Source: a virus (lineage: Duplodnaviria; Heunggongvirae; Uroviricota; Caudoviricetes). From it: DNA of 64,000 bases. The position numbers and the translations under genes were made by a program. The stretch spans positions 1-64,000 of the IMG/VR virus record IMGVR_UViG_3300023371_001771; one strand, 5' to 3'. Positions 1-64,000 of the stretch are shown here, piece after piece (positions within the stretch are counted from its first letter, which is position 1; the number at the start of each line of letters is the position of its first letter). The notes under the pieces are model-generated. The model searched no databases. It was not told the DNA's origin and worked only from the letters and a program-made list of their open reading frames with translations.

Positions 1-466
1 ACCTTCGATATATACTTTACTTCCATATGGAATTACCGTTGGGTCCACCGCAATAGTGCGTCCAGCTGTTACTTGTGTGCCTGTTGCGGTAATACCATCA
101 CCTGTGCCGCAAATATGAGATCGTAGTTCGCAACAGTAGTGAGTCAGCTTAAACTCTCCAATATAAACTAATTCATATTCAATATATTTTAGCGCTAAAA
201 TCGTCTCATTTGCTTCGCCTAAGGATTTGGTCGCGGAGTCCAATTCGGCGGCTAATTTCTCTGATTTTGTATACTCTAACTGTAAGTTTTCGGTAACAGA
301 AGCGAGCTCTTCCTGTGTCGCTTGCAATAAAGTGCTCTGTTCGTTCAGCTTATTGGTCGTATCTGCCAGCTCACTTCTTGATGAAGCGCACCAAGCGAAC
401 ACAGAAAGTACAGCTACAGCTGCAGTAACTCCAATTATACTAAATATTGTGTCTTTAACCATCATG
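1..466 (-). CDS. 3D-domain (MltA/YocH-like) cell-wall-binding protein, partial (3' end beyond window start)
   Basis: Minus-strand ORF starting ATGATG at 466 with an N-terminal TM segment and coiled coil. Its C-terminal region (LTHYCCEL...GTGDGITATGTQVTAGRTIAVDPTVIPYGSKVYIEG) matches the 3D domain. It overlaps the desulfurase stop by 12 nt. Confidence 0.55.
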
Positions 467-1588
467 TCTAATCCTTTCAACCAATTTTGTTATAATGTCT
501 GCTGCGGTGTCAATTTCTTGCTCTGTGTTTTCGCGTCCAAGAGTAATACGAACGCTACTCAGTGCTTCTTTGTTTGACAAACCAATTGCCTTGAGCACAT
601 GAGATGGCGTTGGCTCATACGATTGGCATGCGGATCCTTTGCCGATATATAAATCATATAGCCCACACAGCGTTACCAATCTTTCAGCGTCAACTCCATC
701 AATAGTAAGATTAATGTTATTCGCAAGCCTGCTTGATCCAACTGAGACCCCATTTAAAGTTGTACCTGAAATTTGCAGTAGTTTGTTTAATAGTTTGTCA
801 CGCAAACTTGTAATGCGATCCTGTACGCCAAACATATTATGGTTGCGAGTAATACTTAGCGCCTCGCCCATTCCTGCAATAGCTGCTGTGTCATATGTTC
901 CTCCGCGCAGTTCATTTTCCTGTGATCCATAAATAATTGGTGTCAGTTCAATTCCATTTTTAACGTATAAAAATCCTGCACCACGAGGTCCACAAAACTT
1001 TTGAGCAGATACGGATACCATGTCAACACCAAGTTCTTTTACGTCAATACGCTGCTCTGGGTACAACTGAGTTGCGTCTGTGTGTAAAATGCAATTACAA
1101 TCATGCACAGTTTGCGCAATAGCTTTAAGATCTTGTATTGTGCCAATTTCTCCGTTTGCCGCACCGATAGATACTAGAGATTTATGAGCTGGAAACTTAG
1201 TGAGGCTGCGAGAGTATTTTAGAAATGTTGGTCGAAGTTTTACATAACCTTGCTCATCATTTTCTATAAACATTGCGCGTGGCATTTTATAAATAGATGC
1301 ATGTTCCATACGCGTAGTCCACCAACGAGCACCATTATGTGCTTTGAGATAGCCCTGAATTGCCATACTATTGGATTCGCATGCGCCGCTTGTGAAGATA
1401 ATTTCTGTTGGGTCTGCGTTAATATCTTCTGCAACTTGCACTCTCACACCTTCAATAATTTTCCTAGCGCTATCACCAATTGCATATGGACTTGACGGGT
1501 TGCCCCAACATGTTTTCATAACATGAGCCATAGTAGCAATAACTGACTCATATGGTTTTGTAGTCGCTGCATTGTCAAGATAAATCAA
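455..1588 (-). CDS. cysteine desulfurase, class V aminotransferase (IscS/NifS family)
   Basis: Carries YLDNAATT, SGACESN, HTDATQ and SAQKFCGPRGAGFLY (PLP-lysine region) motifs. A sigma70-like promoter and the conserved leader motif lie upstream. Confidence 0.85.
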   Translation of the reverse strand: MIYLDNAATTKPYESVIATMAHVMKTCWGNPSSPYAIGDSARKIIEGVRVQVAEDINADPTEIIFTSGACESNSMAIQGYLKAHNGARWWTTRMEHASIYKMPRAMFIENDEQGYVKLRPTFLKYSRSLTKFPAHKSLVSIGAANGEIGTIQDLKAIAQTVHDCNCILHTDATQLYPEQRIDVKELGVDMVSVSAQKFCGPRGAGFLYVKNGIELTPIIYGSQENELRGGTYDTAAIAGMGEALSITRNHNMFGVQDRITSLRDKLLNKLLQISGTTLNGVSVGSSRLANNINLTIDGVDAERLVTLCGLYDLYIGKGSACQSYEPTPSHVLKAIGLSNKEALSSVRITLGRENTEQEIDTAADIITKLVERIRHDG

Positions 1589-1603
1589 ACATATTTCCCC
1601 TTT

Positions 1604-1622
1604 CCATTAATTTTGTACTGTT
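1604..1622 (-). promoter_or_regulatory. conserved leader/promoter motif copy (AACAGTACAAAATTAATGG in gene sense)
   Basis: Directly downstream of the sigma70-like promoter 1623-1660 and upstream of the desulfurase gene. Confidence 0.6.
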
Positions 1623-1660
1623 ATTATACCATATATTTGCATTTTGTCAACATAAAAAAA
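1623..1660 (-). promoter_or_regulatory. sigma70-like promoter (TTGACA-N17-TGgTATAAT)
   Basis: Read on the minus strand: ttgacaaaatgcaaatatatggtataat. Confidence 0.6.
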
Positions 1661-1676
1661 TAAAAGGGTGGGAGGA

Positions 1677-2669
1677 TTACTCCTCTCCACCCATTGGAAT
1701 ATCAATAATTGGAAGTGCGCCAGAACCCATCATATAAGTTGGAAGGTTGCCAGTCCAGTTCTGTGCGTACTCATAAGCAACAACTTCGTTTGTGATAGCT
1801 TCTGCAAGAGCCTTAGTAGCTTCCGCTTCCTTTTCGCCCTTGTAAGCAATTGCATCAGCCTCAAGCTGTGCTACTTCAAAGTCGGCCTGAGCCTTAATGC
1901 GAGCGGCTTCAGCTTCTGCGTTTGCGTTAATTTCACGAATTGCAGCATCATTTTCGGCCTGAATCTTAGTGCGCTCAGCAGACTGTCGAGTACGCTCTGT
2001 TTCCATCTGCTGCTGAGTCTTGTCACGAAGAGCTTCCTGCTCGGCCACCTGCTTTGCTTCGATTGCAGCAGTGTAAGCATCAGAGAAATCAAAGTCATCA
2101 ATTACAACAGCGACTTCAATACCATACTTAGACGCGAAAGTAGAAACCGTGGCATCAATGTTACTCTGCAGCTGAGTGCGTAGTTCAGTCATGTTTTCTG
2201 CCTCAACAAGACCAAATTCTGCCTTGATTGCGTTGTTAACCTGCGGCTTAATTAGAATGTTGAAATAATCAATACCAACAGTCTTGTAGATATTAGGCGC
2301 GGAAGATGAAAGCAGATTGTACTTTACAGTGTAAGTGTAAACAACTTCCTGTAGGTCAGAAGAAAAGCACACGTTTCGTTCAGTAAAAATCTGTTCCTTG
2401 TTCGTCATAGTCGTGATATTCTGCCATGGCGCGTGAATGTTCATGCCTTCTGGTAGGTTTCTATCTTCTACGCGACCAAAGGTGGTAAGAATACCAGTAT
2501 GACCAGTAGGCACCGTAGAGATACAAGAACTACCAATAATAACCACCGCAAGAATTACTGCGATTACGCTTGCAATACCACCGATGCGGCTACATTCGAG
2601 CTTGGATGCAACAATGGGGATTACAATTGCGGCGATTAGAAGTAGGATACCGATTACGACACTAAACAT
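1677..2669 (-). CDS. SPFH/band-7 (stomatin/prohibitin/HflK-like) membrane protein
   Basis: N-terminal TM helix, SPFH-like core and a long Ala/Glu/Gln-rich coiled-coil C-terminus. Confidence 0.6.
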   Translation of the reverse strand: MFSVVIGILLLIAAIVIPIVASKLECSRIGGIASVIAVILAVVIIGSSCISTVPTGHTGILTTFGRVEDRNLPEGMNIHAPWQNITTMTNKEQIFTERNVCFSSDLQEVVYTYTVKYNLLSSSAPNIYKTVGIDYFNILIKPQVNNAIKAEFGLVEAENMTELRTQLQSNIDATVSTFASKYGIEVAVVIDDFDFSDAYTAAIEAKQVAEQEALRDKTQQQMETERTRQSAERTKIQAENDAAIREINANAEAEAARIKAQADFEVAQLEADAIAYKGEKEAEATKALAEAITNEVVAYEYAQNWTGNLPTYMMGSGALPIIDIPMGGEE

Positions 2670-2825
2670 AAGGACACCCTTTCTTTTTGTGTTTTATTTT
2701 AAGGCTTGTGCAGTGGCGTCCCACCGTATTAACCTGGGTTGAAAAAACCAATACTCTAAATGTTTCCATCCGTTATTGGTGAAAGTTATACCCCTTTTTC
2801 ACGCACAATTTAATAATACCTTACC

Positions 2826-2899
2826 TGGAGCATCGTACCAGATTCGGACTGGCACTCCAACCTTGGAAGGGTTGTGTGCTACCATTACACCAACGATGC
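2826..2899 (-). tRNA. tRNA-Gly (anticodon UCC)
   Basis: Cloverleaf read on the minus strand: acceptor gcatcgt/acgatgc, anticodon arm caacc-cttccaa-ggttg, CCA encoded. Confidence 0.8.
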
Positions 2900-2960
2900 A
2901 TATTTGCATAAGCTCTAGTTTAAACACCTACACGACGTGAACATACTTATGCTGGTAGGC

Positions 2961-3096
2961 TTGTCCCTCTGGGACTCGAACCCAGACTATGCCTTGCTAG
3001 GGCCTACGGCTTATTGGTGACAGATTGTAGATTTGCACTACAATATCCTAAATGAATCTGCCAAGGCCGTGGCTCTCACCATTGAGCTAAGGGACA
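2961..3096 (-). tRNA. tRNA-like gene interrupted by a ~60-nt insertion in the anticodon region (possible intron; anticodon perhaps UGG/Pro)
   Basis: The 5' half (acceptor tgtccct, U8, D arm gctc-aatggtga-gagc, anticodon 5' stem acggc) lies at 3096-3066. The 3' half (gccgt, T arm ctggg-ttcgagt-cccag, acceptor agggaca) lies at about 3010-2961. They are separated by an insert containing a perfect hairpin, attgtag-tgcaaat-ctacaat. Confidence 0.5.
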
Positions 3097-3630
3097 TTAT
3101 AAAGCGGTTTTTCTTTCGGACATCTCCTATTGAGGTATGGATTACCGAAAACCACTAAGGTAGGCACATGTGCGTCACTTTCCTCAACAAGCTAAAACAC
3201 TTTAAAAGCCTTGGTGGGCAAGGTTGGTGCCGCCCCAACTACTCCCGAAGGAAACGGGTTTACAGCCCGTCGCGTTTGCTGATTCGCTACTTGCCCAAGG
3301 TGTCACGCCATTTTGAGACTAACGTGCTGTCTTGGCTTTTTGTTGTCGTTGTTTCACAGGTGCCATAACCAACGCCTTTCTCATGTTGCCACATATTAAG
3401 CCTGTGTTATTGAGAAATAGTAAGAGTCAATACCAGCTTGGTGCACGTGGAGGGCCACGATCCCTCAATCCCTTACGGGCACTGGTTTTTGAGACCAGCT
3501 TGTATGCCAATTCCAACACACGTGCGCATGCCCAACACTTGTCCATGCACCCACGAAAATTCGCACGTCAGCTGTTGGCACTGAACAGAAACCATTTGAG
3601 CTCAGAGGCCGTTTACTGTCATATTACCTC

Positions 3631-3660
3631 TCTGGTGCTGGATACCAGACTTGAACTGGT
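3631..3660 (-). ncRNA. tRNA-like 3' terminal element (T-arm plus acceptor plus CCA) without a recognisable 5' half
   Basis: The minus strand reads ccag-ttcaagt-ctgg tatccagc a cca. The only upstream acceptor partner is about 130 nt away. It sits inside the 1.3-kb ORF-free stretch. Confidence 0.25.
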
Positions 3661-4418
3661 ACGGTATATTTCAACCAGCGGATTTTTTGTGATAGGCATG
3701 AGTGATGACCTCACTACTGCTCTGGCAACCCACCAAGTCCGCTGTGTCTGCCGATTCCACCAATCCAGCATATCGGGCAGTTTTACATCTTGCCCAGGAT
3801 GCCGATTAAAACTTCGGACCATCCTCCAAGTTGGAATAAGCAAATACAATCATAAGCAATTTCCTCCTTTGGATTATTTACTGCTGCTAACTAGAACGTC
3901 GAAACATAACTCCAATTACGAATAAGGAGCGACCTTTGTCCAGCGGACGCTATGCCCGAAATCCTTACAACCTAACAGTGTGGGAGCGACCTCGGTTAAA
4001 ACTTTTTATTATATTGAGCTTGCTACTTACCAGCCACGGAGACAACCTATGGGCCTTGACCACCAACCCAAACTCTTTATCGTGGATTTGGTAAATCTTT
4101 TGTGGACTACGCATTCTTCTGCGATCTTAGCCCTCTTTACAACCTTAATAAACGACCTTTGATCAAATCAATCTTTGAAGTTTGAACGTTAAATTTTGAA
4201 CCTTGATCCTTAATCTTTACAGCAACACTTATAATATATATCATATATTTTAAATCTTTATCATGCCTAAAAGATTTACAGTATAAGATTCTTGCTTAAC
4301 GGGCAAGTCTTCTATTAATTGAAGATACTTTCTTTAACTTATTAATATCACTCTAAGTATCAAAAAGAAGAGATAAGCAGTCGTTTAAGGTTTCCGATAA
4401 GTAGCAAGCAAGTTTGCC

Positions 4419-5072
4419 TTAGTACTCGAACTCGATAACAGTTACAGCGTTGGAAACACTGAGAGCTGCATCAACTTCAGTTTCAAACTCATTAATCTCG
4501 TCCATGAGATTTTCCATAAGGTTAGTGACGCCAAGCGGGTCAATTAGGTCATAAGTATTGTTCGTAATGTAATCCTTGCGAAGAGCCTTCATTGCATCAC
4601 TATCGATAGCCATCTTAGAATCCTTAGGCTGAGCCTGGATTACAGACAGCACATACTGTTCAGCTCGCTTTTCAATGGCTTCGCCACTATTACGATCAAG
4701 CTCAACATATGCTGCGCGATAGTTGTCTACAATGCGCTGACGAAGAATCTTCTTGTATTCCATGCCGTGATTCTTCTCTTCGATAGCCTCAGCGACCGTC
4801 ATTTCCTTTTCGCCAACTACAACCTTGGTGGTTGCATTGGAAATCACAACAGCTCGCTTCATTGCGTCACGACGCGCAATTAGAGACTGAACCTTCTGGT
4901 AAGCACTCTTGATGTTTTCCTTGAACTCGGCCACGGTAACTCCGTTAACCTTTTCTGCTGAGTGCTTAACTGCCATCGCGTAAGGATGTGCGTTAATTGC
5001 CTTTAGGATGCGATCATCCATAGTCTTGAGTTCTGCAAGTGCCTTGTGAACCGTCATCTTTTCCTGAGTCAT
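4419..5072 (-). CDS. hypothetical protein
   Basis: ORF trimmed to the ATG (MTQEKM) preceded by AGGGGG. Sigma70-like promoter and leader motif lie upstream. Confidence 0.55.
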   Translation of the reverse strand: MTQEKMTVHKALAELKTMDDRILKAINAHPYAMAVKHSAEKVNGVTVAEFKENIKSAYQKVQSLIARRDAMKRAVVISNATTKVVVGEKEMTVAEAIEEKNHGMEYKKILRQRIVDNYRAAYVELDRNSGEAIEKRAEQYVLSVIQAQPKDSKMAIDSDAMKALRKDYITNNTYDLIDPLGVTNLMENLMDEINEFETEVDAALSVSNAVTVIEFEY

Positions 5073-5100
5073 TTTCTTGTACCCCCTAATAAGCTTTGAA

Positions 5101-5119
5101 TCATTAATTTTGTACTGTT
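5101..5119 (-). promoter_or_regulatory. conserved leader motif copy
   Basis: cagtacaaaattaatga on the minus strand, between promoter 5137-5165 and the RBS. Confidence 0.55.
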
Positions 5120-5136
5120 TCCCTTGAACTGGAATT

Positions 5137-5165
5137 AGTATATCACACATTCCATATTCTGTCAA
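5137..5165 (-). promoter_or_regulatory. sigma70-like promoter (TTGACA-N17-TATACT)
   Basis: Minus strand: ttgacagaatatggaatgtgtgatatact. Confidence 0.55.
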
Positions 5166-5189
5166 TAGAGTTTTTAAATCTTAACAAAA

Positions 5190-5266
5190 TGGCGTCCCAG
5201 GAGAGATTCGAACTCCCGACACACGGCTTAGAAGGCCGTTGCTCTATCCTACTGAGCTACTGGGAC
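5190..5266 (-). tRNA. tRNA-Arg (anticodon UCU)
   Basis: Acceptor gtcccag/ctgggac, anticodon arm acggc-cttctaa-gccgt, T loop ttcgaat, CCA encoded. Confidence 0.8.
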
Positions 5267-5515
5267 ATAATATGGTAGGGTATCTCCAACCTACCGCGAA
5301 CTACTAACAACATCACTTGCGTTTATTCTTTAGCAAGCATCCAATCAAGGCTGTGATGAACCCTGCTTGCCGCCGAAGACTAACTTGAATTATAAAGCCT
5401 AATAGTTTGTGGACTTGAACCACACAGCGCTCTTCCACTGGCCATCCTGCAACGTACCATATAACTTTTCGAGCAGTTTCTTCTCAACTGGTTTAACGTG
5501 CGAAGTCAGCACGGC

Positions 5516-5591
5516 TGGTGGAGATGATGGGACTCAAACCCACGACTTTTACCTTGCAAGGGTAACACTCTATCAACTGAGTTACATCCCC
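5516..5591 (-). tRNA. tRNA-Ala (anticodon UGC)
   Basis: Acceptor ggggatg with the G3:U70 Ala identity pair, anticodon arm ttacc-cttgcaa-ggtaa, CCA encoded. Confidence 0.85.
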
Positions 5592-6007
5592 ATAAAATGT
5601 GTATACCAGTTTTGATTGGGACGAAGACTGGAAACTTCTTTTCTCTCGACTCGCTCCGTAGAGTCGGCTTAACCGACGTACTATTCTGTCTCGCATACAC
5701 TTTCTGAGACTTGTGAAGAGAGCATTCACAATAGCGACCTAAGCCTTTTTGCCGTTAGAAAGCATTATCTTGTCGCCTGGATAGGTGGACTTTTGGAACG
5801 TGCACCACCATACACTCCGTCCTATATCTAACTGGACATTTCGCTTTTCTTTCAGATAAAAATCTTAGCTGCTTTGTGGTTTTGCGATAACCCATAGTGT
5901 TCTCCATCAAGTACCGCATGGCAGCACGGGATTGACTTCACAGAACGAGCCTAATCTCAAGTATTAGGCAAAACACGTGTATGATATTCTAAGTGTCATA
6001 CCCGCTG

Positions 6008-6098
6008 TGGCGGAGATGGTGAGCTTTGAACTCACGCGCCAATTTCTTGACCTAATCGGTTAGCAACCGATCCCCTTCAACCGCTTGGGTACATCTCC
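6008..6098 (-). tRNA. tRNA-Ser (anticodon GCU), class II
   Basis: Long variable arm, anticodon arm atcgg-ttgctaa-ccgat, acceptor ggagatg/catctcc, CCA encoded. Confidence 0.8.
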
Positions 6099-6101
6099 AT
6101 G

Positions 6102-6192
6102 TGGCGACTGGTTTCGGACTTGAACCGAAACACCCTTTCGGGTTACTGGCAGATTTCGAATCTGCTGCCTTACCAATTAGGCTTAACCAGCC
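6102..6192 (-). tRNA. tRNA-Ser (anticodon CGA), class II
   Basis: Long variable arm, anticodon arm gcaga-ttcgaaa-tctgc, T arm ttcgg-ttcaagt-ccgaa, CCA encoded. Confidence 0.75.
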
Positions 6193-6202
6193 GCATGATT
6201 GA

Positions 6203-6325
6203 TTACTTCTGCTCCAGCTGTCTAATCTGACGCTTTAGCTTATTAATGATGTTTGCGTTGCCAACAGGATCTCTCTGCTGTAGAAGGTTAATACGTGCCT
6301 GAAGTCGTTCAACAGTCTTAGTCAT
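6203..6325 (-). CDS. small hypothetical protein (40 aa) inside the tRNA cluster
   Basis: ATG preceded by aatGGAGGtataaaatc, and a variant leader motif (ttaattaataatggagg) lies upstream. Predicted coiled-coil peptide MTKTVERLQARINLLQQRD... Confidence 0.35.
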   Translation of the reverse strand: MTKTVERLQARINLLQQRDPVGNANIINKLKRQIRQLEQK

Positions 6326-6434
6326 GATTTTATACCTCCATTATTAATTAAATATGGTAGCAGTGTTTTTAGTCCATATTAAACTAGGCACCCACCTCTG
6401 TGGATCCCGCCAGGATTGAACTGACATCTCTGCT

Positions 6435-6510
6435 TGGAGCCGAGTATCGGACTTGAACCGATAGCCTGCTGATTACAAATCAGCTGCTCTGCCAATTGAG
6501 CTAACTCGGC
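6435..6510 (-). tRNA. tRNA-Thr (anticodon UGU)
   Basis: Acceptor gccgagt/actcggc, anticodon arm gctga-tttgtaa-tcagc, CCA encoded. Confidence 0.8.
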
Positions 6511-6811
6511 ATAAAATAGTCTAAGACTCTTCCGTCCTGTCAAGGATAGGTCATCGCTTGTTTCTAGCCAAACCAAGAATCAATTAACTCGAAAACGCTT
6601 TTACATTCTTAGACTATATGGCTGGGAACCAGGGTAACGCTCCCCGTCTTCATGGGTCAAAGCCATGCGTACCAACTTTTATACGAGTTCCCATCATTGA
6701 CCCAACTTTCTGCTCCTTGTATGCTTGCATCAGAGGCCAGGACGCTCTCTCCGTATTGGGTCGGAGTACGTATATTTCACTACTCACGTGTCTGTTCGCG
6801 AAACAGCATGT

Positions 6812-6886
6812 TGGCGGTCACGGTGTGACTCGAACACACAACCTAGCGGTTAACAGCCGCTTGCTCCACCATTGAGCTACGTGACC
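6812..6886 (-). tRNA. tRNA-Asn (anticodon GUU)
   Basis: Acceptor ggtcacg/cgtgacc, anticodon arm agcgg-ctgttaa-ccgct, CCA encoded. Confidence 0.8.
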
Positions 6887-7057
6887 ATATGGTGTCTCTA
6901 CAGGCGGGGCCAGTGCAGCGACCCTATATGAGGGCTTTCCACGAACTACTTTTGCAACATTTTGTATGTCTGTTAATCTTACTGCCGTCAGCTAATTGGC
7001 AGTCGTTGCTATCCTTGTTCCGTACTAACACCTATACATTGCACTACCTGTAGAGAG

Positions 7058-7133
7058 TGGTGGGTGATTGGAGAATCGAACTCCAGACGCCATGATTAAA
7101 AGTCATGTGCTCTACCAACTGAGCTAATCACCC
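7058..7133 (-). tRNA. tRNA-Lys (anticodon UUU)
   Basis: Acceptor gggtgat/atcaccc, anticodon arm catga-cttttaa-tcatg, CCA encoded. Confidence 0.8.
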
Positions 7134-7148
7134 ATATCGTGCGCCAGT

Positions 7149-7223
7149 TTATAGTCTTGGCGCAGGACTTCCCTTAACGGGTGGACTATCCAGATCATTG
7201 CCGATTTCACGAATTCTCTTCAT
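7149..7223 (-). CDS. tiny ORF (24 aa) between promoter and tRNA cluster
   Basis: ATG preceded by GGGAGG at the end of the leader motif. MKRIREIGNDLDSPPVKGSPAPRL. May be only a leader peptide. Confidence 0.2.
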   Translation of the reverse strand: MKRIREIGNDLDSPPVKGSPAPRL

Positions 7224-7235
7224 ATGAATCATCCT

Positions 7236-7255
7236 CCCATTAATTTTGTACTGTC
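7236..7255 (-). promoter_or_regulatory. conserved leader motif copy (drives tiny ORF plus tRNA cluster)
   Basis: gacagtacaaaattaatggg on the minus strand. A sigma70-like promoter lies at 7278-7306. Confidence 0.55.
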
Positions 7256-7277
7256 TTGCTTCGTTTGAAGTGTATTT

Positions 7278-7306
7278 ATTATAACACATCTTCCAGCATT
7301 TGTCAA
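7278..7306 (-). promoter_or_regulatory. sigma70-like promoter (TTGACA-N17-TATAAT) for the tRNA cluster transcript
   Basis: Minus strand: ttgacaaatgctggaagatgtgttataat. Confidence 0.55.
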
Positions 7307-7330
7307 TACCTTTTTTCAAAAAACTTTATG

Positions 7331-7675
7331 TTAAGTATTTTCCTTGAACGTTTCACTTACTCGATCATTAAGTCGTTCAAGCGCCTTCTTGAACATCGCA
7401 ATCTTAGAATCAAAGCACTTGTAATACTTCTTCATAAGCTTTGCCTTAGCGATCCGCTCACCAGTTGCTTCATCATAAACATCGTCACCATGGCAGTGAG
7501 TTTCTACCCTAAAAGTATCTGGCATCATGTACTTATCATCAAACATGAAATCATCAGTTCCAAATTCGCTTGTTAGCTTTAGGATCTTATTACAAGCATC
7601 AAACTGAGTGCCGTTTAGCACAGCTACCGTCTTCTTCTGTTCTGGAACGTGATAATAATTAATTGCCATTTTCAT
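7331..7675 (-). CDS. hypothetical protein
   Basis: ORF in the co-oriented array. Promoter and leader motif lie upstream at 7691-7751. Confidence 0.5.
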   Translation of the reverse strand: MKMAINYYHVPEQKKTVAVLNGTQFDACNKILKLTSEFGTDDFMFDDKYMMPDTFRVETHCHGDDVYDEATGERIAKAKLMKKYYKCFDSKIAMFKKALERLNDRVSETFKENT

Positions 7676-7690
7676 TGTCTCCTTTGTTGC

Positions 7691-7708
7691 TCATTAATTT
7701 TGTTTTGT
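7691..7708 (-). promoter_or_regulatory. conserved leader motif copy (variant aacaaaacaaaattaatg)
   Basis: Between promoter 7722-7751 and gene 7331-7675. Confidence 0.5.
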
Positions 7709-7721
7709 TCAACCGTGTATA

Positions 7722-7751
7722 TATAATACCATATATTTCCATATATGTCAA
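7722..7751 (-). promoter_or_regulatory. sigma70-like promoter (TTGACA-N17-TATTAT)
   Basis: Minus strand: ttgacatatatggaaatatatggtattat. Confidence 0.5.
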
Positions 7752-8434
7752 GTGGTTTCTGAAATATTTTTTTCATTTCTTTTTTCAACCAGATAATCGT
7801 ACAGATCTTCTGCACTCGCAAGCAGCTTACCATCAACAGTACGATCACTTTCGAGCCCAGTCAACCAGCGCATAATCAGCGGATCTTCATCAATATTGAA
7901 ATACAGCTCAGGATCATAGAACTGTGGTTCAAGCTCCTCTTCTAGCGCATCAACAACTCTATCAATAATATCCATCATCATGCCGCGCTCAAAATAAACA
8001 TTAAGAATGCCCTCTAGCGCCCTTAGGTTGGTCCAATAGCTTTCCAGCGCATTTACAACTTCACAAAACGACTTCTTTGTAATCACAAACTTTTCACTGC
8101 TTTCTTCATTGGTGTAATCCTTTAATGTTTTCAGTTCGCTTAAAGAAATATTGTCCAAACGTGCAGAATACTCGTCGCAAACATTGCCTAGAATTCCATA
8201 TACCCATTTCTTGAACGGAATCTCTTTTGGATGACACTCATTTACATATGCTCTCCAACCAGTTAAAGTTGGGACAAAGTAAAATGGGCTCATATACAGA
8301 AAATACTGGTCAGTGTCTTCTTCGTAGTAGAATTTAATTGGTTCGTTTGAAACAAAATCTGTAAATGTGTAGCCGTCTTCTGGTCGTAACAGTTTGTGAA
8401 CTAGGCGTTTGCGTAGATTTTTAAATAGATTCAT
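7748..8434 (-). CDS. hypothetical protein
   Basis: ORF trimmed to ATG (MNLFKNL). A 46-aa ORF sits upstream at 8428-8568. Confidence 0.5.
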   Translation of the reverse strand: MNLFKNLRKRLVHKLLRPEDGYTFTDFVSNEPIKFYYEEDTDQYFLYMSPFYFVPTLTGWRAYVNECHPKEIPFKKWVYGILGNVCDEYSARLDNISLSELKTLKDYTNEESSEKFVITKKSFCEVVNALESYWTNLRALEGILNVYFERGMMMDIIDRVVDALEEELEPQFYDPELYFNIDEDPLIMRWLTGLESDRTVDGKLLASAEDLYDYLVEKRNEKNISETT

Positions 8435-8587
8435 TTTTCTTTTCCTCAATCATATCAATAATCTTGTACTGAGTTGGATCTGTTTCACAAATTTCAACTC
8501 TAAAGCCAACCTGGTTGAAAATCTCATTAAGCTCTTCGATACTCATATTGTTGTTCATAAATTGCATCTCCTTTATTGTTTTTATTG

Positions 8588-8616
8588 ATTATACCACATT
8601 AATCTTGTATTGTCAA
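8588..8616 (-). promoter_or_regulatory. sigma70-like promoter whose 17-nt spacer is the conserved motif (TTGACA-atacaagattaatgtgg-TATAAT)
   Basis: A class A arrangement, where the motif occupies the promoter spacer. Confidence 0.55.
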
Positions 8617-8625
8617 TAGTTGGAA

Positions 8626-10167
8626 TTATTGTTTTTTAATGATATAACCAATATGATTCCAAATATTGTAGTCCAAATTATAATCAAACAGCATAATTTT
8701 ATCTTTATCTCCAAGCCTATTCTTGTCCACTTTGATCGCGAAATATTTCTTCTTTGGATCTAAGTCATGAGCAACTTCCTCTCCCCAATCGTCATTAATT
8801 GCCATATATTGATAGTTATTATACTCATCAATATTGATTCTCTTACCAAGCGTCAGCAAGTCTACAGGGTGCTTAATGCCCTTTGCCGCACCAATGTTAT
8901 TTGAGCTAAGATCAAACACACTATCAAACACTGTTGCATCGGTAAGCTGAAAAGTACAGACACCAAACAGCTTCAATTCCTTTCCAAGCTCAACAATCTT
9001 TGTGGCTGTCATCTTTACCTTAACCCAATCCTCTGCGCCCCATGCCTTTAATGTATCTACCGCAAAACAATTGCAGTCATAAACCAATTTCGCTCTTCTA
9101 ATCTCAAGCTCAATTGCCTCGTCACTATAGTCAGCAGTAATATCATTAAAATAAAACTTACCTTCCAACTGCGCTTCCATCCAGCGAGTCACTGCAATAA
9201 CATCCTGATATTCCTTAGTGCTCTTAACTCTATTCAGAAAATCTTCATCGCTTTCAAGCCAATTACCATCTGCATCTCTAACTCTTTCAATAAACTCATG
9301 CGTTACGTCGTCCCTGAATAGGCCCATTGTAATTTCCTTTTCAGGTTTAATCAGCTCAACACCGTGAAGCTCCTTAAACTCCTTGCAATTCAGTACAGTA
9401 GTAATTAAGCAATTCTTAATTGCCTTCTCAGTCATCTCATTGCTAAGGAGCATAAATTTTTGTTTCTTAATCAATGTGACATACGCAATAAGATTTACCA
9501 AATTTCTTGATTTACCCTCATTTGACAAGAAGCCCTGAAACAAAACGTTCTCAGGAAGTAATCCTCTAAAATATTCATTATACCCATCCCAGTGAGTTTG
9601 AATACCAAACTGTGGTGCAAGCAAATAAGAATCTATTACATCAGACACTCCCTGAGTCAGCAACACAGGCTCTTCAATAACATTAATTTTTGTATTAATT
9701 TTATCTGCCTTACTGCGCATGTAACGATACACATCGCCTGCTGTCATATATTGAAAACTCTTTTTTGACAATATCTTTTCTGCGGGAAAACCTTGCTTAT
9801 CATATTCTCGCACAAGTGAAAACTTTTTTACCGTATTAAAAACATTTTTAAAATCACTAGGGTCTGCAATATCCATCATGTGCTGAATAGTCTTCCATCC
9901 ACCATATGATTTGTATAACTTAAGCCTTTCCGAATTCTGTGTTGCAAAATTATTGACTTTATTTTGAGACATATCCTGGCTAAAAGTCAAATAACACTCT
10001 TCAAATAAATCGTAAAAAAATCTAGTTGATTCTCCAGAAAAATCATATTTAGACTTTGTAGATTCTCCATAGCTTAAATAAAGATCTGGATCTTTATACA
10101 TGCAACCACAGAACAATAATTCTGCTTGATAGTTTGTTTTTTCAAATTGAATTACATTTTCATCCAT
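8626..10167 (-). CDS. hypothetical protein (513 aa), possible P-loop NTPase
   Basis: Large ORF. A QGFLSNEGKSRNL segment loosely resembles a Walker A loop. It lies in the early/replication region near the Sak4-like and SSB-like genes. Confidence 0.45.
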   Translation of the reverse strand: MDENVIQFEKTNYQAELLFCGCMYKDPDLYLSYGESTKSKYDFSGESTRFFYDLFEECYLTFSQDMSQNKVNNFATQNSERLKLYKSYGGWKTIQHMMDIADPSDFKNVFNTVKKFSLVREYDKQGFPAEKILSKKSFQYMTAGDVYRYMRSKADKINTKINVIEEPVLLTQGVSDVIDSYLLAPQFGIQTHWDGYNEYFRGLLPENVLFQGFLSNEGKSRNLVNLIAYVTLIKKQKFMLLSNEMTEKAIKNCLITTVLNCKEFKELHGVELIKPEKEITMGLFRDDVTHEFIERVRDADGNWLESDEDFLNRVKSTKEYQDVIAVTRWMEAQLEGKFYFNDITADYSDEAIELEIRRAKLVYDCNCFAVDTLKAWGAEDWVKVKMTATKIVELGKELKLFGVCTFQLTDATVFDSVFDLSSNNIGAAKGIKHPVDLLTLGKRINIDEYNNYQYMAINDDWGEEVAHDLDPKKKYFAIKVDKNRLGDKDKIMLFDYNLDYNIWNHIGYIIKKQ

Positions 10168-10182
10168 CGTACACGTCCTCCA

Positions 10183-10845
10183 TTAATCATCGTCGTCATC
10201 CAACAAATCAGAAATATCTCCCAGTCCTTCATGCTTAATTTCTGTTCTTTGCATGTTGTTATAGTTAATACGAGGAGTTGGCGTTTTAATTTCTGCCTGA
10301 AACGCATCTTGTTTTGCTTTATAAGCTAAAAATTCTGGTATTTTTCCTACAATAATAGCAAGATCATAAACAAGTCTTGTGTCATCATTTCTATGGCCAT
10401 TATGATTCATTTTCTTTTTATTATTAATTTTGTTTAGAGTTACTTGTCCCCATTGCCATGCTCCCAACAGCACCTCCATGGAAACAGGCTTACATCTTCT
10501 GCTTTGGTAGATTCCTCGTTCAAGGTCTGCAAGTCTTTGCCAGAATGAACATGGTACTTTTGTAATATTGTAATGATTTAGCAACCATTCATTTAAGTTG
10601 TCCCGAGCAAATGAATGCTTAATTTTTTCTTTTGCTTCTGCTTTGAGGTTTTGTATATTGTAAAGGGCGTCTCGCCACATTTCTGGTTTTCCACGCTTTG
10701 AACATGCTTTCTTAGTAGCCATTTCTTCGAAACATGCAATATGATAATACTTGTCTTTAAAAGATATCACTCCAGTGATATTGTTTATATTAACTTCTAT
10801 TGTATTTTTACAATAAGCACACTTATATTCCTGTTTATCTACCAT
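10183..10845 (-). CDS. zinc-finger protein with poly-Asp C-terminal tail
   Basis: N-terminal CxxC...HxxC cluster and C-terminal DLLDDDDD. Own promoter at 10871-10899. Confidence 0.5.
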   Translation of the reverse strand: MVDKQEYKCAYCKNTIEVNINNITGVISFKDKYYHIACFEEMATKKACSKRGKPEMWRDALYNIQNLKAEAKEKIKHSFARDNLNEWLLNHYNITKVPCSFWQRLADLERGIYQSRRCKPVSMEVLLGAWQWGQVTLNKINNKKKMNHNGHRNDDTRLVYDLAIIVGKIPEFLAYKAKQDAFQAEIKTPTPRINYNNMQRTEIKHEGLGDISDLLDDDDD

Positions 10846-10870
10846 GTTGCCACCTCCACTTTCTGTCGGT

Positions 10871-10899
10871 ATTATACTCCATTAATTTTGTATTGTCAA
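10871..10899 (-). promoter_or_regulatory. sigma70-like promoter with the motif as spacer (TTGACA-atacaaaattaatggag-TATAAT)
   Basis: Follows the intrinsic terminator 10912-10948 and precedes gene 10183-10845. Confidence 0.6.
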
Positions 10900-10911
10900 G
10901 CACCTACGCGT

Positions 10912-10948
10912 ACAAAAATAAAAAAATAGGGAGGCACGTGGCCTCCCT
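10912..10948 (-). terminator. rho-independent terminator after the Sak4-like ATPase gene
   Basis: Minus strand: GGGAGGCcacgtGCCTCCC followed by tatttttttattttt. Confidence 0.6.
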
Positions 10949-10959
10949 TTATATTCATA

Positions 10960-12138
10960 TTATTCTGAAACAATCTCAAGGATGTGTTCAAGCACGCTTA
11001 CGTCAGTTACTTTCTGATACGCAACAGGCAAACCAGCAGCCTTAAGCTTCTGTTTCATTTCCTGAACCTGAGGAGGAGTCATCGCCTTAGTAATTGGCCT
11101 AATCTGTTCAATAAGAGATTCAGCAGTTACAGGACTATCGCCTTCTGTCACCTTACTCATTTCCTTGTCCATATCATCCTTACTAATGGGCGCAGACGCT
11201 CTGCCCATAACTTCACGTGCATATAGCTCCTGTTCGGTTGCTGCGGCATCAGAAAGATCATTTCTTAGCACGAACTTCTTCTTGCCCTTAGAACGGTCAA
11301 TCACAACCTGCCAATCCAACAGCTGCGGGTCAACGAGAGTTTCCTTTGGATGCACACCAGTTCTATCCTTTTCCACATATGCTACAACATCATCATCTTC
11401 GTTTCTATAGAATCTTACAACAGTATCTGCGTTATAGCTAATGTTCTTAAATCCAGCAGGAATCTTTTTGCCAGTAGAAATACTAGTAGTATTTCCCTGA
11501 GAATCTACATATGTTTCCTTTTCATCAGTTTCGCGACAAGTTACTACAGAATGCACACCTGCGCCCTGTAGAGATAGAATTAGATTCTGTCCCTTATATG
11601 AAATAGATCCCCAATCCTTGGTTTCCAGGGAGCTTCCCTCAATAGCAACTAGTCTTTCTTCACCAACCTGTCCCTTCTTGTCAGCACGAACTCTTGCTCT
11701 CTTCTTAGAGAACTCAAGAAGTCCCTGCTGTACAGACATATGAAGAATAGATGCTCCGTCAACTACCATTGCATCTGCTCTAAATGGATTTCCGTTAGCA
11801 TCAACAACAACTTCATCAGTTTCGTTGCCTTCATCGTCCAAGACATAGAAATCAGAACCATTCTTTACCTTGTCTACGTACTCAAGCACCTCTGCAAGGC
11901 TAGAAGTGTACACAATAAAAATATTCTCAAGGTCAACGCCATTAGCTTCCATTTCATCAATATAATTATCAATAGAACCTGCTTCGCAGTCAATATATAA
12001 AATTCTTAGCGGACTACCATCTTCATTTCGCATGTATGCTAGTTGAGATGCAAATGTACTTTTACCAGTAAATGATTCTCCATATAGAATCATATTTAGC
12101 TTTTTCTGAATAGCCGCAGCCTTACGTGCCTTTGCCAT
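10960..12138 (-). CDS. RecA-fold AAA_24/Sak4-like ATPase (putative recombination/annealing helper)
   Basis: N-terminal Walker A MILYGESFTGKSTFA typical of phage Sak4-like ATPases, with a long C-terminal extension. An intrinsic terminator follows at 10912-10948. Confidence 0.55.
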   Translation of the reverse strand: MAKARKAAAIQKKLNMILYGESFTGKSTFASQLAYMRNEDGSPLRILYIDCEAGSIDNYIDEMEANGVDLENIFIVYTSSLAEVLEYVDKVKNGSDFYVLDDEGNETDEVVVDANGNPFRADAMVVDGASILHMSVQQGLLEFSKKRARVRADKKGQVGEERLVAIEGSSLETKDWGSISYKGQNLILSLQGAGVHSVVTCRETDEKETYVDSQGNTTSISTGKKIPAGFKNISYNADTVVRFYRNEDDDVVAYVEKDRTGVHPKETLVDPQLLDWQVVIDRSKGKKKFVLRNDLSDAAATEQELYAREVMGRASAPISKDDMDKEMSKVTEGDSPVTAESLIEQIRPITKAMTPPQVQEMKQKLKAAGLPVAYQKVTDVSVLEHILEIVSE

Positions 12139-12161
12139 ATATATTCAATCTCCTTTTATGT

Positions 12162-12185
12162 CATTATTAATTTTGTATTGTTAGG
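12162..12185 (-). promoter_or_regulatory. conserved leader motif copy
   Basis: ctaacaatacaaaattaataatg on the minus strand, between hairpin 12184-12205 and the RBS of the Sak4-like gene. Confidence 0.5.
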
Positions 12186-12205
12186 AGTGAGCTGTCGCCC
12201 ACTCC
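12184..12205 (-). terminator. stem-loop after the SSB-like gene (terminator-like, no clear U-tract)
   Basis: ggagtgggcgacagctcactcc. Confidence 0.35.
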
Positions 12206-12214
12206 TTGCTTGAT

Positions 12215-13288
12215 TTATTCAGCGTCCCATGGATCTTCATCGTCATCGTCATAATCATCGCCCCAGCCGCTAGTGTCTGCGCTTGAGGTTGCCTTGCCAG
12301 AGAAGTTCTGTTCTGCAGTCTGAGACGCACGGATCTTCTTGATTGCTTCAGCAACATTCTTTTCGGTATAGCTTTCCCTATCAATACTAGAAGGCTTAGC
12401 ACCAGTAACAACCAGTTCAGTTCTAGTGGGCGCAGACACACTATTCATTGCGTTTGCTTCGCCCCAACAATCATCTTCGGTTACTTCCTGAACACTATGA
12501 GTCACCTCAATCTTACCATGCACTTCAATAGCAGTATAAGGCTTAAGGTTCTTCTTAAATAGACCAGCAAGCTTGGTGTCAACAATAATGAACTGAGTGT
12601 CAACAATATCAGAATAGGTTACAATCTTTGCAGAAAGCACAAATCTTCCAGTGTCCTTACCATTTTCCTGTTCCTTTTCAATACCAGTGAACACAATAGC
12701 CTGAGTAAAGTCATGAGTTGGCTTAACATCAACACCATCATATGCGCTATAATCAATATCCTTGCATAGAGAAATCTGATTTGGCACATACTTAATGCTT
12801 CTGCGAATATTTCCATCTCCATCCATAAAGCTACTAAAATCAAGATTGCCTCGAATAAAAGTTGACATATCATCCTTTAGATGCGCATTAATATAATCAC
12901 ATGCGTCAAACTGCGTCATTGTCTTTTTGTCATTAACTGTCTTACCATTACTGTCTACTGTCTTAGTAAGACCAAGATTAACACCAATCATTCGCCAGCC
13001 TTCTGCATTAAACTTGTTTCTATTTGCCCAATCTACAGCCTGTGTTTCGGTCTTGCCAGACTCCTGATCTCTCTTAGAAAAATATACCTTCTGCTGTGGC
13101 ATGCCATTTAGGCTCATATACACACTCTTCTTGTCATCATAAGCACAACCGAAATTTACAGCTCTAAAATCCTTCCCAGTCTTTGTCTTCTTACTGGTAT
13201 AAAACTTATCTCTTTCGGTGCCGTTAATAATACCTGCTACCTGAAATGTACCCTTAGTTTCTGGAAGCTCAAAAATCCTATTCGCCAT
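12215..13288 (-). CDS. putative single-stranded DNA-binding protein (non-canonical, acidic C-terminal tail)
   Basis: C-terminus WGDDYDDDDEDPWDAE resembles the acidic SSB tail. It sits adjacent to the Sak4-like ATPase. Confidence 0.4.
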   Translation of the reverse strand: MANRIFELPETKGTFQVAGIINGTERDKFYTSKKTKTGKDFRAVNFGCAYDDKKSVYMSLNGMPQQKVYFSKRDQESGKTETQAVDWANRNKFNAEGWRMIGVNLGLTKTVDSNGKTVNDKKTMTQFDACDYINAHLKDDMSTFIRGNLDFSSFMDGDGNIRRSIKYVPNQISLCKDIDYSAYDGVDVKPTHDFTQAIVFTGIEKEQENGKDTGRFVLSAKIVTYSDIVDTQFIIVDTKLAGLFKKNLKPYTAIEVHGKIEVTHSVQEVTEDDCWGEANAMNSVSAPTRTELVVTGAKPSSIDRESYTEKNVAEAIKKIRASQTAEQNFSGKATSSADTSGWGDDYDDDDEDPWDAE

Positions 13289-13317
13289 AATTACGTCTTC
13301 TCCTTTTAGTCCTTAAA

Positions 13318-13659
13318 TTATTCCTTGCAATTGCAATGTTCACAATTGCCATCACAGTCACATTCATCTTCAACTAGAATGTCTGCAAATCCATCCTTGA
13401 ACATTTCGTCCAGTACATTAAGCAGTTCGTAAACGTCATCACATTCAAAAACCTGCTCCATAATGTTAAATTTTACGCGTTCGTAATCAGAAGGGGTGCT
13501 CATATCAAACTCATAAACCCAAGTAGGATCACAGCAACAACTTACCCTAAACATAGATTCATCACAATGCTTCTGAAGCTCAATACAGTACATGTCTTCA
13601 TAGATGCCAGCAGTGTGAAAAGTGATTACCTCAGCAGTATAAGTTCCGTTGTACACCAT
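13318..13659 (-). CDS. hypothetical Cys-rich protein
   Basis: ORF with a C-terminal CDCDGNCEHCNC cluster. RBS and leader motif lie upstream. Confidence 0.5.
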   Translation of the reverse strand: MVYNGTYTAEVITFHTAGIYEDMYCIELQKHCDESMFRVSCCCDPTWVYEFDMSTPSDYERVKFNIMEQVFECDDVYELLNVLDEMFKDGFADILVEDECDCDGNCEHCNCKE

Positions 13660-13679
13660 ACCATTAATCTCCTTTTACG

Positions 13680-13698
13680 CCATTAATCTTGTGTTGTT
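13680..13698 (-). promoter_or_regulatory. conserved leader motif copy (variant with caagattaatgg)
   Basis: aacaacacaagattaatggcg on the minus strand, upstream of gene 13318-13659. Confidence 0.5.
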
Positions 13699-13906
13699 AA
13701 TATATGAATCGATCCATATTAGGATTCATATATAAATAAATATCTTCCTGGTCTTCGCCCAAGTTCAAACCTGTAGTTATACCACAATTTGGACAATTAG
13801 CTTTCACAAACGTCTCGTCAATTGGGATATCGTGCGGGGTTATATATATTACTCCACATGTTTGACATTGGATATAACAACTTTCTCTTTTCCATTCCGT
13901 ACTCAT
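13697..13906 (-). CDS. zinc-ribbon protein
   Basis: Contains CQTC...CPNC. Promoter 13980-14008 and leader motif lie upstream. Confidence 0.5.
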   Translation of the reverse strand: MSTEWKRESCYIQCQTCGVIYITPHDIPIDETFVKANCPNCGITTGLNLGEDQEDIYLYMNPNMDRFIY

Positions 13907-13943
13907 TATTCATGTTTGGCCTCCTTCCATACCGTCTCAATAC

Positions 13944-13963
13944 CATTAATTTTGTGTTGTAAT
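13944..13963 (-). promoter_or_regulatory. conserved leader motif copy
   Basis: ttacaacacaaaattaatgg on the minus strand, downstream of promoter 13980-14008. Confidence 0.5.
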
Positions 13964-13979
13964 CTTACATCATGTAAGC

Positions 13980-14008
13980 ATTATATCATATATTTTCCAG
14001 CTTGTCAA
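13980..14008 (-). promoter_or_regulatory. sigma70-like promoter (TTGACA-N17-TATAAT)
   Basis: Minus strand: ttgacaagctggaaaatatatgatataat. Confidence 0.55.
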
Positions 14009-14036
14009 GTGTTTCCCCGCCCCAACCGCCATATTT

Positions 14037-14303
14037 TTATAATATAGTATAATCAATATATAATTCCATTACTTCACTTTTCAAACAACATGCTTTGTCA
14101 TCAATGCTTATCTCACAAAGCTCGTCCATAGTGATATATCTCTCTTCGTCTTCAATAATAAGGCCGATGCGACCCTCGTCCACAAAAGGATGAAGGACAC
14201 ATCTGTTCATTTTTTGGTTACCATACAGCAAATGATTGATTCGCAAATTTGCGTTCTTATTTTCTAGTGCCATAAATTTCTCTATAAAATCTCTTGTCAA
14301 CAT
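14037..14303 (-). CDS. hypothetical protein
   Basis: ORF in the co-oriented array. Confidence 0.45.
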   Translation of the reverse strand: MLTRDFIEKFMALENKNANLRINHLLYGNQKMNRCVLHPFVDEGRIGLIIEDEERYITMDELCEISIDDKACCLKSEVMELYIDYTIL

Positions 14304-14327
14304 TTGTTATACCCCCTAGGCTGTCAA

Positions 14328-15242
14328 TTACACAAAATCCTTAAAGCGATGTGCTAAATTATCTACGTAGCTATCTGACTGAAATCCATACTTTTCAGCT
14401 AACTGCCTACCATCTTCAGATCTTAAAAAGCTTTTAAGCTCAAGCCCTGTTTCTTGCATGCCTTGAACTAAATAATGGTACATGCCGCTGATGTGTATGT
14501 TTTTCATTGTTAGGCTGGGGATACCAACTAGATCTCTGAAGTTTTGCAGTTTTCTATACACCCATCTAAAATTGCGGTCATCAGAATCTGCGGCATGTGC
14601 ATTATCTCTTTCCTTGTATAGTCTGCCAACTCCAATGAGTTTTTTAACTCTCAAGGATTCTCCATAACACATATATTCAACTTCATCGAACGCTTTTGTC
14701 AAAAGTTCATACAGTCTATCTGTCAATTGAACCACTCTTCCGTCAGAGAAATATAATGATTTCTCCCTTGAATTGACCATAGATCTATCAATCTTCACCA
14801 AGTCATTCATACTTGGTCCAGAAATGCCCTCCCATAAGCACTCTAAGATTGCCTTGTCAGTCCAATTGTATAACTGACCCTCGATTTCAGTTATTTCTTC
14901 TCTACTTAAGAATTTCATGCTATCAGGTGGAACGCATGGCTTTAATAAATCTATTGTAATACTATTATATGAGTCCGTTGTTTTATCTTTATGATAATAC
15001 TTTCTCCATGCGCAATATGCTTTTAGAATTACGTTGTAATTCATAAGCACATAAACCGATTTTGCCTTAAATTCTTTATACATTTCTAAAGATTCTGCGT
15101 TATTGAACTGACTGCAATCTTTATTATTTTTTTCTTCAAAAGGTTCTGTTTTTCTGAATAGACTATATAAAGACGTTCTGGCTACCACCCTTGACCTTAA
15201 ATAATCGTTTATAAAACCTTCTTTCATGTCAGATTGATACAT
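14328..15242 (-). CDS. hypothetical protein
   Basis: ORF trimmed to ATG (MYQSDMKEG) downstream of the sigma70-like promoter at 15267-15295. Confidence 0.5.
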   Translation of the reverse strand: MYQSDMKEGFINDYLRSRVVARTSLYSLFRKTEPFEEKNNKDCSQFNNAESLEMYKEFKAKSVYVLMNYNVILKAYCAWRKYYHKDKTTDSYNSITIDLLKPCVPPDSMKFLSREEITEIEGQLYNWTDKAILECLWEGISGPSMNDLVKIDRSMVNSREKSLYFSDGRVVQLTDRLYELLTKAFDEVEYMCYGESLRVKKLIGVGRLYKERDNAHAADSDDRNFRWVYRKLQNFRDLVGIPSLTMKNIHISGMYHYLVQGMQETGLELKSFLRSEDGRQLAEKYGFQSDSYVDNLAHRFKDFV

Positions 15243-15266
15243 TGATATTGCCACCCCTTTGTGGAT

Positions 15267-15295
15267 TATTATATATGACGAACATGTGTTTGTCA
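15267..15295 (-). promoter_or_regulatory. sigma70-like promoter (TTGACA-N17-TATAAT), motif-like AACAATTACAAA immediately upstream of the -35
   Basis: Minus strand: caacaattacaaattgacaaacacatgttcgtcatataataat. Confidence 0.5.
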
Positions 15296-15316
15296 ATTTG
15301 TAATTGTTGGAATATT

Positions 15317-16291
15317 TTAAATCATACCATCCAAAATATTCGCTGCCTTTTTCTGCTTTTCCTTGGACAGTTCAGCATATCTTTGCGTGGTTGATACATT
15401 TTTATGATGCAGCTGTTTAGCGCACAAATAAATATCACCAGTCGCTTCGTACAAGTTAGTCGCGCAAGAATGTCGCATTACGTGAGGCGTAACATGCTTA
15501 TCGGTTGCCCCTTTTGCATATTTGTCCATCATGTCCTTGACTGTTCTTACGTCCAGTCTTGTGTTTCGCTGAGTGACAAACAATGCATCATTGTCCGCAG
15601 CATTAAAATACAGTTCACGATCTTTAAGCCACAATTTGATTTGTGTTTTAAGATTATCGCCGATTACTACGCAAGCGTCATGATCACCCTTTTCTGTAAT
15701 ATAGATTTGATTATGCTCCAAATCCAAATCGCTAATATCGATTTGTACAATAGCAGAAATTCGTAGACCAGTTGCAAACCCAAGTTTCAAAAGACACAAA
15801 TCTCTATTTATTAGCTTTTCGTTTGCTGTCTGTTCTACATTTTTCAGAATTTTTGCGATTTCTTCTGAGGTCAAAAAAGTTACATTAGGATTGTCTTTCA
15901 TCTTCGGTCTTGATGTATTGCTTACTGGATTTGTGTCAATATAATCAGGCACCAAAAACTGAAAAAACGAGTTAAGCGCGGACCAATTCGTTGTCTTATA
16001 GCTATCGGATGTCCTTTCGGTTTTTCCATTAGTTGATTTAGTTCTCAAAGAAGAAATGTACCTGTTAATATGGCTAGTATTTACATCAAGATAGAATTCT
16101 TCTGGACATTTCACCTTAAATGTAAATTTAATAAATCGAATTACACTTGAAATGTATTCTTTTGCCGTTCTATATGATTTGCCTGCACCAATTAGACTGT
16201 ACCAGTAATCAGTCAAAATAGACGGCATACCTTGTATATTTTTCATAACATTTTGTTCAATCTGCATTTCATTTTCAAATCTACCACTCAA
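15317..16291 (-). CDS. tyrosine recombinase/integrase (XerC/D-phage integrase family)
   Basis: C-terminal catalytic motifs HVMRHSCAT ... LHHKNVSTTQRYAE (R, H-x-x-R, Y). The start is uncertain: a TTG after AAGGAGG at 16291, or an upstream ATG at 16342. Confidence 0.8.
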   Translation of the reverse strand: MSGRFENEMQIEQNVMKNIQGMPSILTDYWYSLIGAGKSYRTAKEYISSVIRFIKFTFKVKCPEEFYLDVNTSHINRYISSLRTKSTNGKTERTSDSYKTTNWSALNSFFQFLVPDYIDTNPVSNTSRPKMKDNPNVTFLTSEEIAKILKNVEQTANEKLINRDLCLLKLGFATGLRISAIVQIDISDLDLEHNQIYITEKGDHDACVVIGDNLKTQIKLWLKDRELYFNAADNDALFVTQRNTRLDVRTVKDMMDKYAKGATDKHVTPHVMRHSCATNLYEATGDIYLCAKQLHHKNVSTTQRYAELSKEKQKKAANILDGMI

Positions 16292-16697
16292 CGTAACGGC
16301 CTCCTTTTTCGATCTTCTTCTTTCTCCAGCTGAAAAAAACATATGAAATCAAACACCACAGTATAATATTTCCTTTGAAAATCGTCGCGACAATCATAAG
16401 GAAAATATACCATACCCACCCAATGGTGAGTCCGTCAATCATTGAATCTGGCAACACTTTTTCTTCTGGAAAATGTACATTACTATTTGTTTTACTTGTT
16501 ATTTTAATAAAACAGTTATCAAAATGTTCCTGATACGCATGATACCTTGCGTGGCCAAGTTTATACACATACACTTCACGTTTCGTATCATAACAAATAA
16601 ACGTAGCTTCCGTTTCTTCAAGGCCATCTTTAACAATAAATACTGTACCAGTATAATATTTTTGCCCATCAACAACAAAATAATTTTGAAACCTCAT
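16281..16697 (-). CDS. hypothetical membrane protein
   Basis: ORF trimmed to ATG after GGAGG. C-terminal TM helices. Confidence 0.45.
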   Translation of the reverse strand: MRFQNYFVVDGQKYYTGTVFIVKDGLEETEATFICYDTKREVYVYKLGHARYHAYQEHFDNCFIKITSKTNSNVHFPEEKVLPDSMIDGLTIGWVWYIFLMIVATIFKGNIILWCLISYVFFSWRKKKIEKGGRYVEW

Positions 16698-16912
16698 TGA
16701 ATTTCCTCCAAGCAAGAAATCGCTTCTTCGAGCGCATCAATCGCTGCTTCCAAGTTTTCTTGTGCCTCCTCAGATTCCATTCCTCTGTCAGATCCCTGCA
16801 AACTTTCGGGCATGTTGTCAAACGCTTCCTGTTCATCATCGAGAATGTTCTGTACCAGTTCTTCGATGCGCTCAATTGCCTGTTTGATTTGCTTTCTTCT
16901 TGCCTTATTCAT
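16694..16912 (-). CDS. small acidic coiled-coil protein
   Basis: ORF with ATGA overlap to the next gene. Confidence 0.45.
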   Translation of the reverse strand: MNKARRKQIKQAIERIEELVQNILDDEQEAFDNMPESLQGSDRGMESEEAQENLEAAIDALEEAISCLEEIQ

Positions 16913-17175
16913 GCCTGTACTCCTCCAGTTACTTCCATAATATATTCGTTGATCATAATCTTTCTAGCTTTACGCTTCTGTTTAACCAATTCCCGCTGTC
17001 TCCAATACTGGTGTTCTTCATTCTTAACAAGATGCTTGCACTCTTTCTGAAGACAGTTCTTGCACTTCATCTGCTTTACAGTCATAGATGCGTGATGGTG
17101 TCGGCAGTACGCAGCTACATTGTTTGAGCAGGTATTAAACAGACATTCCTTCATAGTATACCACCTTTCCTGCAT
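16909..17175 (-). CDS. Cys/His-rich zinc-binding protein
   Basis: Contains CLFNTC...CRHHH...CKNC...CKH. Promoter 17175-17202 lies upstream. Confidence 0.5.
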   Translation of the reverse strand: MQERWYTMKECLFNTCSNNVAAYCRHHHASMTVKQMKCKNCLQKECKHLVKNEEHQYWRQRELVKQKRKARKIMINEYIMEVTGGVQA

Positions 17176-17203
17176 TATACCTCATTAATTTTGAATTGTC
17201 AAG
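17175..17203 (-). promoter_or_regulatory. sigma70-like promoter with the motif as spacer (TTGACA-attcaaaattaatgagg-TATAAT)
   Basis: Class A arrangement. A tandem second TTGACA lies upstream. Confidence 0.55.
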
Positions 17204-17230
17204 ATTGTCAATTTTGAATATTTCAACTAT

Positions 17231-17746
17231 TTATGCGATCTTTTTACGCTTTTCAAAAGTTCTCTTGTATGGTTCAAATTCTTTTGTCTCATCATATCCA
17301 ATGCTTTTAAGAATCTGGATCCTTTCTGTTTCATCAATAATTCTAGTAATTTTAATCTTATCCGTAATAATCCATATGCGATTGCATCCAGTCTCTCTAA
17401 ACCTGTAAAATCCGTTCTCTGGGATATGATCTACAAAACATTTTTTAGGTAGTTGCGCAACCACGTCAGTATAATCTACTGCTGTGTTACATTCTACTTC
17501 ACACCAAACTCTTTTCCATGTTTTACCCCTTTGTGACTTATACATTCCATTGGCAGACATAAGCCATGGTGCAGAACAAATCTGGCCTACATGAATACCA
17601 GGTCTTTTTGCGAAGCCTGCAGTTGGATGATTTTCTGCTTGAATCCATTGTCCAATTGGATATACAGTTTTCTTATCAATAAACAACGGATACAAATTGC
17701 CGAACCTATCCATTTCAAATAACTTGTAGTATTTCTGTTTGCTCAT
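17231..17746 (-). CDS. hypothetical protein
   Basis: ORF in the array. Confidence 0.5.
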   Translation of the reverse strand: MSKQKYYKLFEMDRFGNLYPLFIDKKTVYPIGQWIQAENHPTAGFAKRPGIHVGQICSAPWLMSANGMYKSQRGKTWKRVWCEVECNTAVDYTDVVAQLPKKCFVDHIPENGFYRFRETGCNRIWIITDKIKITRIIDETERIQILKSIGYDETKEFEPYKRTFEKRKKIA

Positions 17747-17949
17747 ATATTATACCTCCCTTATTCCTCTGTATCAAACAGCATTTCAATTGTATTATTT
17801 TCTTCATCAATATTAAATTCCTGAAAATATGTTTCAAACCATTCCTGTTTATTTCCATCTACAAAATAGATTTCTGCATTTGGATATATTTCTTGCAATT
17901 TTAACAAATTCTTAACGAGTTCTTTAATTTTCATACTTCCATCTCCTTT

Positions 17950-18279
17950 TTAATTATCATACTTTGAACAATGCCCACTTGCGCACACCAGATCTTCAAT
18001 AAAAGGTTCATATGCCTTAATAAACCTAATTAGTCTACCAACATCAGATCGCCATGTCTTGCGTTCATCTTCGTATTCGCTATGCCTCATTTCTTCATTG
18101 CAATGCCCAACCTCATAATAAGTACTAAGCACATAATCGCACTCAGCAACCATATCACGCAAATTCCATTCGCTTGTATTTTCACTAAGCGTTTCTCCAA
18201 TTGTGTTATGTTCATAGCAAAGTGAATACATGATATTGTTGTATCTTTTAAGCGCACTTTCCATGTTTAACTTCTTCAT
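17950..18279 (-). CDS. hypothetical protein
   Basis: ORF in the array. Confidence 0.45.
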   Translation of the reverse strand: MKKLNMESALKRYNNIMYSLCYEHNTIGETLSENTSEWNLRDMVAECDYVLSTYYEVGHCNEEMRHSEYEDERKTWRSDVGRLIRFIKAYEPFIEDLVCASGHCSKYDN

Positions 18280-18494
18280 TATTCAAACCTCCATTCGTCA
18301 GGAAACATCATCCAACCATTACGCATCATATCTTCAAACTGAATGCAATAGCATTGATTCTGTTCATATGCGTTAAGATTACACCATAAAAATCCTGTGT
18401 GGTTGTATCTATCTTCTGCTTCTTTCCATACTGTATTTACAAACTCCAAATGACTCATACACTGTCCAGTTTTAACATTTATAAATTTTAACAT
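18279..18494 (-). CDS. hypothetical protein
   Basis: ORF in the array. Confidence 0.45.
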   Translation of the reverse strand: MLKFINVKTGQCMSHLEFVNTVWKEAEDRYNHTGFLWCNLNAYEQNQCYCIQFEDMMRNGWMMFPDEWRFE

Positions 18495-18507
18495 TATTTA
18501 CTCCTCC

Positions 18508-18759
18508 TTATACGTTCAATGTTCCAGTTTCAATCATGATCACATGATAATTTTTAACAACAAAACTATACGAATAACCTACCGCACCAGGAGCCACACT
18601 CCACCCCATAGATTCTCTTACTCCAAAATAATCACATCTCTCTTCAAAATTCATGCTTTCCAATTCCCAAAATTCATCATCGTTCTCAAGTTCAAAAACA
18701 TGAATCTTTTCCGCAGTTTCATCCCAGCTGTTCCACTCAGATTCAAAAACCTTTTTCAT
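18508..18759 (-). CDS. hypothetical protein
   Basis: ORF in the array. Confidence 0.45.
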   Translation of the reverse strand: MKKVFESEWNSWDETAEKIHVFELENDDEFWELESMNFEERCDYFGVRESMGWSVAPGAVGYSYSFVVKNYHVIMIETGTLNV

Positions 18760-18760
18760 A

Positions 18761-19231
18761 CTATTTCTCCTTAAGCTGCATTTTCAAGTGCGCAATTTCA
18801 AGTCTCAGCTCACAATTATCTCTTGTAAGCCTATTAATCAAGCTTTCATTTCTTTCAGCCTTCTGAAGTCGTTCTTGTTTAATCTCGTCTTCACTGTACA
18901 TATCCCAATTTTCTTGAGTGTAATCGTGCATCACATCAAAGATGCTATAGTCAATGATTCCCTTGCTAATGATTTTATTAGTATCACAATCTACAATTAC
19001 ATACGCATTCCCCTCAAAATACATATAAATTAAAGACAAGTCATAATCATTATCAAACTTAGTTCTTTCAATGCGCTCTCCATACAACGGATCATCAGAT
19101 AAATTTCTTATGTCTGTAATCAGCATGTCATACTGGCCGCGCTTCTTTGGTTTCCATTCGCTCTTAACAATAGTTAACCAATCTTCATCAAATCCTAATC
19201 GTTCTAATTTTTTAATTGTTCTTATATCCAT
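18761..19231 (-). CDS. hypothetical protein
   Basis: ORF in the array with a coiled-coil C-terminus. Confidence 0.45.
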   Translation of the reverse strand: MDIRTIKKLERLGFDEDWLTIVKSEWKPKKRGQYDMLITDIRNLSDDPLYGERIERTKFDNDYDLSLIYMYFEGNAYVIVDCDTNKIISKGIIDYSIFDVMHDYTQENWDMYSEDEIKQERLQKAERNESLINRLTRDNCELRLEIAHLKMQLKEK

Positions 19232-19248
19232 TTAACATATCTCCTTTT

Positions 19249-19602
19249 TTAACAATATTTATCACAATACTTTTGAATCGCTTTTCTGTTTTCATTTGTG
19301 TCAATCCAGCCCAAATATTTTCTGTCAAAGTTTTCAGGAAGTTCTTCAATAGGAATAATTTTAACTCCATCTTTAATTGCTTGCTCTGTAGCCTTATCAT
19401 CATCAAAACATCCTACATCACTAATTGCTTCAATCTCCAACATTCCAGTTCCATCAAAGTTAAAAACCTCATAGCCCTTATTGCAACTTTCAGGTCCCCA
19501 ATCATAAACTATATCTTTAATTGCTTCCTCGTCGTTTCCATAATATCTCATCATTTGTTCGTATCTTTCTTTTGTCAAACCAAATTTACTCATAATAGCC
19601 AC
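19249..19602 (-). CDS. hypothetical protein
   Basis: ORF with the leader motif immediately upstream (19603-19623). Confidence 0.5.
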   Translation of the reverse strand: MAIMSKFGLTKERYEQMMRYYGNDEEAIKDIVYDWGPESCNKGYEVFNFDGTGMLEIEAISDVGCFDDDKATEQAIKDGVKIIPIEELPENFDRKYLGWIDTNENRKAIQKYCDKYC

Positions 19603-19623
19603 CTCAATTAATTTTGTACTGTT
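19603..19623 (-). promoter_or_regulatory. conserved leader motif copy
   Basis: aacagtacaaaattaattgag on the minus strand, directly upstream of gene 19249-19602. Confidence 0.5.
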
Positions 19624-20300
19624 TAATGCTGATGAAACACAACTGCTTTGAGCGCTTTAGACCAACATGCGCCACAAGCCGAGCAAGTAGATTCTCTTCC
19701 AGGACATACGAACGCGTTCTTAGGAAAGTCAGGATTCAAACGCTTGTCGTTAAAATCTACATACGCAACACCCAGTCCATGAGGATTAGGAACTTCCCAC
19801 AGCTTGTCCCAAGCGGAAAACATGATATTAAGATTGTCAGGCAGTTTTCCGTTCTTGTCAATGTAGTCATTTACAAGTTCGTACTGCTTAGTAAACGCCA
19901 TGTATTTAGTGCTAGGAGTTTTCTTACACAGATCCACAAGTCTTACCAGAAAAGCCATATCAGGGAAATCACCGCTATCGAAAATTCTCACCTTAGGAAG
20001 TCCAGAAAACTTTACCTTGTAATAAACCTGTTCAAAGAAATTGTCAGGATCGTCATAGTACAGTCTAAGGTTTCTGTAATATGCTGCCTGTACATTCGCC
20101 ATTTGCTGAAATCCCTTACATGCATAGCAAGTTGACTTACAAGGTGCATCATTACGACAAGTACATACTGGAAATGCAAGATTCAAACAAGCTGCGCCAG
20201 TCTTGCTGTTCTTATTAGCCATGTTAATTTCATTACTCTTGTTTGCGAGAAAATCAATATACTCCTGTTTAGTTGCAAAAAATTCTTTATTCTGTTTCAT
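19623..20300 (-). CDS. Cys-rich protein with CX3CX2C motif (possible Fe-S/radical-SAM-like enzyme)
   Basis: CKSTCYAC (C-x3-C-x2-C) plus a C-terminal CPGRESTCSACGAC cluster. Trimmed to ATG after GGGAGG. Confidence 0.45.
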   Translation of the reverse strand: MKQNKEFFATKQEYIDFLANKSNEINMANKNSKTGAACLNLAFPVCTCRNDAPCKSTCYACKGFQQMANVQAAYYRNLRLYYDDPDNFFEQVYYKVKFSGLPKVRIFDSGDFPDMAFLVRLVDLCKKTPSTKYMAFTKQYELVNDYIDKNGKLPDNLNIMFSAWDKLWEVPNPHGLGVAYVDFNDKRLNPDFPKNAFVCPGRESTCSACGACWSKALKAVVFHQH

Positions 20301-20304
20301 GTTA

Positions 20305-20586
20305 TTATACCTCCCATTTTTCCATTTCTCTTTTAATTTCTCCATCAAACGGTTCATCTTCCAAGCTAACTCCATATGCCATGTAAATAGCTTCAAGAAT
20401 CATATCAGCAAACCCAATAAGTCCGTTCCAGCACAGATATTCTGCAAGAAATTCCTTACCAGACATGGATAAAATCTTTTCGTCTGGGGTAGTGTCATCT
20501 TCATCATAACCGAGGCGCTGACGCATATCCTTCATGACGAATTCGGGAATTCCAGGATGCTTGTCAATATAATAGTTAATATCCAT
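20305..20586 (-). CDS. hypothetical protein
   Basis: ORF in the array. Confidence 0.45.
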   Translation of the reverse strand: MDINYYIDKHPGIPEFVMKDMRQRLGYDEDDTTPDEKILSMSGKEFLAEYLCWNGLIGFADMILEAIYMAYGVSLEDEPFDGEIKREMEKWEV

Positions 20587-20870
20587 TATTCTTCCTCCTT
20601 ATATACTCCAATAATATGTTTGTGAGTATAATCCTCATCATCGGAATCTGCCCACACAAGACAATCTAGAACATCGTCATACGTTGCAAATTCCATTGTT
20701 CCATGTTTGACTTCATAGTGCGGCCTCACCAAACATACATCCTGAATAATTCTACCGTCCTTGTCCCGAATACAGATAATCATTTCTGGCGGAATTTCAG
20801 GTTGATTTCTGTCATCAATTTCTGCGACAATCTGATAGCTCCCAAACGGAATAATAAGTTTATTTTCCAT
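20586..20870 (-). CDS. hypothetical protein
   Basis: ORF in the array. Confidence 0.45.
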   Translation of the reverse strand: MENKLIIPFGSYQIVAEIDDRNQPEIPPEMIICIRDKDGRIIQDVCLVRPHYEVKHGTMEFATYDDVLDCLVWADSDDEDYTHKHIIGVYKEEE

Positions 20871-21241
20871 TACTCTTCCTCCATTTCAACAAATACATAA
20901 TCATCAATACCATTGATATCAGGGCAATGTCCTTTAAAATATTCCTTTACATATTGTGGGACAATATATTCATCATCACCGTCACTTCCGTTTTTATAAC
21001 AATTGAGCGGAATCGCAAAAGCAGATTCTCCTCCAGCATAATCAATCAAAATAAACCTAGAAGTGTATTCTGGGATTTCAATTACTCTTGCAAAATACCA
21101 TGCCTCTACGCTATGAGTATCTGGAATTTCGTCAGGCCAATCAACCCCTGGGTCGCATCCAAATTCAACCGTGTCTCCGTTTTTAAGAGTCAAAAGATGC
21201 TGGGCAAAATCATCGCACGTCATAGGCTGGATGTATTTCAT
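20870..21241 (-). CDS. hypothetical acidic protein
   Basis: ORF with an acidic C-terminus (VEMEEE). Confidence 0.45.
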   Translation of the reverse strand: MKYIQPMTCDDFAQHLLTLKNGDTVEFGCDPGVDWPDEIPDTHSVEAWYFARVIEIPEYTSRFILIDYAGGESAFAIPLNCYKNGSDGDDEYIVPQYVKEYFKGHCPDINGIDDYVFVEMEEE

Positions 21242-21744
21242 TCTTCTTCCTCCTCACAATCAAGCAGCTCTCCCCAACCAAAATATTCAATTTCTTCGTC
21301 TGTAAGGTCAATATTTCTGAATTTGGCGAGCGTTTCTTCTTCATCAAGTCGATACGATCCATAACAATCTGCAATATAGCACAGACAATCTCTAATGATT
21401 TGCATTGCTCGCTGGTAGTCAATTCCATCTCCACCAAGATAGATTTCTCTTGAAACATAAATCAGCAAATCATACGTTTCAACATGCGCCAATTCATTTG
21501 CGCATTGAAAAATTGCCTTTTCAAAGCTTCTTGTCATGAACAGAATTTTACCTACCGCTTCAGCTGCATCATGGCGATCATCTATTGCATTGAGCTGATC
21601 CTCGTACCATGCTTCGTCTCTAAATGCGTTCTGTCCGCATTCAACAACATACTGAATTGCTGTGCGGAAAATCACATCTCCTTTGCATATGTACTTGGCG
21701 CGAATTTTATCTAACTTCTGTTTAGATTCTGTGTAATTGTTCAT
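21238..21744 (-). CDS. hypothetical acidic protein
   Basis: ORF with a C-terminal DCEEEEE tail. Confidence 0.45.
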   Translation of the reverse strand: MNNYTESKQKLDKIRAKYICKGDVIFRTAIQYVVECGQNAFRDEAWYEDQLNAIDDRHDAAEAVGKILFMTRSFEKAIFQCANELAHVETYDLLIYVSREIYLGGDGIDYQRAMQIIRDCLCYIADCYGSYRLDEEETLAKFRNIDLTDEEIEYFGWGELLDCEEEEE

Positions 21745-21896
21745 AATTAAACCTCCTTAATGTGCGATCATTTTCCACAAATCAGAAATAATATCGTGAA
21801 TTGCGTTCGTAATTGCTTCTTTGTCATCAAATTGTTCGTCTGTAATGTAACCGAAATCTCTTAGACTGATTTGTTCTTCGTCGTCAATTGTAATAA

Positions 21897-22100
21897 TCAC
21901 TCTTGTGTCTGACATGACCCATCCTCCTCACTTACATTCATAGGCTGAACATCAATTATAAACTCCTCTGTGTCACATGGACTGATCGCACCAAGAAACA
22001 CTAAATTTCTTGCGGCACTTTGTGCTTCTTTGGCGCTACCTGCAACAACTTTTGTGATATACTTAGCTACTACTTCTACTGTTACTTCTCTTAGTGCCAT
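21897..22100 (-). CDS. hypothetical protein
   Basis: ORF in the array. Confidence 0.4.
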   Translation of the reverse strand: MALREVTVEVVAKYITKVVAGSAKEAQSAARNLVFLGAISPCDTEEFIIDVQPMNVSEEDGSCQTQE

Positions 22101-22112
22101 AATTAAACCCCC

Positions 22113-22607
22113 TTAGCCACCCCATCTCAAATTAGTCCACTTTCCATCATAGCAACCATATCGTCCGCCCACAATCATTTTATACACTGCACACAATCCT
22201 TCGTTCCACTTGTCACGGCTACCCTTGAACACGGTCATAGGATAAATCTGTTCTTTATAACTATCACCGCTACCAACATAATCAAGAAACCAGATGTCTT
22301 CAATTTGCTTTGCCTTATATACCATTGCTGGTTCAAGCGCCAAAAAAATCTTTTGACCATTGATATCAATTACCTTTTGAAGTCCAAAGTCCAATTCAAA
22401 CTTTGCGTTTCCAACATCTTCATCGTCGCAATCATAATCATTGTACTCTGCTTCTCCGTTTATAGTGGCGACGATCTCTGTTGCAAAAGTCCTCATTAAA
22501 CTTGTATTGTTACATAGAATGATGATGTTTTCTGTGATTGGACACAAAAGATTATTGTCGTCTTTCGTATCAAATCTTTCGTGATTAAATTTGATGCCGT
22601 TTACCAT
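22113..22607 (-). CDS. hypothetical protein
   Basis: ORF in the array. Confidence 0.45.
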   Translation of the reverse strand: MVNGIKFNHERFDTKDDNNLLCPITENIIILCNNTSLMRTFATEIVATINGEAEYNDYDCDDEDVGNAKFELDFGLQKVIDINGQKIFLALEPAMVYKAKQIEDIWFLDYVGSGDSYKEQIYPMTVFKGSRDKWNEGLCAVYKMIVGGRYGCYDGKWTNLRWGG

Positions 22608-22632
22608 GTTGTCACCTCTTCAAATTATCCTT

Positions 22633-22959
22633 TCACAAATTCTTGCAAGCATCAATGATTGCCTGTGCATTGTTAATCTGCGGCTGAAGATTTGCCTTTG
22701 CAGCTTCCTCAGTGAGCCACATCTCTCCACTAAGATATGTCTTCAGGTAAAATGCTTTTTCATTGGCAATACACTTTATCCTGCTGAGTTCTCTTACTTT
22801 TTCTCTAAGGGTATTATTAACGTCTGCCAACATTTCGCTAAGCTGTAATGCTGAAATATCGTCATAGCATACATAAAGATATCGCTTTAGAATATCTTCA
22901 ATCGAATTCAGGCTATCGTTTCCATTCAGCATGCCCAGCAGTCTTTCTCTGTCTGTCAT
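22633..22959 (-). CDS. hypothetical protein
   Basis: ORF in the array. Confidence 0.45.
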   Translation of the reverse strand: MTDRERLLGMLNGNDSLNSIEDILKRYLYVCYDDISALQLSEMLADVNNTLREKVRELSRIKCIANEKAFYLKTYLSGEMWLTEEAAKANLQPQINNAQAIIDACKNL

Positions 22960-23229
22960 ACTTTCACCTCATCAAATCGTCATTTTATTTCCTTTTCTAC
23001 ATCAATTACAACAGTTACTTTTGAACCCACCTTTATATGCTTACCAATAAATCCATTTAAGCAAACTACTGAATATCCATACTCGTCATCTTGCGTATCA
23101 ATATAGACATTATTTTCTGCTTTCCAGTATGTTCCTTCAAATACATATCTCATATTATCACCTCATAAAATTATCCTTTCAAGTCGTTATTATTTCATAT
23201 ACACTCATGAATTCCGTAAGCTCTCTTTA

Positions 23230-23553
23230 ACAGATTCATGTTTGAGCTGCATTGAACCTGGGAATGATCTCAGAACCGGGTGATAACCGGGTGACGAGAT
23301 CAGCGCCCAGGTGTTTGTGCAGCTCGGCTGAATTGAATTCCCTTGTGTATATTGGCGCTTATACCAAATTAAAATGCACTCTGTATTTCCGTAGATATTT
23401 CTTTACAAGTTCCATATTCGGATCAATCTGAGAAAGTTACCAGCAAGGAAGCCGGGTAGATAAACCGGCTGTAATGCTGGTAAATTGAGCTTGAGGATTG
23501 ATCGGAGTTAAATTGAAACACCTTATGCATTCGCAGTATCTATCTGCGTTATG
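23230..23553. repeat. tandem ~170-bp units (2 copies): conserved ~90-bp module plus unit-specific long hairpin (array A)
   Basis: Hairpins at 23244-23325 (nested: gagctgca/tgcagctc, cctggg/cccagg, gatctc/gagatc) and 23440-23480. Flanking modules share tGAATTGAATc ... cTTGTa ... tttcAT motifs with array B. Confidence 0.6.
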
Positions 23554-24486
23554 TTAATAGCCCTTTACTCCAAGCTCATGCATTCTATTAGCATAGTTGA
23601 AATTATTGTCCTTAATTACCTTCTTCATCAGCGCAAACATTCTCCAACCTTCTCCCCTATATTCGTTAAGCTTGTATTTAAGCTCCTGCATAGACCCATA
23701 ATTGGTAAGCGTTCCATTGTTATCTTTAATTACACAGTCGTGATACATTACCAGATTCTTAAGCGTATAATAAGCACCTTCTCCCTTGAAAGCATCAACC
23801 CATGCCTTGCTTTTGCGAGTTTCATAAGGAAGCTTAATCATGTCCTTCATAAAGTCCTTAAGATAACCATACAGTGAAGCGTAACTAACTGCATACTTAA
23901 GATACACAATCTTACTCATCAGCGGACGATACAGTTTCTTGTTCAAATCCTCTACAAAGATGTCAATTCCATTTACTCTCTTGTAAGGAACTCCCTTGCA
24001 CTTCTTAGTAGGAAGCTTATCAACATAATCCTTGAGTTTTTCCACATAATCACATGCCACATCAATAACAACTTCCTTGGTGAAGAAGTGGCTTCTTTCA
24101 TCAAAGCTTTCCTTGTCGCTGATTTCAAGGCAGCTAAGCACTCTTACTTCTTCGAGCATCATATCGAAAGTGTACTGATAGCCGTACATTCTATGAAGGT
24201 AATCAGTGTAGCCCTCATGCATTCCATCATAGGACTTCCAATTCAACATCTGGAACATCTGAGCCATTACGAACCTTCTGTGAAGCTTGGTGTTCCTTAC
24301 ATATCCATTGGCGATAATCTGTTCTACAATGGGATCGGGTTCTTTGCCATTAACCACCACAGGCTGTCCATTTTCATCAATAATCAGATGAATCTTGGTT
24401 CCATTGTCAAGGTCCACAGTGAAGTACTTGCTGGTGTTGATGCCTGCCTGGTTCAATTTTTCCATTCTTTCTTTCTTGTTCAACAT
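23554..24486 (-). CDS. hypothetical protein
   Basis: 310-aa ORF lying between the two hairpin arrays. Confidence 0.5.
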   Translation of the reverse strand: MLNKKERMEKLNQAGINTSKYFTVDLDNGTKIHLIIDENGQPVVVNGKEPDPIVEQIIANGYVRNTKLHRRFVMAQMFQMLNWKSYDGMHEGYTDYLHRMYGYQYTFDMMLEEVRVLSCLEISDKESFDERSHFFTKEVVIDVACDYVEKLKDYVDKLPTKKCKGVPYKRVNGIDIFVEDLNKKLYRPLMSKIVYLKYAVSYASLYGYLKDFMKDMIKLPYETRKSKAWVDAFKGEGAYYTLKNLVMYHDCVIKDNNGTLTNYGSMQELKYKLNEYRGEGWRMFALMKKVIKDNNFNYANRMHELGVKGY

Positions 24487-24506
24487 AATATCATTCTCCT
24501 TATCTT

Positions 24507-24974
24507 TTAATTATTTTCAATCCACTTTCTTAGAATTACTAGATCTTTATCATTCTTTGACTGGTAAAACCACTTACCCATAGTCTTTTCATCCCACACA
24601 AAGCTGCCTTCAAGCGCAATGCATAGGATAAATCCTTCAAGCCGTGCTTTTGTAATCTCCCTCCTGTTCGCCAAAAATAATCTTTCATCAGGAATCTCTT
24701 CAATTGGCAGCGCTTTGAAGTATGTTCGTCTCTTATTATCACTCCTTTCACTTGGTAGAGAATACTTATATCTGTCATATAATACATCAATCGTTCCAAG
24801 AACAAGTTCCATCGTTGTAGGATCTCCTTTACGATTAAACAAATTCCTTGAAGTATCATATTCTCCGTTCTTAATCAGATAATCATTGCCGACTTTCATT
24901 GTTCGCTTCTCAAAGTCAATATGGAACGTCTCTCCGTTTTCAACTCTTAAAAGCAGCTCTTCATAAATTGTCAT
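24507..24974 (-). CDS. hypothetical protein
   Basis: ORF trimmed to ATG after AAGGAGG. Hairpin unit H1 lies immediately upstream. Confidence 0.5.
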   Translation of the reverse strand: MTIYEELLLRVENGETFHIDFEKRTMKVGNDYLIKNGEYDTSRNLFNRKGDPTTMELVLGTIDVLYDRYKYSLPSERSDNKRRTYFKALPIEEIPDERLFLANRREITKARLEGFILCIALEGSFVWDEKTMGKWFYQSKNDKDLVILRKWIENN

Positions 24975-25028
24975 TGTCTTACCTCCTTTTTGATAGATGC
25001 TCAACAGTTTTGGTATATATCTTTAGAA

Positions 25029-25712
25029 GTCTCATATATCCTGAAGCGAGGCTCGTATTGGAGGCAGCCCCTGAAAGATAATTCGGCTGGCAGCCTCCTA
25101 ATGCGAGACGTTATAGCTTCAGGAAATTGAATCAACTGCCTTGCTATCTACTGCTATACTGCATAGATTACTCATAATACTGGTGTGTTCCTTTACCTGT
25201 TTCATGTTTGACTGCGCATGCCAGATTTAAGGCCATGATGGCAGGATGATAACCCTGCGATCTGGCCTGTGATCTGGGTTAATGAGCAGTCGTCTGAATT
25301 CTATTACCTTGTAATCCATCGTCACACTACGAATTAAATTACTCAACAACATTGGTGCATTTCTCTAGTTGTTTCATATAAGAGGCAAATGCCTGCGTGA
25401 GAGACGGGATAATTCTGAGGTCTCAGTGTGTTATCCCGTTGGGCACGCAGGTCTACTTGCCTTCTATTGAATCTAGTTGTCTTGTAATTCACTGTTGCAC
25501 TACATCATTACTCATAGCCATTGTGCGTTTCTTTAACTGTCTCATATTGGGGAATTATTTCAGCGACCTGGCATGGGAGCTGGAGCAATTTGAAACTTGC
25601 GTGCGCCTTCAAAGTGATAGCGACTAGGCGCAGCCAGTTTCAATGCGTAATAATTCCCCAGTTGAATCTCGGCTACATTGTAATTTGCTTTTGTCGCACT
25701 CCAAAATGTCAA
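25029..25712. repeat. tandem array of four ~170-bp units: conserved ~90-bp module plus unit-specific long imperfect hairpin (array B), immediately downstream of the RT gene
   Basis: Unit starts at about 25029, 25199, 25366 and 25540. Hairpins at 25040-25123 (27-bp arms that are near-identical inverted copies with 3 mismatches), around 25211-25290, 25392-25451 (nested cctgcgtg/cacgcagg) and 25589-25644. Conserved module reads ...tGAATTGAATC...cTTGTAAT...ATTACTCAtAA..cattgGTG..tTTCTcTAactGTtTCATaT. Confidence 0.7.
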
Positions 25713-26972
25713 TCACATGCTTCTCACCAAAGTGTCATAAACTGCTCTGTTTGTGAGGATTGCATTCTGCATGCAGCGGATTGACAGATAACCGTCAATT
25801 TCCTTGTCGGTTTTATTTCTGTTCGCCGCTACATTTTTGCCCGTCCCTCTTAAGATGGTGTAATCTTCTTTATCACTTACACTACCAAGACCTCCAATCT
25901 TTTTCTTATTTGTTGCACAGGCTCTAATGCAATCCATTACGAACTGATTCAAAATGTCAATATCTTTTTGTACATTAATGATGGGAAGCACTGAAGTTGC
26001 CCACGAATACTTGCCATCTCCTTTATACAAATAAGATTGAACTTGATTGAGCGCTCGCTTCATGGAAATATTGCGCTGCTTGATTGTCCGAGATTCAATC
26101 TCTTTTTGAAAACTCTTTACGCGAGACTTGGCAAGTGTAATTTGATTTCCTTTGATATAGAAACCAAGGAACTTAAACCACCTGTCTTTCGTAAGAATCT
26201 CAACTTTCTTTGGATTCAATTCGAGTTCCATTTCATCAAGCATTCTCTTAATGGCTGCGTATGCTTGCTCCCACTCATTTCCTAGTGCCAACAAATCATC
26301 TGAATATCTAACATAGTAAACATTCATATCACTTATTGCCTTGTCAATGGGATACAACACTGCATCAGCCAAGAAGCTTGCCACAGCGCAACCTTGTTTC
26401 AAAGACTGATAATGTTCAATCAGTTCTCCATTGAAGTCAAAGCACAAATCTGCATGATAGTATTTCCTTACAACATCAATGATCTTTGACTTACCAACTT
26501 TCGATTCCATTCTGTCAAAGATGTCATCAATGTATCTGATAGGAACCCTATCAAAATACTTGGTCAGGTCTGCTTTCAGTCCAACCTCGCGAGTCTTTGT
26601 ATTAATCACCTGCCTTGATACTTCCTGTACAATCTTGCCGCAACCAATGCCGCTTTGGTATGATTTGCAACTCTTATGAACGAACTCAGGAAACATCTCA
26701 AAGAACAAATTGTTTGCAATGGATAAGAAGATTCGGTCTACATTTTCATTAACGTAAACAATTCTCATATCTCCATTGTCTTTAGGAATCTGTGCTTGGT
26801 GCGGCGGAGCGATTTCGTAATTATCAGTGATAATTGCATTGTACAGCGCAAGTCTAACTTCTGGAGATGTAAGTTTTCTTAATTCTCCCTTGTCGATGTG
26901 CTTGTCGACACCAACTTCAAGTGCCTGCTCCCAGCGTTCAGTTTCAAAAAACTTCTTCAACAAAATGTCCAA
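25713..26972 (-). CDS. reverse transcriptase (prokaryotic RT, unclassified lineage)
   Basis: RT motifs IPKDNGDMRIV (1), LKADLTKYFDRVP (3), QGCAVASFLADAVL (4), YVRYSDDLLAL (5, YxDD), LNPKK (6), FKFLGFYI (7). No maturase X domain and no obvious VTG motif. Confidence 0.8.
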   Translation of the reverse strand: MDILLKKFFETERWEQALEVGVDKHIDKGELRKLTSPEVRLALYNAIITDNYEIAPPHQAQIPKDNGDMRIVYVNENVDRIFLSIANNLFFEMFPEFVHKSCKSYQSGIGCGKIVQEVSRQVINTKTREVGLKADLTKYFDRVPIRYIDDIFDRMESKVGKSKIIDVVRKYYHADLCFDFNGELIEHYQSLKQGCAVASFLADAVLYPIDKAISDMNVYYVRYSDDLLALGNEWEQAYAAIKRMLDEMELELNPKKVEILTKDRWFKFLGFYIKGNQITLAKSRVKSFQKEIESRTIKQRNISMKRALNQVQSYLYKGDGKYSWATSVLPIINVQKDIDILNQFVMDCIRACATNKKKIGGLGSVSDKEDYTILRGTGKNVAANRNKTDKEIDGYLSIRCMQNAILTNRAVYDTLVRSM

Positions 26973-26984
26973 ATTTTCACCTCC

Positions 26985-27004
26985 CGTATTAATTTTGTGT
27001 TGTT
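26985..27004 (-). promoter_or_regulatory. conserved leader motif copy immediately upstream of the RT gene
   Basis: aacaacacaaaattaatacgggaggtg on the minus strand, then the RT ATG. Confidence 0.55.
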
Positions 27005-27007
27005 ACT

Positions 27008-27568
27008 TTAATACCATTCGTGATAGAACAGTGCTTCTTCGTCAGTCGGGTCTTCTTCGGAAACATGCTCATCAAATTCCGTGTTCATTTCCGCAATCCG
27101 TTCTGCGTCAAGGATGTAATAACCACAATTGTCTACATCTTCGAGGTTGTCATAGAACCACTGCTGCAGTTCATAATGCTTGCGCCAGTACGCTTCCTCT
27201 TCTTCATACCAGATGTAAGTAGGAACAGATCTGGTAATTGTATATTTCTCTTCAATTTCCTCTCTAGAAATGAACTGGCCTACATATTCGTCATTGTCAT
27301 TTCTTCCAGAGATACGTATTCCTTCATAAGAATACATTCCAATGCGTGAATTTTTCGGCAGCTTGTAATCTTCAATCATCTTTTCTTTGTTGTAATATTC
27401 TGTAAGTACATTTCTTACAACAGTATATGGAATAAGCTGTTCAAAATTCTCTTCTACTTCTTCAACAGCAACCATTGCATAACCCATGTTACTAATTTCT
27501 TCTACAGTGTACACCTTATCTTCAAGATCAGGTTTTCTTACACGTCTAACCCACATATCGAGTCCCAT
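27008..27568 (-). CDS. hypothetical Glu-rich acidic protein
   Basis: ORF upstream of the RT. The leader motif lies at 26985-27004 between them. Confidence 0.45.
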   Translation of the reverse strand: MGLDMWVRRVRKPDLEDKVYTVEEISNMGYAMVAVEEVEENFEQLIPYTVVRNVLTEYYNKEKMIEDYKLPKNSRIGMYSYEGIRISGRNDNDEYVGQFISREEIEEKYTITRSVPTYIWYEEEEAYWRKHYELQQWFYDNLEDVDNCGYYILDAERIAEMNTEFDEHVSEEDPTDEEALFYHEWY

Positions 27569-27585
27569 AATTAATCTCCTTTCTT

Positions 27586-28529
27586 TTACACAGCAATCTT
27601 TTTATTTACCATGTTGTTAAACTGGTCAAAGATTGCATGTCCATCCATGATTTTGCTCCAGCGGTTTTCTTGATACGTTGCGGTGTTGCGTCGAGGTGCT
27701 GCGTGGGTAATAACATCACTCATTGCGTTAACTGCCTTCCATGCGCTGTCTTCAAACTTTGCAATATCTGGCATGTTGTATGCAGTCCAGTAGTTATTCT
27801 TAAACTGCTGTACATTGTTCTTTTTCTTCTGGCTTGCATCTTCCTTTACAGGGAACATTTCATCAAGAATCTGCTCAATCTGTTCACGATAAAGCTTTGC
27901 GTTTGCAAGTCGGTCTGCCTCTTCATCAAGATTTACCATATAATCGTTAGCCAACTGCAAACACAATTTCGCTTCTTCAAGCTTAGACTGCATATCGCCA
28001 ACGTGCTTAGTGCTCCACTGACGCTTTGCACCATTAAGTGCCATACTTAAAGTGTTCTGACAAACCACTCGAATAGGAGTCATGGCAATTCTGATTGCGC
28101 CTGTGCCATCATGAGAATTTGTAAACACCATAAAAGGATCTACATCATCATCAAGCACCTTCTTTGTAGGCATCTTTGCGAGCAGCCAAATTCTCTTGCC
28201 TCCTGCGAGAGAGCCTGCGGTTTCATAGGTTACAACTCCGTCTTCCGTTTCACCAACAATTTCATCAGTAAACTCAAACGCTTCAACGTCTGTACAATCT
28301 TATAGCGGTCGCTTACAATACCAAGAATCGTGCCATCAGTGTCACGTCTGTTTGCCTTATATCCAGGAATCTCAATGCCAGAATCAGTGAACACAGGAGT
28401 CTGTTCTACGCGCCAATCAAGTCCAGCAAAATGCAATGCGTCTTCGCTCGTCGGTGCCTTTTCAACATTCACACCCAGTCCATGCCACGGTACCTGTCTT
28501 ACATAAAACATAGATTCAACATTATGCAT
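27586..28529 (-). pseudogene. frame-split gene (two ORFs, 28529-28230 and 28173-27586) encoding one ~320-aa protein if a -1 frame change occurs near 28190-28225
   Basis: The upstream ORF ends ...GIVSDRYKIVQ. The -1 frame continues without a stop as DVEAFEFTDEIVGETEDGVVTYETAGSLAGGKRIWLLAK-MPTKK.... No canonical slippery heptamer is seen. Confidence 0.45.
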
Positions 28530-29112
28530 TTTCCTTTTCTCCTTTTTCTTTATAGTAATTACTTACAGTTTCTTTCCACGATTTACCAGACAAAATGCCA
28601 TTTACCAACCCTCTGCTTAGACCGAGCATCTTGGCAATTTTCCTACATCCAAAGCCTGTATCATCTCTTATCTTCAAGATTGTACATACTATATCGCTTG
28701 TGATTATTGCATTATAGTGCTGCTCTTCTCTTGGTGCATATGTTGCTACATCCGCTGGATGTCTTAGCCCATTATCAAGCGCATGCTGATTGTTTTCAGA
28801 TGGCGTCACATATTCAAGATTTTCAATTTTATTGTTATGCTTATTACCATCTTTATGATTAACAACATATCCTTCTGGACACTTGCCAAGAAATGCTTCT
28901 GCAACCGCTCTATGCACACGAATATTTATCACTTGATATTTCTGTGGCCTTGCTTGTAATGTCATATATCCATTTTTATTTTCGAATTGCTTTAATGTAC
29001 GCTTAGTGATTGCATTTCTGAATCTTCCGAAGTTGCTTGCTTCGTACATATTGTTCAGTGACGGAATTGGTTTCCATATTTCATTGCATAGATTTTCATC
29101 ATTAGCTGCCAT
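28522..29112 (-). CDS. HNH homing endonuclease (NUMOD4 N-terminus, HNH_3 core, C-terminal HTH)
   Basis: EIWKPIPSLNNMYEASNFGRFRN (NUMOD4-like), VNHKDGNKHNNKIENLEYVTPSEN (HNH) and IAKMLGLSRGLVNGI (HTH). Confidence 0.8.
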   Translation of the reverse strand: MAANDENLCNEIWKPIPSLNNMYEASNFGRFRNAITKRTLKQFENKNGYMTLQARPQKYQVINIRVHRAVAEAFLGKCPEGYVVNHKDGNKHNNKIENLEYVTPSENNQHALDNGLRHPADVATYAPREEQHYNAIITSDIVCTILKIRDDTGFGCRKIAKMLGLSRGLVNGILSGKSWKETVSNYYKEKGEKENA

Positions 29113-29124
29113 TGTTTTATACCT

Positions 29125-29144
29125 CCATTAATCTTGTACTGTCC
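29125..29144 (-). promoter_or_regulatory. conserved leader motif copy (variant caagattaatgg)
   Basis: gacagtacaagattaatggagg on the minus strand, upstream of the HNH gene. Confidence 0.5.
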
Positions 29145-29451
29145 ACTCATCTACGCAAATCTGATGACTTTCATAGTTCTCATCTGCACCATATGAGATG
29201 CAATAATAACCATGTTCGTAATCTTCTTCAATCCACAGCGCACCACTATCCCAGTCATCATCTGGATACAACTCTTTATTTGAATACTTCTTCATTTCAT
29301 CAGCATACGCTTCTTTTATCTCTTCAAAACCCTCCTTCGCGCACTGAAGTGCTTTGTTTCTGTCGTAAAAACAACCATGTTTTCGTTGTTCAAACGATAT
29401 GTCATAGTCTATTTTGTCTGTGCTTGTTACCGTATATACTTTATTCATCAT
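29128..29451 (-). CDS. hypothetical protein
   Basis: ORF with a leader-motif variant upstream (29125-29144 overlaps the RBS). Confidence 0.45.
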   Translation of the reverse strand: MMNKVYTVTSTDKIDYDISFEQRKHGCFYDRNKALQCAKEGFEEIKEAYADEMKKYSNKELYPDDDWDSGALWIEEDYEHGYYCISYGADENYESHQICVDEWTVQD

Positions 29452-29666
29452 TAATCATCCTCCAACACATCATAATAACTAAGTTCATTTTCTTTCGCTT
29501 CTCTTAGAGCGCTAATATCATATCCGTCATAATCGTCAACGTCAATACAAAACACACCTTCGTTGTAAGCAGCTTCTACTTTCTTTTCTGCATCACTTGC
29601 GTTTTCTGCGGCCACTACAACTGTTCTTGCCAGTGTTTCTTCAATGCGCACAACATAATGCTTCAT
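29451..29666 (-). CDS. hypothetical acidic protein
   Basis: ORF in the array. Confidence 0.45.
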   Translation of the reverse strand: MKHYVVRIEETLARTVVVAAENASDAEKKVEAAYNEGVFCIDVDDYDGYDISALREAKENELSYYDVLEDD

Positions 29667-29678
29667 AGTTACAACTCC

Positions 29679-30275
29679 TTACTCAATCAAGTCGTAAATT
29701 TCATTTCCGTATCTGCAAACAAAGTTTACCTTATTCATTTCCTCAATGACATAATCAATATCTTCAATTGCAATCTCTCCAAGGTCATATCCAATATCGG
29801 TTATGTTGTCAAGCGTTTTCGGTTCAAATTCATCGCCATATTCTGCGATTTCTTCGTTGTAATGTTCAATGCAATCGTAATAATAGAATACGCTGTTATG
29901 AATCACCTCGTCATCAAGGTCAATTTCAATATCGCCCTCACTCCAATACTGAAGTTCTTCCATTCCCTTTTCACTTAGTGCAATGAGACCGCGGTTTCTG
30001 CTATAGTCTTCCTTTTTGAAAGTTTCATTCGGATAAAGTTTCTGAATGTAATCAAACTCATAAGCGTCACCTCGAATGCCGCCACCATTATCTTCGCAGA
30101 ATCGAATCAGTCTGAGCAAGAGTGCGCTTTCGCTTTCATCTTCGCTGTTGTAAATGCAGTTTACTATGTCTCTTGCTTCCATCAGTGCACTGTGACTGTA
30201 TGCGCTCCAATGAAAGTAAATCTTGCACAAGTCCTTGCCACATCTATTAACTGTTACAACCAATCTCTGTCCCAT
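29679..30275 (-). CDS. hypothetical protein
   Basis: ORF in the array. Confidence 0.45.
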   Translation of the reverse strand: MGQRLVVTVNRCGKDLCKIYFHWSAYSHSALMEARDIVNCIYNSEDESESALLLRLIRFCEDNGGGIRGDAYEFDYIQKLYPNETFKKEDYSRNRGLIALSEKGMEELQYWSEGDIEIDLDDEVIHNSVFYYYDCIEHYNEEIAEYGDEFEPKTLDNITDIGYDLGEIAIEDIDYVIEEMNKVNFVCRYGNEIYDLIE

Positions 30276-30277
30276 AT

Positions 30278-30460
30278 TTATTCTCCTTTCTTTGCACCAT
30301 CAATAATTTCCATTATATCTTCAAATGGATCTCTAAAATGTTCGGTGGTATCAAGTCTTGCGCAGTATGTGTCAACACCATCGTAGAACTTGTCTCTTAA
30401 TCGTTGTATTTTTTTATATTCTTTTTCTGTTATTGTTATCACGCACTTCGCTCCTTTCAT
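30278..30460 (-). CDS. hypothetical protein
   Basis: ORF with the leader motif upstream at 30457-30476. Confidence 0.45.
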   Translation of the reverse strand: MKGAKCVITITEKEYKKIQRLRDKFYDGVDTYCARLDTTEHFRDPFEDIMEIIDGAKKGE

Positions 30461-30476
30461 TAATTTTGTACTGTTT
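30457..30476 (-). promoter_or_regulatory. conserved leader motif copy
   Basis: aaacagtacaaaattaatga on the minus strand. Confidence 0.5.
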
Positions 30477-30682
30477 CATTATATCACTTTCCTTACTAAT
30501 TTGTCTTTCTATTTTTTCAATCCTTTATTTTAAATGTTCGTAAGTAGCAAGTGACCCGATGTTTCCTATGCATATGAGAATAAACCCTATTCTCATCATC
30601 ATTTCGGAATCTCCTGCACACATCCACGTTAAAATGCCTACAATGCTTGTTTGTATAAATGCTATCATTCGATCACTCTCCT

Positions 30683-30877
30683 TTAATACATCATGAATCT
30701 TCCTTCTTCGTCCTCGGCATTGGCTACATTCCAGTTGATGTTTTCAAGCCGACCAAAGTTAATCTCACATACCATGTCGTTTGCCTTATCTGCCGCTTCA
30801 TCAAAACTATTAGCTTCAACTTCAATGTACACTCTGCCATCTACGGCAACGCCTACTGTGTACTTCATTTCATCCAC
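30683..30877 (-). CDS. hypothetical protein
   Basis: ORF in the array. Confidence 0.4.
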   Translation of the reverse strand: MDEMKYTVGVAVDGRVYIEVEANSFDEAADKANDMVCEINFGRLENINWNVANAEDEEGRFMMY

Positions 30878-31200
30878 TCTCCAAATCCGTTAATGTACAT
30901 ATCACCATTCTTTACTCGAATCGAACGAAAAGCAAGCGCAATTCTTTCTCCAAGACTTACACTGTCGAAGTAATTGTCCACCTCCATTAGACATCTTATA
31001 AATGCGCTTGGCTTGTCACAGCTGTCAAGATAATCAAACATTGCGGTTTTCATAATCTTTGACATTTGGGATTGAGTGTATTCTTCAATAGGAACATCAC
31101 ATTCTTTTGACATGTATTCTTTAGCGGCTTCAATTACATCTCCATACGCTACCTTTTTACATGCCATGATTATGTTGTAGGTTCTTTCGGTCATTTGCAT
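30865..31200 (-). CDS. hypothetical protein
   Basis: ORF in the array. Confidence 0.45.
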   Translation of the reverse strand: MQMTERTYNIIMACKKVAYGDVIEAAKEYMSKECDVPIEEYTQSQMSKIMKTAMFDYLDSCDKPSAFIRCLMEVDNYFDSVSLGERIALAFRSIRVKNGDMYINGFGEWMK

Positions 31201-31460
31201 CTCCTTAAAATTTCGTCTCTCAAAAGATTCACAGCCCTGTTAATTGTATCCTCATATCCTTTTCGGCATACACCACCATACCACCATCTATTAGACATGA
31301 GCCTTCCAATATCACTTTCATTATCAAAGCGAATGTCAGTTTCCTTTCGTTTATGAATTCGGTGGCATTCCTCGCAAATGTAACAATGGTCGAATGTAAC
31401 AAGTCGGACAATAAGGTTGGGTAGCTGTTTAAGTTTCCATTTAATGTGATGCAGTTTCAC
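31191..31460 (-). CDS. zinc-finger protein
   Basis: Contains CYICEECHRIH...C. Confidence 0.45.
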   Translation of the reverse strand: MKLHHIKWKLKQLPNLIVRLVTFDHCYICEECHRIHKRKETDIRFDNESDIGRLMSNRWWYGGVCRKGYEDTINRAVNLLRDEILRRCK

Positions 31461-31766
31461 TTATATCACCCTCTCAACAATGCCAAGGTTGTAAATGTGA
31501 ATATCATTTGGATTGATTTCATTGCTCTCGCCAATAACTGATTCAAATGTAGAACGATGGAATTTGTGAATCTTATCAAAGTCTCCTTTAATTTGATCCA
31601 CAATATCTCTTGCGTTAGCAAGTCCAACAATAATACTTTGATCATCAATATAAGGCATTTTAGGTTGAATACCCCATACGTGACCTCTATCTATATAAAG
31701 ACAGATTAGTTCGTTTGGTGCTGTTCCGAGTACGTAGAGGTTGCTTCGCGGTTTTGTTTTGTACAT
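31461..31766 (-). CDS. hypothetical protein
   Basis: ORF in the array. Confidence 0.45.
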   Translation of the reverse strand: MYKTKPRSNLYVLGTAPNELICLYIDRGHVWGIQPKMPYIDDQSIIVGLANARDIVDQIKGDFDKIHKFHRSTFESVIGESNEINPNDIHIYNLGIVERVI

Positions 31767-31936
31767 TTAAGTTACCTCCGTTAATCAAATCCATATTTAA
31801 TAAACGTACCACATTCAGCAATTACTACGCATACGAGTAGCGCCCAAAATGCCGCTCCATCAATTCCGTTCTTGCGTGCGATTATACCAAAAAGAATGTA
31901 TCCGAGTGAACTGATGATTTGTCCAATTACTTTCAT

Positions 31937-32206
31937 TTACTTTACCTCCGTACAGTCATTTTCCCAAACAACACCATTATTTTCAACTATAAGCCTGCAA
32001 TTCAATGGGATTACCATGTCACTCGGGCGAAAAATTCTTGTAAGTCCATGTGAGATAGTAACTGCGTTACACATAATTGTTCCAAGTGAGTTTTCTACTG
32101 GACCAATTACCATAAACATTGCTCCACCATGTTCAAATACAGTTCCGCTACTAAGATTTCTGAATTCTACACTGGGAATCTTGGATCTGTTATCAGCAAC
32201 TACCAT
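31937..32206 (-). CDS. small protein, member of a 4-copy paralogous family
   Basis: Shares the G.VF...G..FM......N.AV.L..G......E.VI.L...L.I pattern with 33829-34038, 34054-34275 and 34290-34538. Confidence 0.5.
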   Translation of the reverse strand: MVVADNRSKIPSVEFRNLSSGTVFEHGGAMFMVIGPVENSLGTIMCNAVTISHGLTRIFRPSDMVIPLNCRLIVENNGVVWENDCTEVK

Positions 32207-32207
32207 G

Positions 32208-32465
32208 TTATTTTACCTCAGTCCTCTCTACGGCTTCATTCCACTTTTCTCTTGCTTCACGAATAGTCTTACCACGTTCGCTTCTGAGACCACACGTGCA
32301 TTTGTAAATATAACCAGATTCTTTTGCGACCGAATCGTATGTTACGTAGTTGTCAATGCGCTTGCGACCACAAACACAAGGAAGTAGCTTCACTGGTTTA
32401 GGTGGAATCTTGATGATGTTGTAGCCCAGCTTTTTCGCTTCGAGTTTGAGTTCTTCAACTGTCAT
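32208..32465 (-). CDS. zinc-ribbon protein
   Basis: Contains CVCGRKR...CTCG. Confidence 0.45.
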   Translation of the reverse strand: MTVEELKLEAKKLGYNIIKIPPKPVKLLPCVCGRKRIDNYVTYDSVAKESGYIYKCTCGLRSERGKTIREAREKWNEAVERTEVK

Positions 32466-32480
32466 GGTGCACTTCCTTTC

Positions 32481-32681
32481 TTAGTAATGCTCTTTCAGCG
32501 TTTCGTCCAGATATGCAAATCCGTTGTGGTTTTCAATGATCTCATAGTCTTCAGGTTCAATATATCCACCACAACAGAAACACAGGATAAATCCGTTGTC
32601 GAAGAGAATACCGAAATGCTCTGTGGAGTTTTCTTCCAGAGTGTCTCTGAATTTTACGAGGCTTACTGCATTTTCACCCAT
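32481..32681 (-). CDS. hypothetical protein
   Basis: ORF in the array. Confidence 0.4.
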   Translation of the reverse strand: MGENAVSLVKFRDTLEENSTEHFGILFDNGFILCFCCGGYIEPEDYEIIENHNGFAYLDETLKEHY

Positions 32682-32862
32682 TGTTATTCTCCTTTACAAA
32701 CTGTTGTTTTTTAAACTCAGGATTATGATGGATTTGTGAAACATAATATAACATTTCAATGAGTCCTTCTTCGTTTAGTTTTGATGTTAAAAGGAGAATA
32801 CACTTTATCAAGATTTCTTCGTCGCTTATAGTATGGTGTTTGGCACTCATAACTACTCTCCT

Positions 32863-33231
32863 TTACAACTCATATGCACTCAACGACCAACTGTAGCCAT
32901 ACTCAAAATATAGATTATACTTTGCGAATAGCTTCTGAAGCTGTTCTTCAAGCTTATAGCCGCCGCGCACATATCCGTTAAGCACTGAGTACAGCGGCCC
33001 TTCAAAGCTCATTGTGATTGTGTCGGGATTTGCGTATTCGATGTATTTCAGAGGATCTTTGCCTTCGTACTGATATAGATCTTCATCAATTTTCTTGCCA
33101 AGCACTCCCTCCCATTCGTCACAGTCTGCAAATGCCTTGCCATCGAAGTAGATTACAATGTCGCTCCAGAGATGATGCTTTTTGCACCATGTGTATATGT
33201 CTATTGCAAGTGATTCGTTTCTGTTGGTCAT
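32863..33231 (-). CDS. hypothetical protein
   Basis: ORF in the array. Confidence 0.45.
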   Translation of the reverse strand: MTNRNESLAIDIYTWCKKHHLWSDIVIYFDGKAFADCDEWEGVLGKKIDEDLYQYEGKDPLKYIEYANPDTITMSFEGPLYSVLNGYVRGGYKLEEQLQKLFAKYNLYFEYGYSWSLSAYEL

Positions 33232-33246
33232 TGTTTTATACCTCCT

Positions 33247-33546
33247 TTAATCAGTTGTTCTCCAATAATACTCAAGCTCTTCTCCCTTAAGCTTCTCCCA
33301 TGCGTAGTTATTTGCTTCGTGATACAGGTTTGAATACAGCAGAGAGTATTCGTTATTTCCTGTATGGTAAAAGTCCCAGCATTTCCAGTTAAGCACCATT
33401 ACAAGTTCTGTAAGATACTTGTGGTTTGACTTCCATTCGTTGAACGCTCTGGTGTATGTTTCCTTTATTGCGTGAATACCGAATCTGTCTGCGATGCTGA
33501 AATCCTGCCAGAAAGTGGTGATTGTTTCGTATCCGTTTATGTTCAT
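33247..33546 (-). CDS. hypothetical protein
   Basis: ORF in the array. Confidence 0.45.
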   Translation of the reverse strand: MNINGYETITTFWQDFSIADRFGIHAIKETYTRAFNEWKSNHKYLTELVMVLNWKCWDFYHTGNNEYSLLYSNLYHEANNYAWEKLKGEELEYYWRTTD

Positions 33547-33828
33547 GATTTTACCTCCTTACATTTCATCAATTAGTTCAAGTAGATCATTAAGTGCGGA
33601 AACTCTTCCATATTCAAAATCATTCATATGACGATTTTCTGTTGCATCATACACTTCTTTTAGCAACCGTTCAATTAGCAATCGCAATTTATTTTCCATG
33701 ATTTTCAACCTCATTTATTGCTTCAATCATGCTGTCTGCGCTACAGTAGTATTCTCCATTGATGTAGACTTCGTAGTGTCCGTTGACTTGTACGATGCGC
33801 AAGTTATCTGGCATTTGAATCACTTCCT

Positions 33829-34038
33829 TTATTTGATGGTGAATTCGTAATCAACGATGTAAACGATTGTTTCTTCATCAAAGTAACATACATCTCCGTC
33901 ATACAGGTTAACTGCATTGTTATTGCACATAGGGTCGTAAATTTTCATGTAGTATAGCCCACCACTTGTGGCGAAAACTGAACCACATGTAAGGTCTTCA
34001 AGTTTTGCCGTGTTATTATGAGGTTTGTTAATGTACAT
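33829..34038 (-). CDS. small protein, paralog family member
   Basis: See 31937-32206. One of three adjacent paralogs. Confidence 0.5.
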   Translation of the reverse strand: MYINKPHNNTAKLEDLTCGSVFATSGGLYYMKIYDPMCNNNAVNLYDGDVCYFDEETIVYIVDYEFTIK

Positions 34039-34053
34039 ATGTAATTTCCTTTC

Positions 34054-34275
34054 TTACTTGATGATGAGTTCGTGGTCGAGAGTGATAACAACAGCAGTTT
34101 CATATGCCATTTCAAGACTGCCGTTTGTCAAATCAACCACATTACACATGAAGTCACCAGTTTCAATTCTTTCAGTTTTCATGAAAATATGGTCGCCAGT
34201 CTGAAACTTGAATACAGTTCCTTTTTCGAGGCTGTGAAAAAATTTTGCATTCTCCGGTTTCTTAGTGATATTCAT
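34054..34275 (-). CDS. small protein, paralog family member
   Basis: See 31937-32206. Confidence 0.5.
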   Translation of the reverse strand: MNITKKPENAKFFHSLEKGTVFKFQTGDHIFMKTERIETGDFMCNVVDLTNGSLEMAYETAVVITLDHELIIK

Positions 34276-34289
34276 GTTGCATTTCCTTT

Positions 34290-34538
34290 CTATAGTACAA
34301 TCAGTTCACAGTTGAAAGGGATGACTGATTCGTCTGCGTTGAAGCAATGCGTTGTTCCTTCTTCAAGGTTTACTGCATTGTGATAACTCGTTTGGCATGA
34401 GATTAGTGGTATTTTTATAAAATACTCTTCTCCATACTTGAATGTTGCGCCGACCCCAAGGTCTCCAAATTCAATACCACCCAATGCATTATCAATTATT
34501 TTCATTTCTTTACCTCCATTCACCACGGAAAAATCCAT
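34290..34538 (-). CDS. small protein, paralog family member
   Basis: See 31937-32206. Confidence 0.5.
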   Translation of the reverse strand: MDFSVVNGGKEMKIIDNALGGIEFGDLGVGATFKYGEEYFIKIPLISCQTSYHNAVNLEEGTTHCFNADESVIPFNCELIVL

Positions 34539-34720
34539 GAATCATATTGTTTGATACTAATTTCACCGTTACGACAAAGCGAGTCAACGAAGATTTCCCA
34601 TTCGTACTGCACTGCAAGTCTATCTTTCTTGATAGCTTGATGCAAGTTTTCTTTATCTCCGTAGTAAGATTCTACGAAGAGCTGAGTTGCTTCTGCCTTC
34701 TTCATTGGACCATAGTCCAT
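34520..34720 (-). CDS. hypothetical protein
   Basis: ORF trimmed to ATG (MDYGPMKK) after AGGAGA. Confidence 0.4.
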   Translation of the reverse strand: MDYGPMKKAEATQLFVESYYGDKENLHQAIKKDRLAVQYEWEIFVDSLCRNGEISIKQYDSWIFPW

Positions 34721-34721
34721 G

Positions 34722-35108
34722 TTATTCATCTCCTTCGCAAAGCATTCTTGCGGCCTCCTTGAGGACGCATACACATTCGGATGGACTGTATGTTCTGATG
34801 TCCTTGCGCACAAACAAGTTTGCAATACCTACGCGCATTCGCTTGTATTCAAGCACTTTTGTCTTGTTGTCTGCCTTTGGGTGAAATCCAGATGCTGCAT
34901 CCCACACTCGAAGTGGAGTGTTATTGAAGTTGATATCTGTTTTGTATTTCTCTTTGAGGTAGTCAAGCTCAAACGGAATGTAATACTTAACATTATCAAA
35001 TCCAAGCTTGTCTATTACACGGCGCATGTAATCACGCCATGATATTTCCTGACCTGTGTCAAGATCTCTGTAGTAGGAATCCACATTTGCAAACTCTTTA
35101 AGAGTCAT
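34722..35108 (-). CDS. hypothetical protein
   Basis: ORF in the array. Confidence 0.45.
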   Translation of the reverse strand: MTLKEFANVDSYYRDLDTGQEISWRDYMRRVIDKLGFDNVKYYIPFELDYLKEKYKTDINFNNTPLRVWDAASGFHPKADNKTKVLEYKRMRVGIANLFVRKDIRTYSPSECVCVLKEAARMLCEGDE

Positions 35109-35110
35109 GT

Positions 35111-36232
35111 TTATTTCTCCTTTCTCTTACTGAATTTCTTGTTGAATGCTTCAATTGCTTCGCGCTGCTCTTCATTGCAAGGAGTATTGTATGCCTGGAA
35201 AGCCTGCACAATTTCTCCGTTGCGCACTTCAATGGTTACTACACTCTTAGTGGGATTGTCTTTCTTACGCAAGAACAGAATATCACAACCACCATTGATT
35301 ACGCGCTCAATGTAGCTTGCGACGCAATTCTGTTGCTGAACTGCTTCATCCTTGATATCCTGAGTGCAACGAGGATAGAAGAACTTGTAATCTCCGTGAG
35401 TGATTTCATATTCAGGCTTGATTTGCTTTGCAAAGTTCCGTTCGTCGAACTGGTGCTTCAAGCGCTCAAAGTTTCTAGCTGCAATCTTGTGAGTGCTCAG
35501 GAAGTAACGAGGATATTTTTCAAACTTGTTGCTGATAAGTGACATCATGTTTGCGTAGTCACCAATTTCTCTTACAAGACCGTATGTGTTCAGTCCTTCA
35601 AGGGTGAGCAAGTAGTCAATGTAGCGCAAAAGTGCCTTGAGGTCGTAGTTGAGGTGGTGAAGCAAACGGCAAGATGCATCATATCCGTAGTAATCACGAG
35701 GAGTGAGCGCATTCAAGATGCCCCAAAGCTCATTGTCAGTTAGAGTTTCAAATTCCATTGAGAAAGCGACAGTGTAGGCGTCCGGCATTTTCTTGTAGCT
35801 GTTAATCAGCTCTCTATTGAGCGATTTATTGTACGTTCTGCACAGCTTCAGAAGTCCCTTGGGCACTTCCTTTAACGGAATGCTAATATCCCAATCTGCC
35901 TTGAGCCCCGCAATGTAATACTGTTCGTAAGTCTTGTATTCATTTGCGTATTTGAGCAGAGTGCCCAAATTTGTTACACGACTCTTGCTATTGTAATATC
36001 TGTATGTGTGCGGCGTTTTGTGCTGCCATACTTCAATCAAAAATCCACGATATTTTTCATCCGTAAACGAATTGAGAATGTCCATGATTTCCATTCCAGC
36101 AAGTGCGCTGGTAAGAGTTTTAACAGGATAACCTCCCTTGCCAATGGTTTCACCAGTATTCATGTTGTAGGTTGCACGCTTTCCGTTCTCGAAATCAAAT
36201 ATGATGAGTTCTTTTTCTTTATAGCACTTCAT
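35111..36232 (-). CDS. PcfJ-like protein
   Basis: C-terminal NCVASYIERVINGGCDILFLRKKDNPTKSVVTIEV...GEIVQAFQAYN resembles the PcfJ domain. Trimmed to ATG (MKCYKE) after AAAGGAGA. Confidence 0.45.
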   Translation of the reverse strand: MKCYKEKELIIFDFENGKRATYNMNTGETIGKGGYPVKTLTSALAGMEIMDILNSFTDEKYRGFLIEVWQHKTPHTYRYYNSKSRVTNLGTLLKYANEYKTYEQYYIAGLKADWDISIPLKEVPKGLLKLCRTYNKSLNRELINSYKKMPDAYTVAFSMEFETLTDNELWGILNALTPRDYYGYDASCRLLHHLNYDLKALLRYIDYLLTLEGLNTYGLVREIGDYANMMSLISNKFEKYPRYFLSTHKIAARNFERLKHQFDERNFAKQIKPEYEITHGDYKFFYPRCTQDIKDEAVQQQNCVASYIERVINGGCDILFLRKKDNPTKSVVTIEVRNGEIVQAFQAYNTPCNEEQREAIEAFNKKFSKRKEK

Positions 36233-36293
36233 GCTGTCATTCTCCTTTGCTAGGGGTGAGGTTTTGCGCCCCACCCCATAGTCGTTGTTTGCC

Positions 36294-36857
36294 TTATGCG
36301 ATGTAATTTGCGCCGCAAATAGGACAAATGCTATCTTCATGCGTTACAGGATTTTCAACGAGTTCATCATTGTCAATCCAGTTTCCGCAATGTTCGCACT
36401 TGGTGACAGTTCCCTTTTCCCACAGGTCATCAAGGCACTCTTCGCATACCACATACTCTGCGCCAATTCCCTTGTTGACCACAGTTGCATATTCCTTGAC
36501 GATAATCTGACCGCATTCATCGCAGGTAACAACTGCAGGCTTAGGTTCATGTTTCTCTTCAGGCTTCGTTTCATATACAAAGACCATGCTGCTCAGGATT
36601 TCAGACTTGTTGCTCCAATTGCGCTGCATTTCCTTGATGGTTTCCGTTACGTCAAAATTTCCATCAATCTGCACATTGGCATCTACTTCATAAAGGTCAT
36701 ATTCCTTGTAGGTCGTGTTTCCATCACAGGATGCCATGAAACTGCCGCTTCGCAGTCCAAGAGTTTTCGCAAACTCCATGAGTTCTCGCTTGCAAATCAT
36801 TTCCGCAGTGTTGGTGCTGATTGCCTTGACCGTGAGGATGATGTTCAGAGTCTTCAT
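36294..36857 (-). CDS. multi-zinc-ribbon protein
   Basis: C-terminal half carries four CxxC pairs (CDECG, CEEC, CEHCG, CPICG). Confidence 0.5.
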   Translation of the reverse strand: MKTLNIILTVKAISTNTAEMICKRELMEFAKTLGLRSGSFMASCDGNTTYKEYDLYEVDANVQIDGNFDVTETIKEMQRNWSNKSEILSSMVFVYETKPEEKHEPKPAVVTCDECGQIIVKEYATVVNKGIGAEYVVCEECLDDLWEKGTVTKCEHCGNWIDNDELVENPVTHEDSICPICGANYIA

Positions 36858-36905
36858 GATGTCATTTCTCCTTTTGATGTTGTGTATTATTAACAGACTG
36901 TGCTG

Positions 36906-37109
36906 TTAATCTCCCTTGCAATTAGAACAGTATACATTTCCCTCGTCGTCAATGAATGCACTGGGCAGCGCCATAGTCATAGTGCAACAGCTGCATTCCA
37001 CAACCAGAGGCAAACCACGCTTATGAAACCAAGTTCCGTCAGTCATTCCCTTGGGCATTTCTTCGTTGTAGTTGTCTTTGAGCCACTTAGCAAAGGATTT
37101 CATTTGCAT
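36906..37109 (-). CDS. zinc-finger protein
   Basis: Contains CSCC...C..C. Confidence 0.4.
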   Translation of the reverse strand: MQMKSFAKWLKDNYNEEMPKGMTDGTWFHKRGLPLVVECSCCTMTMALPSAFIDDEGNVYCSNCKGD

Positions 37110-37444
37110 TATCTCCCTTCTACATGCTGCATGAGCTTTTCCATATTGAACTGGAATTCGGGATATACACAGAAACCACTTGCCTTGAGGTTTCCAGTGG
37201 GATGGCCAATTTCGTTTTCACAAAGCCATTCAATGATTTCGTTTCCATTGTTGTTGGTATCAATGAATGCACAGTTCGGTTCACATTTAACACCGAGATT
37301 CACAGTGAGATTCTGCCAAGGCTCAGGATATCCTTCTTCGTGAGTGATGAGACCCACATAAAGATTTCCGTTTTCGAGGTAAGTGTCAATGTCAAAGGTC
37401 ATAGGATGTTTCTTTCCGTATTTGTTAAGGATGATTGCTTTCAT
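37109..37444 (-). CDS. hypothetical protein
   Basis: ORF in the array. Confidence 0.45.
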   Translation of the reverse strand: MKAIILNKYGKKHPMTFDIDTYLENGNLYVGLITHEEGYPEPWQNLTVNLGVKCEPNCAFIDTNNNGNEIIEWLCENEIGHPTGNLKASGFCVYPEFQFNMEKLMQHVEGR

Positions 37445-37447
37445 TTT

Positions 37448-37714
37448 TTATTCCTCCCTTTTAGTTTCTGGTTTATCATAGGCAAGCTCGAAGCTAAATC
37501 GACCAACATGCCATTCCCTTAAACTTTCAATTGTGTTGCGTATAATTTCAAGCTCTCCAAAGAAATGTACTGCTTCATCGACAGGAATGTGGACATGAAA
37601 AATTTCGCTTTTCCTTCCTCTGCTGCCTATTTTTACTACTGTAACATTAATGTACGTTGCACCATCAAGAAATCCCATTTCTTCAAGAGAGTTGATAGTA
37701 TCTTTCAGTTTCAT
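37448..37714 (-). CDS. hypothetical protein
   Basis: ORF trimmed to ATG (MKLKDT) after AAGAGG. Confidence 0.4.
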   Translation of the reverse strand: MKLKDTINSLEEMGFLDGATYINVTVVKIGSRGRKSEIFHVHIPVDEAVHFFGELEIIRNTIESLREWHVGRFSFELAYDKPETKREE

Positions 37715-37718
37715 ATCG

Positions 37719-38042
37719 TTACCTCTTATTCTTGATTTCCCTTTCGTATTCGTCATCATCAATACGCTTTACCAGAGCAAGGATTTCCCTCCAGCACATA
37801 CAGCATGCGACAAAGAATATCAGCTTGTCTTTGAATGTTTCCTTTGCGTTGCCGTTTGCCTTCAGTTCGTCCAGACGCTTCTTGTGCGCTCTGTACCTCA
37901 GCAACTTTTCTCCATCTCGCTTGTCGTGCTGACGCTTAATCTCCGTGCTCACAATGCTTTTCATCAGTTCCAAATCTCCCTTTCCACGAATTTCTACATT
38001 TCCGTTGCTACGGATAATAGCTACAGTTGCGAGGTTAGTCAT
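37719..38042 (-). CDS. hypothetical protein
   Basis: ORF in the array. Confidence 0.45.
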   Translation of the reverse strand: MTNLATVAIIRSNGNVEIRGKGDLELMKSIVSTEIKRQHDKRDGEKLLRYRAHKKRLDELKANGNAKETFKDKLIFFVACCMCWREILALVKRIDDDEYEREIKNKR

Positions 38043-38274
38043 TTTCTTCTCCCTTCAGCCATTTGGCATACAATTCATTCACGTTGTCGTTGGGAATTAC
38101 TTCTTTCGCTTCCAGAGTCAGCATGTAACCACCAAAGTAACTGCCGCAAGGACTGTCACACAGGTTTACCTTGCCGTCGTAGTTGCCGCACAGATAGACC
38201 AAGTAAATGAATTCCCTCATTTCGCTTTCGGTCATGCGCTTGATGCGTTCGTACATGGTTTCCATTGCTGTCAT
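38035..38274 (-). CDS. hypothetical protein
   Basis: ORF in the array. Confidence 0.45.
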   Translation of the reverse strand: MTAMETMYERIKRMTESEMREFIYLVYLCGNYDGKVNLCDSPCGSYFGGYMLTLEAKEVIPNDNVNELYAKWLKGEEND

Positions 38275-38366
38275 CTCCCTTTGTTGTATTTGAGTTTAGC
38301 TGTTAAGCCAAGCCCATAATGAAACCCACAAGTTTGTGCAACCTGTGGGTTTGATATAGGTTTCGC

Positions 38367-38747
38367 TTATTCAATCAAGATATAGTCGAACCTGTAAAGA
38401 ATGTCATCATAGTAATCAGTGTAAGGGTTGTATACGCAGTATGTGAGGATTACGTTTCCCTTCTGCGCACCCTCTACGTACTTGTAGCTGATGTAATTGA
38501 ATTGCTCTGGCGCATTGAGAATCTTGCCATTTCCGTTGTTATCGGTTACAATGCCAATGATTTTCTCAATGATTAGCTTTCCGTTGCGGTTTTCAAGCAT
38601 TTCTGTTGTGAGGTCTGCGCTGTCGATTACTTGTATGATGTTGAGATTATCTGTTATTTCCCTATAGTAATCAACATCTTCCGCATGTGCAGTGTAGGTG
38701 ATTACCATGATGGCGAGTAAGAGTATTGCGGTGAGTTTGCGCTTCAT
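38367..38747 (-). CDS. secreted protein (signal peptide)
   Basis: N-terminus MKRKLTAILLLAIMVITYTAHA resembles a Sec signal peptide. Confidence 0.5.
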   Translation of the reverse strand: MKRKLTAILLLAIMVITYTAHAEDVDYYREITDNLNIIQVIDSADLTTEMLENRNGKLIIEKIIGIVTDNNGNGKILNAPEQFNYISYKYVEGAQKGNVILTYCVYNPYTDYYDDILYRFDYILIE

Positions 38748-38763
38748 TTCCGTTGCACCTCCC

Positions 38764-38949
38764 TTAGTACCATTTGCGTTGCGCTGCCTTTTTGCGACGC
38801 AAGCATTCGTTGAGGTACATGTTGAGTCCGTCAGTTGCCTTGGTGCACACTTTGTTTGCCTTTACTTTTGCCTTGCCATATGCCTTGTATGCGTCATGTG
38901 CAACGGCTCCTGTCATTGCGGCTGCGCCGATCAGTATTATAATGCTCAT
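38764..38949 (-). CDS. small single-TM protein
   Basis: N-terminal TM helix and a basic C-terminus. Confidence 0.4.
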   Translation of the reverse strand: MSIIILIGAAAMTGAVAHDAYKAYGKAKVKANKVCTKATDGLNMYLNECLRRKKAAQRKWY

Positions 38950-39563
38950 GCTTTTACCTTCCCTTCCAGTTTCATAAGATTCATTTCTGCTTCATGCAGT
39001 TCATTTTCTGTTTCCATCAGACGAGATACACGACGCTGGAGCTCATCGTTTGCCTGCTCAACCAAGCGCTGACGTCTGCACAGTCTTGCATTGAGCGTTT
39101 CAATCAGTTCCCTTGCGTCATTGAGCGACTTGTTGTATGCTTCTTCTGCCTTGCGCTTTGCTTCCCTTTCTGCCTTCCATGCAAGGTATTCTTCAAGTTC
39201 ATCGTTGGGAATGGCGTTCTTTGCCTTTTCCTTTTCGAGTTCGTCCATGAGATAGCTTGCGTGCTCCATGAGCAGGTCAGCACACTCTTCGGGATGGTGC
39301 GCATAAGCCAACTTACACGTTCCGATGAAGCGGATTCTATTTCCGTTCTCGTCACGTTCGTACATTCTGAGAGCAGTCGTTCTTCTCTTGAGGACGTCAA
39401 GTACTGTGTTAATTGATACACCAAAGTACTCTGCTGCATCCGTGCAACTGTTGAAAGTCTTGTGAATGTCGATTGCAATGACGGGCTTACAACAGGCGCT
39501 GTTTCGCTTTCCTGCGCTGGTAAGGGTTGCCTTGTTCTGAACGGTAATGATGGTCTTCTGCAT
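38946..39563 (-). CDS. HTH plus coiled-coil protein (putative DNA-binding)
   Basis: N-terminal IAIDIHKTFNSCTDAAEYFGVSINTVLDVLKRR helix-turn-helix-like segment, then a long coiled coil. Confidence 0.4.
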   Translation of the reverse strand: MQKTIITVQNKATLTSAGKRNSACCKPVIAIDIHKTFNSCTDAAEYFGVSINTVLDVLKRRTTALRMYERDENGNRIRFIGTCKLAYAHHPEECADLLMEHASYLMDELEKEKAKNAIPNDELEEYLAWKAEREAKRKAEEAYNKSLNDARELIETLNARLCRRQRLVEQANDELQRRVSRLMETENELHEAEMNLMKLEGKVKA

Positions 39564-39659
39564 GATGTCTACCTTCCTTTCGCTTTACAAGCGTTATGTC
39601 GTGGATATGCTTAGCACTCCATGGGACTCGGTGGCGTGTGTCACTGAGTCCTAGCAATG

Positions 39660-39839
39660 TTATGCAAGTACGAACGTGAGTACGTCTTTGTGTGCGCTTG
39701 CTATGGCACAGTTTTTACAGTTGTTGTGCCTACCTGTCGTGCTGCACCTGTTACAGCTATAGTGTAGTGCTTTCTTTGCTGCATTTACTGTCCTTGCTTC
39801 GTACTGTCGTTCAACACCTCTTTCTTCAAATATTGACAT
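39660..39839 (-). CDS. Cys-rich small protein
   Basis: ORF trimmed to ATG after AGGAGG. Confidence 0.35.
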   Translation of the reverse strand: MSIFEERGVERQYEARTVNAAKKALHYSCNRCSTTGRHNNCKNCAIASAHKDVLTFVLA

Positions 39840-40452
39840 GGTTGATTCCTCCTTAACTGGGGTTATCCCCAATACTGATTTTCCAAAGCTTCCAGAGCCT
39901 TCTTCAGTACCTTCTGCTCCTTGCGAAGACAGTGGTATTCAGGGCTGGTCTTGTTCTTACAAACCAAGAGCTTCTTGCGGTTGTGCTCAATGGCGCTGTA
40001 GAGTTCGTCACGCTTGTCAGTGTATTCGGTCATGAACATAATTTATTCCTCCTTCTCTGGACTTATAAGCCCATAATTGGATAGTCCGACATTAGCCGAA
40101 CTAGCCTATATAGGTTTACAGAACCCATGCCGTATTGCCATCATTAAGCATAGCCATAATGCCTGGTACATAGTAGTCGTCGCAGTCCATATACGCAACA
40201 CGGGCATCCAGGGCGTCATGGATTGAGTCATACTCTTCGAAAGTTCCATGGCGATAGTAGACACGATACTTGACAATCATTCGTGTAGCACCCATATAAA
40301 CACCTCCTGAGTTTATTCATACCTATCGGTCTGCCCCATGAATTCGATGTACGTATAGCCATCGGCATAATAGGGCTTCAGATTGCACATGATGAAACGG
40401 TACTCTGCGAACATCAGAGCGAGAACGAGCAGAGTGATTGCGATAAACTTCT

Positions 40453-40743
40453 TCATGATACTACCTCATCAAATTTCATACCAAGATAGGCTTCTACCAG
40501 CGCAGGGTCTACCATAGCAAGCTTACAGAATGTGCGCATGGCTTGAGGTTTTGGTTCGTGCCAACCAAAGAAGTCATAGTCTATGAGCATGTTGGACAGA
40601 TATTCTACGAACTTATCAAAGTCGGGTTCGTCGTTGTGGACTTCTTGCGCTGCCCAGTACGCTCCACCCATTACGGCTACTGCATTGTCGTGCTTGTCCT
40701 CTAATGCAAGAATATTGCGCTGGATGATGCTAGGGTTGAACAT
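40453..40743 (-). CDS. hypothetical protein
   Basis: ORF trimmed to ATG (MFNPS) after GGAGGTGAG. Confidence 0.4.
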   Translation of the reverse strand: MFNPSIIQRNILALEDKHDNAVAVMGGAYWAAQEVHNDEPDFDKFVEYLSNMLIDYDFFGWHEPKPQAMRTFCKLAMVDPALVEAYLGMKFDEVVS

Positions 40744-40745
40744 GA

Positions 40746-40994
40746 TTATCTCACCTCCTGTTCTATACATGACACATAGATATCTAGATTGCCGGACTGG
40801 TAGTTAAACTCCAGGTCATCCATCTCACGGATATCAGCTTGGCTAATATTGTGGTAATGTCCTCGTGCCATGCTAATTATTGCGGATATGGCTACGCTTT
40901 TAGCCTTGTCCCTAGTTGCATAAACTCCATGCAAACTATTGGACTGGTGTCCTTGAATAATAGAATCACTGATAACAACATAAACTTTTGACAT
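40746..40994 (-). CDS. hypothetical protein
   Basis: ORF with RBS AGGAGTG. Confidence 0.45.
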   Translation of the reverse strand: MSKVYVVISDSIIQGHQSNSLHGVYATRDKAKSVAISAIISMARGHYHNISQADIREMDDLEFNYQSGNLDIYVSCIEQEVR

Positions 40995-41181
40995 AATACA
41001 TCACTCCTATGGTTAGATTATTTATGTCGTTACCTATGATGTCTGTGGTGTGGGTCTCAGACCATGCCATAACACCACATATGGCAGGAATGTCTGGAGC
41101 TAATCCCAGACTAAGCAACTCTAGGTGATGCCCGAAGGCATTGGAAAAGAGCCTGTTTAGGGCACAGACTCTTTAGGAAGC

Positions 41182-41202
41182 CCACTAATTTTGTATTGTT
41201 GG
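41182..41202 (-). promoter_or_regulatory. conserved motif copy (variant caaaattagtgg) just after the first leftward gene
   Basis: ccaacaatacaaaattagtgg on the minus strand, followed by hairpin 41120-41160. Confidence 0.45.
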
Positions 41203-41203
41203 A

Positions 41204-42037
41204 TTACTTTGCTTCAGCTTCAACCTTCTTAGCTTCTTTAATCTTCTTGTCCTGCTTTCTGCCGCCCTGAATCTGTGCATCCTCCTTCTCCAGCTGTTCA
41301 TCGGTCATGGAGTTACGTGCGCCCAGCAGGTCTGCCATTGCATCTTCAATGTCCTTACGGGTAGAGTCGGGTGCATGCTTCAAGTCCTTACCTCTGGTGT
41401 TGGTCATAGGATTCTTGTAGTCCTTGTAGCACTGCCATGCTTCCTTGCCAATGGCTTTCTTCACTTCCTTGAGTCTTTCCAGTTCGGCATTGAGAACATT
41501 CAGCTGAAGGTTGGTGTGGTTCTGGTCAACGGATGCCACAAAGAACTTGATAATGGCATTGTAGTAGTCCTGCGTATCTGCGCTGAAGTATTCAGTCTGC
41601 ATGGTTGCAGAGTCTACAGCCTTGGGGAACAGCACGGACTCGGGATTGTTAATGTCTGCACCAGACACATAGCATGCCCATTCAATAGCCTTCTTGAAAG
41701 TGCGTTCCTCCTTCTCTGCGTCACGGTACTTCTTGGACTTGATAACCTTGTAGGGAATTACCCTAAAGAACTGGGCACAGTATGCGTCAAGGGACAGAAT
41801 GCGAGTGTCACATCCTACAAAGGTGAACAGTCTGTGCAGTGCAGAACGGAACTCTGCAAAGGTGCCGGACTCAGTGGGGGACAAGTACTTATAGGTAGTG
41901 CTTGCAATGTCGTCACAGATAGACAGATAGGTTGCCCATTCTGCCTTAGTAAATTCTTCCTTGTCAAGCTGTTCCATGATGGAACGGTTGTCAATCATCA
42001 TTTCGCCGTATTCATTGTAATTGGTATGAGTTGCCAT
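41204..42037 (-). CDS. hypothetical protein (first gene of the leftward arm)
   Basis: 277-aa ORF with RBS AGGAGG. Terminator-like hairpin and leader motif lie downstream. Confidence 0.5.
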   Translation of the reverse strand: MATHTNYNEYGEMMIDNRSIMEQLDKEEFTKAEWATYLSICDDIASTTYKYLSPTESGTFAEFRSALHRLFTFVGCDTRILSLDAYCAQFFRVIPYKVIKSKKYRDAEKEERTFKKAIEWACYVSGADINNPESVLFPKAVDSATMQTEYFSADTQDYYNAIIKFFVASVDQNHTNLQLNVLNAELERLKEVKKAIGKEAWQCYKDYKNPMTNTRGKDLKHAPDSTRKDIEDAMADLLGARNSMTDEQLEKEDAQIQGGRKQDKKIKEAKKVEAEAK

Positions 42038-42639
42038 AGTATTACCTCCTGTGCGGGTTTACCGCTTATTATTGTTAGCCCATGTGGACTACTTACGACA
42101 CACAATGATATACTATGTGTCCTAAGTAACCCACACGACATACTATCATAGTCCTTTGGAAGGGACTCTATTAAATCTTGATTGATAGTATTGTGGGATT
42201 ACTTGTCTATCAAAATATATACGGATACCGCTTTATATTCATAGACTCTACCGCCAGTTTATTCACACTCATGCCCCAATATTATCCTATGGGGACTACT
42301 TCCTTTCACCTAAGTAGTATCTAAACATTCGGTTGGTCTGTGCTATGGATTAGAACCATACGATACACAGGCATTTAGGGTATTTTGTACTTGCGCCGTG
42401 TCATAGTTGCGAATGGGCAGACCTATGACATATGCGAATGAGCCAGCGTTTTCCTACTTTATGTGCCGTCACTCCTGTAAAGACTTGCAAAGGGTACTTG
42501 TTTTCGATTCATGCACATTGCTGTGGTAGATATATAGTTTTCAAAGAGCGAAAGTTGTATTGCGTCTAGGCTGTGGGCTATGGCTTGCGCCTACTGTAGG
42601 GCTTGCGCCCTGTGTCGTTGCCCTGTCGCTTTCGACATG

Positions 42640-43290
42640 CTTATTATAGCACAATTTTCACGACAAATATGTATTTGTTTTGATGTGTGTATTTATACAA
42701 AAATCCTGCATAAATTGCATAGGGGAGCATAAAACTACAGCTTTTTTGCATAAAAAGTGTATAAAGGAAAGGTGGTTTATTTACACACTGACTGCAAAAT
42801 ACGCCATATATGTACACATATTCAGATATTGGCATGTCATCAGCGCATCCCTAAAACCACCCCATTATAATTAGCCAACCGCATGCGCACTTATTGATAT
42901 TGCAACACCTCCAAATCATCAATGATCGCATCTTTATTTAAATTTTTTATTGTTTAATCCAACAACGAATCATTATCGTTTTTACACCTATTTTTTAAAA
43001 ACACCTCGTTTATCGATAAACCGCAAATAAATCATTATTGCTTTCCATCAGTTTTCGCCCAGTAAAACAACCGCTTAACAAAGCATAAATAAAACTACCA
43101 TTAAACAGCAGCACTAAAAACCAACTAACAATTCATTGCGTTTTTTAAAAATTTCAAATCACCACTCATAAAAAACAAACCCCAAAAATCACTTAAAACA
43201 TTTTCAAAATTTAAACCGACCCGCAAAACCCTCAATAAATCATTACCACTTTCACAGCAACACCACCCGGGGCACCTTCAAACTACCTCT
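42640..43290. promoter_or_regulatory. AT-rich divergent control region between the two arms, strongly G-depleted on the plus strand
   Basis: The plus strand is almost only A, C and T across about 42,900-43,280. It carries degenerate direct repeats aaataaatcatta(t/c)...ctttc at about 43,021 and 43,232, and ttttttaaaaa at about 42,993 and 43,144. Confidence 0.45.
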
Positions 43291-43319
43291 TGACAAACCA
43301 TTCTTACGCATGCTATACT
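43290..43319 (+). promoter_or_regulatory. sigma70-like promoter (TTGACA-N18-TATACT) for the rightward arm
   Basis: ttgacaaaccattcttacgcatgctatact. Confidence 0.55.
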
Positions 43320-43325
43320 CTATCA

Positions 43326-43347
43326 CACAATACAAAATTAATGGAGG
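43326..43347 (+). promoter_or_regulatory. conserved leader motif copy providing the SD (CAATACAAAATTAATGGAGG)
   Basis: Sits between the promoter and the ATG at 43356. Confidence 0.6.
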
Positions 43348-43355
43348 TTATATGC

Positions 43356-43715
43356 ATGCAGCAATATAAGCACACTCCTTTTGATGAAGAGACCCTCGAA
43401 GCAATGATCCAATACAATACAAATAATCCATCCAAAAATCACTTCAGTTTAATTGATGCACGAATTATAAGTCTTATTCACTCATATTCCTATTCCGAAA
43501 TGCTATTTTTTGCATCAAACAAGTACCTTGCAGAAAGATGTCTCACCTCATCCCCAACAGTACAAAAGTCAATTAATAAACTGCTAGATCACAATTTTAT
43601 TACAAAAAAAGTAGCATGTATTAATGGACGCAAACAGCGCATACTATCTTATAACGAACATGCCGTAGACCAATTCAAAAAGGAAATGTTGTTGGCTGCG
43701 CCGCAGGCACCATAA
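43356..43715 (+). CDS. winged-helix DNA-binding protein (candidate origin-binding/initiator or regulator)
   Basis: ATG after AATGGAGG. The LAERCLTSSPTVQKSINKLLDHNFITKKV segment resembles a wHTH. Iteron-like repeats lie immediately downstream. Confidence 0.45.
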   Translation: MQQYKHTPFDEETLEAMIQYNTNNPSKNHFSLIDARIISLIHSYSYSEMLFFASNKYLAERCLTSSPTVQKSINKLLDHNFITKKVACINGRKQRILSYNEHAVDQFKKEMLLAAPQAP

Positions 43716-43828
43716 TAAAGATTTTTTATTTTACTACCCCGACCATAATAAAGAATCTTTACTGACCATAATAAAGCAGCTTTACTATATTACATTAGTA
43801 TTATTACATTAGAATATTATTACATTAG
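43709..43828. repeat. iteron-like direct repeats: 3x gACCATAATAAAG(a/c)a..cTTTAc then 3x ATTATTACATTAG
   Basis: Copies at 43709-43720, 43741-43753, 43764-43776, and at about 43786-43798, 43801-43812, 43816-43828. Confidence 0.6.
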
Positions 43829-43894
43829 ATTAGCGTAAAAATACTCGTGCCTCGTATTTTTCCTTTACTCGTTAAATGCTTACGCATTTAACTC

Positions 43895-43975
43895 GTAAAT
43901 ATTTATTATTTATTTTATTTATTATTATATATAATAATATAATATATAATATATATAATATAATAAACAAACCAT
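43895..43975. repeat. low-complexity AT tract (TA/TAA-type) - candidate DNA-unwinding element
   Basis: atttattatttattttatttattattatatataataatataatatataatatatataatataataaac. Confidence 0.55.
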
Positions 43976-44003
43976 AATATACTCATTATACTATGCTTTT
44001 CCT

Positions 44004-44033
44004 ATTGACATTTCCAGCATTTGGTGCTATACT
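44004..44033 (+). promoter_or_regulatory. sigma70-like promoter (TTGACA-N17-TATACT)
   Basis: ttgacatttccagcatttggtgctatact. Confidence 0.55.
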
Positions 44034-44036
44034 ATT

Positions 44037-44057
44037 AACAGTACAAAATTAATGGAG
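44037..44057 (+). promoter_or_regulatory. conserved leader motif copy (AACAGTACAAAATTAATGGAG)
   Basis: Sits downstream of promoter 44004-44033. Confidence 0.6.
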
Positions 44058-44068
44058 CGTGAAACCGC

Positions 44069-44254
44069 ATGAAGATCCTAAAACACGGCAATGTTCCAGA
44101 GCGCACTTTCACATGTGACATATGTGGATGTGAGTTCATTGCAAGTTTTAGTGAATACACTCACACTCGACTATATGACTATAAAACGAATCGCACATTC
44201 ATGGAGATATTTGAATCACAATGTCCATGCTGCGGAACTACGGTGCAAGGTTAG
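44069..44254 (+). CDS. zinc-ribbon protein
   Basis: Contains CDICGC...CPCCG. Promoter and leader motif lie upstream. Confidence 0.45.
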   Translation: MKILKHGNVPERTFTCDICGCEFIASFSEYTHTRLYDYKTNRTFMEIFESQCPCCGTTVQG

Positions 44255-44275
44255 TGGGGGGGGGTACTTTCAACT

Positions 44276-44560
44276 ATGAATCTAAAACCAATTAACTGTC
44301 CTGCATGTGGCGAGCATGCAGAAATTATTGGCGAAGGTGTTGCTAAAGCAATATATGATGAGCATGGCAACAAAACAGAAATGCACTTTACTGAGTTTGA
44401 TGGATATACCGTTCAGTGTTCAAATTGTTTTGAACAAACAGTGCTTTTCAACACCATAGAAGAGGCCGTTCAAAATTGGAACGACTTATCTTCACACGAC
44501 GATACAATTGACCAATTGCTTAAGGAGTGTATTTATGAGAGATATCCTATTTCGAGGTAA
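44276..44560 (+). CDS. zinc-ribbon protein
   Basis: Contains CPACG...CSNC. Confidence 0.45.
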   Translation: MNLKPINCPACGEHAEIIGEGVAKAIYDEHGNKTEMHFTEFDGYTVQCSNCFEQTVLFNTIEEAVQNWNDLSSHDDTIDQLLKECIYERYPISR

Positions 44561-45134
44561 GCGCCTAGATAATGGCGAATGGGTATATGGGGGCTACTTC
44601 AAACACGATAAAGTAAAAGTATGCTTTACGAGTGATGACCCGCATACAAAGCACTGCATTATTAGTGACGGTTCTTGTGATTGGGGATTTGAACCGCCGC
44701 TGGAATATTGCGAAGTAGATCCTAAAACTGTAGGTCAATTTACTGGAATGAATGATTTTGTAATGGCACATGAATTGAGACACCCTATTTTTGAAGGTGA
44801 CATTATGGAACTATGGAGTCGTCGCAGAATAGGGGCAGACGGGTATTGGACAGTGAAAAGCCAATATGATGGTGATTGCATAGTACGTGCGGTTGTAGTG
44901 TTTAAGAATGGTGAGTGGAGATTGGATTACGACAATGCGTATAATAATAAAATTGCCGCAGCCAGGGGAAACGAAGTGTACGACAGAGATGTGTATGCGC
45001 ACTGGTCACTTTATCATTTGATACCACATTCAAAAAACATAGACATGTTTAGAAAGCTTAACAGCCATCATAAAACAGATGATATTAAAATCATCGGAAA
45101 TATTCACGACAACCCAGAACTCTTGGAGGAATAA
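44535..45134 (+). CDS. YopX-like protein
   Basis: C-terminal IIGNIHDNPELLEE is characteristic of the YopX family. The N-terminus (RGKRLDNGEWVYGGY) also fits. Confidence 0.5.
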   Translation: MRDILFRGKRLDNGEWVYGGYFKHDKVKVCFTSDDPHTKHCIISDGSCDWGFEPPLEYCEVDPKTVGQFTGMNDFVMAHELRHPIFEGDIMELWSRRRIGADGYWTVKSQYDGDCIVRAVVVFKNGEWRLDYDNAYNNKIAAARGNEVYDRDVYAHWSLYHLIPHSKNIDMFRKLNSHHKTDDIKIIGNIHDNPELLEE

Positions 45135-45137
45135 CAT

Positions 45138-45422
45138 ATGTTTGGCACAGTGCATTTCACAGACGGCCACACAGAGCCAGTAATAAGTTACAACTTTAAC
45201 CCAACGGGAACAGAGCTATATTTTACAACAGAGTCTGGCACTTATGGGTTTAAGGAAAATGTTCCATTATCAGAATTTGAACGCGAATATGAGTACGGAT
45301 ATTCTATCGTGCCATTTTTGACTAAGCTGCACAAGTTTTATAGATATGATTGTTCTATGTGCAGATGGCTTGTAATCAACGACATTGAATGCATTGAACT
45401 TTTTACGGAGGTGTTACACTAA
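45138..45422 (+). CDS. hypothetical protein
   Basis: ORF in the rightward array. Confidence 0.45.
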   Translation: MFGTVHFTDGHTEPVISYNFNPTGTELYFTTESGTYGFKENVPLSEFEREYEYGYSIVPFLTKLHKFYRYDCSMCRWLVINDIECIELFTEVLH

Positions 45423-45703
45423 TGGCTGACTTTAAGGAAACTTGCGTCGAATATCTAGACGTAGACTCACACGCAACTTTTTGCTCGGCGGAGCGCAAAT
45501 GGATTAATAAGATTATGAAGCTAAAAGAAGCTTATCCTGACGAAGTGGAAATTCAGGAATATCCAGAAAACAATTGCGGTAACATTCTAGTACACATTCC
45601 AAAGAGCTGGCTCAAGATTGCACCACCACGTCAGGTGAATTTTACAGAAGAACAGCGTGCGGCGGCTGCAGAGAGAATGGCTGCAGCAAGAGCGTCAAAA
45701 TGA
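45422..45703 (+). CDS. hypothetical protein
   Basis: ORF in the rightward array. Confidence 0.45.
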   Translation: MADFKETCVEYLDVDSHATFCSAERKWINKIMKLKEAYPDEVEIQEYPENNCGNILVHIPKSWLKIAPPRQVNFTEEQRAAAAERMAAARASK

Positions 45704-45824
45704 TAGACTTGACTATTAGAAAATCGCACTAATTTTGCGTTTTCTTATTGAGTTTGATAAGTTGTAGGGGTATGATATTAAAATCAATTTTTACGGCGAA
45801 AACCTTATAGATAAGAGGTACAAA

Positions 45825-45971
45825 ATGAAAACCGATGTAAACACGCTTCTCAAAGCAATCCATAAAAAGTGCCTTGACTGTTGCGCAGGTATGTGGAGTG
45901 AGCTTGACAAGTGTAAAATCACAAATTGTCCGCTATATAACTACAGAAAATTAAAAGGAGAAACAAAATGA
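45825..45971 (+). CDS. small Cys-rich protein (48 aa)
   Basis: ATG after AAGAGG. Contains CLDCC...C..C. Confidence 0.3.
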   Translation: MKTDVNTLLKAIHKKCLDCCAGMWSELDKCKITNCPLYNYRKLKGETK

Positions 45972-46096
45972 CGAAGTATGAAATTGCACAGCTAATTCGT
46001 GCGCTACTTGATGTTGAAGATGTTAGTGAGCTTCCTGATGCGGTTCTAAGCTTGGCTGATATGGTTGAGGATGATGAAGAGGATGATTGCGAATGA
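45968..46096 (+). CDS. small acidic protein (42 aa)
   Basis: ATG after AAAGGAG. C-terminus DDEEDDCE. Confidence 0.3.
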   Translation: MTKYEIAQLIRALLDVEDVSELPDAVLSLADMVEDDEEDDCE

Positions 46097-46539
46097 CAAT
46101 CACTCAGATATTTGGAATAATAATTCTTGTTGTGATATTTTTAATTGTTTTTATGGGAATTCCAATAGTGAACTGGTGGGTAGATGGCCATGGATATCCA
46201 AAAATTAAATTCTCCGCATTTAAAAAGTTCTATGCCATAAACCAAAACAGATGGGAATTGTATGATGGCCATGTTATGTGTAAAAGTGATAGCAAATACG
46301 GAGGCACATTAGTAATGGACCACTTCAGTTTCGGTGTTATTGATTTTTACAGATATAAACTTTGGCGCAAGAGACGTGATAAGATGCTAGAAAATCAAGT
46401 GCAGGCCAAATCAATAGAGCGCATGGTCGAATCTGTTAAAAGGGACATCAAAAACATGGAGCTTCTTTCTCAACAAGAAATTAACAAGGCCAAAACAAAC
46501 ATGAAATATATTTTTGATAATATAAACGGAGGACATTAA
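46093..46539 (+). CDS. membrane protein
   Basis: N-terminal TM helix (IFGIIILVVIFLIVFMGIPIV). Confidence 0.45.
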   Translation: MTITQIFGIIILVVIFLIVFMGIPIVNWWVDGHGYPKIKFSAFKKFYAINQNRWELYDGHVMCKSDSKYGGTLVMDHFSFGVIDFYRYKLWRKRRDKMLENQVQAKSIERMVESVKRDIKNMELLSQQEINKAKTNMKYIFDNINGGH

Positions 46540-46541
46540 TA

Positions 46542-46919
46542 GTGTTTGGTAATGAATACTTATGTCGCGCCATAAGATCAGATAACGGCGAGCTAATTTG
46601 CGGTTATTTTGTGGGCGCAGGATTTGGCTCAGCTTATTTGTCTGTACAAAACGAAAACAAAACAATGTGGCGCACTTACTCGGTGTACGAAGATACAGTA
46701 TGTCGTTGCACTGGACTTGCGGACAAAAATGGCACATTAATCTTTGAGCACGACTATGTGCGCACGGAGTACGGTAGAATTTGCGAAGTGGTTTGGAAGT
46801 CACTTCCAGGTCATTGCGGTTGGGATCTTGATCCAGCTGCTAGGCTTGATTGTGAGCCGCCATATAAATTTGATTTGTGGAAATCTTGCAACCTTGAAGT
46901 AGTTGAAGCACAAAATTAA
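46542..46919 (+). CDS. hypothetical protein (possible YopX-like N-domain)
   Basis: GTG start. YVRTEYGRICEVVW resembles a YopX core. Confidence 0.35.
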   Translation: MFGNEYLCRAIRSDNGELICGYFVGAGFGSAYLSVQNENKTMWRTYSVYEDTVCRCTGLADKNGTLIFEHDYVRTEYGRICEVVWKSLPGHCGWDLDPAARLDCEPPYKFDLWKSCNLEVVEAQN

Positions 46920-46934
46920 CGGAGGAATAAACAA

Positions 46935-47228
46935 ATGACATATTGTGAAAGATTAATGAGAGGTACCAAAGAAGATCTAATTAACGAGCTCGTTCTAGCC
47001 ATTAAGTGGGCGCGAAATCTATCCGAAGCAGATTGGAACGCAATTACTACTGGGTCTGGTGGACTTGAAAAGTTCGTATGTGACACACTTGATAATAAGT
47101 CAAAAGAATCCGCACTCAATGAGTGTACATGCGAGCACGCACATGGAATGTTTCAGGATCATTATGGGACAAGATATTGGTGTGCAGTTTATGGTAAAGA
47201 ATGTGACAATTGTAGAATGGTGAAGTAA
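46935..47228 (+). CDS. hypothetical protein
   Basis: ORF with RBS GGAGGA. Confidence 0.45.
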   Translation: MTYCERLMRGTKEDLINELVLAIKWARNLSEADWNAITTGSGGLEKFVCDTLDNKSKESALNECTCEHAHGMFQDHYGTRYWCAVYGKECDNCRMVK

Positions 47229-47229
47229 T

Positions 47230-47532
47230 ATGTGGTTCATTACAGTATTTGAAAAATTCGAAGTCAACGAACATGGCTTCCCAGACTATGGCAGCATGAG
47301 AACGTGGGGCTATTACTCAAATCGCGAAACTGCACTCCAGGCACTTCATGAAAATTGGACTGATATGTGGGAATGTTTTTACGATTATGCTGTTCTTGAA
47401 AAAATTGGCGAGGGCATTTCGCCATCTGTAGAGCGCACACAATACTTTAAGTACGACCGTGAGCGTGATGGCTATTTTGAAATGAGAACTCCTGCATATT
47501 ATGATCATTTTGGTAACTTTGCGCTAGGCTAA
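47230..47532 (+). CDS. hypothetical protein
   Basis: ORF in the array. Confidence 0.45.
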   Translation: MWFITVFEKFEVNEHGFPDYGSMRTWGYYSNRETALQALHENWTDMWECFYDYAVLEKIGEGISPSVERTQYFKYDRERDGYFEMRTPAYYDHFGNFALG

Positions 47533-47547
47533 AAGGAGAGATTAATA

Positions 47548-47907
47548 ATGCGTTTTTATTTTGATATTGACGAAACTGATTTTCAGGATGACTATGGGCT
47601 TAATTTCCAAGAAACCGTCATGAACCGTGTGTCAAACGAAATCGCTTATAGTGTTTGGGATAGCGTTTCTGATCCAGACCGTTGGCATTCAGAAACAAAA
47701 AAGCACATTGATGCAATTCTGAAATCCAAGCAAAACGAAATCGTTGAAGCCGTAATTGAGCGTGTAGCTGAAAAGATTGCCAAGAAGAAGGCGCTTATGG
47801 AATTTACTCCAAAGGTTAGCGAGTTGGCCGCGCTAGACAAAGACAACGTTGCTTACTTTGAAGAAATGATCGACAAGGCAATTGCGAAGAGATTTAACGG
47901 GAAGTGA
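47548..47907 (+). CDS. hypothetical protein
   Basis: ORF with RBS AAGGAGAG. Confidence 0.45.
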   Translation: MRFYFDIDETDFQDDYGLNFQETVMNRVSNEIAYSVWDSVSDPDRWHSETKKHIDAILKSKQNEIVEAVIERVAEKIAKKKALMEFTPKVSELAALDKDNVAYFEEMIDKAIAKRFNGK

Positions 47908-48119
47908 GTGGTTGTGTGGCAACAAATCATAAATCTGGTATCAGTACATACGTTGTTGGAGACATAATTTATTTCAGAGGTGAACGGCTTCCACCAGCAC
48001 CTCGTCGTTCTAACAAGCAAACTGTATTTGTAGGAGATACAATATGTATTAATGGCCATGAATGGAAAAATGGAAAGTGGAAGAAAACGCTACGTGCGCT
48101 ATGGCACATGATGTTTTAG
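47904..48119 (+). CDS. hypothetical protein
   Basis: ORF with a non-ATG start. Confidence 0.35.
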   Translation: MSGCVATNHKSGISTYVVGDIIYFRGERLPPAPRRSNKQTVFVGDTICINGHEWKNGKWKKTLRALWHMMF

Positions 48120-48132
48120 GAGGTCGAGCGTT

Positions 48133-48318
48133 ATGAAAATTTTTAAATATATTCGTTCGCTATTTTGCAATCATGAATGGGAGATGCTATCTACGCACTG
48201 TGAATCATATGCGGACGATCCAAAGCACATTTATATCGTTCAAACATTCCATTGCGCAAAATGCGGTGCGGTATGTACAGATATGAGCGGCAACATTAGT
48301 AAATTTAAAGTGAGGTAA
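48133..48318 (+). CDS. zinc-ribbon protein
   Basis: Contains CNHEW...CAKCG. Confidence 0.4.
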   Translation: MKIFKYIRSLFCNHEWEMLSTHCESYADDPKHIYIVQTFHCAKCGAVCTDMSGNISKFKVR

Positions 48319-48323
48319 TATAC

Positions 48324-48671
48324 ATGGACAATATTTTAACTCCAGAACAGGCCGCACGGCCAGTAACTCAGGCTGATCTTTTATCGGCGCTTAATGAGCT
48401 TGCAAAAATGGTGTCTCAGAACAGCGCATATTACCAGGATCATATGTTTAATGCAGTAAACGAAGCTTTGGGCACTGTCGCAAGGGCAATCGATGAACTT
48501 GACTACAAGAGGATGAGAGATGCGTATCATGTAATTAGCTTGATTAGTGAACTTCACAACTTGCCGCGAGACACTATGATTGAAAATTATATCAAGTGGT
48601 GCGAAGATTTTGATAAGATGAATGCGCCAGTGGCTAATGATGCTGAAAACAATAAGGAGACAGAAGCATGA
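48324..48671 (+). CDS. hypothetical protein
   Basis: ORF in the array. Confidence 0.45.
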   Translation: MDNILTPEQAARPVTQADLLSALNELAKMVSQNSAYYQDHMFNAVNEALGTVARAIDELDYKRMRDAYHVISLISELHNLPRDTMIENYIKWCEDFDKMNAPVANDAENNKETEA

Positions 48672-49174
48672 AAGCAAAACTAATTGTTGAAGGTAGAGAG
48701 TTTACCATTGAAATTAATGATCCAGAACTGGAGAAACTACTTAAGCCGCAGAAGAAGACTGGATATGAGCGCGTGTCGCCTCTTGATCCTTATTGGGCAG
48801 TAGATGAATTTGGTGTTTGTCAACATCTTGGAGAAGAAAAAGAAGTTGTAGATGAGATATATGATAATGCCAACTACTATTCAGATGAGACCGTAGCCGA
48901 AAATAATGCTCGCGCCGACAAGCTTATGCGCCAGCTTAGACGGTATGCGGTGGAGCAGAGAAAATATAAATTGCTTTGGAACAAAGACTACTGCAATGAA
49001 AAATGGAGCATTGTGTACGATTGTAAAAATTGTAGACTTGTAACTAGAAAACATTGGGACGAACGCGAAGCTTTTGTTATTTATTTTGATACCGAAGAAA
49101 TTGCTAATCTTGCTGTAGAAACTTTCCACGACGAACTAATCTGGTACTTTACTGAATATAAGGACAGTCTATGA
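48668..49174 (+). CDS. hypothetical protein
   Basis: ORF in the array. Confidence 0.45.
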   Translation: MKAKLIVEGREFTIEINDPELEKLLKPQKKTGYERVSPLDPYWAVDEFGVCQHLGEEKEVVDEIYDNANYYSDETVAENNARADKLMRQLRRYAVEQRKYKLLWNKDYCNEKWSIVYDCKNCRLVTRKHWDEREAFVIYFDTEEIANLAVETFHDELIWYFTEYKDSL

Positions 49175-49183
49175 GGTGAACAC

Positions 49184-49411
49184 ATGAGTAAAAGTAATCT
49201 CCCAAAGTTTATTGAATGCCCTTGGTGTCATTCACCAATGGAGTTGCACGAAATAGAATGTGATGATGGAATGATTAGACGCGGAGACAAACGGCTGAGA
49301 GACTATTACTATGATTGTGATGTATGTTGGGCACACTCACCGAATGTTTATGAAGTGTGCACTCATGAGCAAGCAGAAAAACGTTTGAGAGAGCTGTGTA
49401 GATTGAGGTGA
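49184..49411 (+). CDS. zinc-ribbon protein
   Basis: Contains CPWC...CDVC. Confidence 0.4.
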   Translation: MSKSNLPKFIECPWCHSPMELHEIECDDGMIRRGDKRLRDYYYDCDVCWAHSPNVYEVCTHEQAEKRLRELCRLR

Positions 49412-49713
49412 TAGTATTAATGGGATATTGGTATGAGTTCTACGACCCAGAGCATGATTTTAAGCTCATTGACGAAGGCAAATTTGCTGGCATGCCATTT
49501 TATGATAGCACTTGCCCAGTAAACATCCCAATGTCATTTGGTGATGTTGGGTACTACTCACATCCAGATTACTCAGATCCGTACAACTGCACTGGGTTGA
49601 TTAGTAGGAAGTTGGCCATTGAGCTGCAAAAGTATATGAAGAGCAACAACACTCTTTTTACTGATATGATGGATGCGAATTACACAAATACTTTAGTTTT
49701 TAGAATAACTTGA
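49408..49713 (+). CDS. hypothetical protein
   Basis: ORF in the array. Confidence 0.4.
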   Translation: MIVLMGYWYEFYDPEHDFKLIDEGKFAGMPFYDSTCPVNIPMSFGDVGYYSHPDYSDPYNCTGLISRKLAIELQKYMKSNNTLFTDMMDANYTNTLVFRIT

Positions 49714-49725
49714 GGTGATATCGTA

Positions 49726-49926
49726 ATGGTAGGAAAATATCTTACAATCAATCTTTCAGAGCATGCCGTTAAGAAAATCATCGCAGAGTATCTTATAAGA
49801 GAAGGATACGAAGTAACTGCTAATGATGTGAGACTTTCAGTTGGTTCAAAAATTGAAGGATATGGTATGGGTGAATGTGAAGTAGTTTATTTTAATGGTG
49901 CTCATGTAAGTATAAGGAGTGACTGA
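49726..49926 (+). CDS. hypothetical protein
   Basis: ORF in the array. Confidence 0.4.
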   Translation: MVGKYLTINLSEHAVKKIIAEYLIREGYEVTANDVRLSVGSKIEGYGMGECEVVYFNGAHVSIRSD

Positions 49927-49929
49927 ACA

Positions 49930-50187
49930 GTGAAGATTACAGACATTGTACACGCCGACACTGGAAAAACAAGAACTGATGGAAGATATTCACAGCGCAT
50001 TGGTAGTACAGTAGAATTTTTTGTTGCTCCAAGAGTTGGAGTGTCAATGATGCTATTGTACGTAGAAGATAATCAGGGAAACAAAAAAGACGGTGTTCTA
50101 CAAACTAGCACAGTTGAACATATTATTGACAACGGTGCGGTGATTGCAGTATACACGCGCAACAGCGTATATTATCTTGAGAGGTGA
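49930..50187 (+). CDS. hypothetical protein
   Basis: ORF with GTG start. Confidence 0.35.
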   Translation: MKITDIVHADTGKTRTDGRYSQRIGSTVEFFVAPRVGVSMMLLYVEDNQGNKKDGVLQTSTVEHIIDNGAVIAVYTRNSVYYLER

Positions 50188-50193
50188 CAAAAC

Positions 50194-50580
50194 GTGAAGC
50201 ACAAATATCTGCTTGAGCTTTTCCCAGACAAGCTCCCATTCCCCTACAATGAAGAAGATTACCATGATTTTGATTATCGTGATACTTTTAGTATGGATGA
50301 AACTATTGTTCTATGGATGTATCAATGCTTAAGATTTTTCCAAGACGAAGCATCAAAGATTGTTAATTTTGATTTTCATAAGGTTGAAATTGACGGCGTA
50401 GAACTTACTCAAAGACAGTGTATTGACAGAATGGTTGAAGATTGTAAAAAGATTCTTTATGACGAAAGTGCTTTTGAAGATTACAAAGATGAAAATGAAT
50501 ATATTATAAATGTGGTAGATCCAGCTGTGGATGATCTTTTTATGGTTTTTAGTAAAGTACATATGCACATGTGGTGGTGA
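50194..50580 (+). CDS. hypothetical protein
   Basis: ORF with GTG start. Confidence 0.4.
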   Translation: MKHKYLLELFPDKLPFPYNEEDYHDFDYRDTFSMDETIVLWMYQCLRFFQDEASKIVNFDFHKVEIDGVELTQRQCIDRMVEDCKKILYDESAFEDYKDENEYIINVVDPAVDDLFMVFSKVHMHMWW

Positions 50581-50852
50581 TTTGTATGAGTGATTATGAA
50601 GAAAAGTGTAAGCTGTGCACACATAATTACAAACCAGTTGACTGCGAGCCAAAGTGCAATATGATGTGCGCCAATCATGAATATTTTAAACCAATAACCA
50701 ATTATGACATGATCATGAAAATGAACGAAGAGGATTTGGCGGATGAATTCTTCAATTGGTTTTGCAATGGATATTGTGAAAATTATGTTGATGACTTCGG
50801 TGAAGTTTATGATAATATACTTGAGTGGCTTAGAAGCATGCGCTTGGGGTGA
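50571..50852 (+). CDS. Cys-rich protein
   Basis: Contains CKLC...CEPKCNMMC. Confidence 0.4.
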   Translation: MVVICMSDYEEKCKLCTHNYKPVDCEPKCNMMCANHEYFKPITNYDMIMKMNEEDLADEFFNWFCNGYCENYVDDFGEVYDNILEWLRSMRLG

Positions 50853-51205
50853 TTAATATGAATGATGTAAATGAGCTAATTAAAAATATATATGAATATA
50901 TTGGAGAGCCAGTTGATTACGCTGAGTTAATTGGTTCGCCAGTGCCATCTACATACGGCATCTGTTATACATACGAAGATCCTGGTGATATATTGCTTGC
51001 ACAGGCCGCAAAAACGTTAGATGAACTATCTAACAATTTGAATGTGTGTGCAAAATGGGAACCTGGTAATGGTTATATGGATTACAGTTTGGATTGTGAT
51101 ATACCAACATATAGATGCTCAAATTGCAAATGCGAAGAAGAGCTTACGACAGACTATTGTCCGAATTGTGGCGCAAAAATGGATTTGGGGGATGAATTGC
51201 TATGA
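50849..51205 (+). CDS. zinc-ribbon protein
   Basis: Contains CSNCKC...CPNCG. Confidence 0.4.
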   Translation: MINMNDVNELIKNIYEYIGEPVDYAELIGSPVPSTYGICYTYEDPGDILLAQAAKTLDELSNNLNVCAKWEPGNGYMDYSLDCDIPTYRCSNCKCEEELTTDYCPNCGAKMDLGDELL

Positions 51206-51408
51206 AAGATCATGACGCAATTGAACAAGCTTATAAAAATGGGTTTGAAGATGGCAAAGCAAATGCCATAAGATATGGCGTTTGGGAAGTAATACGGGAT
51301 CCAGTGGGCATGCCGCTTAGATGGATGCATAGAGAGTGCGGCAGAATTACTATTGAAGCCAGTAAGTATTGTCCTGACTGTGGAGCACAAATGCAATGGG
51401 AGGGATGA
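51202..51408 (+). CDS. zinc-ribbon protein
   Basis: Contains ECGR...CPDCG. Confidence 0.4.
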   Translation: MKDHDAIEQAYKNGFEDGKANAIRYGVWEVIRDPVGMPLRWMHRECGRITIEASKYCPDCGAQMQWEG

Positions 51409-51593
51409 TTGTGGAGAATGTAAATACAGTAACAATTACACTTGATGAATATTTTGAGCTGCGAAATAAAGCAGATGCGAATGCATTTTTAACTATGCAT
51501 TTTGGACAAATTGATGCGCAAATGCAGGAGCTTCGCACAAAATACGAAGAGCTTAGATGGCGTTTTGAAGAGCTAGAAAGAAAAAACAAGTAG
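51396..51593 (+). CDS. hypothetical coiled-coil protein
   Basis: ORF in the array. Confidence 0.4.
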   Translation: MGGMIVENVNTVTITLDEYFELRNKADANAFLTMHFGQIDAQMQELRTKYEELRWRFEELERKNK

Positions 51594-51613
51594 AAACAAT
51601 ACAAAATTAATAG
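51594..51613 (+). promoter_or_regulatory. conserved motif copy upstream of the RNAP-like gene (AAACAATACAAAATTAATAG)
   Basis: No sigma70-like hexamers are evident nearby. Confidence 0.5.
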
Positions 51614-51631
51614 TTAAGGCGGTGATGTTAT

Positions 51632-54430
51632 TTGGCAAAGCAAAAAAAATTACAACAATATGTCTTTAAGATAAACTCTACTCTATTGAGAAAAAATGAT
51701 TGGAACTTAACTTTGCCGCTAAATAGGGCTAGAAATACGACAGGTCTAGTTGTCGCGCTTGCTGATTCTCAGATTTTGTCTTGGATCAACGAGCTTAATG
51801 GAACTACGGATTATGATATTCAAGCTAAAGAAATAAAGCGCCAAATTAAAGAAATTAAAAAGCAGCCAGTAAGTCGTAACAACAAAACTAAAATCTCAAA
51901 TTTGTACAAGCAGTTATATAGACTGCAGTTCAAAGAAGATTACTTGTGTGTCATAATGGACAAGAAATCAGATTATGATCGCGCAAATCAAGGATTTTAT
52001 GTTAATGGTATTAAGTATTTGCGACTTTTGTGCACAACAGGCGGTGTAAAAACCTCAACAGTTGTGTATGTGAGCGAAAAGCTACATCCAGAACTCAAAA
52101 AGCGTATTGAAAACGGCAAGAACAATGAAGTGCAACTTGTCCCTGCCAAATTGGGCGCATATGAGGCTTTGGCCGCTAGTGGATCTCTTGAGGTGAGTTG
52201 GCCAAAGGACAAATATGCTCCAATCCCTGGTGGTGTAATAGTAATCAAGGACGCGTTTACTGAGTTTTATGCTGATTTGATTAATATTGATGATAGCGAC
52301 CGCTCACAGGAGCCAATTGTGCAGTTTGAGCCAAATCAATTAGTTAAAAATGACTGCTCTGACGGATGCTCTATGATGCTTCCATCTTTGTCTAGGCGCT
52401 GGAATGGCGAGCTTAATGATGATTATGAGCACACAATGAGCGGATGCAATCTTCGTTGCGCGTGGACCAAAGGCATGACTTTTACTTTTGATTATATAAA
52501 GTTTGCAGAAGAGGTTGTCGGTGCATCAGATGATTACCCAGAAAAGTATTTGATAACAGATATTTGGGGACAGCAAAGAGATATTAGAGACTCTGAGCTG
52601 ATAATCACTGAAAGCCAGCTTAAACTTTGGAACTGCTATGATTCGTGGGAAGATTTTTACTACAAGTGCCTTGAAAATAAATATACTCTTAGAATTGCGA
52701 AGACTGCGCCGCATGAAGTGGACAATGTAAGACAGTTAAACTATCAGTTTATACAGTCTTTGAGCCTATCAGATGATGATATTCGGGAGCTTATAGCACC
52801 TACTGTTGATGAAATTAAGGATACGCTTGGCATGGATCCAAGAAAAAGCCTTGTGTATTTGTGCGGCAAAAATCTTAAAGCTGAAAACATAAAGTACTCT
52901 GATGTTGCAGCAAGGGCAATAATGGCAAATACGGATGTTATTAATGACCCATATATTCGTAACAGAATCAAAAAAATGATCAATAAGCGCATTAGAGAGG
53001 CAAAAATTGGAGTGCTTGACGTGCGCGGCAACTTCCAGATTATATCTGGTGACATATATGCGCTATGTGAGAGTATGTTTGGCCTTGAGGTGCATGGGCT
53101 ACTTAAGGCAGGTGAAATTTACAGTAAATATTGGAAGGATAATGGCGTTAAGCGTGTAATGTGCGCTAGAGCGCCAATGTCAAACGAGCATTCGCTGGTC
53201 TCTCAGGATATTTGTTACGACGATAAGGTTGAATATTGGTTCAAATACATGGATACTGTGGCAGTTGTAAACGCTTGGGATACGATGCCAATGGCACTTA
53301 ATGGCTTTGATTTTGATGGAGATTTGCTATTTACTACTGATAGCACTCCATTGCTTAACAATCAGAAGAACTTGCCTGCGCTAAATTGCATTCAGTACAA
53401 GGCTTCAAAGAAGGTTGTTACCGAAGAAGATGTTATCAAAGCAAATAAAAATGGTTTTGGTAGTAAGATTGGCAGTATTACAAATAGAATCACTGCAATA
53501 ACTTCTTTGATGGCAAATTATGAGCCAGGAAGCGTTGAATATGAAACTTTAAGGTATAGAACTCAGTGCGGACAGGCGCTTCAGCAAGAAGAAATTGATA
53601 AAGCAAAAGGCATTTTGCCAAATCCAATGCCTAAAAGTTGGTATATTTTTAGTGAAAATGTCATAAAAGATGATGATTCTGACGAGATTAAAGCTCAAAA
53701 AACACTCAATCAGAGGCTTTGCGCAGCCAAAAAACCTTACTTTTTCGGCTATAATTACACCACTTTGAAGCAAGAATATGACTCATATGTGCGTGATACA
53801 GACGATCATGTTCAGAGTATAACGGGCAAAAACATCCGTGATTTGCTTAAAAATGATGGAAAATTGCCCGAAAATGAGCAAAAAATACTTGATTTTTATA
53901 AAAAGAGGCTCCCTCTTGACATTTCTCCATCAACAATGAATCGAATTTGTTGGGCTATTGAGGATGAGTTCGATGGTGTTGATATGTTTTCTAATGTTGA
54001 TTTTGATTATTCTATTTACAAAAGTGGAATAGAATATTCTGTTGAAGATTATGAGCTTATAAAATCAAAATGCGAGTCATTCAAGCAGAAAAAACGAGAA
54101 ATCAATAAGAAAAAATTTGTTGACTGTGAAGTTGAAGACGAAAGTTTCGCTGATCAAATGCAAAAATTGAACTCCGATTTAGAAGAAGATTGCTTTTCTA
54201 TCTGTTCCAATGAGCAGGTTTTATGTGAAATTTTGCTTGATATTTGTTACAAAGACGGATTTGATACATGTATCGTGTGGAGTTTGTGCGGAGATATAAT
54301 TGTGGAAAAACTTGTGAGTAAATCTGGTGTCTACAGTTATCCAGAGCAGTGCGCTGATGGCGAGTTTAACTTCGGAGGTCTGCAGTTTGTCATGAAAAAT
54401 ATTGCGGTTGGAGGTGAAGTGGATGGTTAA
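51632..54430 (+). CDS. YonO-like single-subunit RNA polymerase (two-barrel, beta-prime-like catalytic motifs)
   Basis: VMCARAPMSNEHSL aligns with the beta-prime NRAPTLH motif. About 40 aa downstream, ALNGFDFDGDLLFTTD aligns with the universal beta-prime NADFDGD catalytic motif. Size 932 aa. TTG start after AAGGCGG. Leader motif lies upstream at 51594-51613. Confidence 0.55.
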   Translation: MAKQKKLQQYVFKINSTLLRKNDWNLTLPLNRARNTTGLVVALADSQILSWINELNGTTDYDIQAKEIKRQIKEIKKQPVSRNNKTKISNLYKQLYRLQFKEDYLCVIMDKKSDYDRANQGFYVNGIKYLRLLCTTGGVKTSTVVYVSEKLHPELKKRIENGKNNEVQLVPAKLGAYEALAASGSLEVSWPKDKYAPIPGGVIVIKDAFTEFYADLINIDDSDRSQEPIVQFEPNQLVKNDCSDGCSMMLPSLSRRWNGELNDDYEHTMSGCNLRCAWTKGMTFTFDYIKFAEEVVGASDDYPEKYLITDIWGQQRDIRDSELIITESQLKLWNCYDSWEDFYYKCLENKYTLRIAKTAPHEVDNVRQLNYQFIQSLSLSDDDIRELIAPTVDEIKDTLGMDPRKSLVYLCGKNLKAENIKYSDVAARAIMANTDVINDPYIRNRIKKMINKRIREAKIGVLDVRGNFQIISGDIYALCESMFGLEVHGLLKAGEIYSKYWKDNGVKRVMCARAPMSNEHSLVSQDICYDDKVEYWFKYMDTVAVVNAWDTMPMALNGFDFDGDLLFTTDSTPLLNNQKNLPALNCIQYKASKKVVTEEDVIKANKNGFGSKIGSITNRITAITSLMANYEPGSVEYETLRYRTQCGQALQQEEIDKAKGILPNPMPKSWYIFSENVIKDDDSDEIKAQKTLNQRLCAAKKPYFFGYNYTTLKQEYDSYVRDTDDHVQSITGKNIRDLLKNDGKLPENEQKILDFYKKRLPLDISPSTMNRICWAIEDEFDGVDMFSNVDFDYSIYKSGIEYSVEDYELIKSKCESFKQKKREINKKKFVDCEVEDESFADQMQKLNSDLEEDCFSICSNEQVLCEILLDICYKDGFDTCIVWSLCGDIIVEKLVSKSGVYSYPEQCADGEFNFGGLQFVMKNIAVGGEVDG

Positions 54431-55313
54431 TTTTAAGTTTAATGATAAGACAGATATTGAGCGCAAGCTTTTAGATAGTTATGCTAATCACGAGAATCCC
54501 GAAGAGACAATCAGAGAATTGGCAAGATATAACCATCATATACTTGGCATGAAAAAAGAAGATAATTATGATGCCATACTAGCTTATATGAATAAGAATT
54601 GCGAGGACTTCTATGAAGAGAAGTATTTTAAAACAATATATAGAAATATCTCCAGCGCAAAGAAGTATAAGTTTAGAAATGTTGATCCAGTTATAATTAC
54701 CAAGTCTGAAATTGATAAAATCATAAGTTTAAATGATATCAGGAAAGAAAAGCTTGCGTTTGTTTTACTTGCTGCGGCAAAATATTATAATAACGTTTCA
54801 CCCGACAACAATAACCGCATGTATATATCCATGAGTGACCTGTTTAAACTTGCGAGAGTTGCAATTCCTAGTAAGGAAAGGGCAAGTTATTTGCACTTTG
54901 CATATGAAGATGGTGTGCTGATTGAACATAGTTTTGTTGGTACAAATTTAAAAATTGTTGGGTTTGTGGACGATGATAGTGAAATTGCAATGACTCTTCA
55001 GGAAGATGATTACAAAGAGCTTGCGTATACATATTTAAACTATAAAAATGGCGGATACAAGCGTTGTAAGAAATGCGGAAAGCTATTTAAAATGCATAAG
55101 AGTGCGCCTGGTAGACTGTATTGCAAAGAGTGTGGACAAAAGGAAGAAACAAGTGAGTTTAAGTTGATTAAATGTATAGATTGTGGCGTTGATGTTGCGC
55201 TTAGCACCAGAGATACAGAAACCTGTAGATGCGAAGAGTGCAGAGAGGTGCATATTAAGCAGCTTCGCAGTGAGCAAAACAGAAGATATTATCAAAGCAA
55301 AAAGATTCAGTAG
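54423..55313 (+). CDS. hypothetical protein with C-terminal zinc ribbons
   Basis: ATG after GGAGGTGAAG overlaps the RNAP end. C-terminal CKKCGK...CKECG...CIDCG...CRCEEC. Confidence 0.45.
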   Translation: MVNFKFNDKTDIERKLLDSYANHENPEETIRELARYNHHILGMKKEDNYDAILAYMNKNCEDFYEEKYFKTIYRNISSAKKYKFRNVDPVIITKSEIDKIISLNDIRKEKLAFVLLAAAKYYNNVSPDNNNRMYISMSDLFKLARVAIPSKERASYLHFAYEDGVLIEHSFVGTNLKIVGFVDDDSEIAMTLQEDDYKELAYTYLNYKNGGYKRCKKCGKLFKMHKSAPGRLYCKECGQKEETSEFKLIKCIDCGVDVALSTRDTETCRCEECREVHIKQLRSEQNRRYYQSKKIQ

Positions 55314-55325
55314 GTCGCTTCAAAA

Positions 55326-55346
55326 CTTACAATACAAAATTAATGC
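55326..55346 (+). promoter_or_regulatory. conserved motif copy (CTTACAATACAAAATTAATGC)
   Basis: Lies between gene 54423-55313 and gene 55461-55646. Confidence 0.5.
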
Positions 55347-55460
55347 CCAAAACACCAATAAATCATTGGTGTTTTTGGCATTTCTAAAAAATGACTTTCA
55401 ATTTTTATAAAATGAATAGTAAATAGTTTGACAAATTAGCAATACAGGAGGTACAAAATT

Positions 55461-55646
55461 ATGGCAAAGGCAGCAATTACTAAGAAATTTTCACTGAGTG
55501 CCCAGGGCATTCTTTCTATTGAGGAAGATGGTGCATTTATTGAAAACGCAGATACTGGTGAGCTTATTGACCTAAAGGATCTTCTTGCGGACTTCGCAGA
55601 CAAGGCTGTAAAGCTTAGTGTAAATTACGACGAAGATTACGAATAA
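55461..55646 (+). CDS. small acidic protein
   Basis: ORF with RBS AGGAGG. Leader motif lies upstream at 55326-55346. Confidence 0.4.
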   Translation: MAKAAITKKFSLSAQGILSIEEDGAFIENADTGELIDLKDLLADFADKAVKLSVNYDEDYE

Positions 55647-55655
55647 TTTATTGTC

Positions 55656-55982
55656 TTGGAAGGAGCAAAAAAAGATATGGAAAGGGTAATGAAAAAACCA
55701 GAGCTTGCGCGTGAATTGGCGCAACGCACAGGGTTTTATATAAAAAATATGGAAGCCGTCTTAGACGCGCTTGATGATATTATCGTTGACAACATGAGTA
55801 TGGCCACAAAAGACGAGCCGTCAGAAATCCGTCTTTCTCTTGGGTTTATACTTGGCGGAAGATATTCTCCTAAGCATGAGGTTAGGGATCCACGCACAGG
55901 TGAAAGTGTAATGACTCCTGCAAAATATATTCCTTATGCTAAGTTTAGTCCAGCATTTAGAAAGAAAATTAACAAGAAGTGA
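55656..55982 (+). CDS. HU/IHF-family DNA-binding protein
   Basis: ELARELAQRTGFYIKNMEAVLDAL ... RDPRTGESVMTPAKYIPYAKFSPAFRKKIN matches the HU fold signature (RxPxTGE..I.P....P.FK.GK.L). Confidence 0.7.
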   Translation: MEGAKKDMERVMKKPELARELAQRTGFYIKNMEAVLDALDDIIVDNMSMATKDEPSEIRLSLGFILGGRYSPKHEVRDPRTGESVMTPAKYIPYAKFSPAFRKKINKK

Positions 55983-57190
55983 TGGTGACGGCAATGAATG
56001 ATAATTTGAAAAGACTGCCTCAGGAGACAGATGATCAGTATTTTTATCGTGTGTGTCAAATGAAGGACAGTCTTGGTTTTACATGGCCACAAATGGCAGA
56101 GATTTTTAATAATGAATTTGGTCGTAACATTGGTGATTCGGCGTATCGCAAAAAGTGGGCCGCATTTAGAGGTGTATTTAATGCTAATACTGACAAGCTT
56201 GTCGGCGAGAATACATATTTAAATGAGCTGAAAGAGCAGACCGACGAGCTGTACAAAGCAAAAAGGCAGCTCTACGATCAGAGACGTGAGTATAATAAGA
56301 TGCTTGTTAGTGACGCGAGAGCCGATCATTTGGTTGAAATGCTAATTGAAGCGGCAAACATCGCGCCGCTAGAAAATTACTCAAACATTTTTGTGTGTGA
56401 CTCAAATTCATCCACAAAAGAAGCGGTTTTGCTACTTTCAGACTGGCATTACGGACAGATTTCAGATAATATTTGGAATAAGTATAATACTGAAATTTGT
56501 GAAGATCGCGCTGGCAGATTATTTAAAAAAGTTTATAGCGCATTAAAAGATCATTGTGTTAGAAAAGTGCATATTGTACTGTTGGGAGATTTGATTAATG
56601 GCGCAATTCATAATACTTGCCGTGTTGCCTCTGAGGAAAATACTTGTGAGCAACTAATGCATGTTTCAGAGCTGATTGCGAATTTTATTAATGCTGTATC
56701 TAGATGCACATCAGAAGTATATGTGTATTCTACTTATGGCAATCACGCACGTACTATTCAAAATAAAGAAGATAGTATTCATGCGGACAACATGGAACGA
56801 GTTATTCCATGGTGGCTGAAGCAGAGACTTAAGGACAATAATAAGGTTACTGTAGTTGACAGTGAATATCATGAATTTATTTATGTTGATGTGTGTGGGC
56901 ATCATGTTGTTTGTACACATGGTGACTTAGATAAGTTTAAAGACATTGGTATTACCATTAACAGCCTGTTTTCCAAGAAGTATGGAAAGACTATTGAGTA
57001 CACATTCTCTGGAGACAAGCATCATTTAGAGTCTTTTGAGCAGTTTGGTATTGAATCTGCGCTTGTCGGTTCTTTGTGTGGCACTGATGAATATGCCAAT
57101 AATAAGCGATTGTATTCTAATCCTATGCAGACACTGTGCATTTTTACTCCAGAAGATGGTAAATTATGCTCTTATAATATAAAATTATAA
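55982..57190 (+). CDS. metallophosphoesterase (calcineurin-like; possible SbcD/Mre11-type nuclease or phosphatase)
   Basis: MPP motifs SDWHYG (DxH), LLGDLINGAIH (GDxxD), GNHA (GNH[DE]), and a later THGD. Confidence 0.55.
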   Translation: MVTAMNDNLKRLPQETDDQYFYRVCQMKDSLGFTWPQMAEIFNNEFGRNIGDSAYRKKWAAFRGVFNANTDKLVGENTYLNELKEQTDELYKAKRQLYDQRREYNKMLVSDARADHLVEMLIEAANIAPLENYSNIFVCDSNSSTKEAVLLLSDWHYGQISDNIWNKYNTEICEDRAGRLFKKVYSALKDHCVRKVHIVLLGDLINGAIHNTCRVASEENTCEQLMHVSELIANFINAVSRCTSEVYVYSTYGNHARTIQNKEDSIHADNMERVIPWWLKQRLKDNNKVTVVDSEYHEFIYVDVCGHHVVCTHGDLDKFKDIGITINSLFSKKYGKTIEYTFSGDKHHLESFEQFGIESALVGSLCGTDEYANNKRLYSNPMQTLCIFTPEDGKLCSYNIKL

Positions 57191-57207
57191 CAACACAAAA
57201 TTAATAT
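57189..57207 (+). promoter_or_regulatory. conserved motif copy (AACAACACAAAATTAATAT) ahead of the packaging module
   Basis: Directly after the metallophosphoesterase stop and upstream of gene 57301-57519. A hairpin (ggtgtattgtacacc / ggggaatttcccc) follows. Confidence 0.5.
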
Positions 57208-57300
57208 TTGGGCTGGTGTATTGTACACCCTGGTCCACCTAGCGACGGGGAATTTCCCCGTCATTTTTAATATACAAAGAATAAAGGAGAACAAATAATT

Positions 57301-57519
57301 ATGGAAAAGATGACTAAGAAAGAAGCGAGACTAGTATTCAATATGGGTGTTGGCAGAGCCCTACTTAAGGCAGGCTGCACTGTTATCGACGTAAAGCCCG
57401 ATAGAACTAACCCCGATAAGACTGTTCTAGTTTTCAAGAATGATGAAGTTTTTGAGCGCGAGTTTGCGAGAATTAATAAGGAAATCGCAGAGGTCAAGGC
57501 TAAGGAAGAGCAGGAATAA
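57301..57519 (+). CDS. hypothetical protein
   Basis: ORF with RBS AAAGGAGAA. Leader motif lies at 57189-57207. Confidence 0.45.
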   Translation: MEKMTKKEARLVFNMGVGRALLKAGCTVIDVKPDRTNPDKTVLVFKNDEVFEREFARINKEIAEVKAKEEQE

Positions 57520-57560
57520 CCACCTCTTTTTAAATAATTCAAAAGAAGGGAGGTAGAGTT

Positions 57561-58814
57561 ATGGCTGCTAGAAACGCGGGAAGAAGACCAGCTGCCAAGA
57601 AAACAGTGGCAGATGATAAAAAATATTTGTGCCCATATTGCATGAAGGAAAAGAAAAAGAGCGAATTCTATGTTTCAACAGACCCAAGGGTGCTAACTGG
57701 CATTACATCAATGTGCAAAGATTGTGTTAAAAAAATTGCGCTTGACTGGGACGATAATAGGCAGGAGTTTGGATTGTGCACTAAAAAATCTGTAATGGAC
57801 GCACTCGAATATATTGATCGCCCTTTTTTAAGTAACTTATGGGATTCTAGTTACGCAGAGTGGGCAAACACTGAAGCGAAAGTGCGCAGAACAACCATTT
57901 GGGATGCGTATATAAAAAATGTAAGTATGATTAATTATCGCGGTATGCGTTGGCGTGACGGCGATATTTTTAATACATATGTTGAAGATGCCAAGCAAGT
58001 CGCAGCATTGGAAATGGGCAATACTGAAGCAGCGCAGACGTTAATTAGTAGTCAAGAAGTTGATGGCGAATTTGACAAAAATAGAAAAGACGTTATTAGG
58101 TTACTTGGCTATGACCCATTTGAAGGAGAAAAGCTTGAAGATCAGCCATTGCTCTACTCTCAGCTAATTGGATATCTTGACGCAGGCGGAGATGGTAATG
58201 ATGATATAATGCGTACATCGTCCGCTATTACTATTGTTCGTGGATTTTTGCAGCAAGCAAAACTAGATGACAAGCTTGCAAAAGTTATGGCAAATTCAAA
58301 CTCAAATGCTTCTGAAATGAAAACTTTGCTAGATGCCAAGAAGAATATTAGTGCTACTATTTCTCAGTTGGCAGAACAAAGTTGTTTAAGTTTGAAGCAT
58401 AACAAAAACGCAAGCAAAGGCGAAAATACATGGACTGGTAAAATTAAAAAGCTCAAGGATCTTAACTTGCGTGAAGCCGAAGTAAATGGCTTTGATATAG
58501 GTACATGTCGTGGCATGCAACAAGTTCTTGAAATGAGTGATGCATCTATCATGAGACAATTAGCACTAGATGAGTCTGAATGGTCTGACATGGTTGCAGA
58601 GCAACGCAAGAAGCTTGTTGATGTACAGAACGAAAGAGACGTGTATAAAGAAATTAATAGAATTCTTCTTAGAGAAAATCTTGATTTAAGAGACACACTT
58701 GAAGATCAGGGCTTGCTTGATGTTAAAAACTTACAAGACCTAAAAGAACTCTTCTCTGCATTTGGAGAAATAGAAGAACCTCAGGCAGAAGAGGAGGATG
58801 ACGATAATGAGTGA
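57561..58814 (+). CDS. hypothetical protein immediately upstream of terminase large subunit (possible small terminase/DNA-binding)
   Basis: N-terminal zinc finger (CPYC...CKDC) and acidic C-terminus EEEDDDNE. The TerS call rests only on position, and the size (417 aa) is atypical. Confidence 0.3.
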   Translation: MAARNAGRRPAAKKTVADDKKYLCPYCMKEKKKSEFYVSTDPRVLTGITSMCKDCVKKIALDWDDNRQEFGLCTKKSVMDALEYIDRPFLSNLWDSSYAEWANTEAKVRRTTIWDAYIKNVSMINYRGMRWRDGDIFNTYVEDAKQVAALEMGNTEAAQTLISSQEVDGEFDKNRKDVIRLLGYDPFEGEKLEDQPLLYSQLIGYLDAGGDGNDDIMRTSSAITIVRGFLQQAKLDDKLAKVMANSNSNASEMKTLLDAKKNISATISQLAEQSCLSLKHNKNASKGENTWTGKIKKLKDLNLREAEVNGFDIGTCRGMQQVLEMSDASIMRQLALDESEWSDMVAEQRKKLVDVQNERDVYKEINRILLRENLDLRDTLEDQGLLDVKNLQDLKELFSAFGEIEEPQAEEEDDDNE

Positions 58815-60873
58815 TTTGTCAAGTATCAGGTTTAAAATAGTTAATGAAATACAAGATGAATGGCTTGAAACTTTGTTCGATGATGATTCTGTAATTTATG
58901 TTAAGCCTGGTGTTTACGCAATGTCAACACGAAAACTTGAGGCGTTGTTCCACATTGCTAAATTACAGAAGTATTATCAGTGCAATCCAGTTAGATTTAT
59001 TAATGATTTTTTCAATATAGAATTGCTAGATGCACAGGCGTATATTGTGCAACGAACTTGGAATTGTCCAAATGTGCTTGTGCTTGCAAGTCGTGGTTTT
59101 GGTAAATCTACAATTATTGATTTGATTTTAATGTCAAAAGATATGTTGTTTTGCAATGTGTGGAGCTATATTGCATCTGGTTCAGGATCTCAGGCAGAAG
59201 AAACATTTACAAAGCTTGAGCAAATTGCAAATGATAATATTGATGAGATGAAGGGTTCTACTGGATACATATTTAAGCACGAAGTTGAAATTAATAATGC
59301 TGCCGGAGATGGCTTTAGTCATGGCAGCAATGGATTTAAGTATAGCCTTTATAATGGATCTTTCACTCAGACGCTAAACTCAAATATAGATAAAAAGCGC
59401 GGTAAGAGAGGCTCGGTTATTTTTGATGAGTGCGGTTTCTTATCTGATGAAATGCTAAAGGTATATGGCGCTTTTGCTGCGGTCAATAAAAACTTTGCGT
59501 CGGGCAAAGATAGAGACGGACATTCTCTTGACCCAATTCGTTTGCGTACTTTTGCAATAAATCTTCCAAACCAAAAGTTTTATATTAGTTCTGCATCTAG
59601 CACAGATACAGAATTCTATAGACTTTATAGAGAGTTTTCTAAAAAACAGATTATGGGAGATAGAGATTATTGTGTTATTCAGGTTGATTGTGAGGTTGTT
59701 TTGAAACCAACAATACGTGGAGAAGTGGTTAATGCGCTGCTTACGCGCAGCACTATTGAAACCGAAATGCGTACAAATCCTGAAAAGGCACGTAGAGAAT
59801 ATTATTGTGAGTTTACTTCTGATGCTGGTATGAATGCAATTATTAGGCGTGGTGTTATTACTAGAAATAGTGAGACTCGCGCACCACTTTTGTATAATGA
59901 TACTGGCAAAAAGAAGTTTGTTATAGCGTATGACCCAGCAAGAAGCCGAGACAACTCTGTTATTCTTGTTATGGAGATTTACCAAACAGATGATGGAGAG
60001 TATAAGGGTCGTATTGTAAATTGTGTTAATTTGCTAGATGTTGGTAAAAAGATAAAGAGCCCAATGAGAACTCCAGATCAGATTGAATATTTAAAACAGC
60101 TTATATTAGATTATAATGGTGACGCACCAGATTATGAAAATATTGAGTGTGTTTTAATTGATGCTGGTTCTGGTGGTGGCGGCGTTAATATTGCTGACTT
60201 CCTAATGGAAGATTGGTATGACAAAAGAGGTAAAATGCATCGCGGCTTAATTGATAGAGAATATAGCGAAGAATATTCAAATAGATATCCCAATGCGGTT
60301 AATAAATTGAGATTGGTGTCACCAACTCAATACAAGTCTATAATTTATGAAGCATTGATTGAAATGCTTGATATAGACACTATTAGTTTCACGGCAGATT
60401 ATGATAACAAGGGATATCTCACTGTGTTTGAAGCTGATGAAAAAAAGCTTGAAAAAGAAAAGAAACGTATTGGAGAAGAATGGAAGGCAAAGGGCTTAAC
60501 TGGTGAAGATTTAACAAAGAAGATCGAAGATGAACTATCTCGTGCTTCTTGTGTTAGCACAAAGGTTGTTAAGCTTGACCAGTTCCAAGAAATTGCGCTT
60601 GCAAATATTGATGCCATGAAGGAAGAAATGGTCAATATGGTTCGTAAAAAGAGAGATTCTGGTAAAGACTCTTTTGAGCTGATTCCTGAAAAGGCAAACA
60701 AGTTGCATGACGATAGAAGCTATTGTATGGCTTTGTGCGCGTGGTTCTTGTCTGAAAAACGTTTGGAAGGCATTCGCGTTCGTAGAAAGCCAGATGCAAA
60801 AGATATATTAACAAAATTACAAGTTAATCGTGGAAAACCACTTAATAAGCTATTTGGAGTAGAAAGGCGGTGA
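58798..60873 (+). CDS. terminase large subunit
   Basis: Walker A LASRGFGKST, Walker B VIFDECGF, and an RNaseH-like nuclease half (AYDPARSRDNSV...). Confidence 0.8.
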   Translation: MTIMSDLSSIRFKIVNEIQDEWLETLFDDDSVIYVKPGVYAMSTRKLEALFHIAKLQKYYQCNPVRFINDFFNIELLDAQAYIVQRTWNCPNVLVLASRGFGKSTIIDLILMSKDMLFCNVWSYIASGSGSQAEETFTKLEQIANDNIDEMKGSTGYIFKHEVEINNAAGDGFSHGSNGFKYSLYNGSFTQTLNSNIDKKRGKRGSVIFDECGFLSDEMLKVYGAFAAVNKNFASGKDRDGHSLDPIRLRTFAINLPNQKFYISSASSTDTEFYRLYREFSKKQIMGDRDYCVIQVDCEVVLKPTIRGEVVNALLTRSTIETEMRTNPEKARREYYCEFTSDAGMNAIIRRGVITRNSETRAPLLYNDTGKKKFVIAYDPARSRDNSVILVMEIYQTDDGEYKGRIVNCVNLLDVGKKIKSPMRTPDQIEYLKQLILDYNGDAPDYENIECVLIDAGSGGGGVNIADFLMEDWYDKRGKMHRGLIDREYSEEYSNRYPNAVNKLRLVSPTQYKSIIYEALIEMLDIDTISFTADYDNKGYLTVFEADEKKLEKEKKRIGEEWKAKGLTGEDLTKKIEDELSRASCVSTKVVKLDQFQEIALANIDAMKEEMVNMVRKKRDSGKDSFELIPEKANKLHDDRSYCMALCAWFLSEKRLEGIRVRRKPDAKDILTKLQVNRGKPLNKLFGVERR

Positions 60874-62411
60874 GTTTTGTGGCAACAGAATTAACTAACA
60901 GGGAAAGAATTGAAATGTTAAGTCGTGAGGAACGTAATCGTGCCGCATTTGCCGCCGTTAAAGATACTATAGCACTTATTGACTTAACTCAAAATAAGAG
61001 TATTTCTTATACTACTTATTCCAGAGAGAGTTTGCGAAATTATTTGAGGAACCCCGCATCAGAAACCAACCAGAAAAACCTCAGAAAGTTAAGTAATTAT
61101 TTATATACGGTCTCTCATGTGTACAGGAGATTGGTTAATTTTAAAGCATATCAGATGCAACTTAAATCTTGGACGGTATATCCAGATATTCCTTTAACAG
61201 AAGAACCTGATACGGATAGTATACTGCAAAACTACGACAATGTAACGAAGTATGTTCGTAATATGGACATGAAGAGTCAAATTCTAAAATGTATGTTGCA
61301 GGCGTGGAAAAATGATGTTGTATTTGGTTTTTGCTATGGTGATCCAGAGAATGATGGATCATTTTTTATACACCTTTTAGATCCAGATTATTGTAAGATT
61401 TCTAGCCAACAACATTATAGAGGCGTGTTAAATTTTGCATTTGATTTTACATTCTTTGATTCAAGCACAAATTCATATTATTTGGATGTGTATGATCCCA
61501 TTTTTAAAAAAATGTATAACAAGTACTCATCTGATAGCACATTAAGGTGGCAGGAACTTCCTATTGAAAATACATTTTGTTTAAAGATTAATACTGATAA
61601 TATGGATTATCCTATCCCTCCACTTTCTGGTTTGTTTGATAGTGTTATCAATCTTGCAGACTTGCAAGCCGTTCAGGATTTAAAGGACGAGCTTGAGGCA
61701 TACAAATTGATTTGGGCAAAAATTGGCACAATATCTGGAACCAAGGACGTTGATGATTTTGAAATTGATCTTGATTTGGCCAGTGCTTTTTATCAGAAAT
61801 TGCAAAATGTATTGCCAGAAAATGTTGCGCTTGCAATGTCTCCTATGGATTTAGATACTATTGACTTTCAGAGTAATAATGCAAATGATGTTAATATTAT
61901 TTCAGAAGCCTATGAAAACATTATTAATGCTAATGGTGGTATTGTATTAAATCAGAATAAGATCACTAATAGTGCGAGCTTTAAGCTGGCATTACAGTTT
62001 GACTCAATGGACGCAATGGCACCGGTAGAACAAATTAATGCATGGGTCAATCTATGGATTATTAATCATCTTGGTGAGACTGGAATGGTTGTTGAATATA
62101 GTGATGTGAGTCCATATTTTGTTGATGATAAAATTGACAAACTGTTAAAACTTGCACAATATGGCGTTCCAGTAAAACTTGAATTAGCATCTTTGACTAA
62201 TGCAAATCCTGTTAAGGAGCGTGGCATGTCGTTTATGGAAACTGCGCTTGGTTTGGGAACAACATCATGGATGAATCCTTTGGTGTCTAGTAATGTGCAA
62301 AGTGGAACTCTGTCAGAAAATGGAGATGGCTCTGAAGGTAGAGCAAAATCAGAGGAGCCACTTACAGATGAGGGTGAAGCCACAAGAGATGGCAATAAAA
62401 ATGACAAATAA
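60870..62411 (+). CDS. probable portal protein
   Basis: 513-aa ORF translationally coupled to and directly downstream of TerL. The call rests on size and synteny only. Confidence 0.5.
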   Translation: MSFVATELTNRERIEMLSREERNRAAFAAVKDTIALIDLTQNKSISYTTYSRESLRNYLRNPASETNQKNLRKLSNYLYTVSHVYRRLVNFKAYQMQLKSWTVYPDIPLTEEPDTDSILQNYDNVTKYVRNMDMKSQILKCMLQAWKNDVVFGFCYGDPENDGSFFIHLLDPDYCKISSQQHYRGVLNFAFDFTFFDSSTNSYYLDVYDPIFKKMYNKYSSDSTLRWQELPIENTFCLKINTDNMDYPIPPLSGLFDSVINLADLQAVQDLKDELEAYKLIWAKIGTISGTKDVDDFEIDLDLASAFYQKLQNVLPENVALAMSPMDLDTIDFQSNNANDVNIISEAYENIINANGGIVLNQNKITNSASFKLALQFDSMDAMAPVEQINAWVNLWIINHLGETGMVVEYSDVSPYFVDDKIDKLLKLAQYGVPVKLELASLTNANPVKERGMSFMETALGLGTTSWMNPLVSSNVQSGTLSENGDGSEGRAKSEEPLTDEGEATRDGNKNDK

Positions 62412-62417
62412 GGAGGA

Positions 62418-62609
62418 ATGTATATGAAGGATACAAAATTTATCGTTGTTCAGGATGAGAGCATTGCAAATAAGCTTATATCAAGCGGATTTACAGTGGT
62501 TTCTAAAACTAATGATATGTATACATTTATGAATGCAATTCCTCAGCATTTTAATTTTGAAGAAATTGATATTAAAAAGCTAGTCTATACAAATAGGCTT
62601 GTTTTCTAA
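62418..62609 (+). CDS. hypothetical protein
   Basis: ORF with RBS AGGAGGAA. Confidence 0.4.
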   Translation: MYMKDTKFIVVQDESIANKLISSGFTVVSKTNDMYTFMNAIPQHFNFEEIDIKKLVYTNRLVF

Positions 62610-62653
62610 TATATAGACTTATGTCTGAAATCCTATGAGAAAGGAGGACAAAC

Positions 62654-64000
62654 ATGGCTAAGAAAATTATGACACTTGATGATTTATATATGTTTTTTGT
62701 GCAACAAAATAAATCTTTTAGTTTTAGCGCAAAAGAGTCTGGCGAGCCAATTATTGTTACTACAAATGGTCTTTTTGCCGCTGAAGAAGATAATGATATG
62801 CCAGGAATGTTAAAGTTAAAACTTAAAGTTTGTCATACTGAAACCAATAGAAATGGTAGTCACATTTCAAAAGAAAATATGGAAAAGGCAATGCCTACCC
62901 TAAAATATAGACCTATTTTAGCGTATATCCATGAGTTGCCAGATGGCACCAAGGACTTTTATGCTCACAATGTTGAGTTTGTTGAAGATGAAGACGGAGA
63001 TGCACAAGTTGTTTATTTAGAAAAACAAGTTGGATGTTTTACTGTTGACAATCCGTGGCTTGAATATGATGAAGATATGGATAAGACATATGTTATGGCA
63101 TATGCGGTTATTCCTGAAGAATATACAGAAACTGCAGACATTATTCGTAGAAAGAATGGAAGCAAGGTGTCGTGCGAGTTAGTTATTAACGAGCTTTCAT
63201 ACAACGCAAAGGAAAAATATCTAGATCTTACTGACTTCTATTTTGGAGCAACAACATTATTGGGATGTGACGAAAATGGTAATGAAATTGGAGAAGGCAT
63301 GCTTGGAGCAAGGGCTGACATTACTGATTTCTGCCACAAAGAGCCAGTGTTTACACATCAAGAAAAGTTGATTGAAACTCTTGAGAAGTTAAATGCAACT
63401 TTATCAAGTTTCAATAAATCAAATTCAGAGGAAGGAGGAGACGAAGAGATGGATGGTATTGAAAATATCGTTGTAGAGGAAACGTTTGAAGATACAACTG
63501 AAGAAGTTGTTGTAGAAGAAGTTGAAACTACAGAAGAAACTCATTCTGAAGAAGAAACCACTGTTGAAGAAACTTCTGATTCTGAAGATGGTGATGAAGT
63601 ACAGGATGAATTTGAAGAGACTGTCGTTGAAGAAAAGTTTACTAAGAATTTTGCTATTGAGCTATCTCATGATGATATTCGTTACGCACTGTATAATTTA
63701 ATTGGTCAGTATGATGAAGAAGATAATGACTGGTATTATATTAGAGATGTATATGATAATTACTTCTATATGCAAAGCTGGTGCACTAATAAGCTTTACA
63801 AACTTGGTTATTCTATTGATGGTGAAAATGTTTCACTTGAAGGCGACAGGCAAGAAATGTTTGAGCTAATTGTTTCTGAATCTGAAAAGATGGCCATTGA
63901 AAAGATGCGCGAAGACTATGCTGCGCTCGAATCTCAATATAATGAGCTTAAGGCATTTAAGGATAATTATGACGCATCTGTGCTCAAAGCAGAGAAAACA
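62654..64000 (+). CDS. head-morphogenesis protein (scaffold/protease-like), 3' partial
   Basis: ATG after AAGGAGGA. Open frame to the window end. Very acidic central region (EETTVEETSDSEDGDE) and coiled coil. Position after the portal. Confidence 0.35.
   Translation, partial: MAKKIMTLDDLYMFFVQQNKSFSFSAKESGEPIIVTTNGLFAAEEDNDMPGMLKLKLKVCHTETNRNGSHISKENMEKAMPTLKYRPILAYIHELPDGTKDFYAHNVEFVEDEDGDAQVVYLEKQVGCFTVDNPWLEYDEDMDKTYVMAYAVIPEEYTETADIIRRKNGSKVSCELVINELSYNAKEKYLDLTDFYFGATTLLGCDENGNEIGEGMLGARADITDFCHKEPVFTHQEKLIETLEKLNATLSSFNKSNSEEGGDEEMDGIENIVVEETFEDTTEEVVVEEVETTEETHSEEETTVEETSDSEDGDEVQDEFEETVVEEKFTKNFAIELSHDDIRYALYNLIGQYDEEDNDWYYIRDVYDNYFYMQSWCTNKLYKLGYSIDGENVSLEGDRQEMFELIVSESEKMAIEKMREDYAALESQYNELKAFKDNYDASVLKAEKT

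Follow-up and report, generated by a model that had tools for sequence, protein, structure and literature searches.

A co-oriented repeated box in an uncultured SPbeta-like phage as the probable operator of an integrase-fold master repressor

Repressor boxes of Bacillus phages and the phage analysed here

Genome-wide silencing of strong promoters by a single integrase-shaped repressor acting through many boxes has already been demonstrated experimentally in the Bacillus phages SPbeta and phi3T. In SPbeta, ChAP-seq peaks of MrpR were found at ten SPBRE-bearing promoter regions, and EMSA combined with lacZ fusions showed that MrpR binds SPBRE and represses (PMC10516654). SroF acts as a monomer; of the 26 bp in its asymmetric box it reads 24, and its sites are numerous and lie far apart in the genome (bioRxiv 10.1101/2025.11.27.690993). 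In our comparison, all 14 of the 14 SPBRE copies of SPbeta were in the sense orientation; five have the arrangement TAGACA-[box]-TATAAT, other copies lie just ahead of a ribosome-binding site (RBS), and one directly precedes yonO. The phi3T boxes likewise keep a single orientation relative to genes, as do those described below, and one of them also lies ahead of yonO. In both Bacillus phages the boxes take the two promoter placements described below for the window.

The window, meaning the whole 64,000-nt stretch analysed, belongs to a giant SPbeta-like gut phage, 171.5 kb long and of metagenomic origin, that is uncultured and whose host is not Bacillus. Its gene order follows that of SPbeta (YonO, YonK, HU-like, YonJ, YonG, terminase, portal, YonD, YonB), and YorF-I-like genes, which are replication genes, are also present. 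The gene at 51632-54430, correctly recognised as RNA-polymerase-like in the original prediction, encodes a YonO homolog. In relatives of this phage, a homing-endonuclease gene is inserted in yonO and has its own copy of the box.

A repeated box at promoters and gene starts

A pattern search of the 64-kb window with ACA[A/G]TACAA[A/G]ATTAATG(G), allowing at most two mismatches, returned 19 matches against 0.05 expected, a number that none of the shuffled sequences reached. A matrix built from the copies identified 21 strong sites with scores of 22.9-29.8, the next-best site being at 8455 (14.4), and the motif was thereby confirmed as a genuine repeated element in the window. Its conserved core of 17-18 nt has sharp edges, forms no secondary structure of its own and is asymmetric (no dyad symmetry), which would suit a monomeric binder. 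The 20 copies listed in the original prediction were all recovered, 0-3 nt from the positions given there, together with an extra strong copy at 22493-22510 on the minus strand. Two further sites that had been proposed as weaker variants, near 6335 and 15296, score below 6 with the matrix and therefore do not count as copies; the latter is the promoter of the repressor gene, which has no box.

All 21 strong copies are sense to their own arm (16 minus, 5 plus), as had been claimed, and ten further sense copies on the same contig beyond the window bring the total to 31 of 31. Some of the boxes lie among late structural genes of the contig. The two promoter-related classes proposed earlier also proved genuine. 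In class A (n=4), the box lies within the 17-nt spacer between -35 and -10 (8596, 10879 and 17182, with 29125 in a weaker promoter), and in class B (n=8) it lies 1-23 nt past the -10 (1604, 5101, 7237, 7691, 13943, 30457, 43327 and 44038). Altogether, 12 boxes out of 21 overlap or directly adjoin a host promoter of the sigma-A type. When near-consensus sense promoters were defined as those with a perfect TTGACA and no more than one mismatch in the -10, 10 of the 11 in the window had a box, the sole exception being the promoter of the repressor gene. Roughly half of the copies lack a recognisable promoter, including, as had been noted, the one at 51596 ahead of the polymerase gene, and many of these adjoin an RBS. 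The strong copies, and one doubtful site, are as follows.

1604..1621, minus: class B, 1 nt past the -10 of TTGACA-16-TATAAT; 15 nt ahead of the TTG start of a class-V aminotransferase gene; score 29.4
5101..5118, minus: class B, 18 nt past the -10; start codon 28 nt downstream; score 28.0
7237..7254, minus: class B, 23 nt past the -10 of a consensus promoter heading a tRNA array; only a tiny ORF, then the array, downstream; score 29.4
7691..7708, minus: class B, 14 nt past the -10; score 24.7
8455..8472, minus: degenerate, doubtful box-like site; score 14.4, close to the null maximum
8596..8613, minus: class A, occupying a TTGACA-17-TATAAT spacer; score 25.5
10879..10896, minus: class A, in a consensus-promoter spacer, terminator directly upstream; perfect match to the motif consensus; score 29.8
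12164..12181, minus: no recognisable promoter; Sak4/YorG-like gene 25 nt downstream; score 25.7
13680..13697, minus: no recognisable promoter; RBS adjoining; score 27.1
13943..13960, minus: class B; score 28.5
17182..17199, minus: class A; its promoter heads the operon whose last genes are the integrase-like and repressor genes; score 24.3
19605..19622, minus: no recognisable promoter; start codon 11 nt downstream; score 25.2
22493..22510, minus: within a called 164-aa ORF, or 51 nt ahead of an alternative start codon; score 22.9
26986..27003, minus: no recognisable promoter; TTG start of a reverse-transcriptase gene 13 nt downstream; score 23.6
29125..29142, minus: class A, between the hexamers of a weaker promoter, TGGACA-17-TATAAA; score 28.0
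30457..30474, minus: class B, 3 nt past an extended -10 (TGaTATAAT); score 28.0
41182..41199, minus: after the stop codon of a 277-aa gene, before a terminator-like hairpin
43327..43344, plus: class B, 7 nt past the -10; first plus-arm gene (HTH_36 domain) downstream; score 29.8
44038..44055, plus: class B, 4 nt past the -10; score 29.4
51596..51613, plus: no recognisable promoter; TTG start of the YonO homolog 18 nt downstream; score 27.2
55329..55346, plus: yonO operon end; box fused to the hairpin of a strong terminator
57190..57207, plus: begins at the stop codon of a YonJ-like exonuclease gene, then a DUF3800-XI RNA motif, a terminator and, beyond these, packaging genes; score 23.0

An RBS and an ORF start within 60 nt downstream were found for 16 of the 21 copies, compared with a random sense-strand baseline of 0.23, and 16 copies lie 6-37 nt ahead of an RBS and start codon, with their 3' G residues often forming part of the RBS. 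The earlier statement that copies always precede a start codon by 5-60 nt goes too far, in view of the copies at 7237, 22493, 41182, 55329 and 57190. The assertion that the motif is more than an RBS was supported. Copies 41182, 55329 and 57190 each have a stop codon before them and a hairpin after, and around 6% of copies are boxes fused to a terminator hairpin behind a stop codon.

At orthologous sites in relatives, the box is conserved to the same degree as the -35, -10 and RBS within divergent flanks, a pattern seen for box 13943 across six relatives. Among 275 distinct contexts in relatives, the box was located in the promoter spacer in 20% and past the -10 in 29%. The module of box and hairpin at 55329 is also kept; there the box contributes its 3' end to the base-paired stem of the terminator, which covaries (AATGC/GCATT vs AATGT/ACATT).

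The repressor gene and its proposed operator

The proposed binder of the boxes is encoded on the minus arm, at a locus with the following features.

14328..15242, minus: SroF/MrpR/YopR-type integrase-fold repressor gene (304 aa), by homology
15265..15296, minus: the repressor gene's own promoter, TTGACA-17-TATAAT, box-free
15317..16291, minus: tyrosine-integrase-like gene, immediately upstream of the repressor gene; positional counterpart of SroD/YopP

The 304-aa protein matches SPbeta YopR (phmmer 1.9e-13) and Pfam MrpR_N_CB (43 bits, cutoff 27), and the public record of exactly this protein is annotated with both MrpR_N_CB and MrpR_C_cat. Sequence searches against solved structures retrieved the YopR/MrpR chains 8bjv and 8a0a, as well as a full-length match to chain H of 9rd5, which is phi3T SroF on DNA. 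The seven best matches of the predicted structure (pLDDT 71) were all SroF/YopR chains (E 3e-10 to 2.5e-08), whereas true tyrosine recombinases gave 1.5e-03 or worse.

In view of this homology and by analogy with SPBRE and Phi3TRE, the phage's master lysogeny repressor probably uses the motif as its operator box, and the role of operator for a global phage regulator, one of those suggested originally, is the one that the evidence supports. The 304-aa protein would bind these boxes, binding and repression being known from its homologs, and may do so as a monomer clamping round each asymmetric 17-18-bp box. Boxes in spacers would keep out host sigma-A RNA polymerase, and those at about +1 to +30 would prevent the open complex from forming, or stop the polymerase at promoter escape or in early elongation. 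Promoter-less boxes at gene starts and ends would probably serve as internal roadblocks or insulators, and the box ahead of yonO would guard the polymerase gene and hence the late genes. The box at 17182, in the promoter of the operon containing the repressor gene, implies autoregulation. The repressor's own promoter, whose spacer has the conserved palindrome CAAACAnnTGTTCG, is free of a box, and we propose that the repressor could therefore be expressed while all else is silent. If this is correct, one integrase-shaped repressor would use many boxes to shut off strong promoters across the genome. The operator reading does not account for the strict co-orientation of the boxes, which is not demanded of a DNA operator, nor for the promoter-less boxes next to an RBS and those fused to terminator hairpins at gene ends, for which simple promoter occlusion is insufficient.

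The resemblance to SPbeta extends to a homologous repressor, a multi-copy, A-rich, asymmetric and sense-oriented box located in sigma-A spacers or ahead of an RBS, a copy ahead of yonO and another at the head of the repressor operon, and a common genome layout. However, the box sequence differs, and its similarity to SPBRE (shared ATACAAA...ATG) was not significant against column-shuffled matrices (p = 0.21). At least 31 copies occur in 84 kb here, compared with about 14 in the 134 kb of SPbeta; some boxes here are in the late region and some are terminator-fused; and the repressors, where they align, are only 27% identical. The present phage (~171 kb) is known from metagenomes alone. With phi3T (Phi3TRE/SroF, PDB 9RD5) it would share a monomeric integrase-fold repressor and a long, asymmetric, multi-site box, although the phi3T box has 26 bp and two A-tracts, compared with the shorter core found here. 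A YopQ-like gene, which would be expected from SPbeta between the integrase-like and repressor genes, and the Sar antirepressor and arbitrium genes of phi3T were not identified in the window.

In lambda, the helix-turn-helix protein CI binds as a dimer, and cooperatively, to palindromic operators clustered at two loci. The arrangement proposed here resembles CI at OR and OL in that a master repressor would silence lytic promoters on both divergent arms via promoter-overlapping operators, but the binder is probably monomeric and the boxes, which are non-palindromic, are dispersed by the dozen over the genome.

Other readings of the motif

The motif could instead act in mRNA: as a leader element recognised by a phage protein, like the translational operators of T4 RegA, as the target of an endoribonuclease, or as a translation enhancer that is rich in A/U and unstructured. 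The sense orientation of all copies, the proximity of 16 of them to an RBS and start, to which their 3' Gs often contribute, the promoter-less copies inside operons, the copies between stop codon and terminator, which would be transcribed, and the covarying stem at 55329 are all consistent with such a role. Class A copies, however, lie in spacers upstream of the start site of that promoter, and an RNA-level role cannot explain them. Copy 10879, being in a promoter spacer with a terminator directly upstream, is largely untranscribed and yet matches the consensus perfectly. Furthermore, the spacing between box and start codon varies, no start lies near four or five of the copies, the box lacks structure of its own, and binding of MrpR/SroF to the double-stranded DNA of homologous elements has been shown in vivo, in vitro and in a crystal structure. 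The RNA processing or translation role suggested earlier could thus still apply to promoter-less copies and fails for those in promoter spacers; it is not needed, and we consider it very improbable as an account of the motif.

Less probable still is that the boxes are operators of another phage DNA-binding protein, such as the HTH_36 protein (43356-43715) or the integrase-like protein. Promoter overlap indicates a repressor but not which one, and further DNA-binding proteins are encoded in the window. Nevertheless, an 18-bp box without dyad symmetry is ill-suited to a dimeric helix-turn-helix protein, and SroF/MrpR, a homolog of which is present, is the only family shown to act on long, asymmetric, multi-copy boxes in SPbeta-like phages.

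The least credible reading is that each box is a promoter for the phage's YonO-type single-chain RNA polymerase, with transcription starting at or just past it. Like T7-type RNA polymerase promoters (~18-23 nt), the boxes are long, asymmetric, multi-copy and strictly sense ahead of genes. Several lack sigma-A hexamers, copies 55329 and 57190 head the late region, where SPbeta has a YonO-dependent start site, the homing-endonuclease insertion in yonO of relatives brings its own copy, and the YonO promoter sequence is not yet defined. This role, also suggested originally, is nevertheless disfavoured, since boxes precede the polymerase gene itself and, with about 20 copies on the opposite arm, early, replication and tRNA genes, and since 12 of 21 overlap or abut near-consensus host promoters, four of them filling the spacer, an odd site for a second promoter. 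In contrast to T7-type promoters, the boxes are also concentrated in the early arms. In SPbeta, where 37 of 148 induced genes are YonO-dependent, YonO reportedly starts the late operon at one site upstream of yonK; the yonN-yonK gap there has no SPBRE-like sequence, and the SPBRE sites are at other, early genes and are bound by MrpR. In Enterocloster phage PMBT24, YonO is present, whereas tblastn detected no SroF homolog and there is no comparable gene-start motif; as a weak indication, Geobacillus virus E3, with no detectable YonO, has both a SroF-like gene and a sense-biased AT-rich box.

Copies and placement of the box

A pattern search of the window with ACARTACAARATTAATGG returned 19 matches at two mismatches or fewer, against 0.05 expected, and a matrix made from the copies gave a bimodal distribution of scores, with 21 sites at 22.9-29.8 and the best remaining site at 14.4. 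The core of the box, ACA[A/G]TACAA[A/G]ATTAATG(G), spans 17-18 nt and is asymmetric and non-palindromic, and information content is at background already one base beyond the 18-nt core. The 21 boxes, which are named here by their start coordinates, are spread across 56 kb, and all of them are in the sense of their own arm (minus, from 1 to ~42 kb; plus, from ~43.3 to 64 kb). The original prediction of a repeated motif was therefore confirmed, and the 20 coordinates it listed were all correct to within 3 nt. Copy 22493 was added to that list, and the proposed weaker variants at ~6335 and ~15296 were struck off after a matrix scan and inspection of both sites identified neither as a box copy.

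The window is identical to part of the 171,516-bp metagenomic contig ENA ERZ27248446:k141_738774, which holds 10 further copies. Six additional sense boxes were located within 10 kb to the left of the window, and four were located to its right among the structural genes (two weak, one of class A and one ahead of a terminator). The contig carries at least 31 boxes, a count that covers ~84 kb of its 171.5 kb.

Both of the placements described initially, within the promoter spacer (class A) and after the -10 element (class B), are present among the 21 copies, alongside other contexts.

Boxes of the window by start coordinate, strand and placement
8596, 10879 and 17182 (minus): class A, filling the 17-nt spacer of TTGACA-N17-TATAAT
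29125 (minus): class A, in the spacer of a weaker promoter
1604, 5101, 7237, 7691, 13943 and 30457 (minus), 43327 and 44038 (plus): class B, starting 1-23 nt past a -10 element
12164, 13680, 19605 and 26986 (minus), 51596 (plus): class C, inside operons beside a ribosome-binding site, with no recognisable promoter
41182 (minus), 55329 and 57190 (plus): class D, a stop codon, then the box, then a hairpin
22493 (minus): within a called ORF

Altogether, 12 of the 21 boxes are in or just past sigma-A-type promoters, and in class A the first three box bases complete the -35 element. When near-consensus sense promoters were defined by an exact TTGACA and at most one mismatch in the -10 element, 10 of the 11 carried a box, and the sole box-free promoter, at 15296-15265, was the one driving the gene of a repressor homolog. 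A box on 10 of 11 promoters, with the repressor's own promoter exempt, is how a master repressor would be expected to be wired. At the head of the operon to which the repressor gene belongs is a consensus promoter whose spacer is filled by box 17182.

The repressor homolog and its phage

Genes and promoter considered in this section
14328-15242 (minus): repressor gene, 304 aa
15265-15296 (minus): the repressor's own promoter
15317-16291: bona fide integrase-family gene, immediately upstream of the repressor gene
51632-54430 (plus): 932-aa ORF, homolog of the SPbeta single-chain RNA polymerase YonO

The ATG start of the repressor is backed by alignment and by public gene calls. The protein matched SPbeta YopR, also named SroF or MrpR (E 1.9e-13, phmmer), as well as the Pfam family MrpR_N_CB (43 bits, cutoff 27), and the public record of the exact 304-aa protein has both MrpR Pfam domains. 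Sequence searches against solved chains gave E values of about 1e-12 for YopR and MrpR, and the protein aligned over its full length with phi3T SroF (chain 9rd5_H, E 7e-11). With the AlphaFold model of the repressor (pLDDT 71, pTM 0.64) as the query, the best seven PDB matches in Foldseek were all SroF/YopR chains (E 3e-10 to 2.5e-08), and true tyrosine recombinases trailed at E 1.5e-03 or worse. The fold is integrase-like, with two domains (core-binding and catalytic-like) as in the MrpR Pfam families. Homologs of the repressor numbered 720 at 90% clustering. The gene neighbourhood also resembles that of SPbeta, where yopR follows yopP as the repressor gene here follows the integrase-family gene.

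The spacer of the repressor's own promoter contains a palindrome, CAAACAnnTGTTCG, one mismatch from the Firmicute LexA box, whose half-sites are kept in five of six relatives and whose two central bases are variable. Judging from its sequence, this palindrome could be a binding site for LexA or for a Cro-like phage protein. A search for LexA boxes revealed no overall enrichment (18 found versus 13.5 expected), and AimR (arbitrium) had no match within the 64-kb window, out of the 171-kb contig.

On the evidence of YonO and the order of the Yon and Yor genes, the phage carrying the boxes is SPbeta-like. Its YonO homolog shares 37-39% identity with proteins of Clostridium phage c-st and of Enterocloster phages and 25% identity with SPbeta-group YonO across the aligned 55% (tblastn), and it matched SPbeta YonO at E 1.9e-33 (phmmer). 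On the 3' side of yonO are genes for YonK-like, HU-like, YonJ-like exonuclease, YonG-like, terminase and portal proteins, and the opposite arm carries YorF-, YorG- (Sak4), YorH- and YorI-like (helicase) genes. Families identified on the contig were YonK, YonJ_N, YonG_N, YonD_N, YonB, YomW, YomU, YorF and YorH.

IMG/VR and other assemblies contain many related contigs, 100-176 kb long. Searches of the phage collection and genome scans yielded no cultured relative and no host: window positions 50000-58000 had no nucleotide match in the phage collection, and scanning representative genomes with YonO revealed no relative. Genomes scanned for the exact motif gave mostly isolated chance matches, and the few multi-copy loci came from metagenome-assembled genomes of inconsistent taxonomy and are probably mis-binned phage contigs.

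Probable operators and alternative roles of the box

In SPbeta, ChAP-seq of MrpR (YopR/SroF) revealed occupancy of 10 promoter regions bearing the SPbeta repeated element (SPBRE), the box of that phage, and binding and repression at SPBRE were demonstrated by EMSA and lacZ fusions (PMC10516654). The phi3T SroF has been solved on a 26-bp box, of which an integrase fold reads 24 bp, as a monomer nearly encircling the DNA (2025 preprint, bioRxiv 10.1101/2025.11.27.690993). Direct box binding by the repressor has been demonstrated for the SPbeta and phi3T homologs only (PMC10516654; bioRxiv 10.1101/2025.11.27.690993).

The ~14 SPBRE copies that we extracted from the SPbeta genome are all sense to the downstream gene. 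Five genes (yonP, yorE, yorM, yorZ and yosX) have the arrangement TAGACA-[box]-TATAAT, the counterpart of class A in the window; other copies are just ahead of the ribosome-binding site (yopV, yopM, the second yonX copy and yosL), and one is directly before yonO. The phi3T boxes also keep a single orientation relative to genes, and one of them precedes yonO. A box ahead of yonO is thus common to all three phages, the one in the window being 51596, 18 nt ahead of the yonO homolog.

By eye, the window box and SPBRE have ATACAAA...ATG in common, and a matrix comparison gave p = 0.21 (column shuffles); the sequences of SPBRE and the phi3T box (Phi3TRE) differ from each other too. Because the matrix comparison was not significant, the case is built on the homology of the repressor, the order of the genes and the common architecture rather than on box sequence. 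The ends of the window box resemble the published phi3T box (CAGTA...TTAATG) in the opposite orientation to genes, and this likeness was treated as coincidence.

By analogy with these phages, we consider it quite likely that the boxes are operators of an SroF/MrpR-type repressor. An operator for a global phage regulator was one of three candidate roles proposed at the outset, and the repressor homolog, the gene order and the placement at promoters make it the best explanation. Recognition of the box by another DNA-binding protein is possible but unparsimonious. An mRNA leader element (i.e., a translational operator or RNase site), another of the proposed roles, may be an additional function of the box but fails for the copies in promoter spacers, such as 10879, which is located behind a terminator; its distance to the start codon is also not fixed (6 to 37 nt), and five boxes are without a qualifying start codon within 60 nt. 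The remaining role, a promoter for a phage-encoded RNA polymerase (T7-type/YonO), is contradicted, as boxes precede yonO itself and early genes, most are on the early and replication arm, the 12 at promoters overlap or abut sites of the host sigma-A type, YonO of SPbeta is reported to start transcribing the late genes from a single site that is upstream of yonK (PMC5467207), and the Enterocloster phage PMBT24 has YonO, without detectable SroF, and no comparable motif.

The top repeat of PMBT24, TTCAATTCGTAAAGTAAA, occurs in six exact copies (record positions 1078, 2158, 5034, 73406, 73597 and 87072) that face both ways, most of them with a hairpin behind. It was ruled out as an analogue of the window box, to which it is unrelated. 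Geobacillus virus E3 has the reverse gene content, an SroF-like protein (gp146, flanked by the YopP-like integrase gp148) without detectable YonO, and in its record at 91299-141298 the AT-rich sequence TTTAAnnAAATTATAA was found in 20 sense versus 3 antisense copies near promoters or ribosome-binding sites. This sequence may be the phage's own repressor box, which would argue against a YonO promoter; because it is low-complexity, its sense bias lends weak support.

The finding reveals no new kind of system. The mechanism was established earlier, in Bacillus phages. Reading the boxes as SroF/MrpR operators would extend this type of lysogeny control, in which a monomeric integrase-derived repressor acts on dozens of long asymmetric boxes, beyond the Bacillus arbitrium phages to a large uncultured family of ~170-kb metagenomic phages. 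It would also supply a map of predicted operators for a phage of this family, at least 31 boxes in all.

Conservation, box-terminator modules and neighbouring features

Relatives with a 63-83% identical repressor retain boxes at orthologous sites. Conserved islands amid diverged sequence are formed at site 13943 by the -35 element, the -10 element, the box, the ribosome-binding site and the ATG. When 275 distinct box contexts from the window and from relatives were classified, 54 fell in promoter spacers, 79 fell past a -10 element and 78 had a ribosome-binding site and start codon without a promoter; about 17-25 were followed by a terminator-like hairpin, and there were 39 others.

The yonO gene is intact in the window; in several related phage sequences (L118 at 6001-9827, L119, L120, L122 and L123) it is interrupted by ~1 kb of inserted DNA coding for a GIY-YIG/NUMOD3 homing endonuclease, and the endonuclease gene comes with a box and a ribosome-binding site of its own. 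As yonO is thereby divided into two ORFs, 656 and 271 aa long, the arrangement represents either an intron or a split gene.

In all the relatives examined, the yonO operon ends with a box followed by a strong hairpin (-17 to -22 kcal/mol, z-scores -5 to -7) and a conserved block of ~40 nt, and the stem sequences of these hairpins covary. At 55329-55385 (plus) and in the orthologues of the related sequences L115 and L118, the last 5-6 box bases pair into the terminator stem, with bases 3' of it, and covariation links the final box base to its partner (AATGC/GCATT in the window versus AATGT/ACATT in L115).

Features following class D boxes
55378-55425 (plus): ~40-nt block just past the yonO-operon terminator, with a consensus of about AAAAATGACaTTgAATTTTyATAaAATGATAG in relatives
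57209-57259 (plus): Rfam DUF3800-XI RNA motif (46 bits, cutoff 37.8), directly after box 57190 and before the packaging genes

The block behind the 55329 terminator, which has no second occurrence in the window, is a candidate late promoter because it precedes the YonK-like gene, where SPbeta has a YonO-dependent late start site. SPbeta has a DUF3800-VIII motif at 59409-59474 (minus), within the 1.7 kb of non-coding sequence that separates yonN from yonK.

The sense-only orientation and the promoter-less and terminator-fused boxes raise small questions worth testing in the Bacillus model systems. Promoter-less or terminator-fused boxes might act as roadblocks or insulators. The co-orientation in three phages, the promoter-less boxes by ribosome-binding sites, the conserved box-terminator modules and the covarying pairing of box and stem led us to consider that a clamp-like monomeric repressor could serve as a polar, orientation-dependent roadblock or insulator, which would partition a 170-kb prophage into blocks kept silent and would strengthen its terminators, or that the box sequence could do a second job once transcribed; we regard this reading as rather unlikely.

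Other features of the window
455-2669 (minus): genes for a class-V aminotransferase (NifS-like) and an SPFH/Band-7 protein, in the putatively box-controlled early arm
2826-7133 (minus): tRNA cluster of 11 genes (ARAGORN)
2961-3096: 136-nt tRNA-like Rfam match within the tRNA cluster
5837-5946: 'drum' RNA (Rfam) within the tRNA cluster
25713-26972 (minus): reverse transcriptase gene of the early arm (RVT_1, E 8e-21), with a box 13 nt ahead of its TTG start
42040-43290: ~1.2 kb gene-free region between the two divergent arms
42040-42660 (minus): unusually stable folding (z = -4.5), with zero Rfam family matches

The upstream part of the tRNA array, from tRNA-Lys (7133) down to tRNA-Arg (5190), is directly behind a box-bearing promoter near 7306. 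Further out on the contig (L259, 11124-21134) are dCMP deaminase, HD, RNA-ligase-like, kinase/HD and DHH genes. Together with the auxiliary genes of the early arm, this gene content suggests a tRNA or RNA repair module.

What the first reader, a model, noticed from the sequence alone, without database searches (positions are those of the whole stretch)
2961..3096. tRNA gene interrupted by a ~60-nt insertion carrying a perfect hairpin
A canonical 5' half (acceptor, U8, D arm, 5' anticodon stem acggc) at 3096-3066 matches a canonical 3' half (gccgt, T arm ctggg-ttcgagt-cccag, acceptor agggaca pairing perfectly with tgtccct) at about 3010-2961. Between them lies an insert containing attgtag-tgcaaat-ctacaat. 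Depending on the exact junction, the anticodon loop reads cttgg.. (possibly UGG/Pro). Bacterial and phage tRNA introns are usually group I introns of 200 nt or more. A ~60-nt insert is unusual and could be a mini-intron, a processed spacer or a degenerate gene.
Basis: seen in the sequence. Interest (0 to 1): 0.55.

Follow-up and report, generated by a model that had tools for sequence, protein, structure and literature searches.

The report
tRNA-shaped intron inside a phage tRNA
A phage tRNA gene is split in its anticodon loop by a 48-base insert that is itself a miniature tRNA, one of a family of "tRNA-within-tRNA" genes that hints at an undescribed way of splicing tRNAs in bacteria.

Summary
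Window 2961-3096 (minus strand) is a tRNA gene (Rfam 48.6 bits) with an insert in its anticodon loop. The Pro reading does not hold. The insert is 48 nt (3062-3015), lies between U34 and A35, and removing it gives the loop CUUAUAA, a tRNA(UAU) with a 20-nt variable region like the annotated tRNA-Ile of T5-like Vibrio phages.

The insert mimics a tRNA: a 7-bp acceptor-like helix, a 5-bp/7-nt T-arm-like hairpin stacked on it, and an ACCA tail. The window holds a second case, Leu(UAA) at 3633-3769. Related phages hold 20 distinct nested inserts of 47-93 nt, including a genuine tRNA-Asn inside a tRNA-Lys. One rule, cutting from helix base 1 to N-C-C/A-A, restores a canonical 7-nt loop in every case.

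Both junctions fall at tRNA end-maturation sites. I therefore infer excision by RNase P and a 3'-end nuclease, then rejoining by the phage's RNA ligase and polynucleotide kinase, encoded 4-6.5 kb beyond the window's left edge and present in 21/21 loci with nested tRNAs. No step has been shown experimentally. Only the Lak megaphage paper (2019) reports comparable "enigmatic" introns.

The parts
2961..3096 (-). Whole interrupted tRNA gene. After excision it is an 88-nt tRNA with anticodon UAU (Ile-type). It has discriminator A and no encoded CCA.
   Evidence: Rfam tRNA 48.6 bits. ARAGORN intron mode. ARAGORN calls the spliced construct tRNA-Ile(tat). The spliced homologues fold to a consensus cloverleaf with 14 of 21 pairs showing compensatory changes.
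3063..3096 (-). 5' exon: acceptor 5' strand, U8 A9, D arm, anticodon stem 5' strand ACGGC, and loop bases C32 U33 U34.
   Evidence: Sequence. The CUU flank is conserved in all UAU-type homologues.
3015..3062 (-). 48-nt insert, a tRNA minihelix mimic. Acceptor-like helix GGCAGAU (3062-3056) / AUCUGUC (3025-3019). 13-nt linker (3055-3043). T-arm-like hairpin UGUAG-UGCAAAU-CUACA (3042-3026). Tail ACCA (3018-3015).
   Evidence: A descriptor scan finds it together with the 11 ordinary tRNAs; shuffled sequence gives 3.3 hits per window. 108 of 108 helix cells are paired across 9 inserts. The minimum-energy fold of the isolated insert gives this structure. The centroid fold in context gives the same.
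2961..3014 (-). 3' exon: loop bases A35 U36 A37 A38, anticodon stem GCCGU, 20-nt variable region (3005-2986), T arm, acceptor 3' strand and A73.
   Evidence: Sequence. The variable region is shared with L004, L006 and the uninterrupted L013. A comparable 21-nt variable region occurs in the Vibrio phage tRNA-Ile(UAU).
3633..3769 (-). Second interrupted tRNA of the same kind, tRNA-Leu(UAA). It carries a 48-nt minihelix insert at 3734-3687 (GGUGGGU...GCCUAUC ACAA), also between U34 and A35.
   Evidence: ARAGORN intron mode. Descriptor scan. Excision gives CUUAAAA, the loop of the intron-less alleles in L005 and L007.

Best explanation
The gene encodes a phage tRNA with anticodon UAU (Ile-type, AUA-decoding) whose anticodon loop is interrupted between U34 and A35 by a 48-nt intron shaped like the top half of a tRNA. 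The intron has a 7-bp acceptor-like helix, a coaxially stacked 5-bp/7-nt T-arm-like hairpin, and an ACCA tail. Its first base occupies the position where RNase P cuts a tRNA, and its last base occupies the position where a CCA-ending tRNA ends. Proposed pathway: RNase P cleaves 5' of the intron, leaving ...CUU-3'OH. A tRNA 3'-end nuclease cleaves after ACCA. The two exon halves stay held together by the acceptor and anticodon stems. The phage's own RNA ligase seals them, with its polynucleotide kinase/phosphoesterases healing the ends if needed, to give an 88-nt tRNA and a free 48-nt mini-tRNA. Shown in silico: the anatomy, the family, the junction rule, the covariation and the presence of the ligase cassette. 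Inferred: every enzymatic step.
For: (1) Junction rule. Cutting from base 1 of the 7-bp helix to the end of N-C-(C/A)-A restores a canonical 7-nt loop and a tRNA recognised by ARAGORN for 20 distinct inserts in 31 loci. In these cases only a 4-nt tail restores the canonical 7-nt loop; tails of 1 or 3 nt give only '???' calls, and 2-nt tails give off-register calls that I set aside as artefacts. (2) In L002, L003, L105-107, L109 and L015 the insert is a bona fide tRNA-Asn(GUU) ending GCCA, nested in a perfect tRNA-Lys(UUU). That inner tRNA must itself be matured at exactly these two sites. (3) There is a size series from a real tRNA (74 nt), through cloverleaf-like mimics (66-93 nt), to minihelices (47-50 nt). 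All keep the acceptor helix, the T stem with a G-C closing pair (9/9) and the tail, which to my knowledge are the minimal RNase P/3'-processing determinants. (4) 108/108 helix cells are paired, and 11 of 12 pairs show double changes. Partner shuffles give 67.8 +/- 3.8 (max 81 in 2000) and slid registers give 33-51. G-U pairs indicate selection at the RNA level. (5) The exons are under tRNA constraint. Interrupted and uninterrupted tRNA(UAU), Leu(UAA) and Lys(UUU) genes mostly replace one another in the same slot of sister phages, though L128 carries both forms of tRNA(UAU). (6) All 11 uninterrupted tRNAs and the interrupted tRNA-Leu in the window encode CCA, matching the intron tail. In Lak phages the four introns I parsed carry no CCA, and those of Thr, Phe and (with an ambiguous A) Gly end right after the discriminator. 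(7) The window's own contig encodes an RNA ligase (phrog_968, 2.7e-65), a Pnk-HD kinase (PDB Pnkp1, 4.6e-11) and a metallophosphoesterase just beyond the window's left edge, the ligase 4.1-5.5 kb and the kinase 5.6-6.5 kb from it. An RNA-ligase profile hits 21/21 loci with nested tRNAs against 9/59 without.
Against: There are no RNA data, so excision and ligation are untested. To my knowledge no endonuclease that cuts exactly after CCA is known in Firmicutes; there RNase Z is inhibited by CCA, and exonucleolytic trimming would destroy the 3' exon. Precedents exist only in Thermotoga and E. coli RNase Z/BN (from memory). Three of the 20 tails are NCAA, not NCCA. The T loops of many mimics are non-canonical (GUCAUCA, GGCAGNA). 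Ligase/Pnk cassettes are common in tRNA-rich phages as tRNA repair systems, and the association is phylogenetically confounded: among loci with at least 5 tRNAs it is 21/21 versus 8/12, p = 0.012. Lak introns have an extra 26-31-nt 5' leader, so RNase P alone cannot define their 5' splice site. The helix segments were picked with the descriptor, so 100% pairing is partly by construction.
Confidence: 0.55

Rival explanations
1. Processed but not re-joined. RNase P and 3' processing release the inner mini-tRNA. The outer tRNA is only a carrier or scaffold, and its halves serve as decoys or tRNA-half RNAs, or are discarded. The functional product is the inner RNA.
For: The inner element can be a real tRNA-Asn. 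tRNA scaffolds stabilise embedded RNAs. No ligation has been shown. The excised mimic keeps a tRNA-like 3' end.
Against: The loop flanks always restore a canonical 7-nt loop with U33 and a purine at position 37. The exon stems show compensatory changes. Interrupted genes occupy the slot of uninterrupted tRNAs with the same anticodon and are usually the only copy in the held locus. The minimal 47-50-nt inserts have lost everything except the processing determinants, which is hard to reconcile with the inner RNA being the product.
Confidence: 0.2
2. A dedicated, unidentified phage or host endonuclease recognises the minihelix and cuts both junctions. This would be a protein-only splicing endonuclease analogous to, but unrelated to, the archaeal BHB enzyme. 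Ligation follows by the phage ligase/Pnk.
For: The Pnk-HD kinase and the metallophosphoesterase would be needed only if cleavage leaves 5'-OH and cyclic-phosphate ends, which RNase P and RNase Z do not. Many window ORFs have no assigned family. The NCAA tails and odd T loops fit tRNA enzymes imperfectly.
Against: A real tRNA-Asn as intron already guarantees cleavage by the ordinary tRNA-maturation enzymes. No candidate nuclease is linked to the locus.
Confidence: 0.15
3. A dead gene. A selfish tRNA-derived DNA element (or a MITE-like repeat) inserted into the tRNA gene and inactivated it.
For: The helix ends resemble terminal inverted repeats. Presence and absence vary between sister phages, with a diverged patch around the insert. 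An HNH homing endonuclease and a reverse transcriptase are encoded in the window.
Against: There is no target-site duplication. G-U pairs in the helices mean pairing is selected in RNA on this strand only. The exons are intact and covarying across diverged phages. Twenty different inserts all obey the loop-restoring rule.
Confidence: 0.07
4. A conventional intron: tRNA-Pro(UGG) with an intron at the canonical 37/38 site removed by a BHB endonuclease, or a self-splicing or self-cleaving RNA.
For: ARAGORN's default call is Pro(tgg) with a 48-nt intron after position 36.
Against: The putative G35 and G36 covary with the 3' helix strand. The 5' junction sits at the base of a 7-bp helix and the 3' junction 4 nt past it, so there is no bulge-helix-bulge. 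No Rfam family other than tRNA matches the insert even at E <= 10. At 48 nt and ending in A, it cannot be a group I intron.
Confidence: 0.03

Closest known systems
"Enigmatic" tRNA introns of Lak megaphages (Devoto et al. 2019, PMC6784885)
   Same: They are introns in the anticodon loops of phage tRNAs. The authors noted that one (Thr) "itself may encode a tRNA". From their Table S6, all four introns I parsed (Tyr, Phe, Gly, Thr) carry an acceptor/T-arm module at the intron's 3' end, and those of Thr, Phe and (with an ambiguous A) Gly end right after its discriminator.
   Different: Lak introns are 79-114 nt and sit next to position 37. They have a 26-31-nt 5' leader with a small hairpin before the tRNA-like module, and they lack CCA. 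Here both ends of the insert coincide with the ends of the mimic, the tail is NCCA, the site is mostly 34/35, and the mimic can shrink to 47 nt. No mechanism or rule was proposed for Lak.
tRNA-like structures released from longer RNAs by RNase P and RNase Z (MALAT1 mascRNA, the mitochondrial tRNA punctuation model, the Arabidopsis GUT15 intronic tRNA-like RNA)
   Same: A tRNA-shaped module marks the cleavage sites for the tRNA end-maturation enzymes (established knowledge; GUT15 is PMC6152437, listed).
   Different: In those cases the flanking RNAs are not re-joined, and none sits inside another tRNA's anticodon loop.
Phage T4 Pnkp/Rnl1 tRNA repair of anticodon-loop breaks
   Same: It uses a phage-encoded kinase/phosphatase plus an ATP-dependent RNA ligase that seals a nick in a tRNA anticodon loop. 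The window's contig encodes an RNA ligase (DraRnl-like N-terminal OB domain), a Pnk-HD kinase and a metallophosphoesterase.
   Different: In T4 the break is made by a host defence nuclease. Here it would be programmed by the gene's own structure. The ligase belongs to a different family from Rnl1.
Bacterial group I introns in tRNA anticodon loops (e.g. cyanobacterial tRNA-Leu(UAA))
   Same: The location is the same, and for Leu(UAA) the site is the same (U34/A35).
   Different: Group I introns are about 200 nt or more, self-splicing, and end in G. These inserts are 47-93 nt, end in A, and have no group I core.
Archaeal/eukaryal BHB introns and split or permuted tRNAs
   Same: Both use protein-dependent excision plus ligase, and introns occur at varied positions in the loop.
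   Different: There is no bulge-helix-bulge here. The recognised structure is the intron's own tRNA shape.
tRNA-Ile(UAU) with a long variable region in T5-like Vibrio phages (e.g. Achelous MK796244, 76428-76520)
   Same: The spliced product aligns over 97% of its length. It has a UAU anticodon and a 20-21-nt variable region forming a hairpin with a 7-nt loop.
   Different: Those genes are uninterrupted, and identity is only 72%.

Membership tests
tRNA (Rfam RF00005) | Cloverleaf scoring above the gathering threshold | tested here: met
   48.6 bits against a threshold of 29, full model 1-71, with the insert treated as a loop insertion.
tRNA-Ile(UAU)-type phage tRNA with long variable region | Anticodon loop YUUAUAM after excision, a variable region of about 20 nt, and homology to annotated tRNA-Ile | tested here: met
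   The loop is CUUAUAA. The uninterrupted relative L013 has the same variable region and loop. The spliced form aligns with Vibrio phage tRNA-Ile over 97% of its length. Charging with isoleucine was not tested.
   Positions '35-36' are GG, GA, GA and GG in homologues and covary with the opposite helix strand. Position 37 would be A.
tRNA-like minihelix (RNase P / 3'-processing substrate) | 7-bp acceptor helix stacked on a 5-bp T stem with a 7-nt loop, a G53-C61 closing pair, and a single-stranded NCCA tail | tested here: met
   All are present at 3062-3015. The closing pair is G-C in 9 of 9 inserts. The tail is NCCA in 17 of 20 and NCAA in 3 of 20.
tRNA-like minihelix (RNase P / 3'-processing substrate) | Actual cleavage by RNase P at -1/+1 and by a nuclease after position 76 | not testable with these tools
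   Requires enzymology or RNA end-mapping.
Group I intron | P1-P9 catalytic core, about 200 nt or more, terminal G | tested here: not met
   The insert is 48 nt and ends in A. No Rfam match at E <= 10.
BHB (archaeal/eukaryal) tRNA intron | Two 3-nt bulges carrying the splice sites, separated by a 4-bp helix | tested here: not met
   The 5' junction is at the base of a 7-bp helix and the 3' junction is 4 nt beyond its other strand; the two are not staggered by 4 bp.
Known self-cleaving ribozymes (hammerhead, twister, pistol, hatchet, etc.) | Match to the family covariance model | tested here: not met
   No such Rfam hit in 2900-3230 at E <= 10.
Lak-type phage tRNA intron | Intron in a phage tRNA anticodon loop with a tRNA-like module abutting the 3' splice site | tested here: met
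   Compared by eye with Table S6 sequences.
Lak-type phage tRNA intron | 26-31-nt 5' leader hairpin before the tRNA-like module, and insertion next to position 37 | tested here: not met
   There is no leader; the insert starts at helix base 1. The site is 34/35.
MITE / IS-type DNA insertion | Terminal inverted repeats with a target-site duplication and multiple near-identical copies | tested here: not met
   The flanks CTT and ATAA are not a duplication. The two inserts in the window share little sequence by eye (not computed). The helices contain G-U pairs.
ATP-dependent RNA ligase + polynucleotide kinase RNA-repair cassette | Ligase nucleotidyltransferase domain and P-loop polynucleotide kinase encoded by the same phage | tested here: met
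   L021 15643-17076: phrog_968 RNA ligase 2.7e-65, Pfam RNA_ligase 26.3 bits (cutoff 27), TIGR02306 1e-11. L021 17218-18090: AAA_33 + HD, PDB 4xrp Pnkp1 4.6e-11. Homologues in sister phages pass the Pfam cutoffs. Activity on these tRNA halves was not tested.

The most novel reading that the evidence does not exclude
A previously undescribed tRNA splicing pathway in bacteria and phages in which the intron is itself a tRNA or a minimal tRNA mimic. The universal tRNA end-maturation enzymes (RNase P and a 3' nuclease) act as the splicing endonucleases, and a phage RNA-repair ligase acts as the splicing ligase. One transcript of a nested gene pair (e.g. tRNA-Asn inside tRNA-Lys) would yield two functional tRNAs, and the ligase step would make the outer tRNA's supply depend on phage gene expression.
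Probability: 0.4. Interest if true: 0.92.

Novelty: new variant of a known kind. Interest (0 to 1): 0.8.

Why it matters
As far as I know, bacterial tRNA introns have been thought to be self-splicing group I introns, with protein-dependent tRNA splicing confined to archaea and eukaryotes. These genes suggest a third route that reuses RNase P, a 3' nuclease and an RNA-repair ligase, with the intron's tRNA shape as the only signal. That would give phage Pnk/ligase cassettes a routine role beyond countering anticodon nucleases. It would explain the "enigmatic" Lak introns. It shows that tRNA finders without intron mode miss, and with intron mode mislabel, a class of phage tRNAs: here Ile, Leu, Gln and Lys genes were called Pro, Ser, Thr or Arg, or not called at all. 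It also offers a natural design for nesting RNAs inside tRNAs. The hypothesis is directly testable with a 136-nt transcript and three purified enzymes.

Tried and rejected
- An exact-pattern search of IMG/VR for the 5' half found nothing.
- BLAST of the region against cultured phages found only tRNA-Leu similarity.
- The Rfam permissive scan found no ribozyme or intron family in the insert, and no group II intron RNA near the reverse transcriptase.
- ARAGORN's Pro, Ser, Thr and Arg calls for interrupted genes were rejected on covariation and on uninterrupted homologues.
- Shifted junctions (+1 giving UGU/Thr, +2 giving UGG/Pro) also leave 7-nt loops. They were rejected because L013 and the Vibrio phage relatives have UAU, because the Leu insert at the 32/33 site and the Gln 93-nt insert allow only the rule-based junction, and because the window already has a Thr(UGU) gene.
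- A MAFFT alignment of the inserts mis-aligned the Leu and Ile types, so covariation was counted on structure-defined segments instead.
- The idea that the 20-nt variable region belongs to the insert was rejected, because uninterrupted L013 and the Vibrio tRNA-Ile have it too.
- The idea that inserts arose by ligation of mature tRNAs into cleaved loops followed by reverse transcription stays open. It is weakened by the Lak introns, which lack CCA and in most cases end at the discriminator.
- A PDB sequence search for the ligase found nothing.
- The portal protein look-up found no record.
- No RNA ligase lies inside the window itself.

Full report
**Observation**

On the minus strand, window 3096-2961 reads: TGTCCCT TA GCTC AATGGTGA GAGC C ACGGC CTT [GGCAGAT TCATTTAGGATAT TGTAG TGCAAAT CTACA ATCTGTC ACCA] ATAA GCCGT AGGCCCTAGCAAGGCATAGT CTGGG TTCGAGT CCCAG AGGGACA A.
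- The Rfam tRNA model covers the whole stretch at 48.6 bits (gathering score 29), with a large insertion in the anticodon loop and a second one in the variable region.
- ARAGORN without intron mode reports 11 tRNAs in the cluster at 2826-7133 and misses this gene. With intron mode it reports a tRNA with a 48-nt intron.
- The window is part of ENA contig ERZ27248446 k141_738774 (171,516 bp; 0 mismatches over 11,588 nt). The same array is present in three other assemblies.

**Context**

- The window is an uncultured phage. It encodes a terminase, a portal protein, a DnaB-like helicase, a Sak4-like protein and integrases.
- It has relatives of about 130-180 kb in IMG/VR.
- Fragments are binned with Acutalibacteraceae/Clostridia MAGs, which is the only host clue.
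- There is no close cultured relative.

**Junction and anticodon**

- Homologues of the gene in L004, L006/L007 and L017 keep CUU before the insert and AUAA after it. The next seven bases differ and covary with seven bases near the insert's 3' end: GGCAGAU/AUCUGUC, GAUGGAU/AUCCAUC, GAGUGGA/UCCGCUC and GGUGUGA/UCACAUC. Those bases belong to a helix, not to an anticodon, so ARAGORN's calls of Pro, Thr and Ser for these homologues are artefacts of intron placement.
- An uninterrupted relative with the same unusual variable region and T arm (L013) has the loop CTTATAA.
- The spliced sequence aligns over 97% of its length with an annotated 93-nt tRNA-Ile of T5-like Vibrio phages. That tRNA has the loop UUUAUAC and a 21-nt variable region.
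- In sister phages an intron-less tRNA(UAU) occupies the same slot, with the same downstream flank and the same distance to tRNA-Arg(UCU). Sister genomes mostly carry either the interrupted or the uninterrupted version, not both; L128 carries both.
- The mature product is therefore a tRNA(UAU). The amino acid was not tested. The long variable region leaves mischarging possible, as reported for the nematode V-arm tRNA-Ile(UAU) (PMC4300185).
- AUA accounts for 14% of Ile codons in the window's ORFs.

**What the insert is**

- It consists of a 7-bp helix, a 13-nt linker, a 5-bp stem with a 7-nt loop placed directly against the helix's 3' strand, and the tail ACCA. This is the acceptor/T-arm half of a tRNA with discriminator and CCA.
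- A descriptor for this anatomy finds 18 sites in the window: the 11 ordinary tRNAs, five background sites, and exactly two others. Thirty dinucleotide shuffles give a mean of 3.3 sites. The two others are this insert (3015-3062) and a second one (3687-3734) inside a tRNA-Leu(UAA) at 3633-3769.
- Larger inserts in relatives fold as cloverleaves with D and T arms and end in NCCA. These are 93 nt in a Gln-type tRNA, 71 nt in Leu and 75 nt in Ile.
- Across nine distinct inserts, all 108 helix cells are paired and 11 of 12 pairs show double changes. The T-stem closing pair is always G-C. Shuffling partners gives 67.8 +/- 3.8 paired cells (maximum 81 in 2000 shuffles), and sliding the register gives 33-51. 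The segments were chosen with the descriptor, so part of this perfection is by construction.
- G-U pairs show that the pairing is selected in RNA on this strand.

**Survey**

- I fetched 80 more phage loci around the neighbouring cysteine desulfurase gene.
- I cut out every helix/hairpin element with tails of 1-4 nt and passed the joined flanks to ARAGORN.
- For the true cases only a 4-nt tail restores the canonical 7-nt loop. Tails of 1 or 3 nt give only '???' calls. Two-nucleotide tails give 28 named but off-register calls, which I set aside as artefacts. The 4-nt tail gives 20 distinct nested inserts in 31 loci.
- The outer tRNAs are Ile(UAU), Leu(UAA), Gln(UUG), Lys(UUU) and Thr(UGU). All have U34.
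- Junctions are mostly CUU^ (34/35), but also 32/33, 35/36 and 36/37.
- Tails are NCCA in 17 and NCAA in 3.
- All hits are on the tRNA-coding strand.
- In L002, L003, L105-107 and L109, and at a different loop position in L015, the insert is a canonical tRNA-Asn(GUU) ending GCCA, nested in a perfect tRNA-Lys(UUU). L005 has a different, uninterrupted tRNA-Lys(UUU) in the same slot.

**Mechanism (inferred)**

- The 5' junction is where RNase P would cut the mimic. The 3' junction is where a CCA-ending tRNA ends.
- All 11 uninterrupted tRNAs of the window, and the interrupted tRNA-Leu, encode CCA.
- The Lak megaphage introns I parsed (PMC6784885) carry no CCA. Those of Thr, Phe and (with an ambiguous A) Gly end right after the discriminator of their tRNA-like module. 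In both systems the 3' splice site therefore follows the local 3'-processing site.
- A real tRNA-Asn as intron must be matured at exactly these sites.
- The minimal inserts have kept only what a minihelix substrate needs.
- RNase P and an RNase Z-type cut leave a 3'-OH and a 5'-phosphate, the ends an ATP-dependent RNA ligase seals (established enzymology, from memory).
- Beyond the window's left edge the contig encodes an RNA ligase 4.1-5.5 kb away (phrog_968 2.7e-65; Pfam RNA_ligase 26.3 bits; TIGR02306 DraRnl-like 1e-11). It also encodes a Pnk-HD kinase 5.6-6.5 kb away (PDB Pnkp1 4.6e-11) and a metallophosphoesterase.
- Sister phages have ligases that pass the Pfam cut-offs next to a Pnk gene, two of the four checked also with a weak match to an RlaP-family nucleotidyltransferase (one of them above Pfam's cutoff).
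- A ligase profile hits 21/21 loci with nested tRNAs and 9/59 without. Among loci with at least 5 tRNAs the figures are 21/21 and 8/12 (p = 0.012). This comparison is not corrected for relatedness.

**Weak points**

- There are no RNA data.
- The 3' nuclease is unidentified. A cut exactly after CCA is known to me only for Thermotoga and E. coli RNase Z/BN.
- Some tails are NCAA and some T loops are atypical.
- Ligase cassettes are common in tRNA-rich phages anyway.
- The Lak introns' 5' leader does not fit a pure RNase P model.

**Rivals**

- The halves may not be re-joined.
- An unknown dedicated endonuclease may do the cutting.
- The gene may be dead.
- It may be a conventional BHB, group I or ribozyme intron. 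This last rival is contradicted by structure, size and Rfam.
- Intron-plus and intron-minus alleles differ in a patch running from the anticodon stem to the T stem. This suggests cassette exchange or co-conversion at the DNA level, but the way the inserts spread is unknown.

**Novelty**

Seven full-text searches found no description of tRNA-shaped introns or nested tRNAs in phages beyond the Lak report, which called its introns enigmatic and proposed no mechanism. I rate the finding a new variant of a known kind. If the pathway is confirmed it would be a new class of intron.

Noticed in passing
window 3633-3769 (-), insert 3687-3734: A second interrupted tRNA, Leu(UAA), with a 48-nt minihelix insert ending ACAA. 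It is missed by ARAGORN without intron mode and by Rfam at the gathering threshold.
   Followed up: yes
L002 1138-1211 (also L003, L105-107, L109); L015 13474-13548: A canonical tRNA-Asn(GUU) nested inside the anticodon loop of a canonical tRNA-Lys(UUU). The loop position differs between the two phage groups (CUU^UUAA versus CUUUU^AA).
   Followed up: yes
window 3100-3211 (-) and 5837-5946 (-): drum RNA (RF02958). The 5837-5946 copy scores 68.6 bits. A weaker copy (33.3 bits, below the gathering score of 43) exactly fills the spacer between tRNA-Tyr and the interrupted tRNA. Its function is unknown, and it is apparently co-transcribed with the tRNA array.
   Followed up: partly
window 2986-3005 (-): A 20-nt variable region on a tRNA with a class-I-type D arm and a UAU anticodon. 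It can form a 5-bp stem with one G·A mismatch closing a 7-nt loop. The feature is shared with the tRNA-Ile of T5-like Vibrio phages. Whether such tRNAs are charged with Ile is open (compare the nematode V-arm tRNA-Ile(UAU), which is mischarged with Leu).
   Followed up: partly
window 2961 and downstream: The interrupted tRNA(UAU) is the only one of the 13 tRNAs in the cluster without an encoded CCA. After A73 comes GCCT and then ACCA. Its homologues in L004 and L006 do encode ACCA.
   Followed up: no
window 25713-26972 (-): A reverse transcriptase (Pfam RVT_1 8e-21; closest to the group II intron RT model at 1.6e-30 but far below its cutoff). Rfam finds no group II intron RNA. Its role is unknown.
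   Followed up: partly
just beyond the window's left edge: ligase 4.1-5.5 kb, Pnk-HD 5.6-6.5 kb, metallophosphoesterase 6.9-7.6 kb, RecJ-like DHH protein 7.6-9.2 kb (L021 15643-20826): An RNA-repair-type cassette: an RNA ligase with an N-terminal OB domain, a Pnk-HD kinase, a metallophosphoesterase and a RecJ-like DHH protein.
   Followed up: yes
window 455-1588 (-): An IscS/NifS-like cysteine desulfurase directly downstream of the tRNA cluster. It is conserved next to tRNA clusters in many phages and may supply sulfur for tRNA thiolation.
   Followed up: no
window 57209-57259 (+): DUF3800-XI RNA motif (RF02975), 46.1 bits, above its gathering score.
   Followed up: no
window 4323-4408 (-): A weak RAGATH-27 match (41.7 bits, gathering score 76.1) inside the tRNA cluster.
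   Followed up: no
L004 3182-3310; L014 4925-5035: Other odd tRNAs in relatives. One is an Asn(GUU)-like tRNA with an insert of about 53 nt between the D arm and the anticodon arm. The other is a tRNA with the loop CUCUAAA (anticodon CUA, amber-suppressor-like) that also carries an insert after the D arm.
   Followed up: no
L001 357-430 (also L002-L005): A conserved free-standing 74-nt tRNA-like element (acceptor helix with one mismatch, T arm UUUGG-UUUGACU-CCAAA, ACCA tail) that ARAGORN does not call as a tRNA.
   Followed up: no
window 14328-16342 (-) and 28522-29112 (-): Two adjacent tyrosine recombinase genes, which suggest a temperate lifestyle, and an HNH/NUMOD4 homing-type endonuclease.
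   Followed up: no

Follow-up and report, generated by a model that had tools for sequence, protein, structure and literature searches.

The locus described here is the UG27 reverse transcriptase (RT) system of a large gut phage, and each of its six noncoding RNA (ncRNA) units probably serves as the template for a short single-stranded DNA (ssDNA) hairpin. The UG27 assignment rests on hidden Markov model (HMM) matches and on RNA architecture. Read along the minus strand, the RT gene is followed by four ncRNA units, a small accessory protein, a large accessory protein and two further units (Table 1). Other genes in the window (the whole 64-kb stretch of DNA that was analysed) encode a DnaB-like helicase, a Sak4-like protein, an exonuclease, a large terminase and a portal protein, placing this UG27 member in a phage or prophage, and contigs with the exact accessory proteins of the locus reach 171,629 bp. 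The bins of related contigs are named Faecalimonas, Prevotella and Eubacteriales; we do not trust these names as hosts, because the related contigs look like whole phage contigs.

The first-pass annotation could match the array to no RT-associated system that it knew, a view that the literature overturns. Mestre et al. 2022 (PMC9226505) had described the RT together with its two neighbours and its occurrence in phages and had predicted an associated ncRNA, and the main text of a 2026 preprint (bioRxiv 10.64898/2026.09.22.753630) describes a UG27 "variable ncRNA array", tandem and with extra units in neighbouring intergenic regions. The finding is real but not new, since systems of this type are already described in the preprint.

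Table 1. Components of the UG27 system, in minus-strand order (hairpin z, fold score of the central hairpin relative to shuffles)
Feature	Position	Strand	Length	Central hairpin	Predicted cDNA template	Evidence
UG27 reverse transcriptase, YSDD active-site motif	25713..26972	-	419 aa			PADLOC and Pfam profiles; motif read in translation
ncRNA unit 1	25507..25699	-	193 nt	25548-25661, 114 nt (long)	25543-25666	R2 match 83 bits; hairpin z -5.97
ncRNA unit 2	25338..25500	-	163 nt	25382-25464, 83 nt	25375-25471	R2 match 92.4 bits; hairpin z -8.65
ncRNA unit 3	25167..25327	-	161 nt	25210-25292, 83 nt	25203-25298	R2 match 99.8 bits; hairpin z -7.55
ncRNA unit 4	24993..25159	-	167 nt	25040-25123, 84 nt	25033-25131	R2 match 82.2 bits; hairpin z -4.39
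Small accessory protein (sORF, RTas346, cluster 346), ATG after AAAGGAGG	24507..24974	-	155 aa			PADLOC RTas346 E 1.3e-54
Large accessory protein (bORF, RTas337, cluster 337)	23554..24486	-	310 aa			PADLOC RTas337 E 8.4e-110
ncRNA unit 5	23374..23541	-	168 nt	23419-23505, 87 nt	23413-23512	R2 match 72.6 bits; hairpin z -7.77
ncRNA unit 6	23198..23361	-	164 nt	23243-23326, 84 nt	23237-23332	R2 match 76.3 bits; hairpin z -7.44

Protein components

The RT gene was correctly located by the first-pass annotation: the open reading frame starts at a TTG codon preceded by a GGGAGGTG ribosome-binding site, and HMM placement of its product, which that annotation had proposed, returns UG27. The match to the PADLOC RT_UG27 profile (E 2.7e-204) runs end to end, with residues 2-419 aligned to a profile of 420 positions; the next-best PADLOC profiles are UG26 (2.9e-37), UG17 (2.9e-26) and Drt9 (4.1e-23), and Pfam RVT_1 is matched at E 8e-21. 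The catalytic motif, YSDD as named for UG27 in the preprint, reads ...VRYSDDLLALG... in the translation. The two genes that had been taken as merely intervening between the two parts of the array are the system's own accessory proteins, RTas346 and RTas337, and a Pfam search of both found neither Avd, Cas nor any other known domain.

Architecture of the ncRNA units

We delimited each unit from its 5' pseudoknot arm to the 3' side of its basal stem. All six share the minus strand; units 1-4 separate the RT from the small accessory gene and units 5 and 6 follow the large one, an arrangement that the first-pass annotation had recognized and that six covariance model matches and the spacing of a sequence motif sustain. 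Five units are 161-168 nt long and one is 193 nt. On the RT-sense strand every unit fits a single layout (6/6): a pseudoknot arm, a two-part basal stem, UUYA and a variable hairpin of about 84 nt, followed on the 3' side by AUG-N7-UANAG, the second pseudoknot arm and the closing strand of the basal stem. The basal stem (P1a plus P1b) closes an asymmetric internal loop that carries UUYA on its 5' strand and AUG-N7-UANAG on its 3' strand; from this loop emerges the central hairpin, which is long, imperfect and specific in sequence to its unit. A 5-bp pseudoknot pairs the segment just upstream of the basal stem with the 3' strand of the internal loop. The UUYA element is UUCA in five units and UUUA in unit 5, whose pseudoknot is AGAUA/UAUCU (that of unit 6 is UAAGC/GCUUA), and AUG-N7-UANAG is found 3' of the hairpin in all six. 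Unit 4 ends immediately upstream of the ribosome-binding site of the small accessory gene.

This layout shifts the register proposed in the first-pass annotation, which had joined a conserved 90-bp module to a hairpin: the hairpin forms the centre of the functional unit and the basal stem closes it, and the "90-bp module" is the 3' scaffold of one unit plus the 5' scaffold of the next. The hairpin lengths are also corrected, from 84, 80, 60, 56, 82 and 41 nt to 84, 83, 83 and 114 nt (units 4 to 1), 84 nt (unit 6) and 87 nt (unit 5). The arms of the unit 4 hairpin, described as near-identical inverted copies with three mismatches, are complementary at only 29 of 47 aligned arm positions, and 60 of its 84 nt are paired in the minimum-energy fold.

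When the six units were aligned by sequence alone with MAFFT, RNAalifold recovered no consensus pair, since such an alignment is spoiled by the variable hairpins. A condensed covariance model from which the hairpin interior had been removed (R1) mis-assigned the 5' half and could not span real units; because of this failure we built a full-length model with the hairpin interior masked with N (R2). Run on the window with filters off, R2 found exactly six units at 72-100 bits, the next match scoring 16.9 bits. The pattern AT[GC]N7TANAG has 13 minus-strand matches in the whole 64 kb, of which 6 are the array units, about 170 nt apart. Each of the six central hairpins folds better than its shuffles (z -4.4 to -8.7; 0/200 shuffles equally good), and the changes that distinguish orthologous central hairpins are compensatory. 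A BLAST comparison of the six hairpins with the remainder of the window returned no match longer than 13 nt (best E 0.06), and an Rfam search of region 22900-27100, also proposed in the first-pass annotation, found no family at gathering thresholds nor at E up to 10.

Covariation

Across 88 distinct units, selection on the RNA structure is visible as covariation (pairing in 91.6% of cells vs 56.7% in shuffles and 31-38% with partners slid; double changes in 27 of 28 pairs). Because the R2 seed alignment was handmade from the six units of the window, the P1 and P2 pair counts lean towards structure (basal stem: P1a paired in 94.0% of cells and P1b in 98.6%, with compensatory changes at 11 of 12 pairs), and the count for the pseudoknot, which was left out of the model, is unaffected. 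Pseudoknot arms pair in 95.5% of cells, as compared with 56.3% in shuffles (0/500 as high) and 12-45% when slid, with compensatory changes at 5/5 pairs and three to four pair types per position. At one basal-stem position the commonest pair is G-U (51/88 units), which points to an RNA transcribed from the RT-sense strand. In 97% of units UUCA could pair with UGAA in a candidate helix at the base of the hairpin, a count that is uninformative because both sides are nearly invariant.

Conservation in related loci

The covariance model that the first-pass annotation had suggested building from the six units shows that array and RT occur together: among 25 related IMG/VR loci, R2 recovered 116 further units in 21, every one of them downstream of the RT and in its orientation. 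At one locus (L022) R2 gave two weak matches with filters off, and a motif scan found seven AUC-type sites. RT homologues on bacterial contigs, on metagenome-assembled contigs and in a cultured Bacteroides phage, BS-TP1, likewise have R2 units beside them. RT and array are kept together down to about 55% RT identity, and between 1 and 8 units stand beside the same three genes.

Several details are particular to the clade of this locus, in which the split array is conserved. All six units contain the N7-UANAG part of the published AUCNNNNNNNUANAG motif, with AUG as the first triplet instead of AUC; AUG is likewise the start triplet in motif-scanned arrays of close relatives, and AUC is found in relatives at 55-58% RT identity (L019, L020, L022 and BS-TP1). 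We read the AUG form, from these sequences, as a probable clade variant of the AUC motif. Hairpin tips carry a conserved UAUC, which the main text of the preprint does not mention (its figures may show it). The length of the template hairpin is nearly fixed in the clade at about 84-90 nt, and each array position keeps its own pseudoknot sequence across phages.

Proposed mechanism

The locus closely resembles the UG27 systems of the preprint, which reports in its main text units of 149 and 167 nt with the same architecture and motifs. The two have in common the RT family, both accessory families, a large gut phage as carrier, tandem units of about 165 nt, the basal stem, the asymmetric loop with UUYA and N7-UANAG, the pseudoknot, the diverse central hairpins, extra units in a neighbouring intergenic region and a unit number that differs among close relatives. 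They differ in the start triplet (AUG here, AUC as published) and in the UAUC hairpin tip seen here. According to the same text, five UG27 systems were tested by heterologous T7 expression in Escherichia coli (not infection), RT-dependent ssDNA of 50-100 nt arises from the central hairpins, both accessory ORFs are needed, the mapped ends of the cDNA, start and stop alike, fall exactly on the conserved motifs, and the cDNAs lack complementarity to phage or host genomes.

By homology with those five systems, the RT and both accessory proteins of this locus would act jointly, each being needed for cDNA synthesis. DNA synthesis is predicted to start at the AUG, 3' of the central hairpin, where the published systems have AUC; because AUG replaces AUC, the exact start nucleotide is an assumption. 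The RT would copy the hairpin and stop just beyond UUYA, so that one short ssDNA hairpin would be made per unit and six different hairpins by the array. Among the candidate roles listed in the first-pass annotation were a family of RT templates and a module that makes cDNA, both of which fit the evidence from HMM and RNA architecture. The predicted products measure 96-100 nt, with that of unit 1 at 124 nt, sizes that reach or exceed the upper limit of the published 50-100 nt; as ssDNA they are predicted to fold into hairpins (z -5.6 to -7.5).

Alternative explanations

The units are intergenic, lie between co-oriented genes and contain a few sigma-70-like matches, as might ordinary operon regulators with promoters in the modules, terminators or attenuators in the hairpins and no link to the RT. 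This reading, which the first-pass annotation had itself raised, has next to no probability and is already contradicted by the data. Promoter-like sites number 14 against 15.7 in shuffles and terminator-like sites 3 against 3.0, with no terminator-like site on the gene strand; since, in addition, no run of T or A longer than four occurs in the arrays, the earlier statement that the hairpins are not terminators holds. Such elements would also have no need of the covarying basal stem and pseudoknot that surround each hairpin, and a copy number varying from one locus to another beside the same three genes speaks against them too. A multi-copy retron-like system, with units as msr/msd pairs and a branched RNA-DNA primed from the 2'-OH of a conserved guanosine, would follow a similar logic to the UG27 model: in retrons, too, part of a structured ncRNA beside the RT forms a hairpin and is copied by the enzyme into short abundant ssDNA, the closing stem here joins the template ends as a1/a2 do there, and the text of the preprint does not say how UG27 DNA synthesis is primed. 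We nevertheless consider it highly improbable. The RT matches the best retron profile at only E 7.4e-12 and belongs to the UG27 clade, not to the retron clade. The ncRNA is present in six copies downstream of the RT, whereas a retron has a single msr/msd, normally upstream, with a1/a2 and a branching G. The pseudoknot and the UUYA and UANAG motifs are unlike msr/msd, UG27 systems need two dedicated accessory proteins, the region holds no Rfam family, and UG27 systems are phage-borne with no enrichment in defence islands (Mestre et al. 2022, PMC9226505). We think it very unlikely, too, that the RNAs themselves are the functional molecules (as protein sponges or scaffolds) and that cDNA made on over-expression in E. 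coli is a by-product with no role in infection. The published tests, as the main text describes them, used heterologous T7 expression only, structural selection on the RNA scaffold is strong, and the lack of cDNA complementarity to phage or host in that text, like the lack of any hairpin match above 13 nt elsewhere in the window here, would be in keeping with such a role. Against it stand the catalytic YSDD kept in the RT, the persistence of RT and array together over a wide range of RT identity, and the exact agreement of the conserved motifs with the cDNA start and stop points mapped in the preprint; the near-fixed length of the template hairpin and its conserved tip also count against it and fit selection on a defined product.

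The class-2 UG/DRT enzymes DRT2 (UG2), DRT9 (UG28) and DRT10 (UG17) belong to the same RT superfamily and have a dedicated ncRNA beside the RT; they differ in that one ncRNA gives rise to long DNA, whether concatemeric, homopolymeric or tandem-repeat, in bacterial defence, whereas UG27 has short discrete hairpins, many units and a phage location. DRT10, a characterised class-2 relative, is protein-primed. Conserved and variable segments alternate beside an RT in CRISPR and diversity-generating retroelement (DGR) loci as well (some CRISPR loci carry RTs), and the first-pass annotation had rightly set both aside. The conserved parts here are about 70-86% alike and are halves of an RNA scaffold, and the would-be spacers are self-complementary hairpins; no TR/VR pair was found, the longest direct repeat family (42 nt, 76% identity) lying within the array. 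A group II intron was likewise rejected, on the Rfam result for the region given above.

Functional implications

Of the possible roles we favour, with low confidence, one in which the DNA hairpins are recognised by proteins through their shape and tip loop, without base-pairing to a target, and play a part in phage-host conflict. It is possible, though we would put it as doubtful, that the hairpins are not free-form, their fixed length, UAUC tip (a GATA(A) loop in the DNA) and position-specific pseudoknots being functional, and that the shared loop acts as a protein ligand or decoy and not as a guide. If so, the RT complex would read the hairpin tip and measure the hairpin, and a shared loop would be shown on different stems; the main text of the preprint does not contain this idea, which its figures may hold.

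UG27 is an RT system of thousands of gut phages, in which an array of RNA modules gives rise to a set of small DNA hairpins. The present analysis gives independent support, from a separately built model and different loci, to the published RNA model including its pseudoknot, and adds a clade in which the start site has AUG and both the hairpin tip and the split array are conserved. With its UG27 array, Bacteroides phage BS-TP1 offers a culturable test system for the role of the cDNA during infection. The RT of BS-TP1 carries the GenBank label "tail protein".

A UG27 reverse transcriptase with a split array of structured units

The reverse transcriptase (RT) matches the PADLOC RT_UG27 profile from end to end (E 2.7e-204), followed by UG26, UG17 and Drt9 as the next best PADLOC matches, with the top retron profile at only 7.4e-12; its translation has the catalytic YSDD motif. 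The first-pass annotation had described an RT followed by tandem hairpin units split around two genes, and this layout is borne out: every gene around the array, in this part of the window, lies on the minus strand, and along that strand the RT stop codon is followed by four tandem units (units 1 to 4), a small gene, a large gene and two further units (5 and 6). The two genes, earlier regarded as intervening, are components of the system, matching RTas346 (the small accessory family, cluster 346; E 1.3e-54) and RTas337 (the large one, cluster 337; E 8.4e-110), two families previously known as UG27 companions (Mestre et al. 2022, PMC9226505). Pfam searches found no domain in either accessory protein, and neither predicted structure suggests a readable catalytic role; the model of the large protein (pLDDT 79) has only generic helical bundles as structural matches. 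The window is phage DNA, its genes including a DnaB-like helicase, a Sak4-like protein, an exonuclease, a large terminase and a portal protein, and contigs from metagenomes, the longest of 171,629 bp, encode identical accessory proteins.

Positions of the UG27 genes and of example hairpin tips in the window
Feature	Position	Strand	Source
RT ORF	25713-26972	-	ORF reading
Small accessory gene, 155 aa	24507-24974, counted from ATG	-	ORF reading
Large accessory gene, 310 aa	23554-24486	-	ORF reading
UAUC tip, apices of central hairpins (P2)	e.g. 25243-25252, 23279-23288		Alignment of hairpins (A5)

Anatomy of the units

Read on the minus strand, all six units have UUYA immediately 5' of a long hairpin and AUG-N7-UANAG immediately 3' of it; the pattern AT[GC]N7TANAG has 13 minus-strand matches in the 64-kb window, six of which are the units, spaced by about 170 nt. 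The central hairpins (P2) measure 114, 83, 83, 84, 87 and 84 nt in units 1 to 6, which corrects several of the lengths first given, and each folds with a z score between -4.4 and -8.7 (none of 200 shuffles was equally good). The hairpin at 25040-25123, once taken for a near-perfect palindrome, is complementary at 29 of 47 arm positions. The earlier judgment that the hairpins are not terminators stands, with no T or A run longer than four bases in the arrays and neither terminator-like nor promoter-like matches there in excess of chance.

Plain alignment of the six units gave no consensus structure. Minimum-energy folds recovered, for each unit, a stem closing the whole unit and the central hairpin, and a single layout, parsed by hand, fits all six. 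On the 5' side it consists of a 5-nt pseudoknot arm, a linker, P1a, AAG, P1b (P1a and P1b being the two parts of the basal stem) and (A)GA-UUYA; after P2 it continues with AU-AUG-N7-UANAG-RAA, the second pseudoknot arm, P1b', GA and P1a'. From pseudoknot arm to P1a', units 1 to 6 are 193, 163, 161, 167, 168 and 164 nt long. The 90-bp conserved module originally proposed was therefore out of register, running across a unit boundary from one unit's 3' scaffold into the 5' scaffold of its successor. Differences between units in both stems and in the pseudoknot are compensatory: P1a pairs as AUUAC/GUAAU in units 1-3, AUGCA/UGCAU in unit 5 and UAUACAC/GUGUAUA in unit 6, and the pseudoknot as GUGCG/CGCAC, GUGCA/UGCAC, GUGUG/CACAC, GUAUA/UAUAC, AGAUA/UAUCU and UAAGC/GCUUA in units 1 to 6, respectively.

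The mechanically called ORF of the small accessory gene extends through 24975-25004 (minus strand) to a TTG within unit 4; translation most likely begins instead at the ATG at 24974, after AAAGGAGG. ORFs of 41-50 aa called within the arrays, such as 25560-25712, overlap the units; these calls, too, are most likely spurious.

Relatives and covariation

Searching with the RT yielded 25 related phage loci in IMG/VR (52-92% identity), five bacterial or metagenome-assembled genome (MAG) contigs and the cultured Bacteroides phage BS-TP1 (58%). A condensed covariance model failed and was replaced by a full-length model (R2), built from a hand-registered seed with the hairpin interior masked. In the window R2 finds exactly the six units (72-100 bits) and nothing further above 17 bits; in the IMG/VR loci it finds 116 further units in 21 of 25, all located downstream of the RT and in its orientation. 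One locus (L016) has a single unit; another (L022) gives weak matches with filters off only, plus seven AUC-type sites by motif scan, and the sequence of a third (L025) stops at the RT. Units are also present in the MAG and isolate contigs and in BS-TP1.

Over 88 distinct units, standard pairs occupy 91.6% of pair cells, compared with 56.7% after shuffling and 31-38% when partners are slid, and double changes occur at 27 of 28 pairs. The pseudoknot provides the cleanest test of covariation, because it is absent from the model: its pairs are standard in 95.5% of cells, whereas shuffles gave 56.3%, none of the 500 reaching the observed level, and sliding the partners gave 12-45%. Each of the five pseudoknot positions shows three or four pair types. 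At one P1b position G-U is the most frequent pair, which favours RT-sense RNA as the functional strand.

Comparison with published UG27 systems

The study that defined UG27 (Mestre et al. 2022, PMC9226505) showed that Bacteroidetes and Firmicutes gut phages carry it, with clusters 346 and 337 alongside; defence islands were not enriched for it, and the intergenic region was predicted to encode a structured ncRNA. A 2026 preprint (bioRxiv 10.64898/2026.09.22.753630) describes variable arrays of ncRNA units, most of them 149 or 167 nt in length, each with a basal hairpin, a pseudoknot and an asymmetric internal loop in which UUYA and AUCNNNNNNNUANAG flank a sequence-diverse central hairpin; some loci have extra units in adjoining intergenic regions, and unit number varies by one or two among close relatives. 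Five such systems expressed in E. coli gave RT-dependent ssDNAs of 50-100 nt mapping to the central hairpins, with synthesis starting at AUC, ending after UUYA and needing both accessory genes; complementarity of these ssDNAs to phage or host genomes was not seen (same preprint). All of the architectural features testable here are present at our locus, with one deviation, AUG in place of the published AUC. The first-pass observation stands and was well made, and its guess at function pointed in the right direction. The locus belongs to a system already described.

By homology with these systems, a minus-strand transcript would fold into six modules, and a complex of the RT with the small and large proteins would start at the AUG of each module, copy the hairpin and stop after UUYA, releasing plus-strand ssDNAs of 124, 97, 96, 99, 100 and 96 nt. 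The predicted products of units 1 to 6 would map to about 25543-25666, 25375-25471, 25203-25298, 25033-25131, 23413-23512 and 23237-23332, respectively. Each of these predicted ssDNAs folds computationally as a DNA hairpin (z -5.6 to -7.5). The characterised class-2 relative DRT10 (UG17) is described as protein-primed, which offers a lead on priming at this locus, rather than a test of it.

Predicted start site, hairpin tip and array order in the clade

AUG is found in all six window units and, by motif scan, in the arrays of those relatives whose RTs are 60-92% identical; L019, L020, L022 and BS-TP1 (55-58%) have AUC. In the window's clade the hairpins are more constrained than the word "variable" implies. 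Most are 84-90 nt long, and 71 of 85 distinct hairpins contain UAUC (about 30 expected, with counts inflated by kinship between units), overlapping the terminal loop in 62 of these 71, about 42-45 nt in; five of the six window units have GATA(A) tips in their predicted DNA hairpins. In the more distantly related AUC clade UAUC occurs irregularly, and the tip motif was not found in the main text of the preprint (bioRxiv 10.64898/2026.09.22.753630).

The split array is also kept in the clade, as RT, one to six units (eight in one MAG contig), small gene and large gene, with two or three further units after the large gene in most loci; these usually have AGAUA-type, then UAAGC-type, pseudoknots. 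Between the window and L001, the closest relative at 92% RT identity, the order of the long-hairpin unit and the unit next to it is reversed (window 25338-25699, L001 5270-5644), which suggests that whole units were rearranged, or gained and lost independently. Orthologous hairpins of the two loci are 59-83% identical, and their changes either preserve stems or swap inner segments outright.

A cultured phage and other features of the window

On the role of the DNA hairpins the window itself brings no advance; BS-TP1 could. This cultured phage of Bacteroides salyersiae BG8 (PQ571274.1) has a complete UG27 system at 1535-6091, comprising the RT (gp79, annotated "tail protein"), at least seven AUC-type units inside a 1.35-kb unannotated gap after gp79, and the small (gp80) and large (gp82) accessory proteins, with an extra gene (gp81) between them.

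Elsewhere in the window, a cluster of 11 tRNA genes (2826-7133, minus strand) has a drum RNA (RF02958, 68.6 bits) embedded at 5837-5946; a 136-nt tRNA-like Rfam match at 2961-3096, not reported by ARAGORN, could represent a tRNA carrying a long insertion or an intron. A DUF3800-XI RNA motif (RF02975, 46.1 bits) lies at 57209-57259 (plus strand), between the exonuclease gene (55979-57190), which it directly follows, and the gene that precedes the terminase. In the region 27586-29112 (minus strand) a DUF932 gene is apparently split: the ORF at 27586-28173 covers profile positions 59-220 only, and a separate 99-aa ORF (28230-28529, minus strand) resembles the DUF932 N-terminus, suggesting a frameshift or interruption. 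An HNH_3/NUMOD4 homing endonuclease (28522-29112, minus strand) lies immediately upstream.
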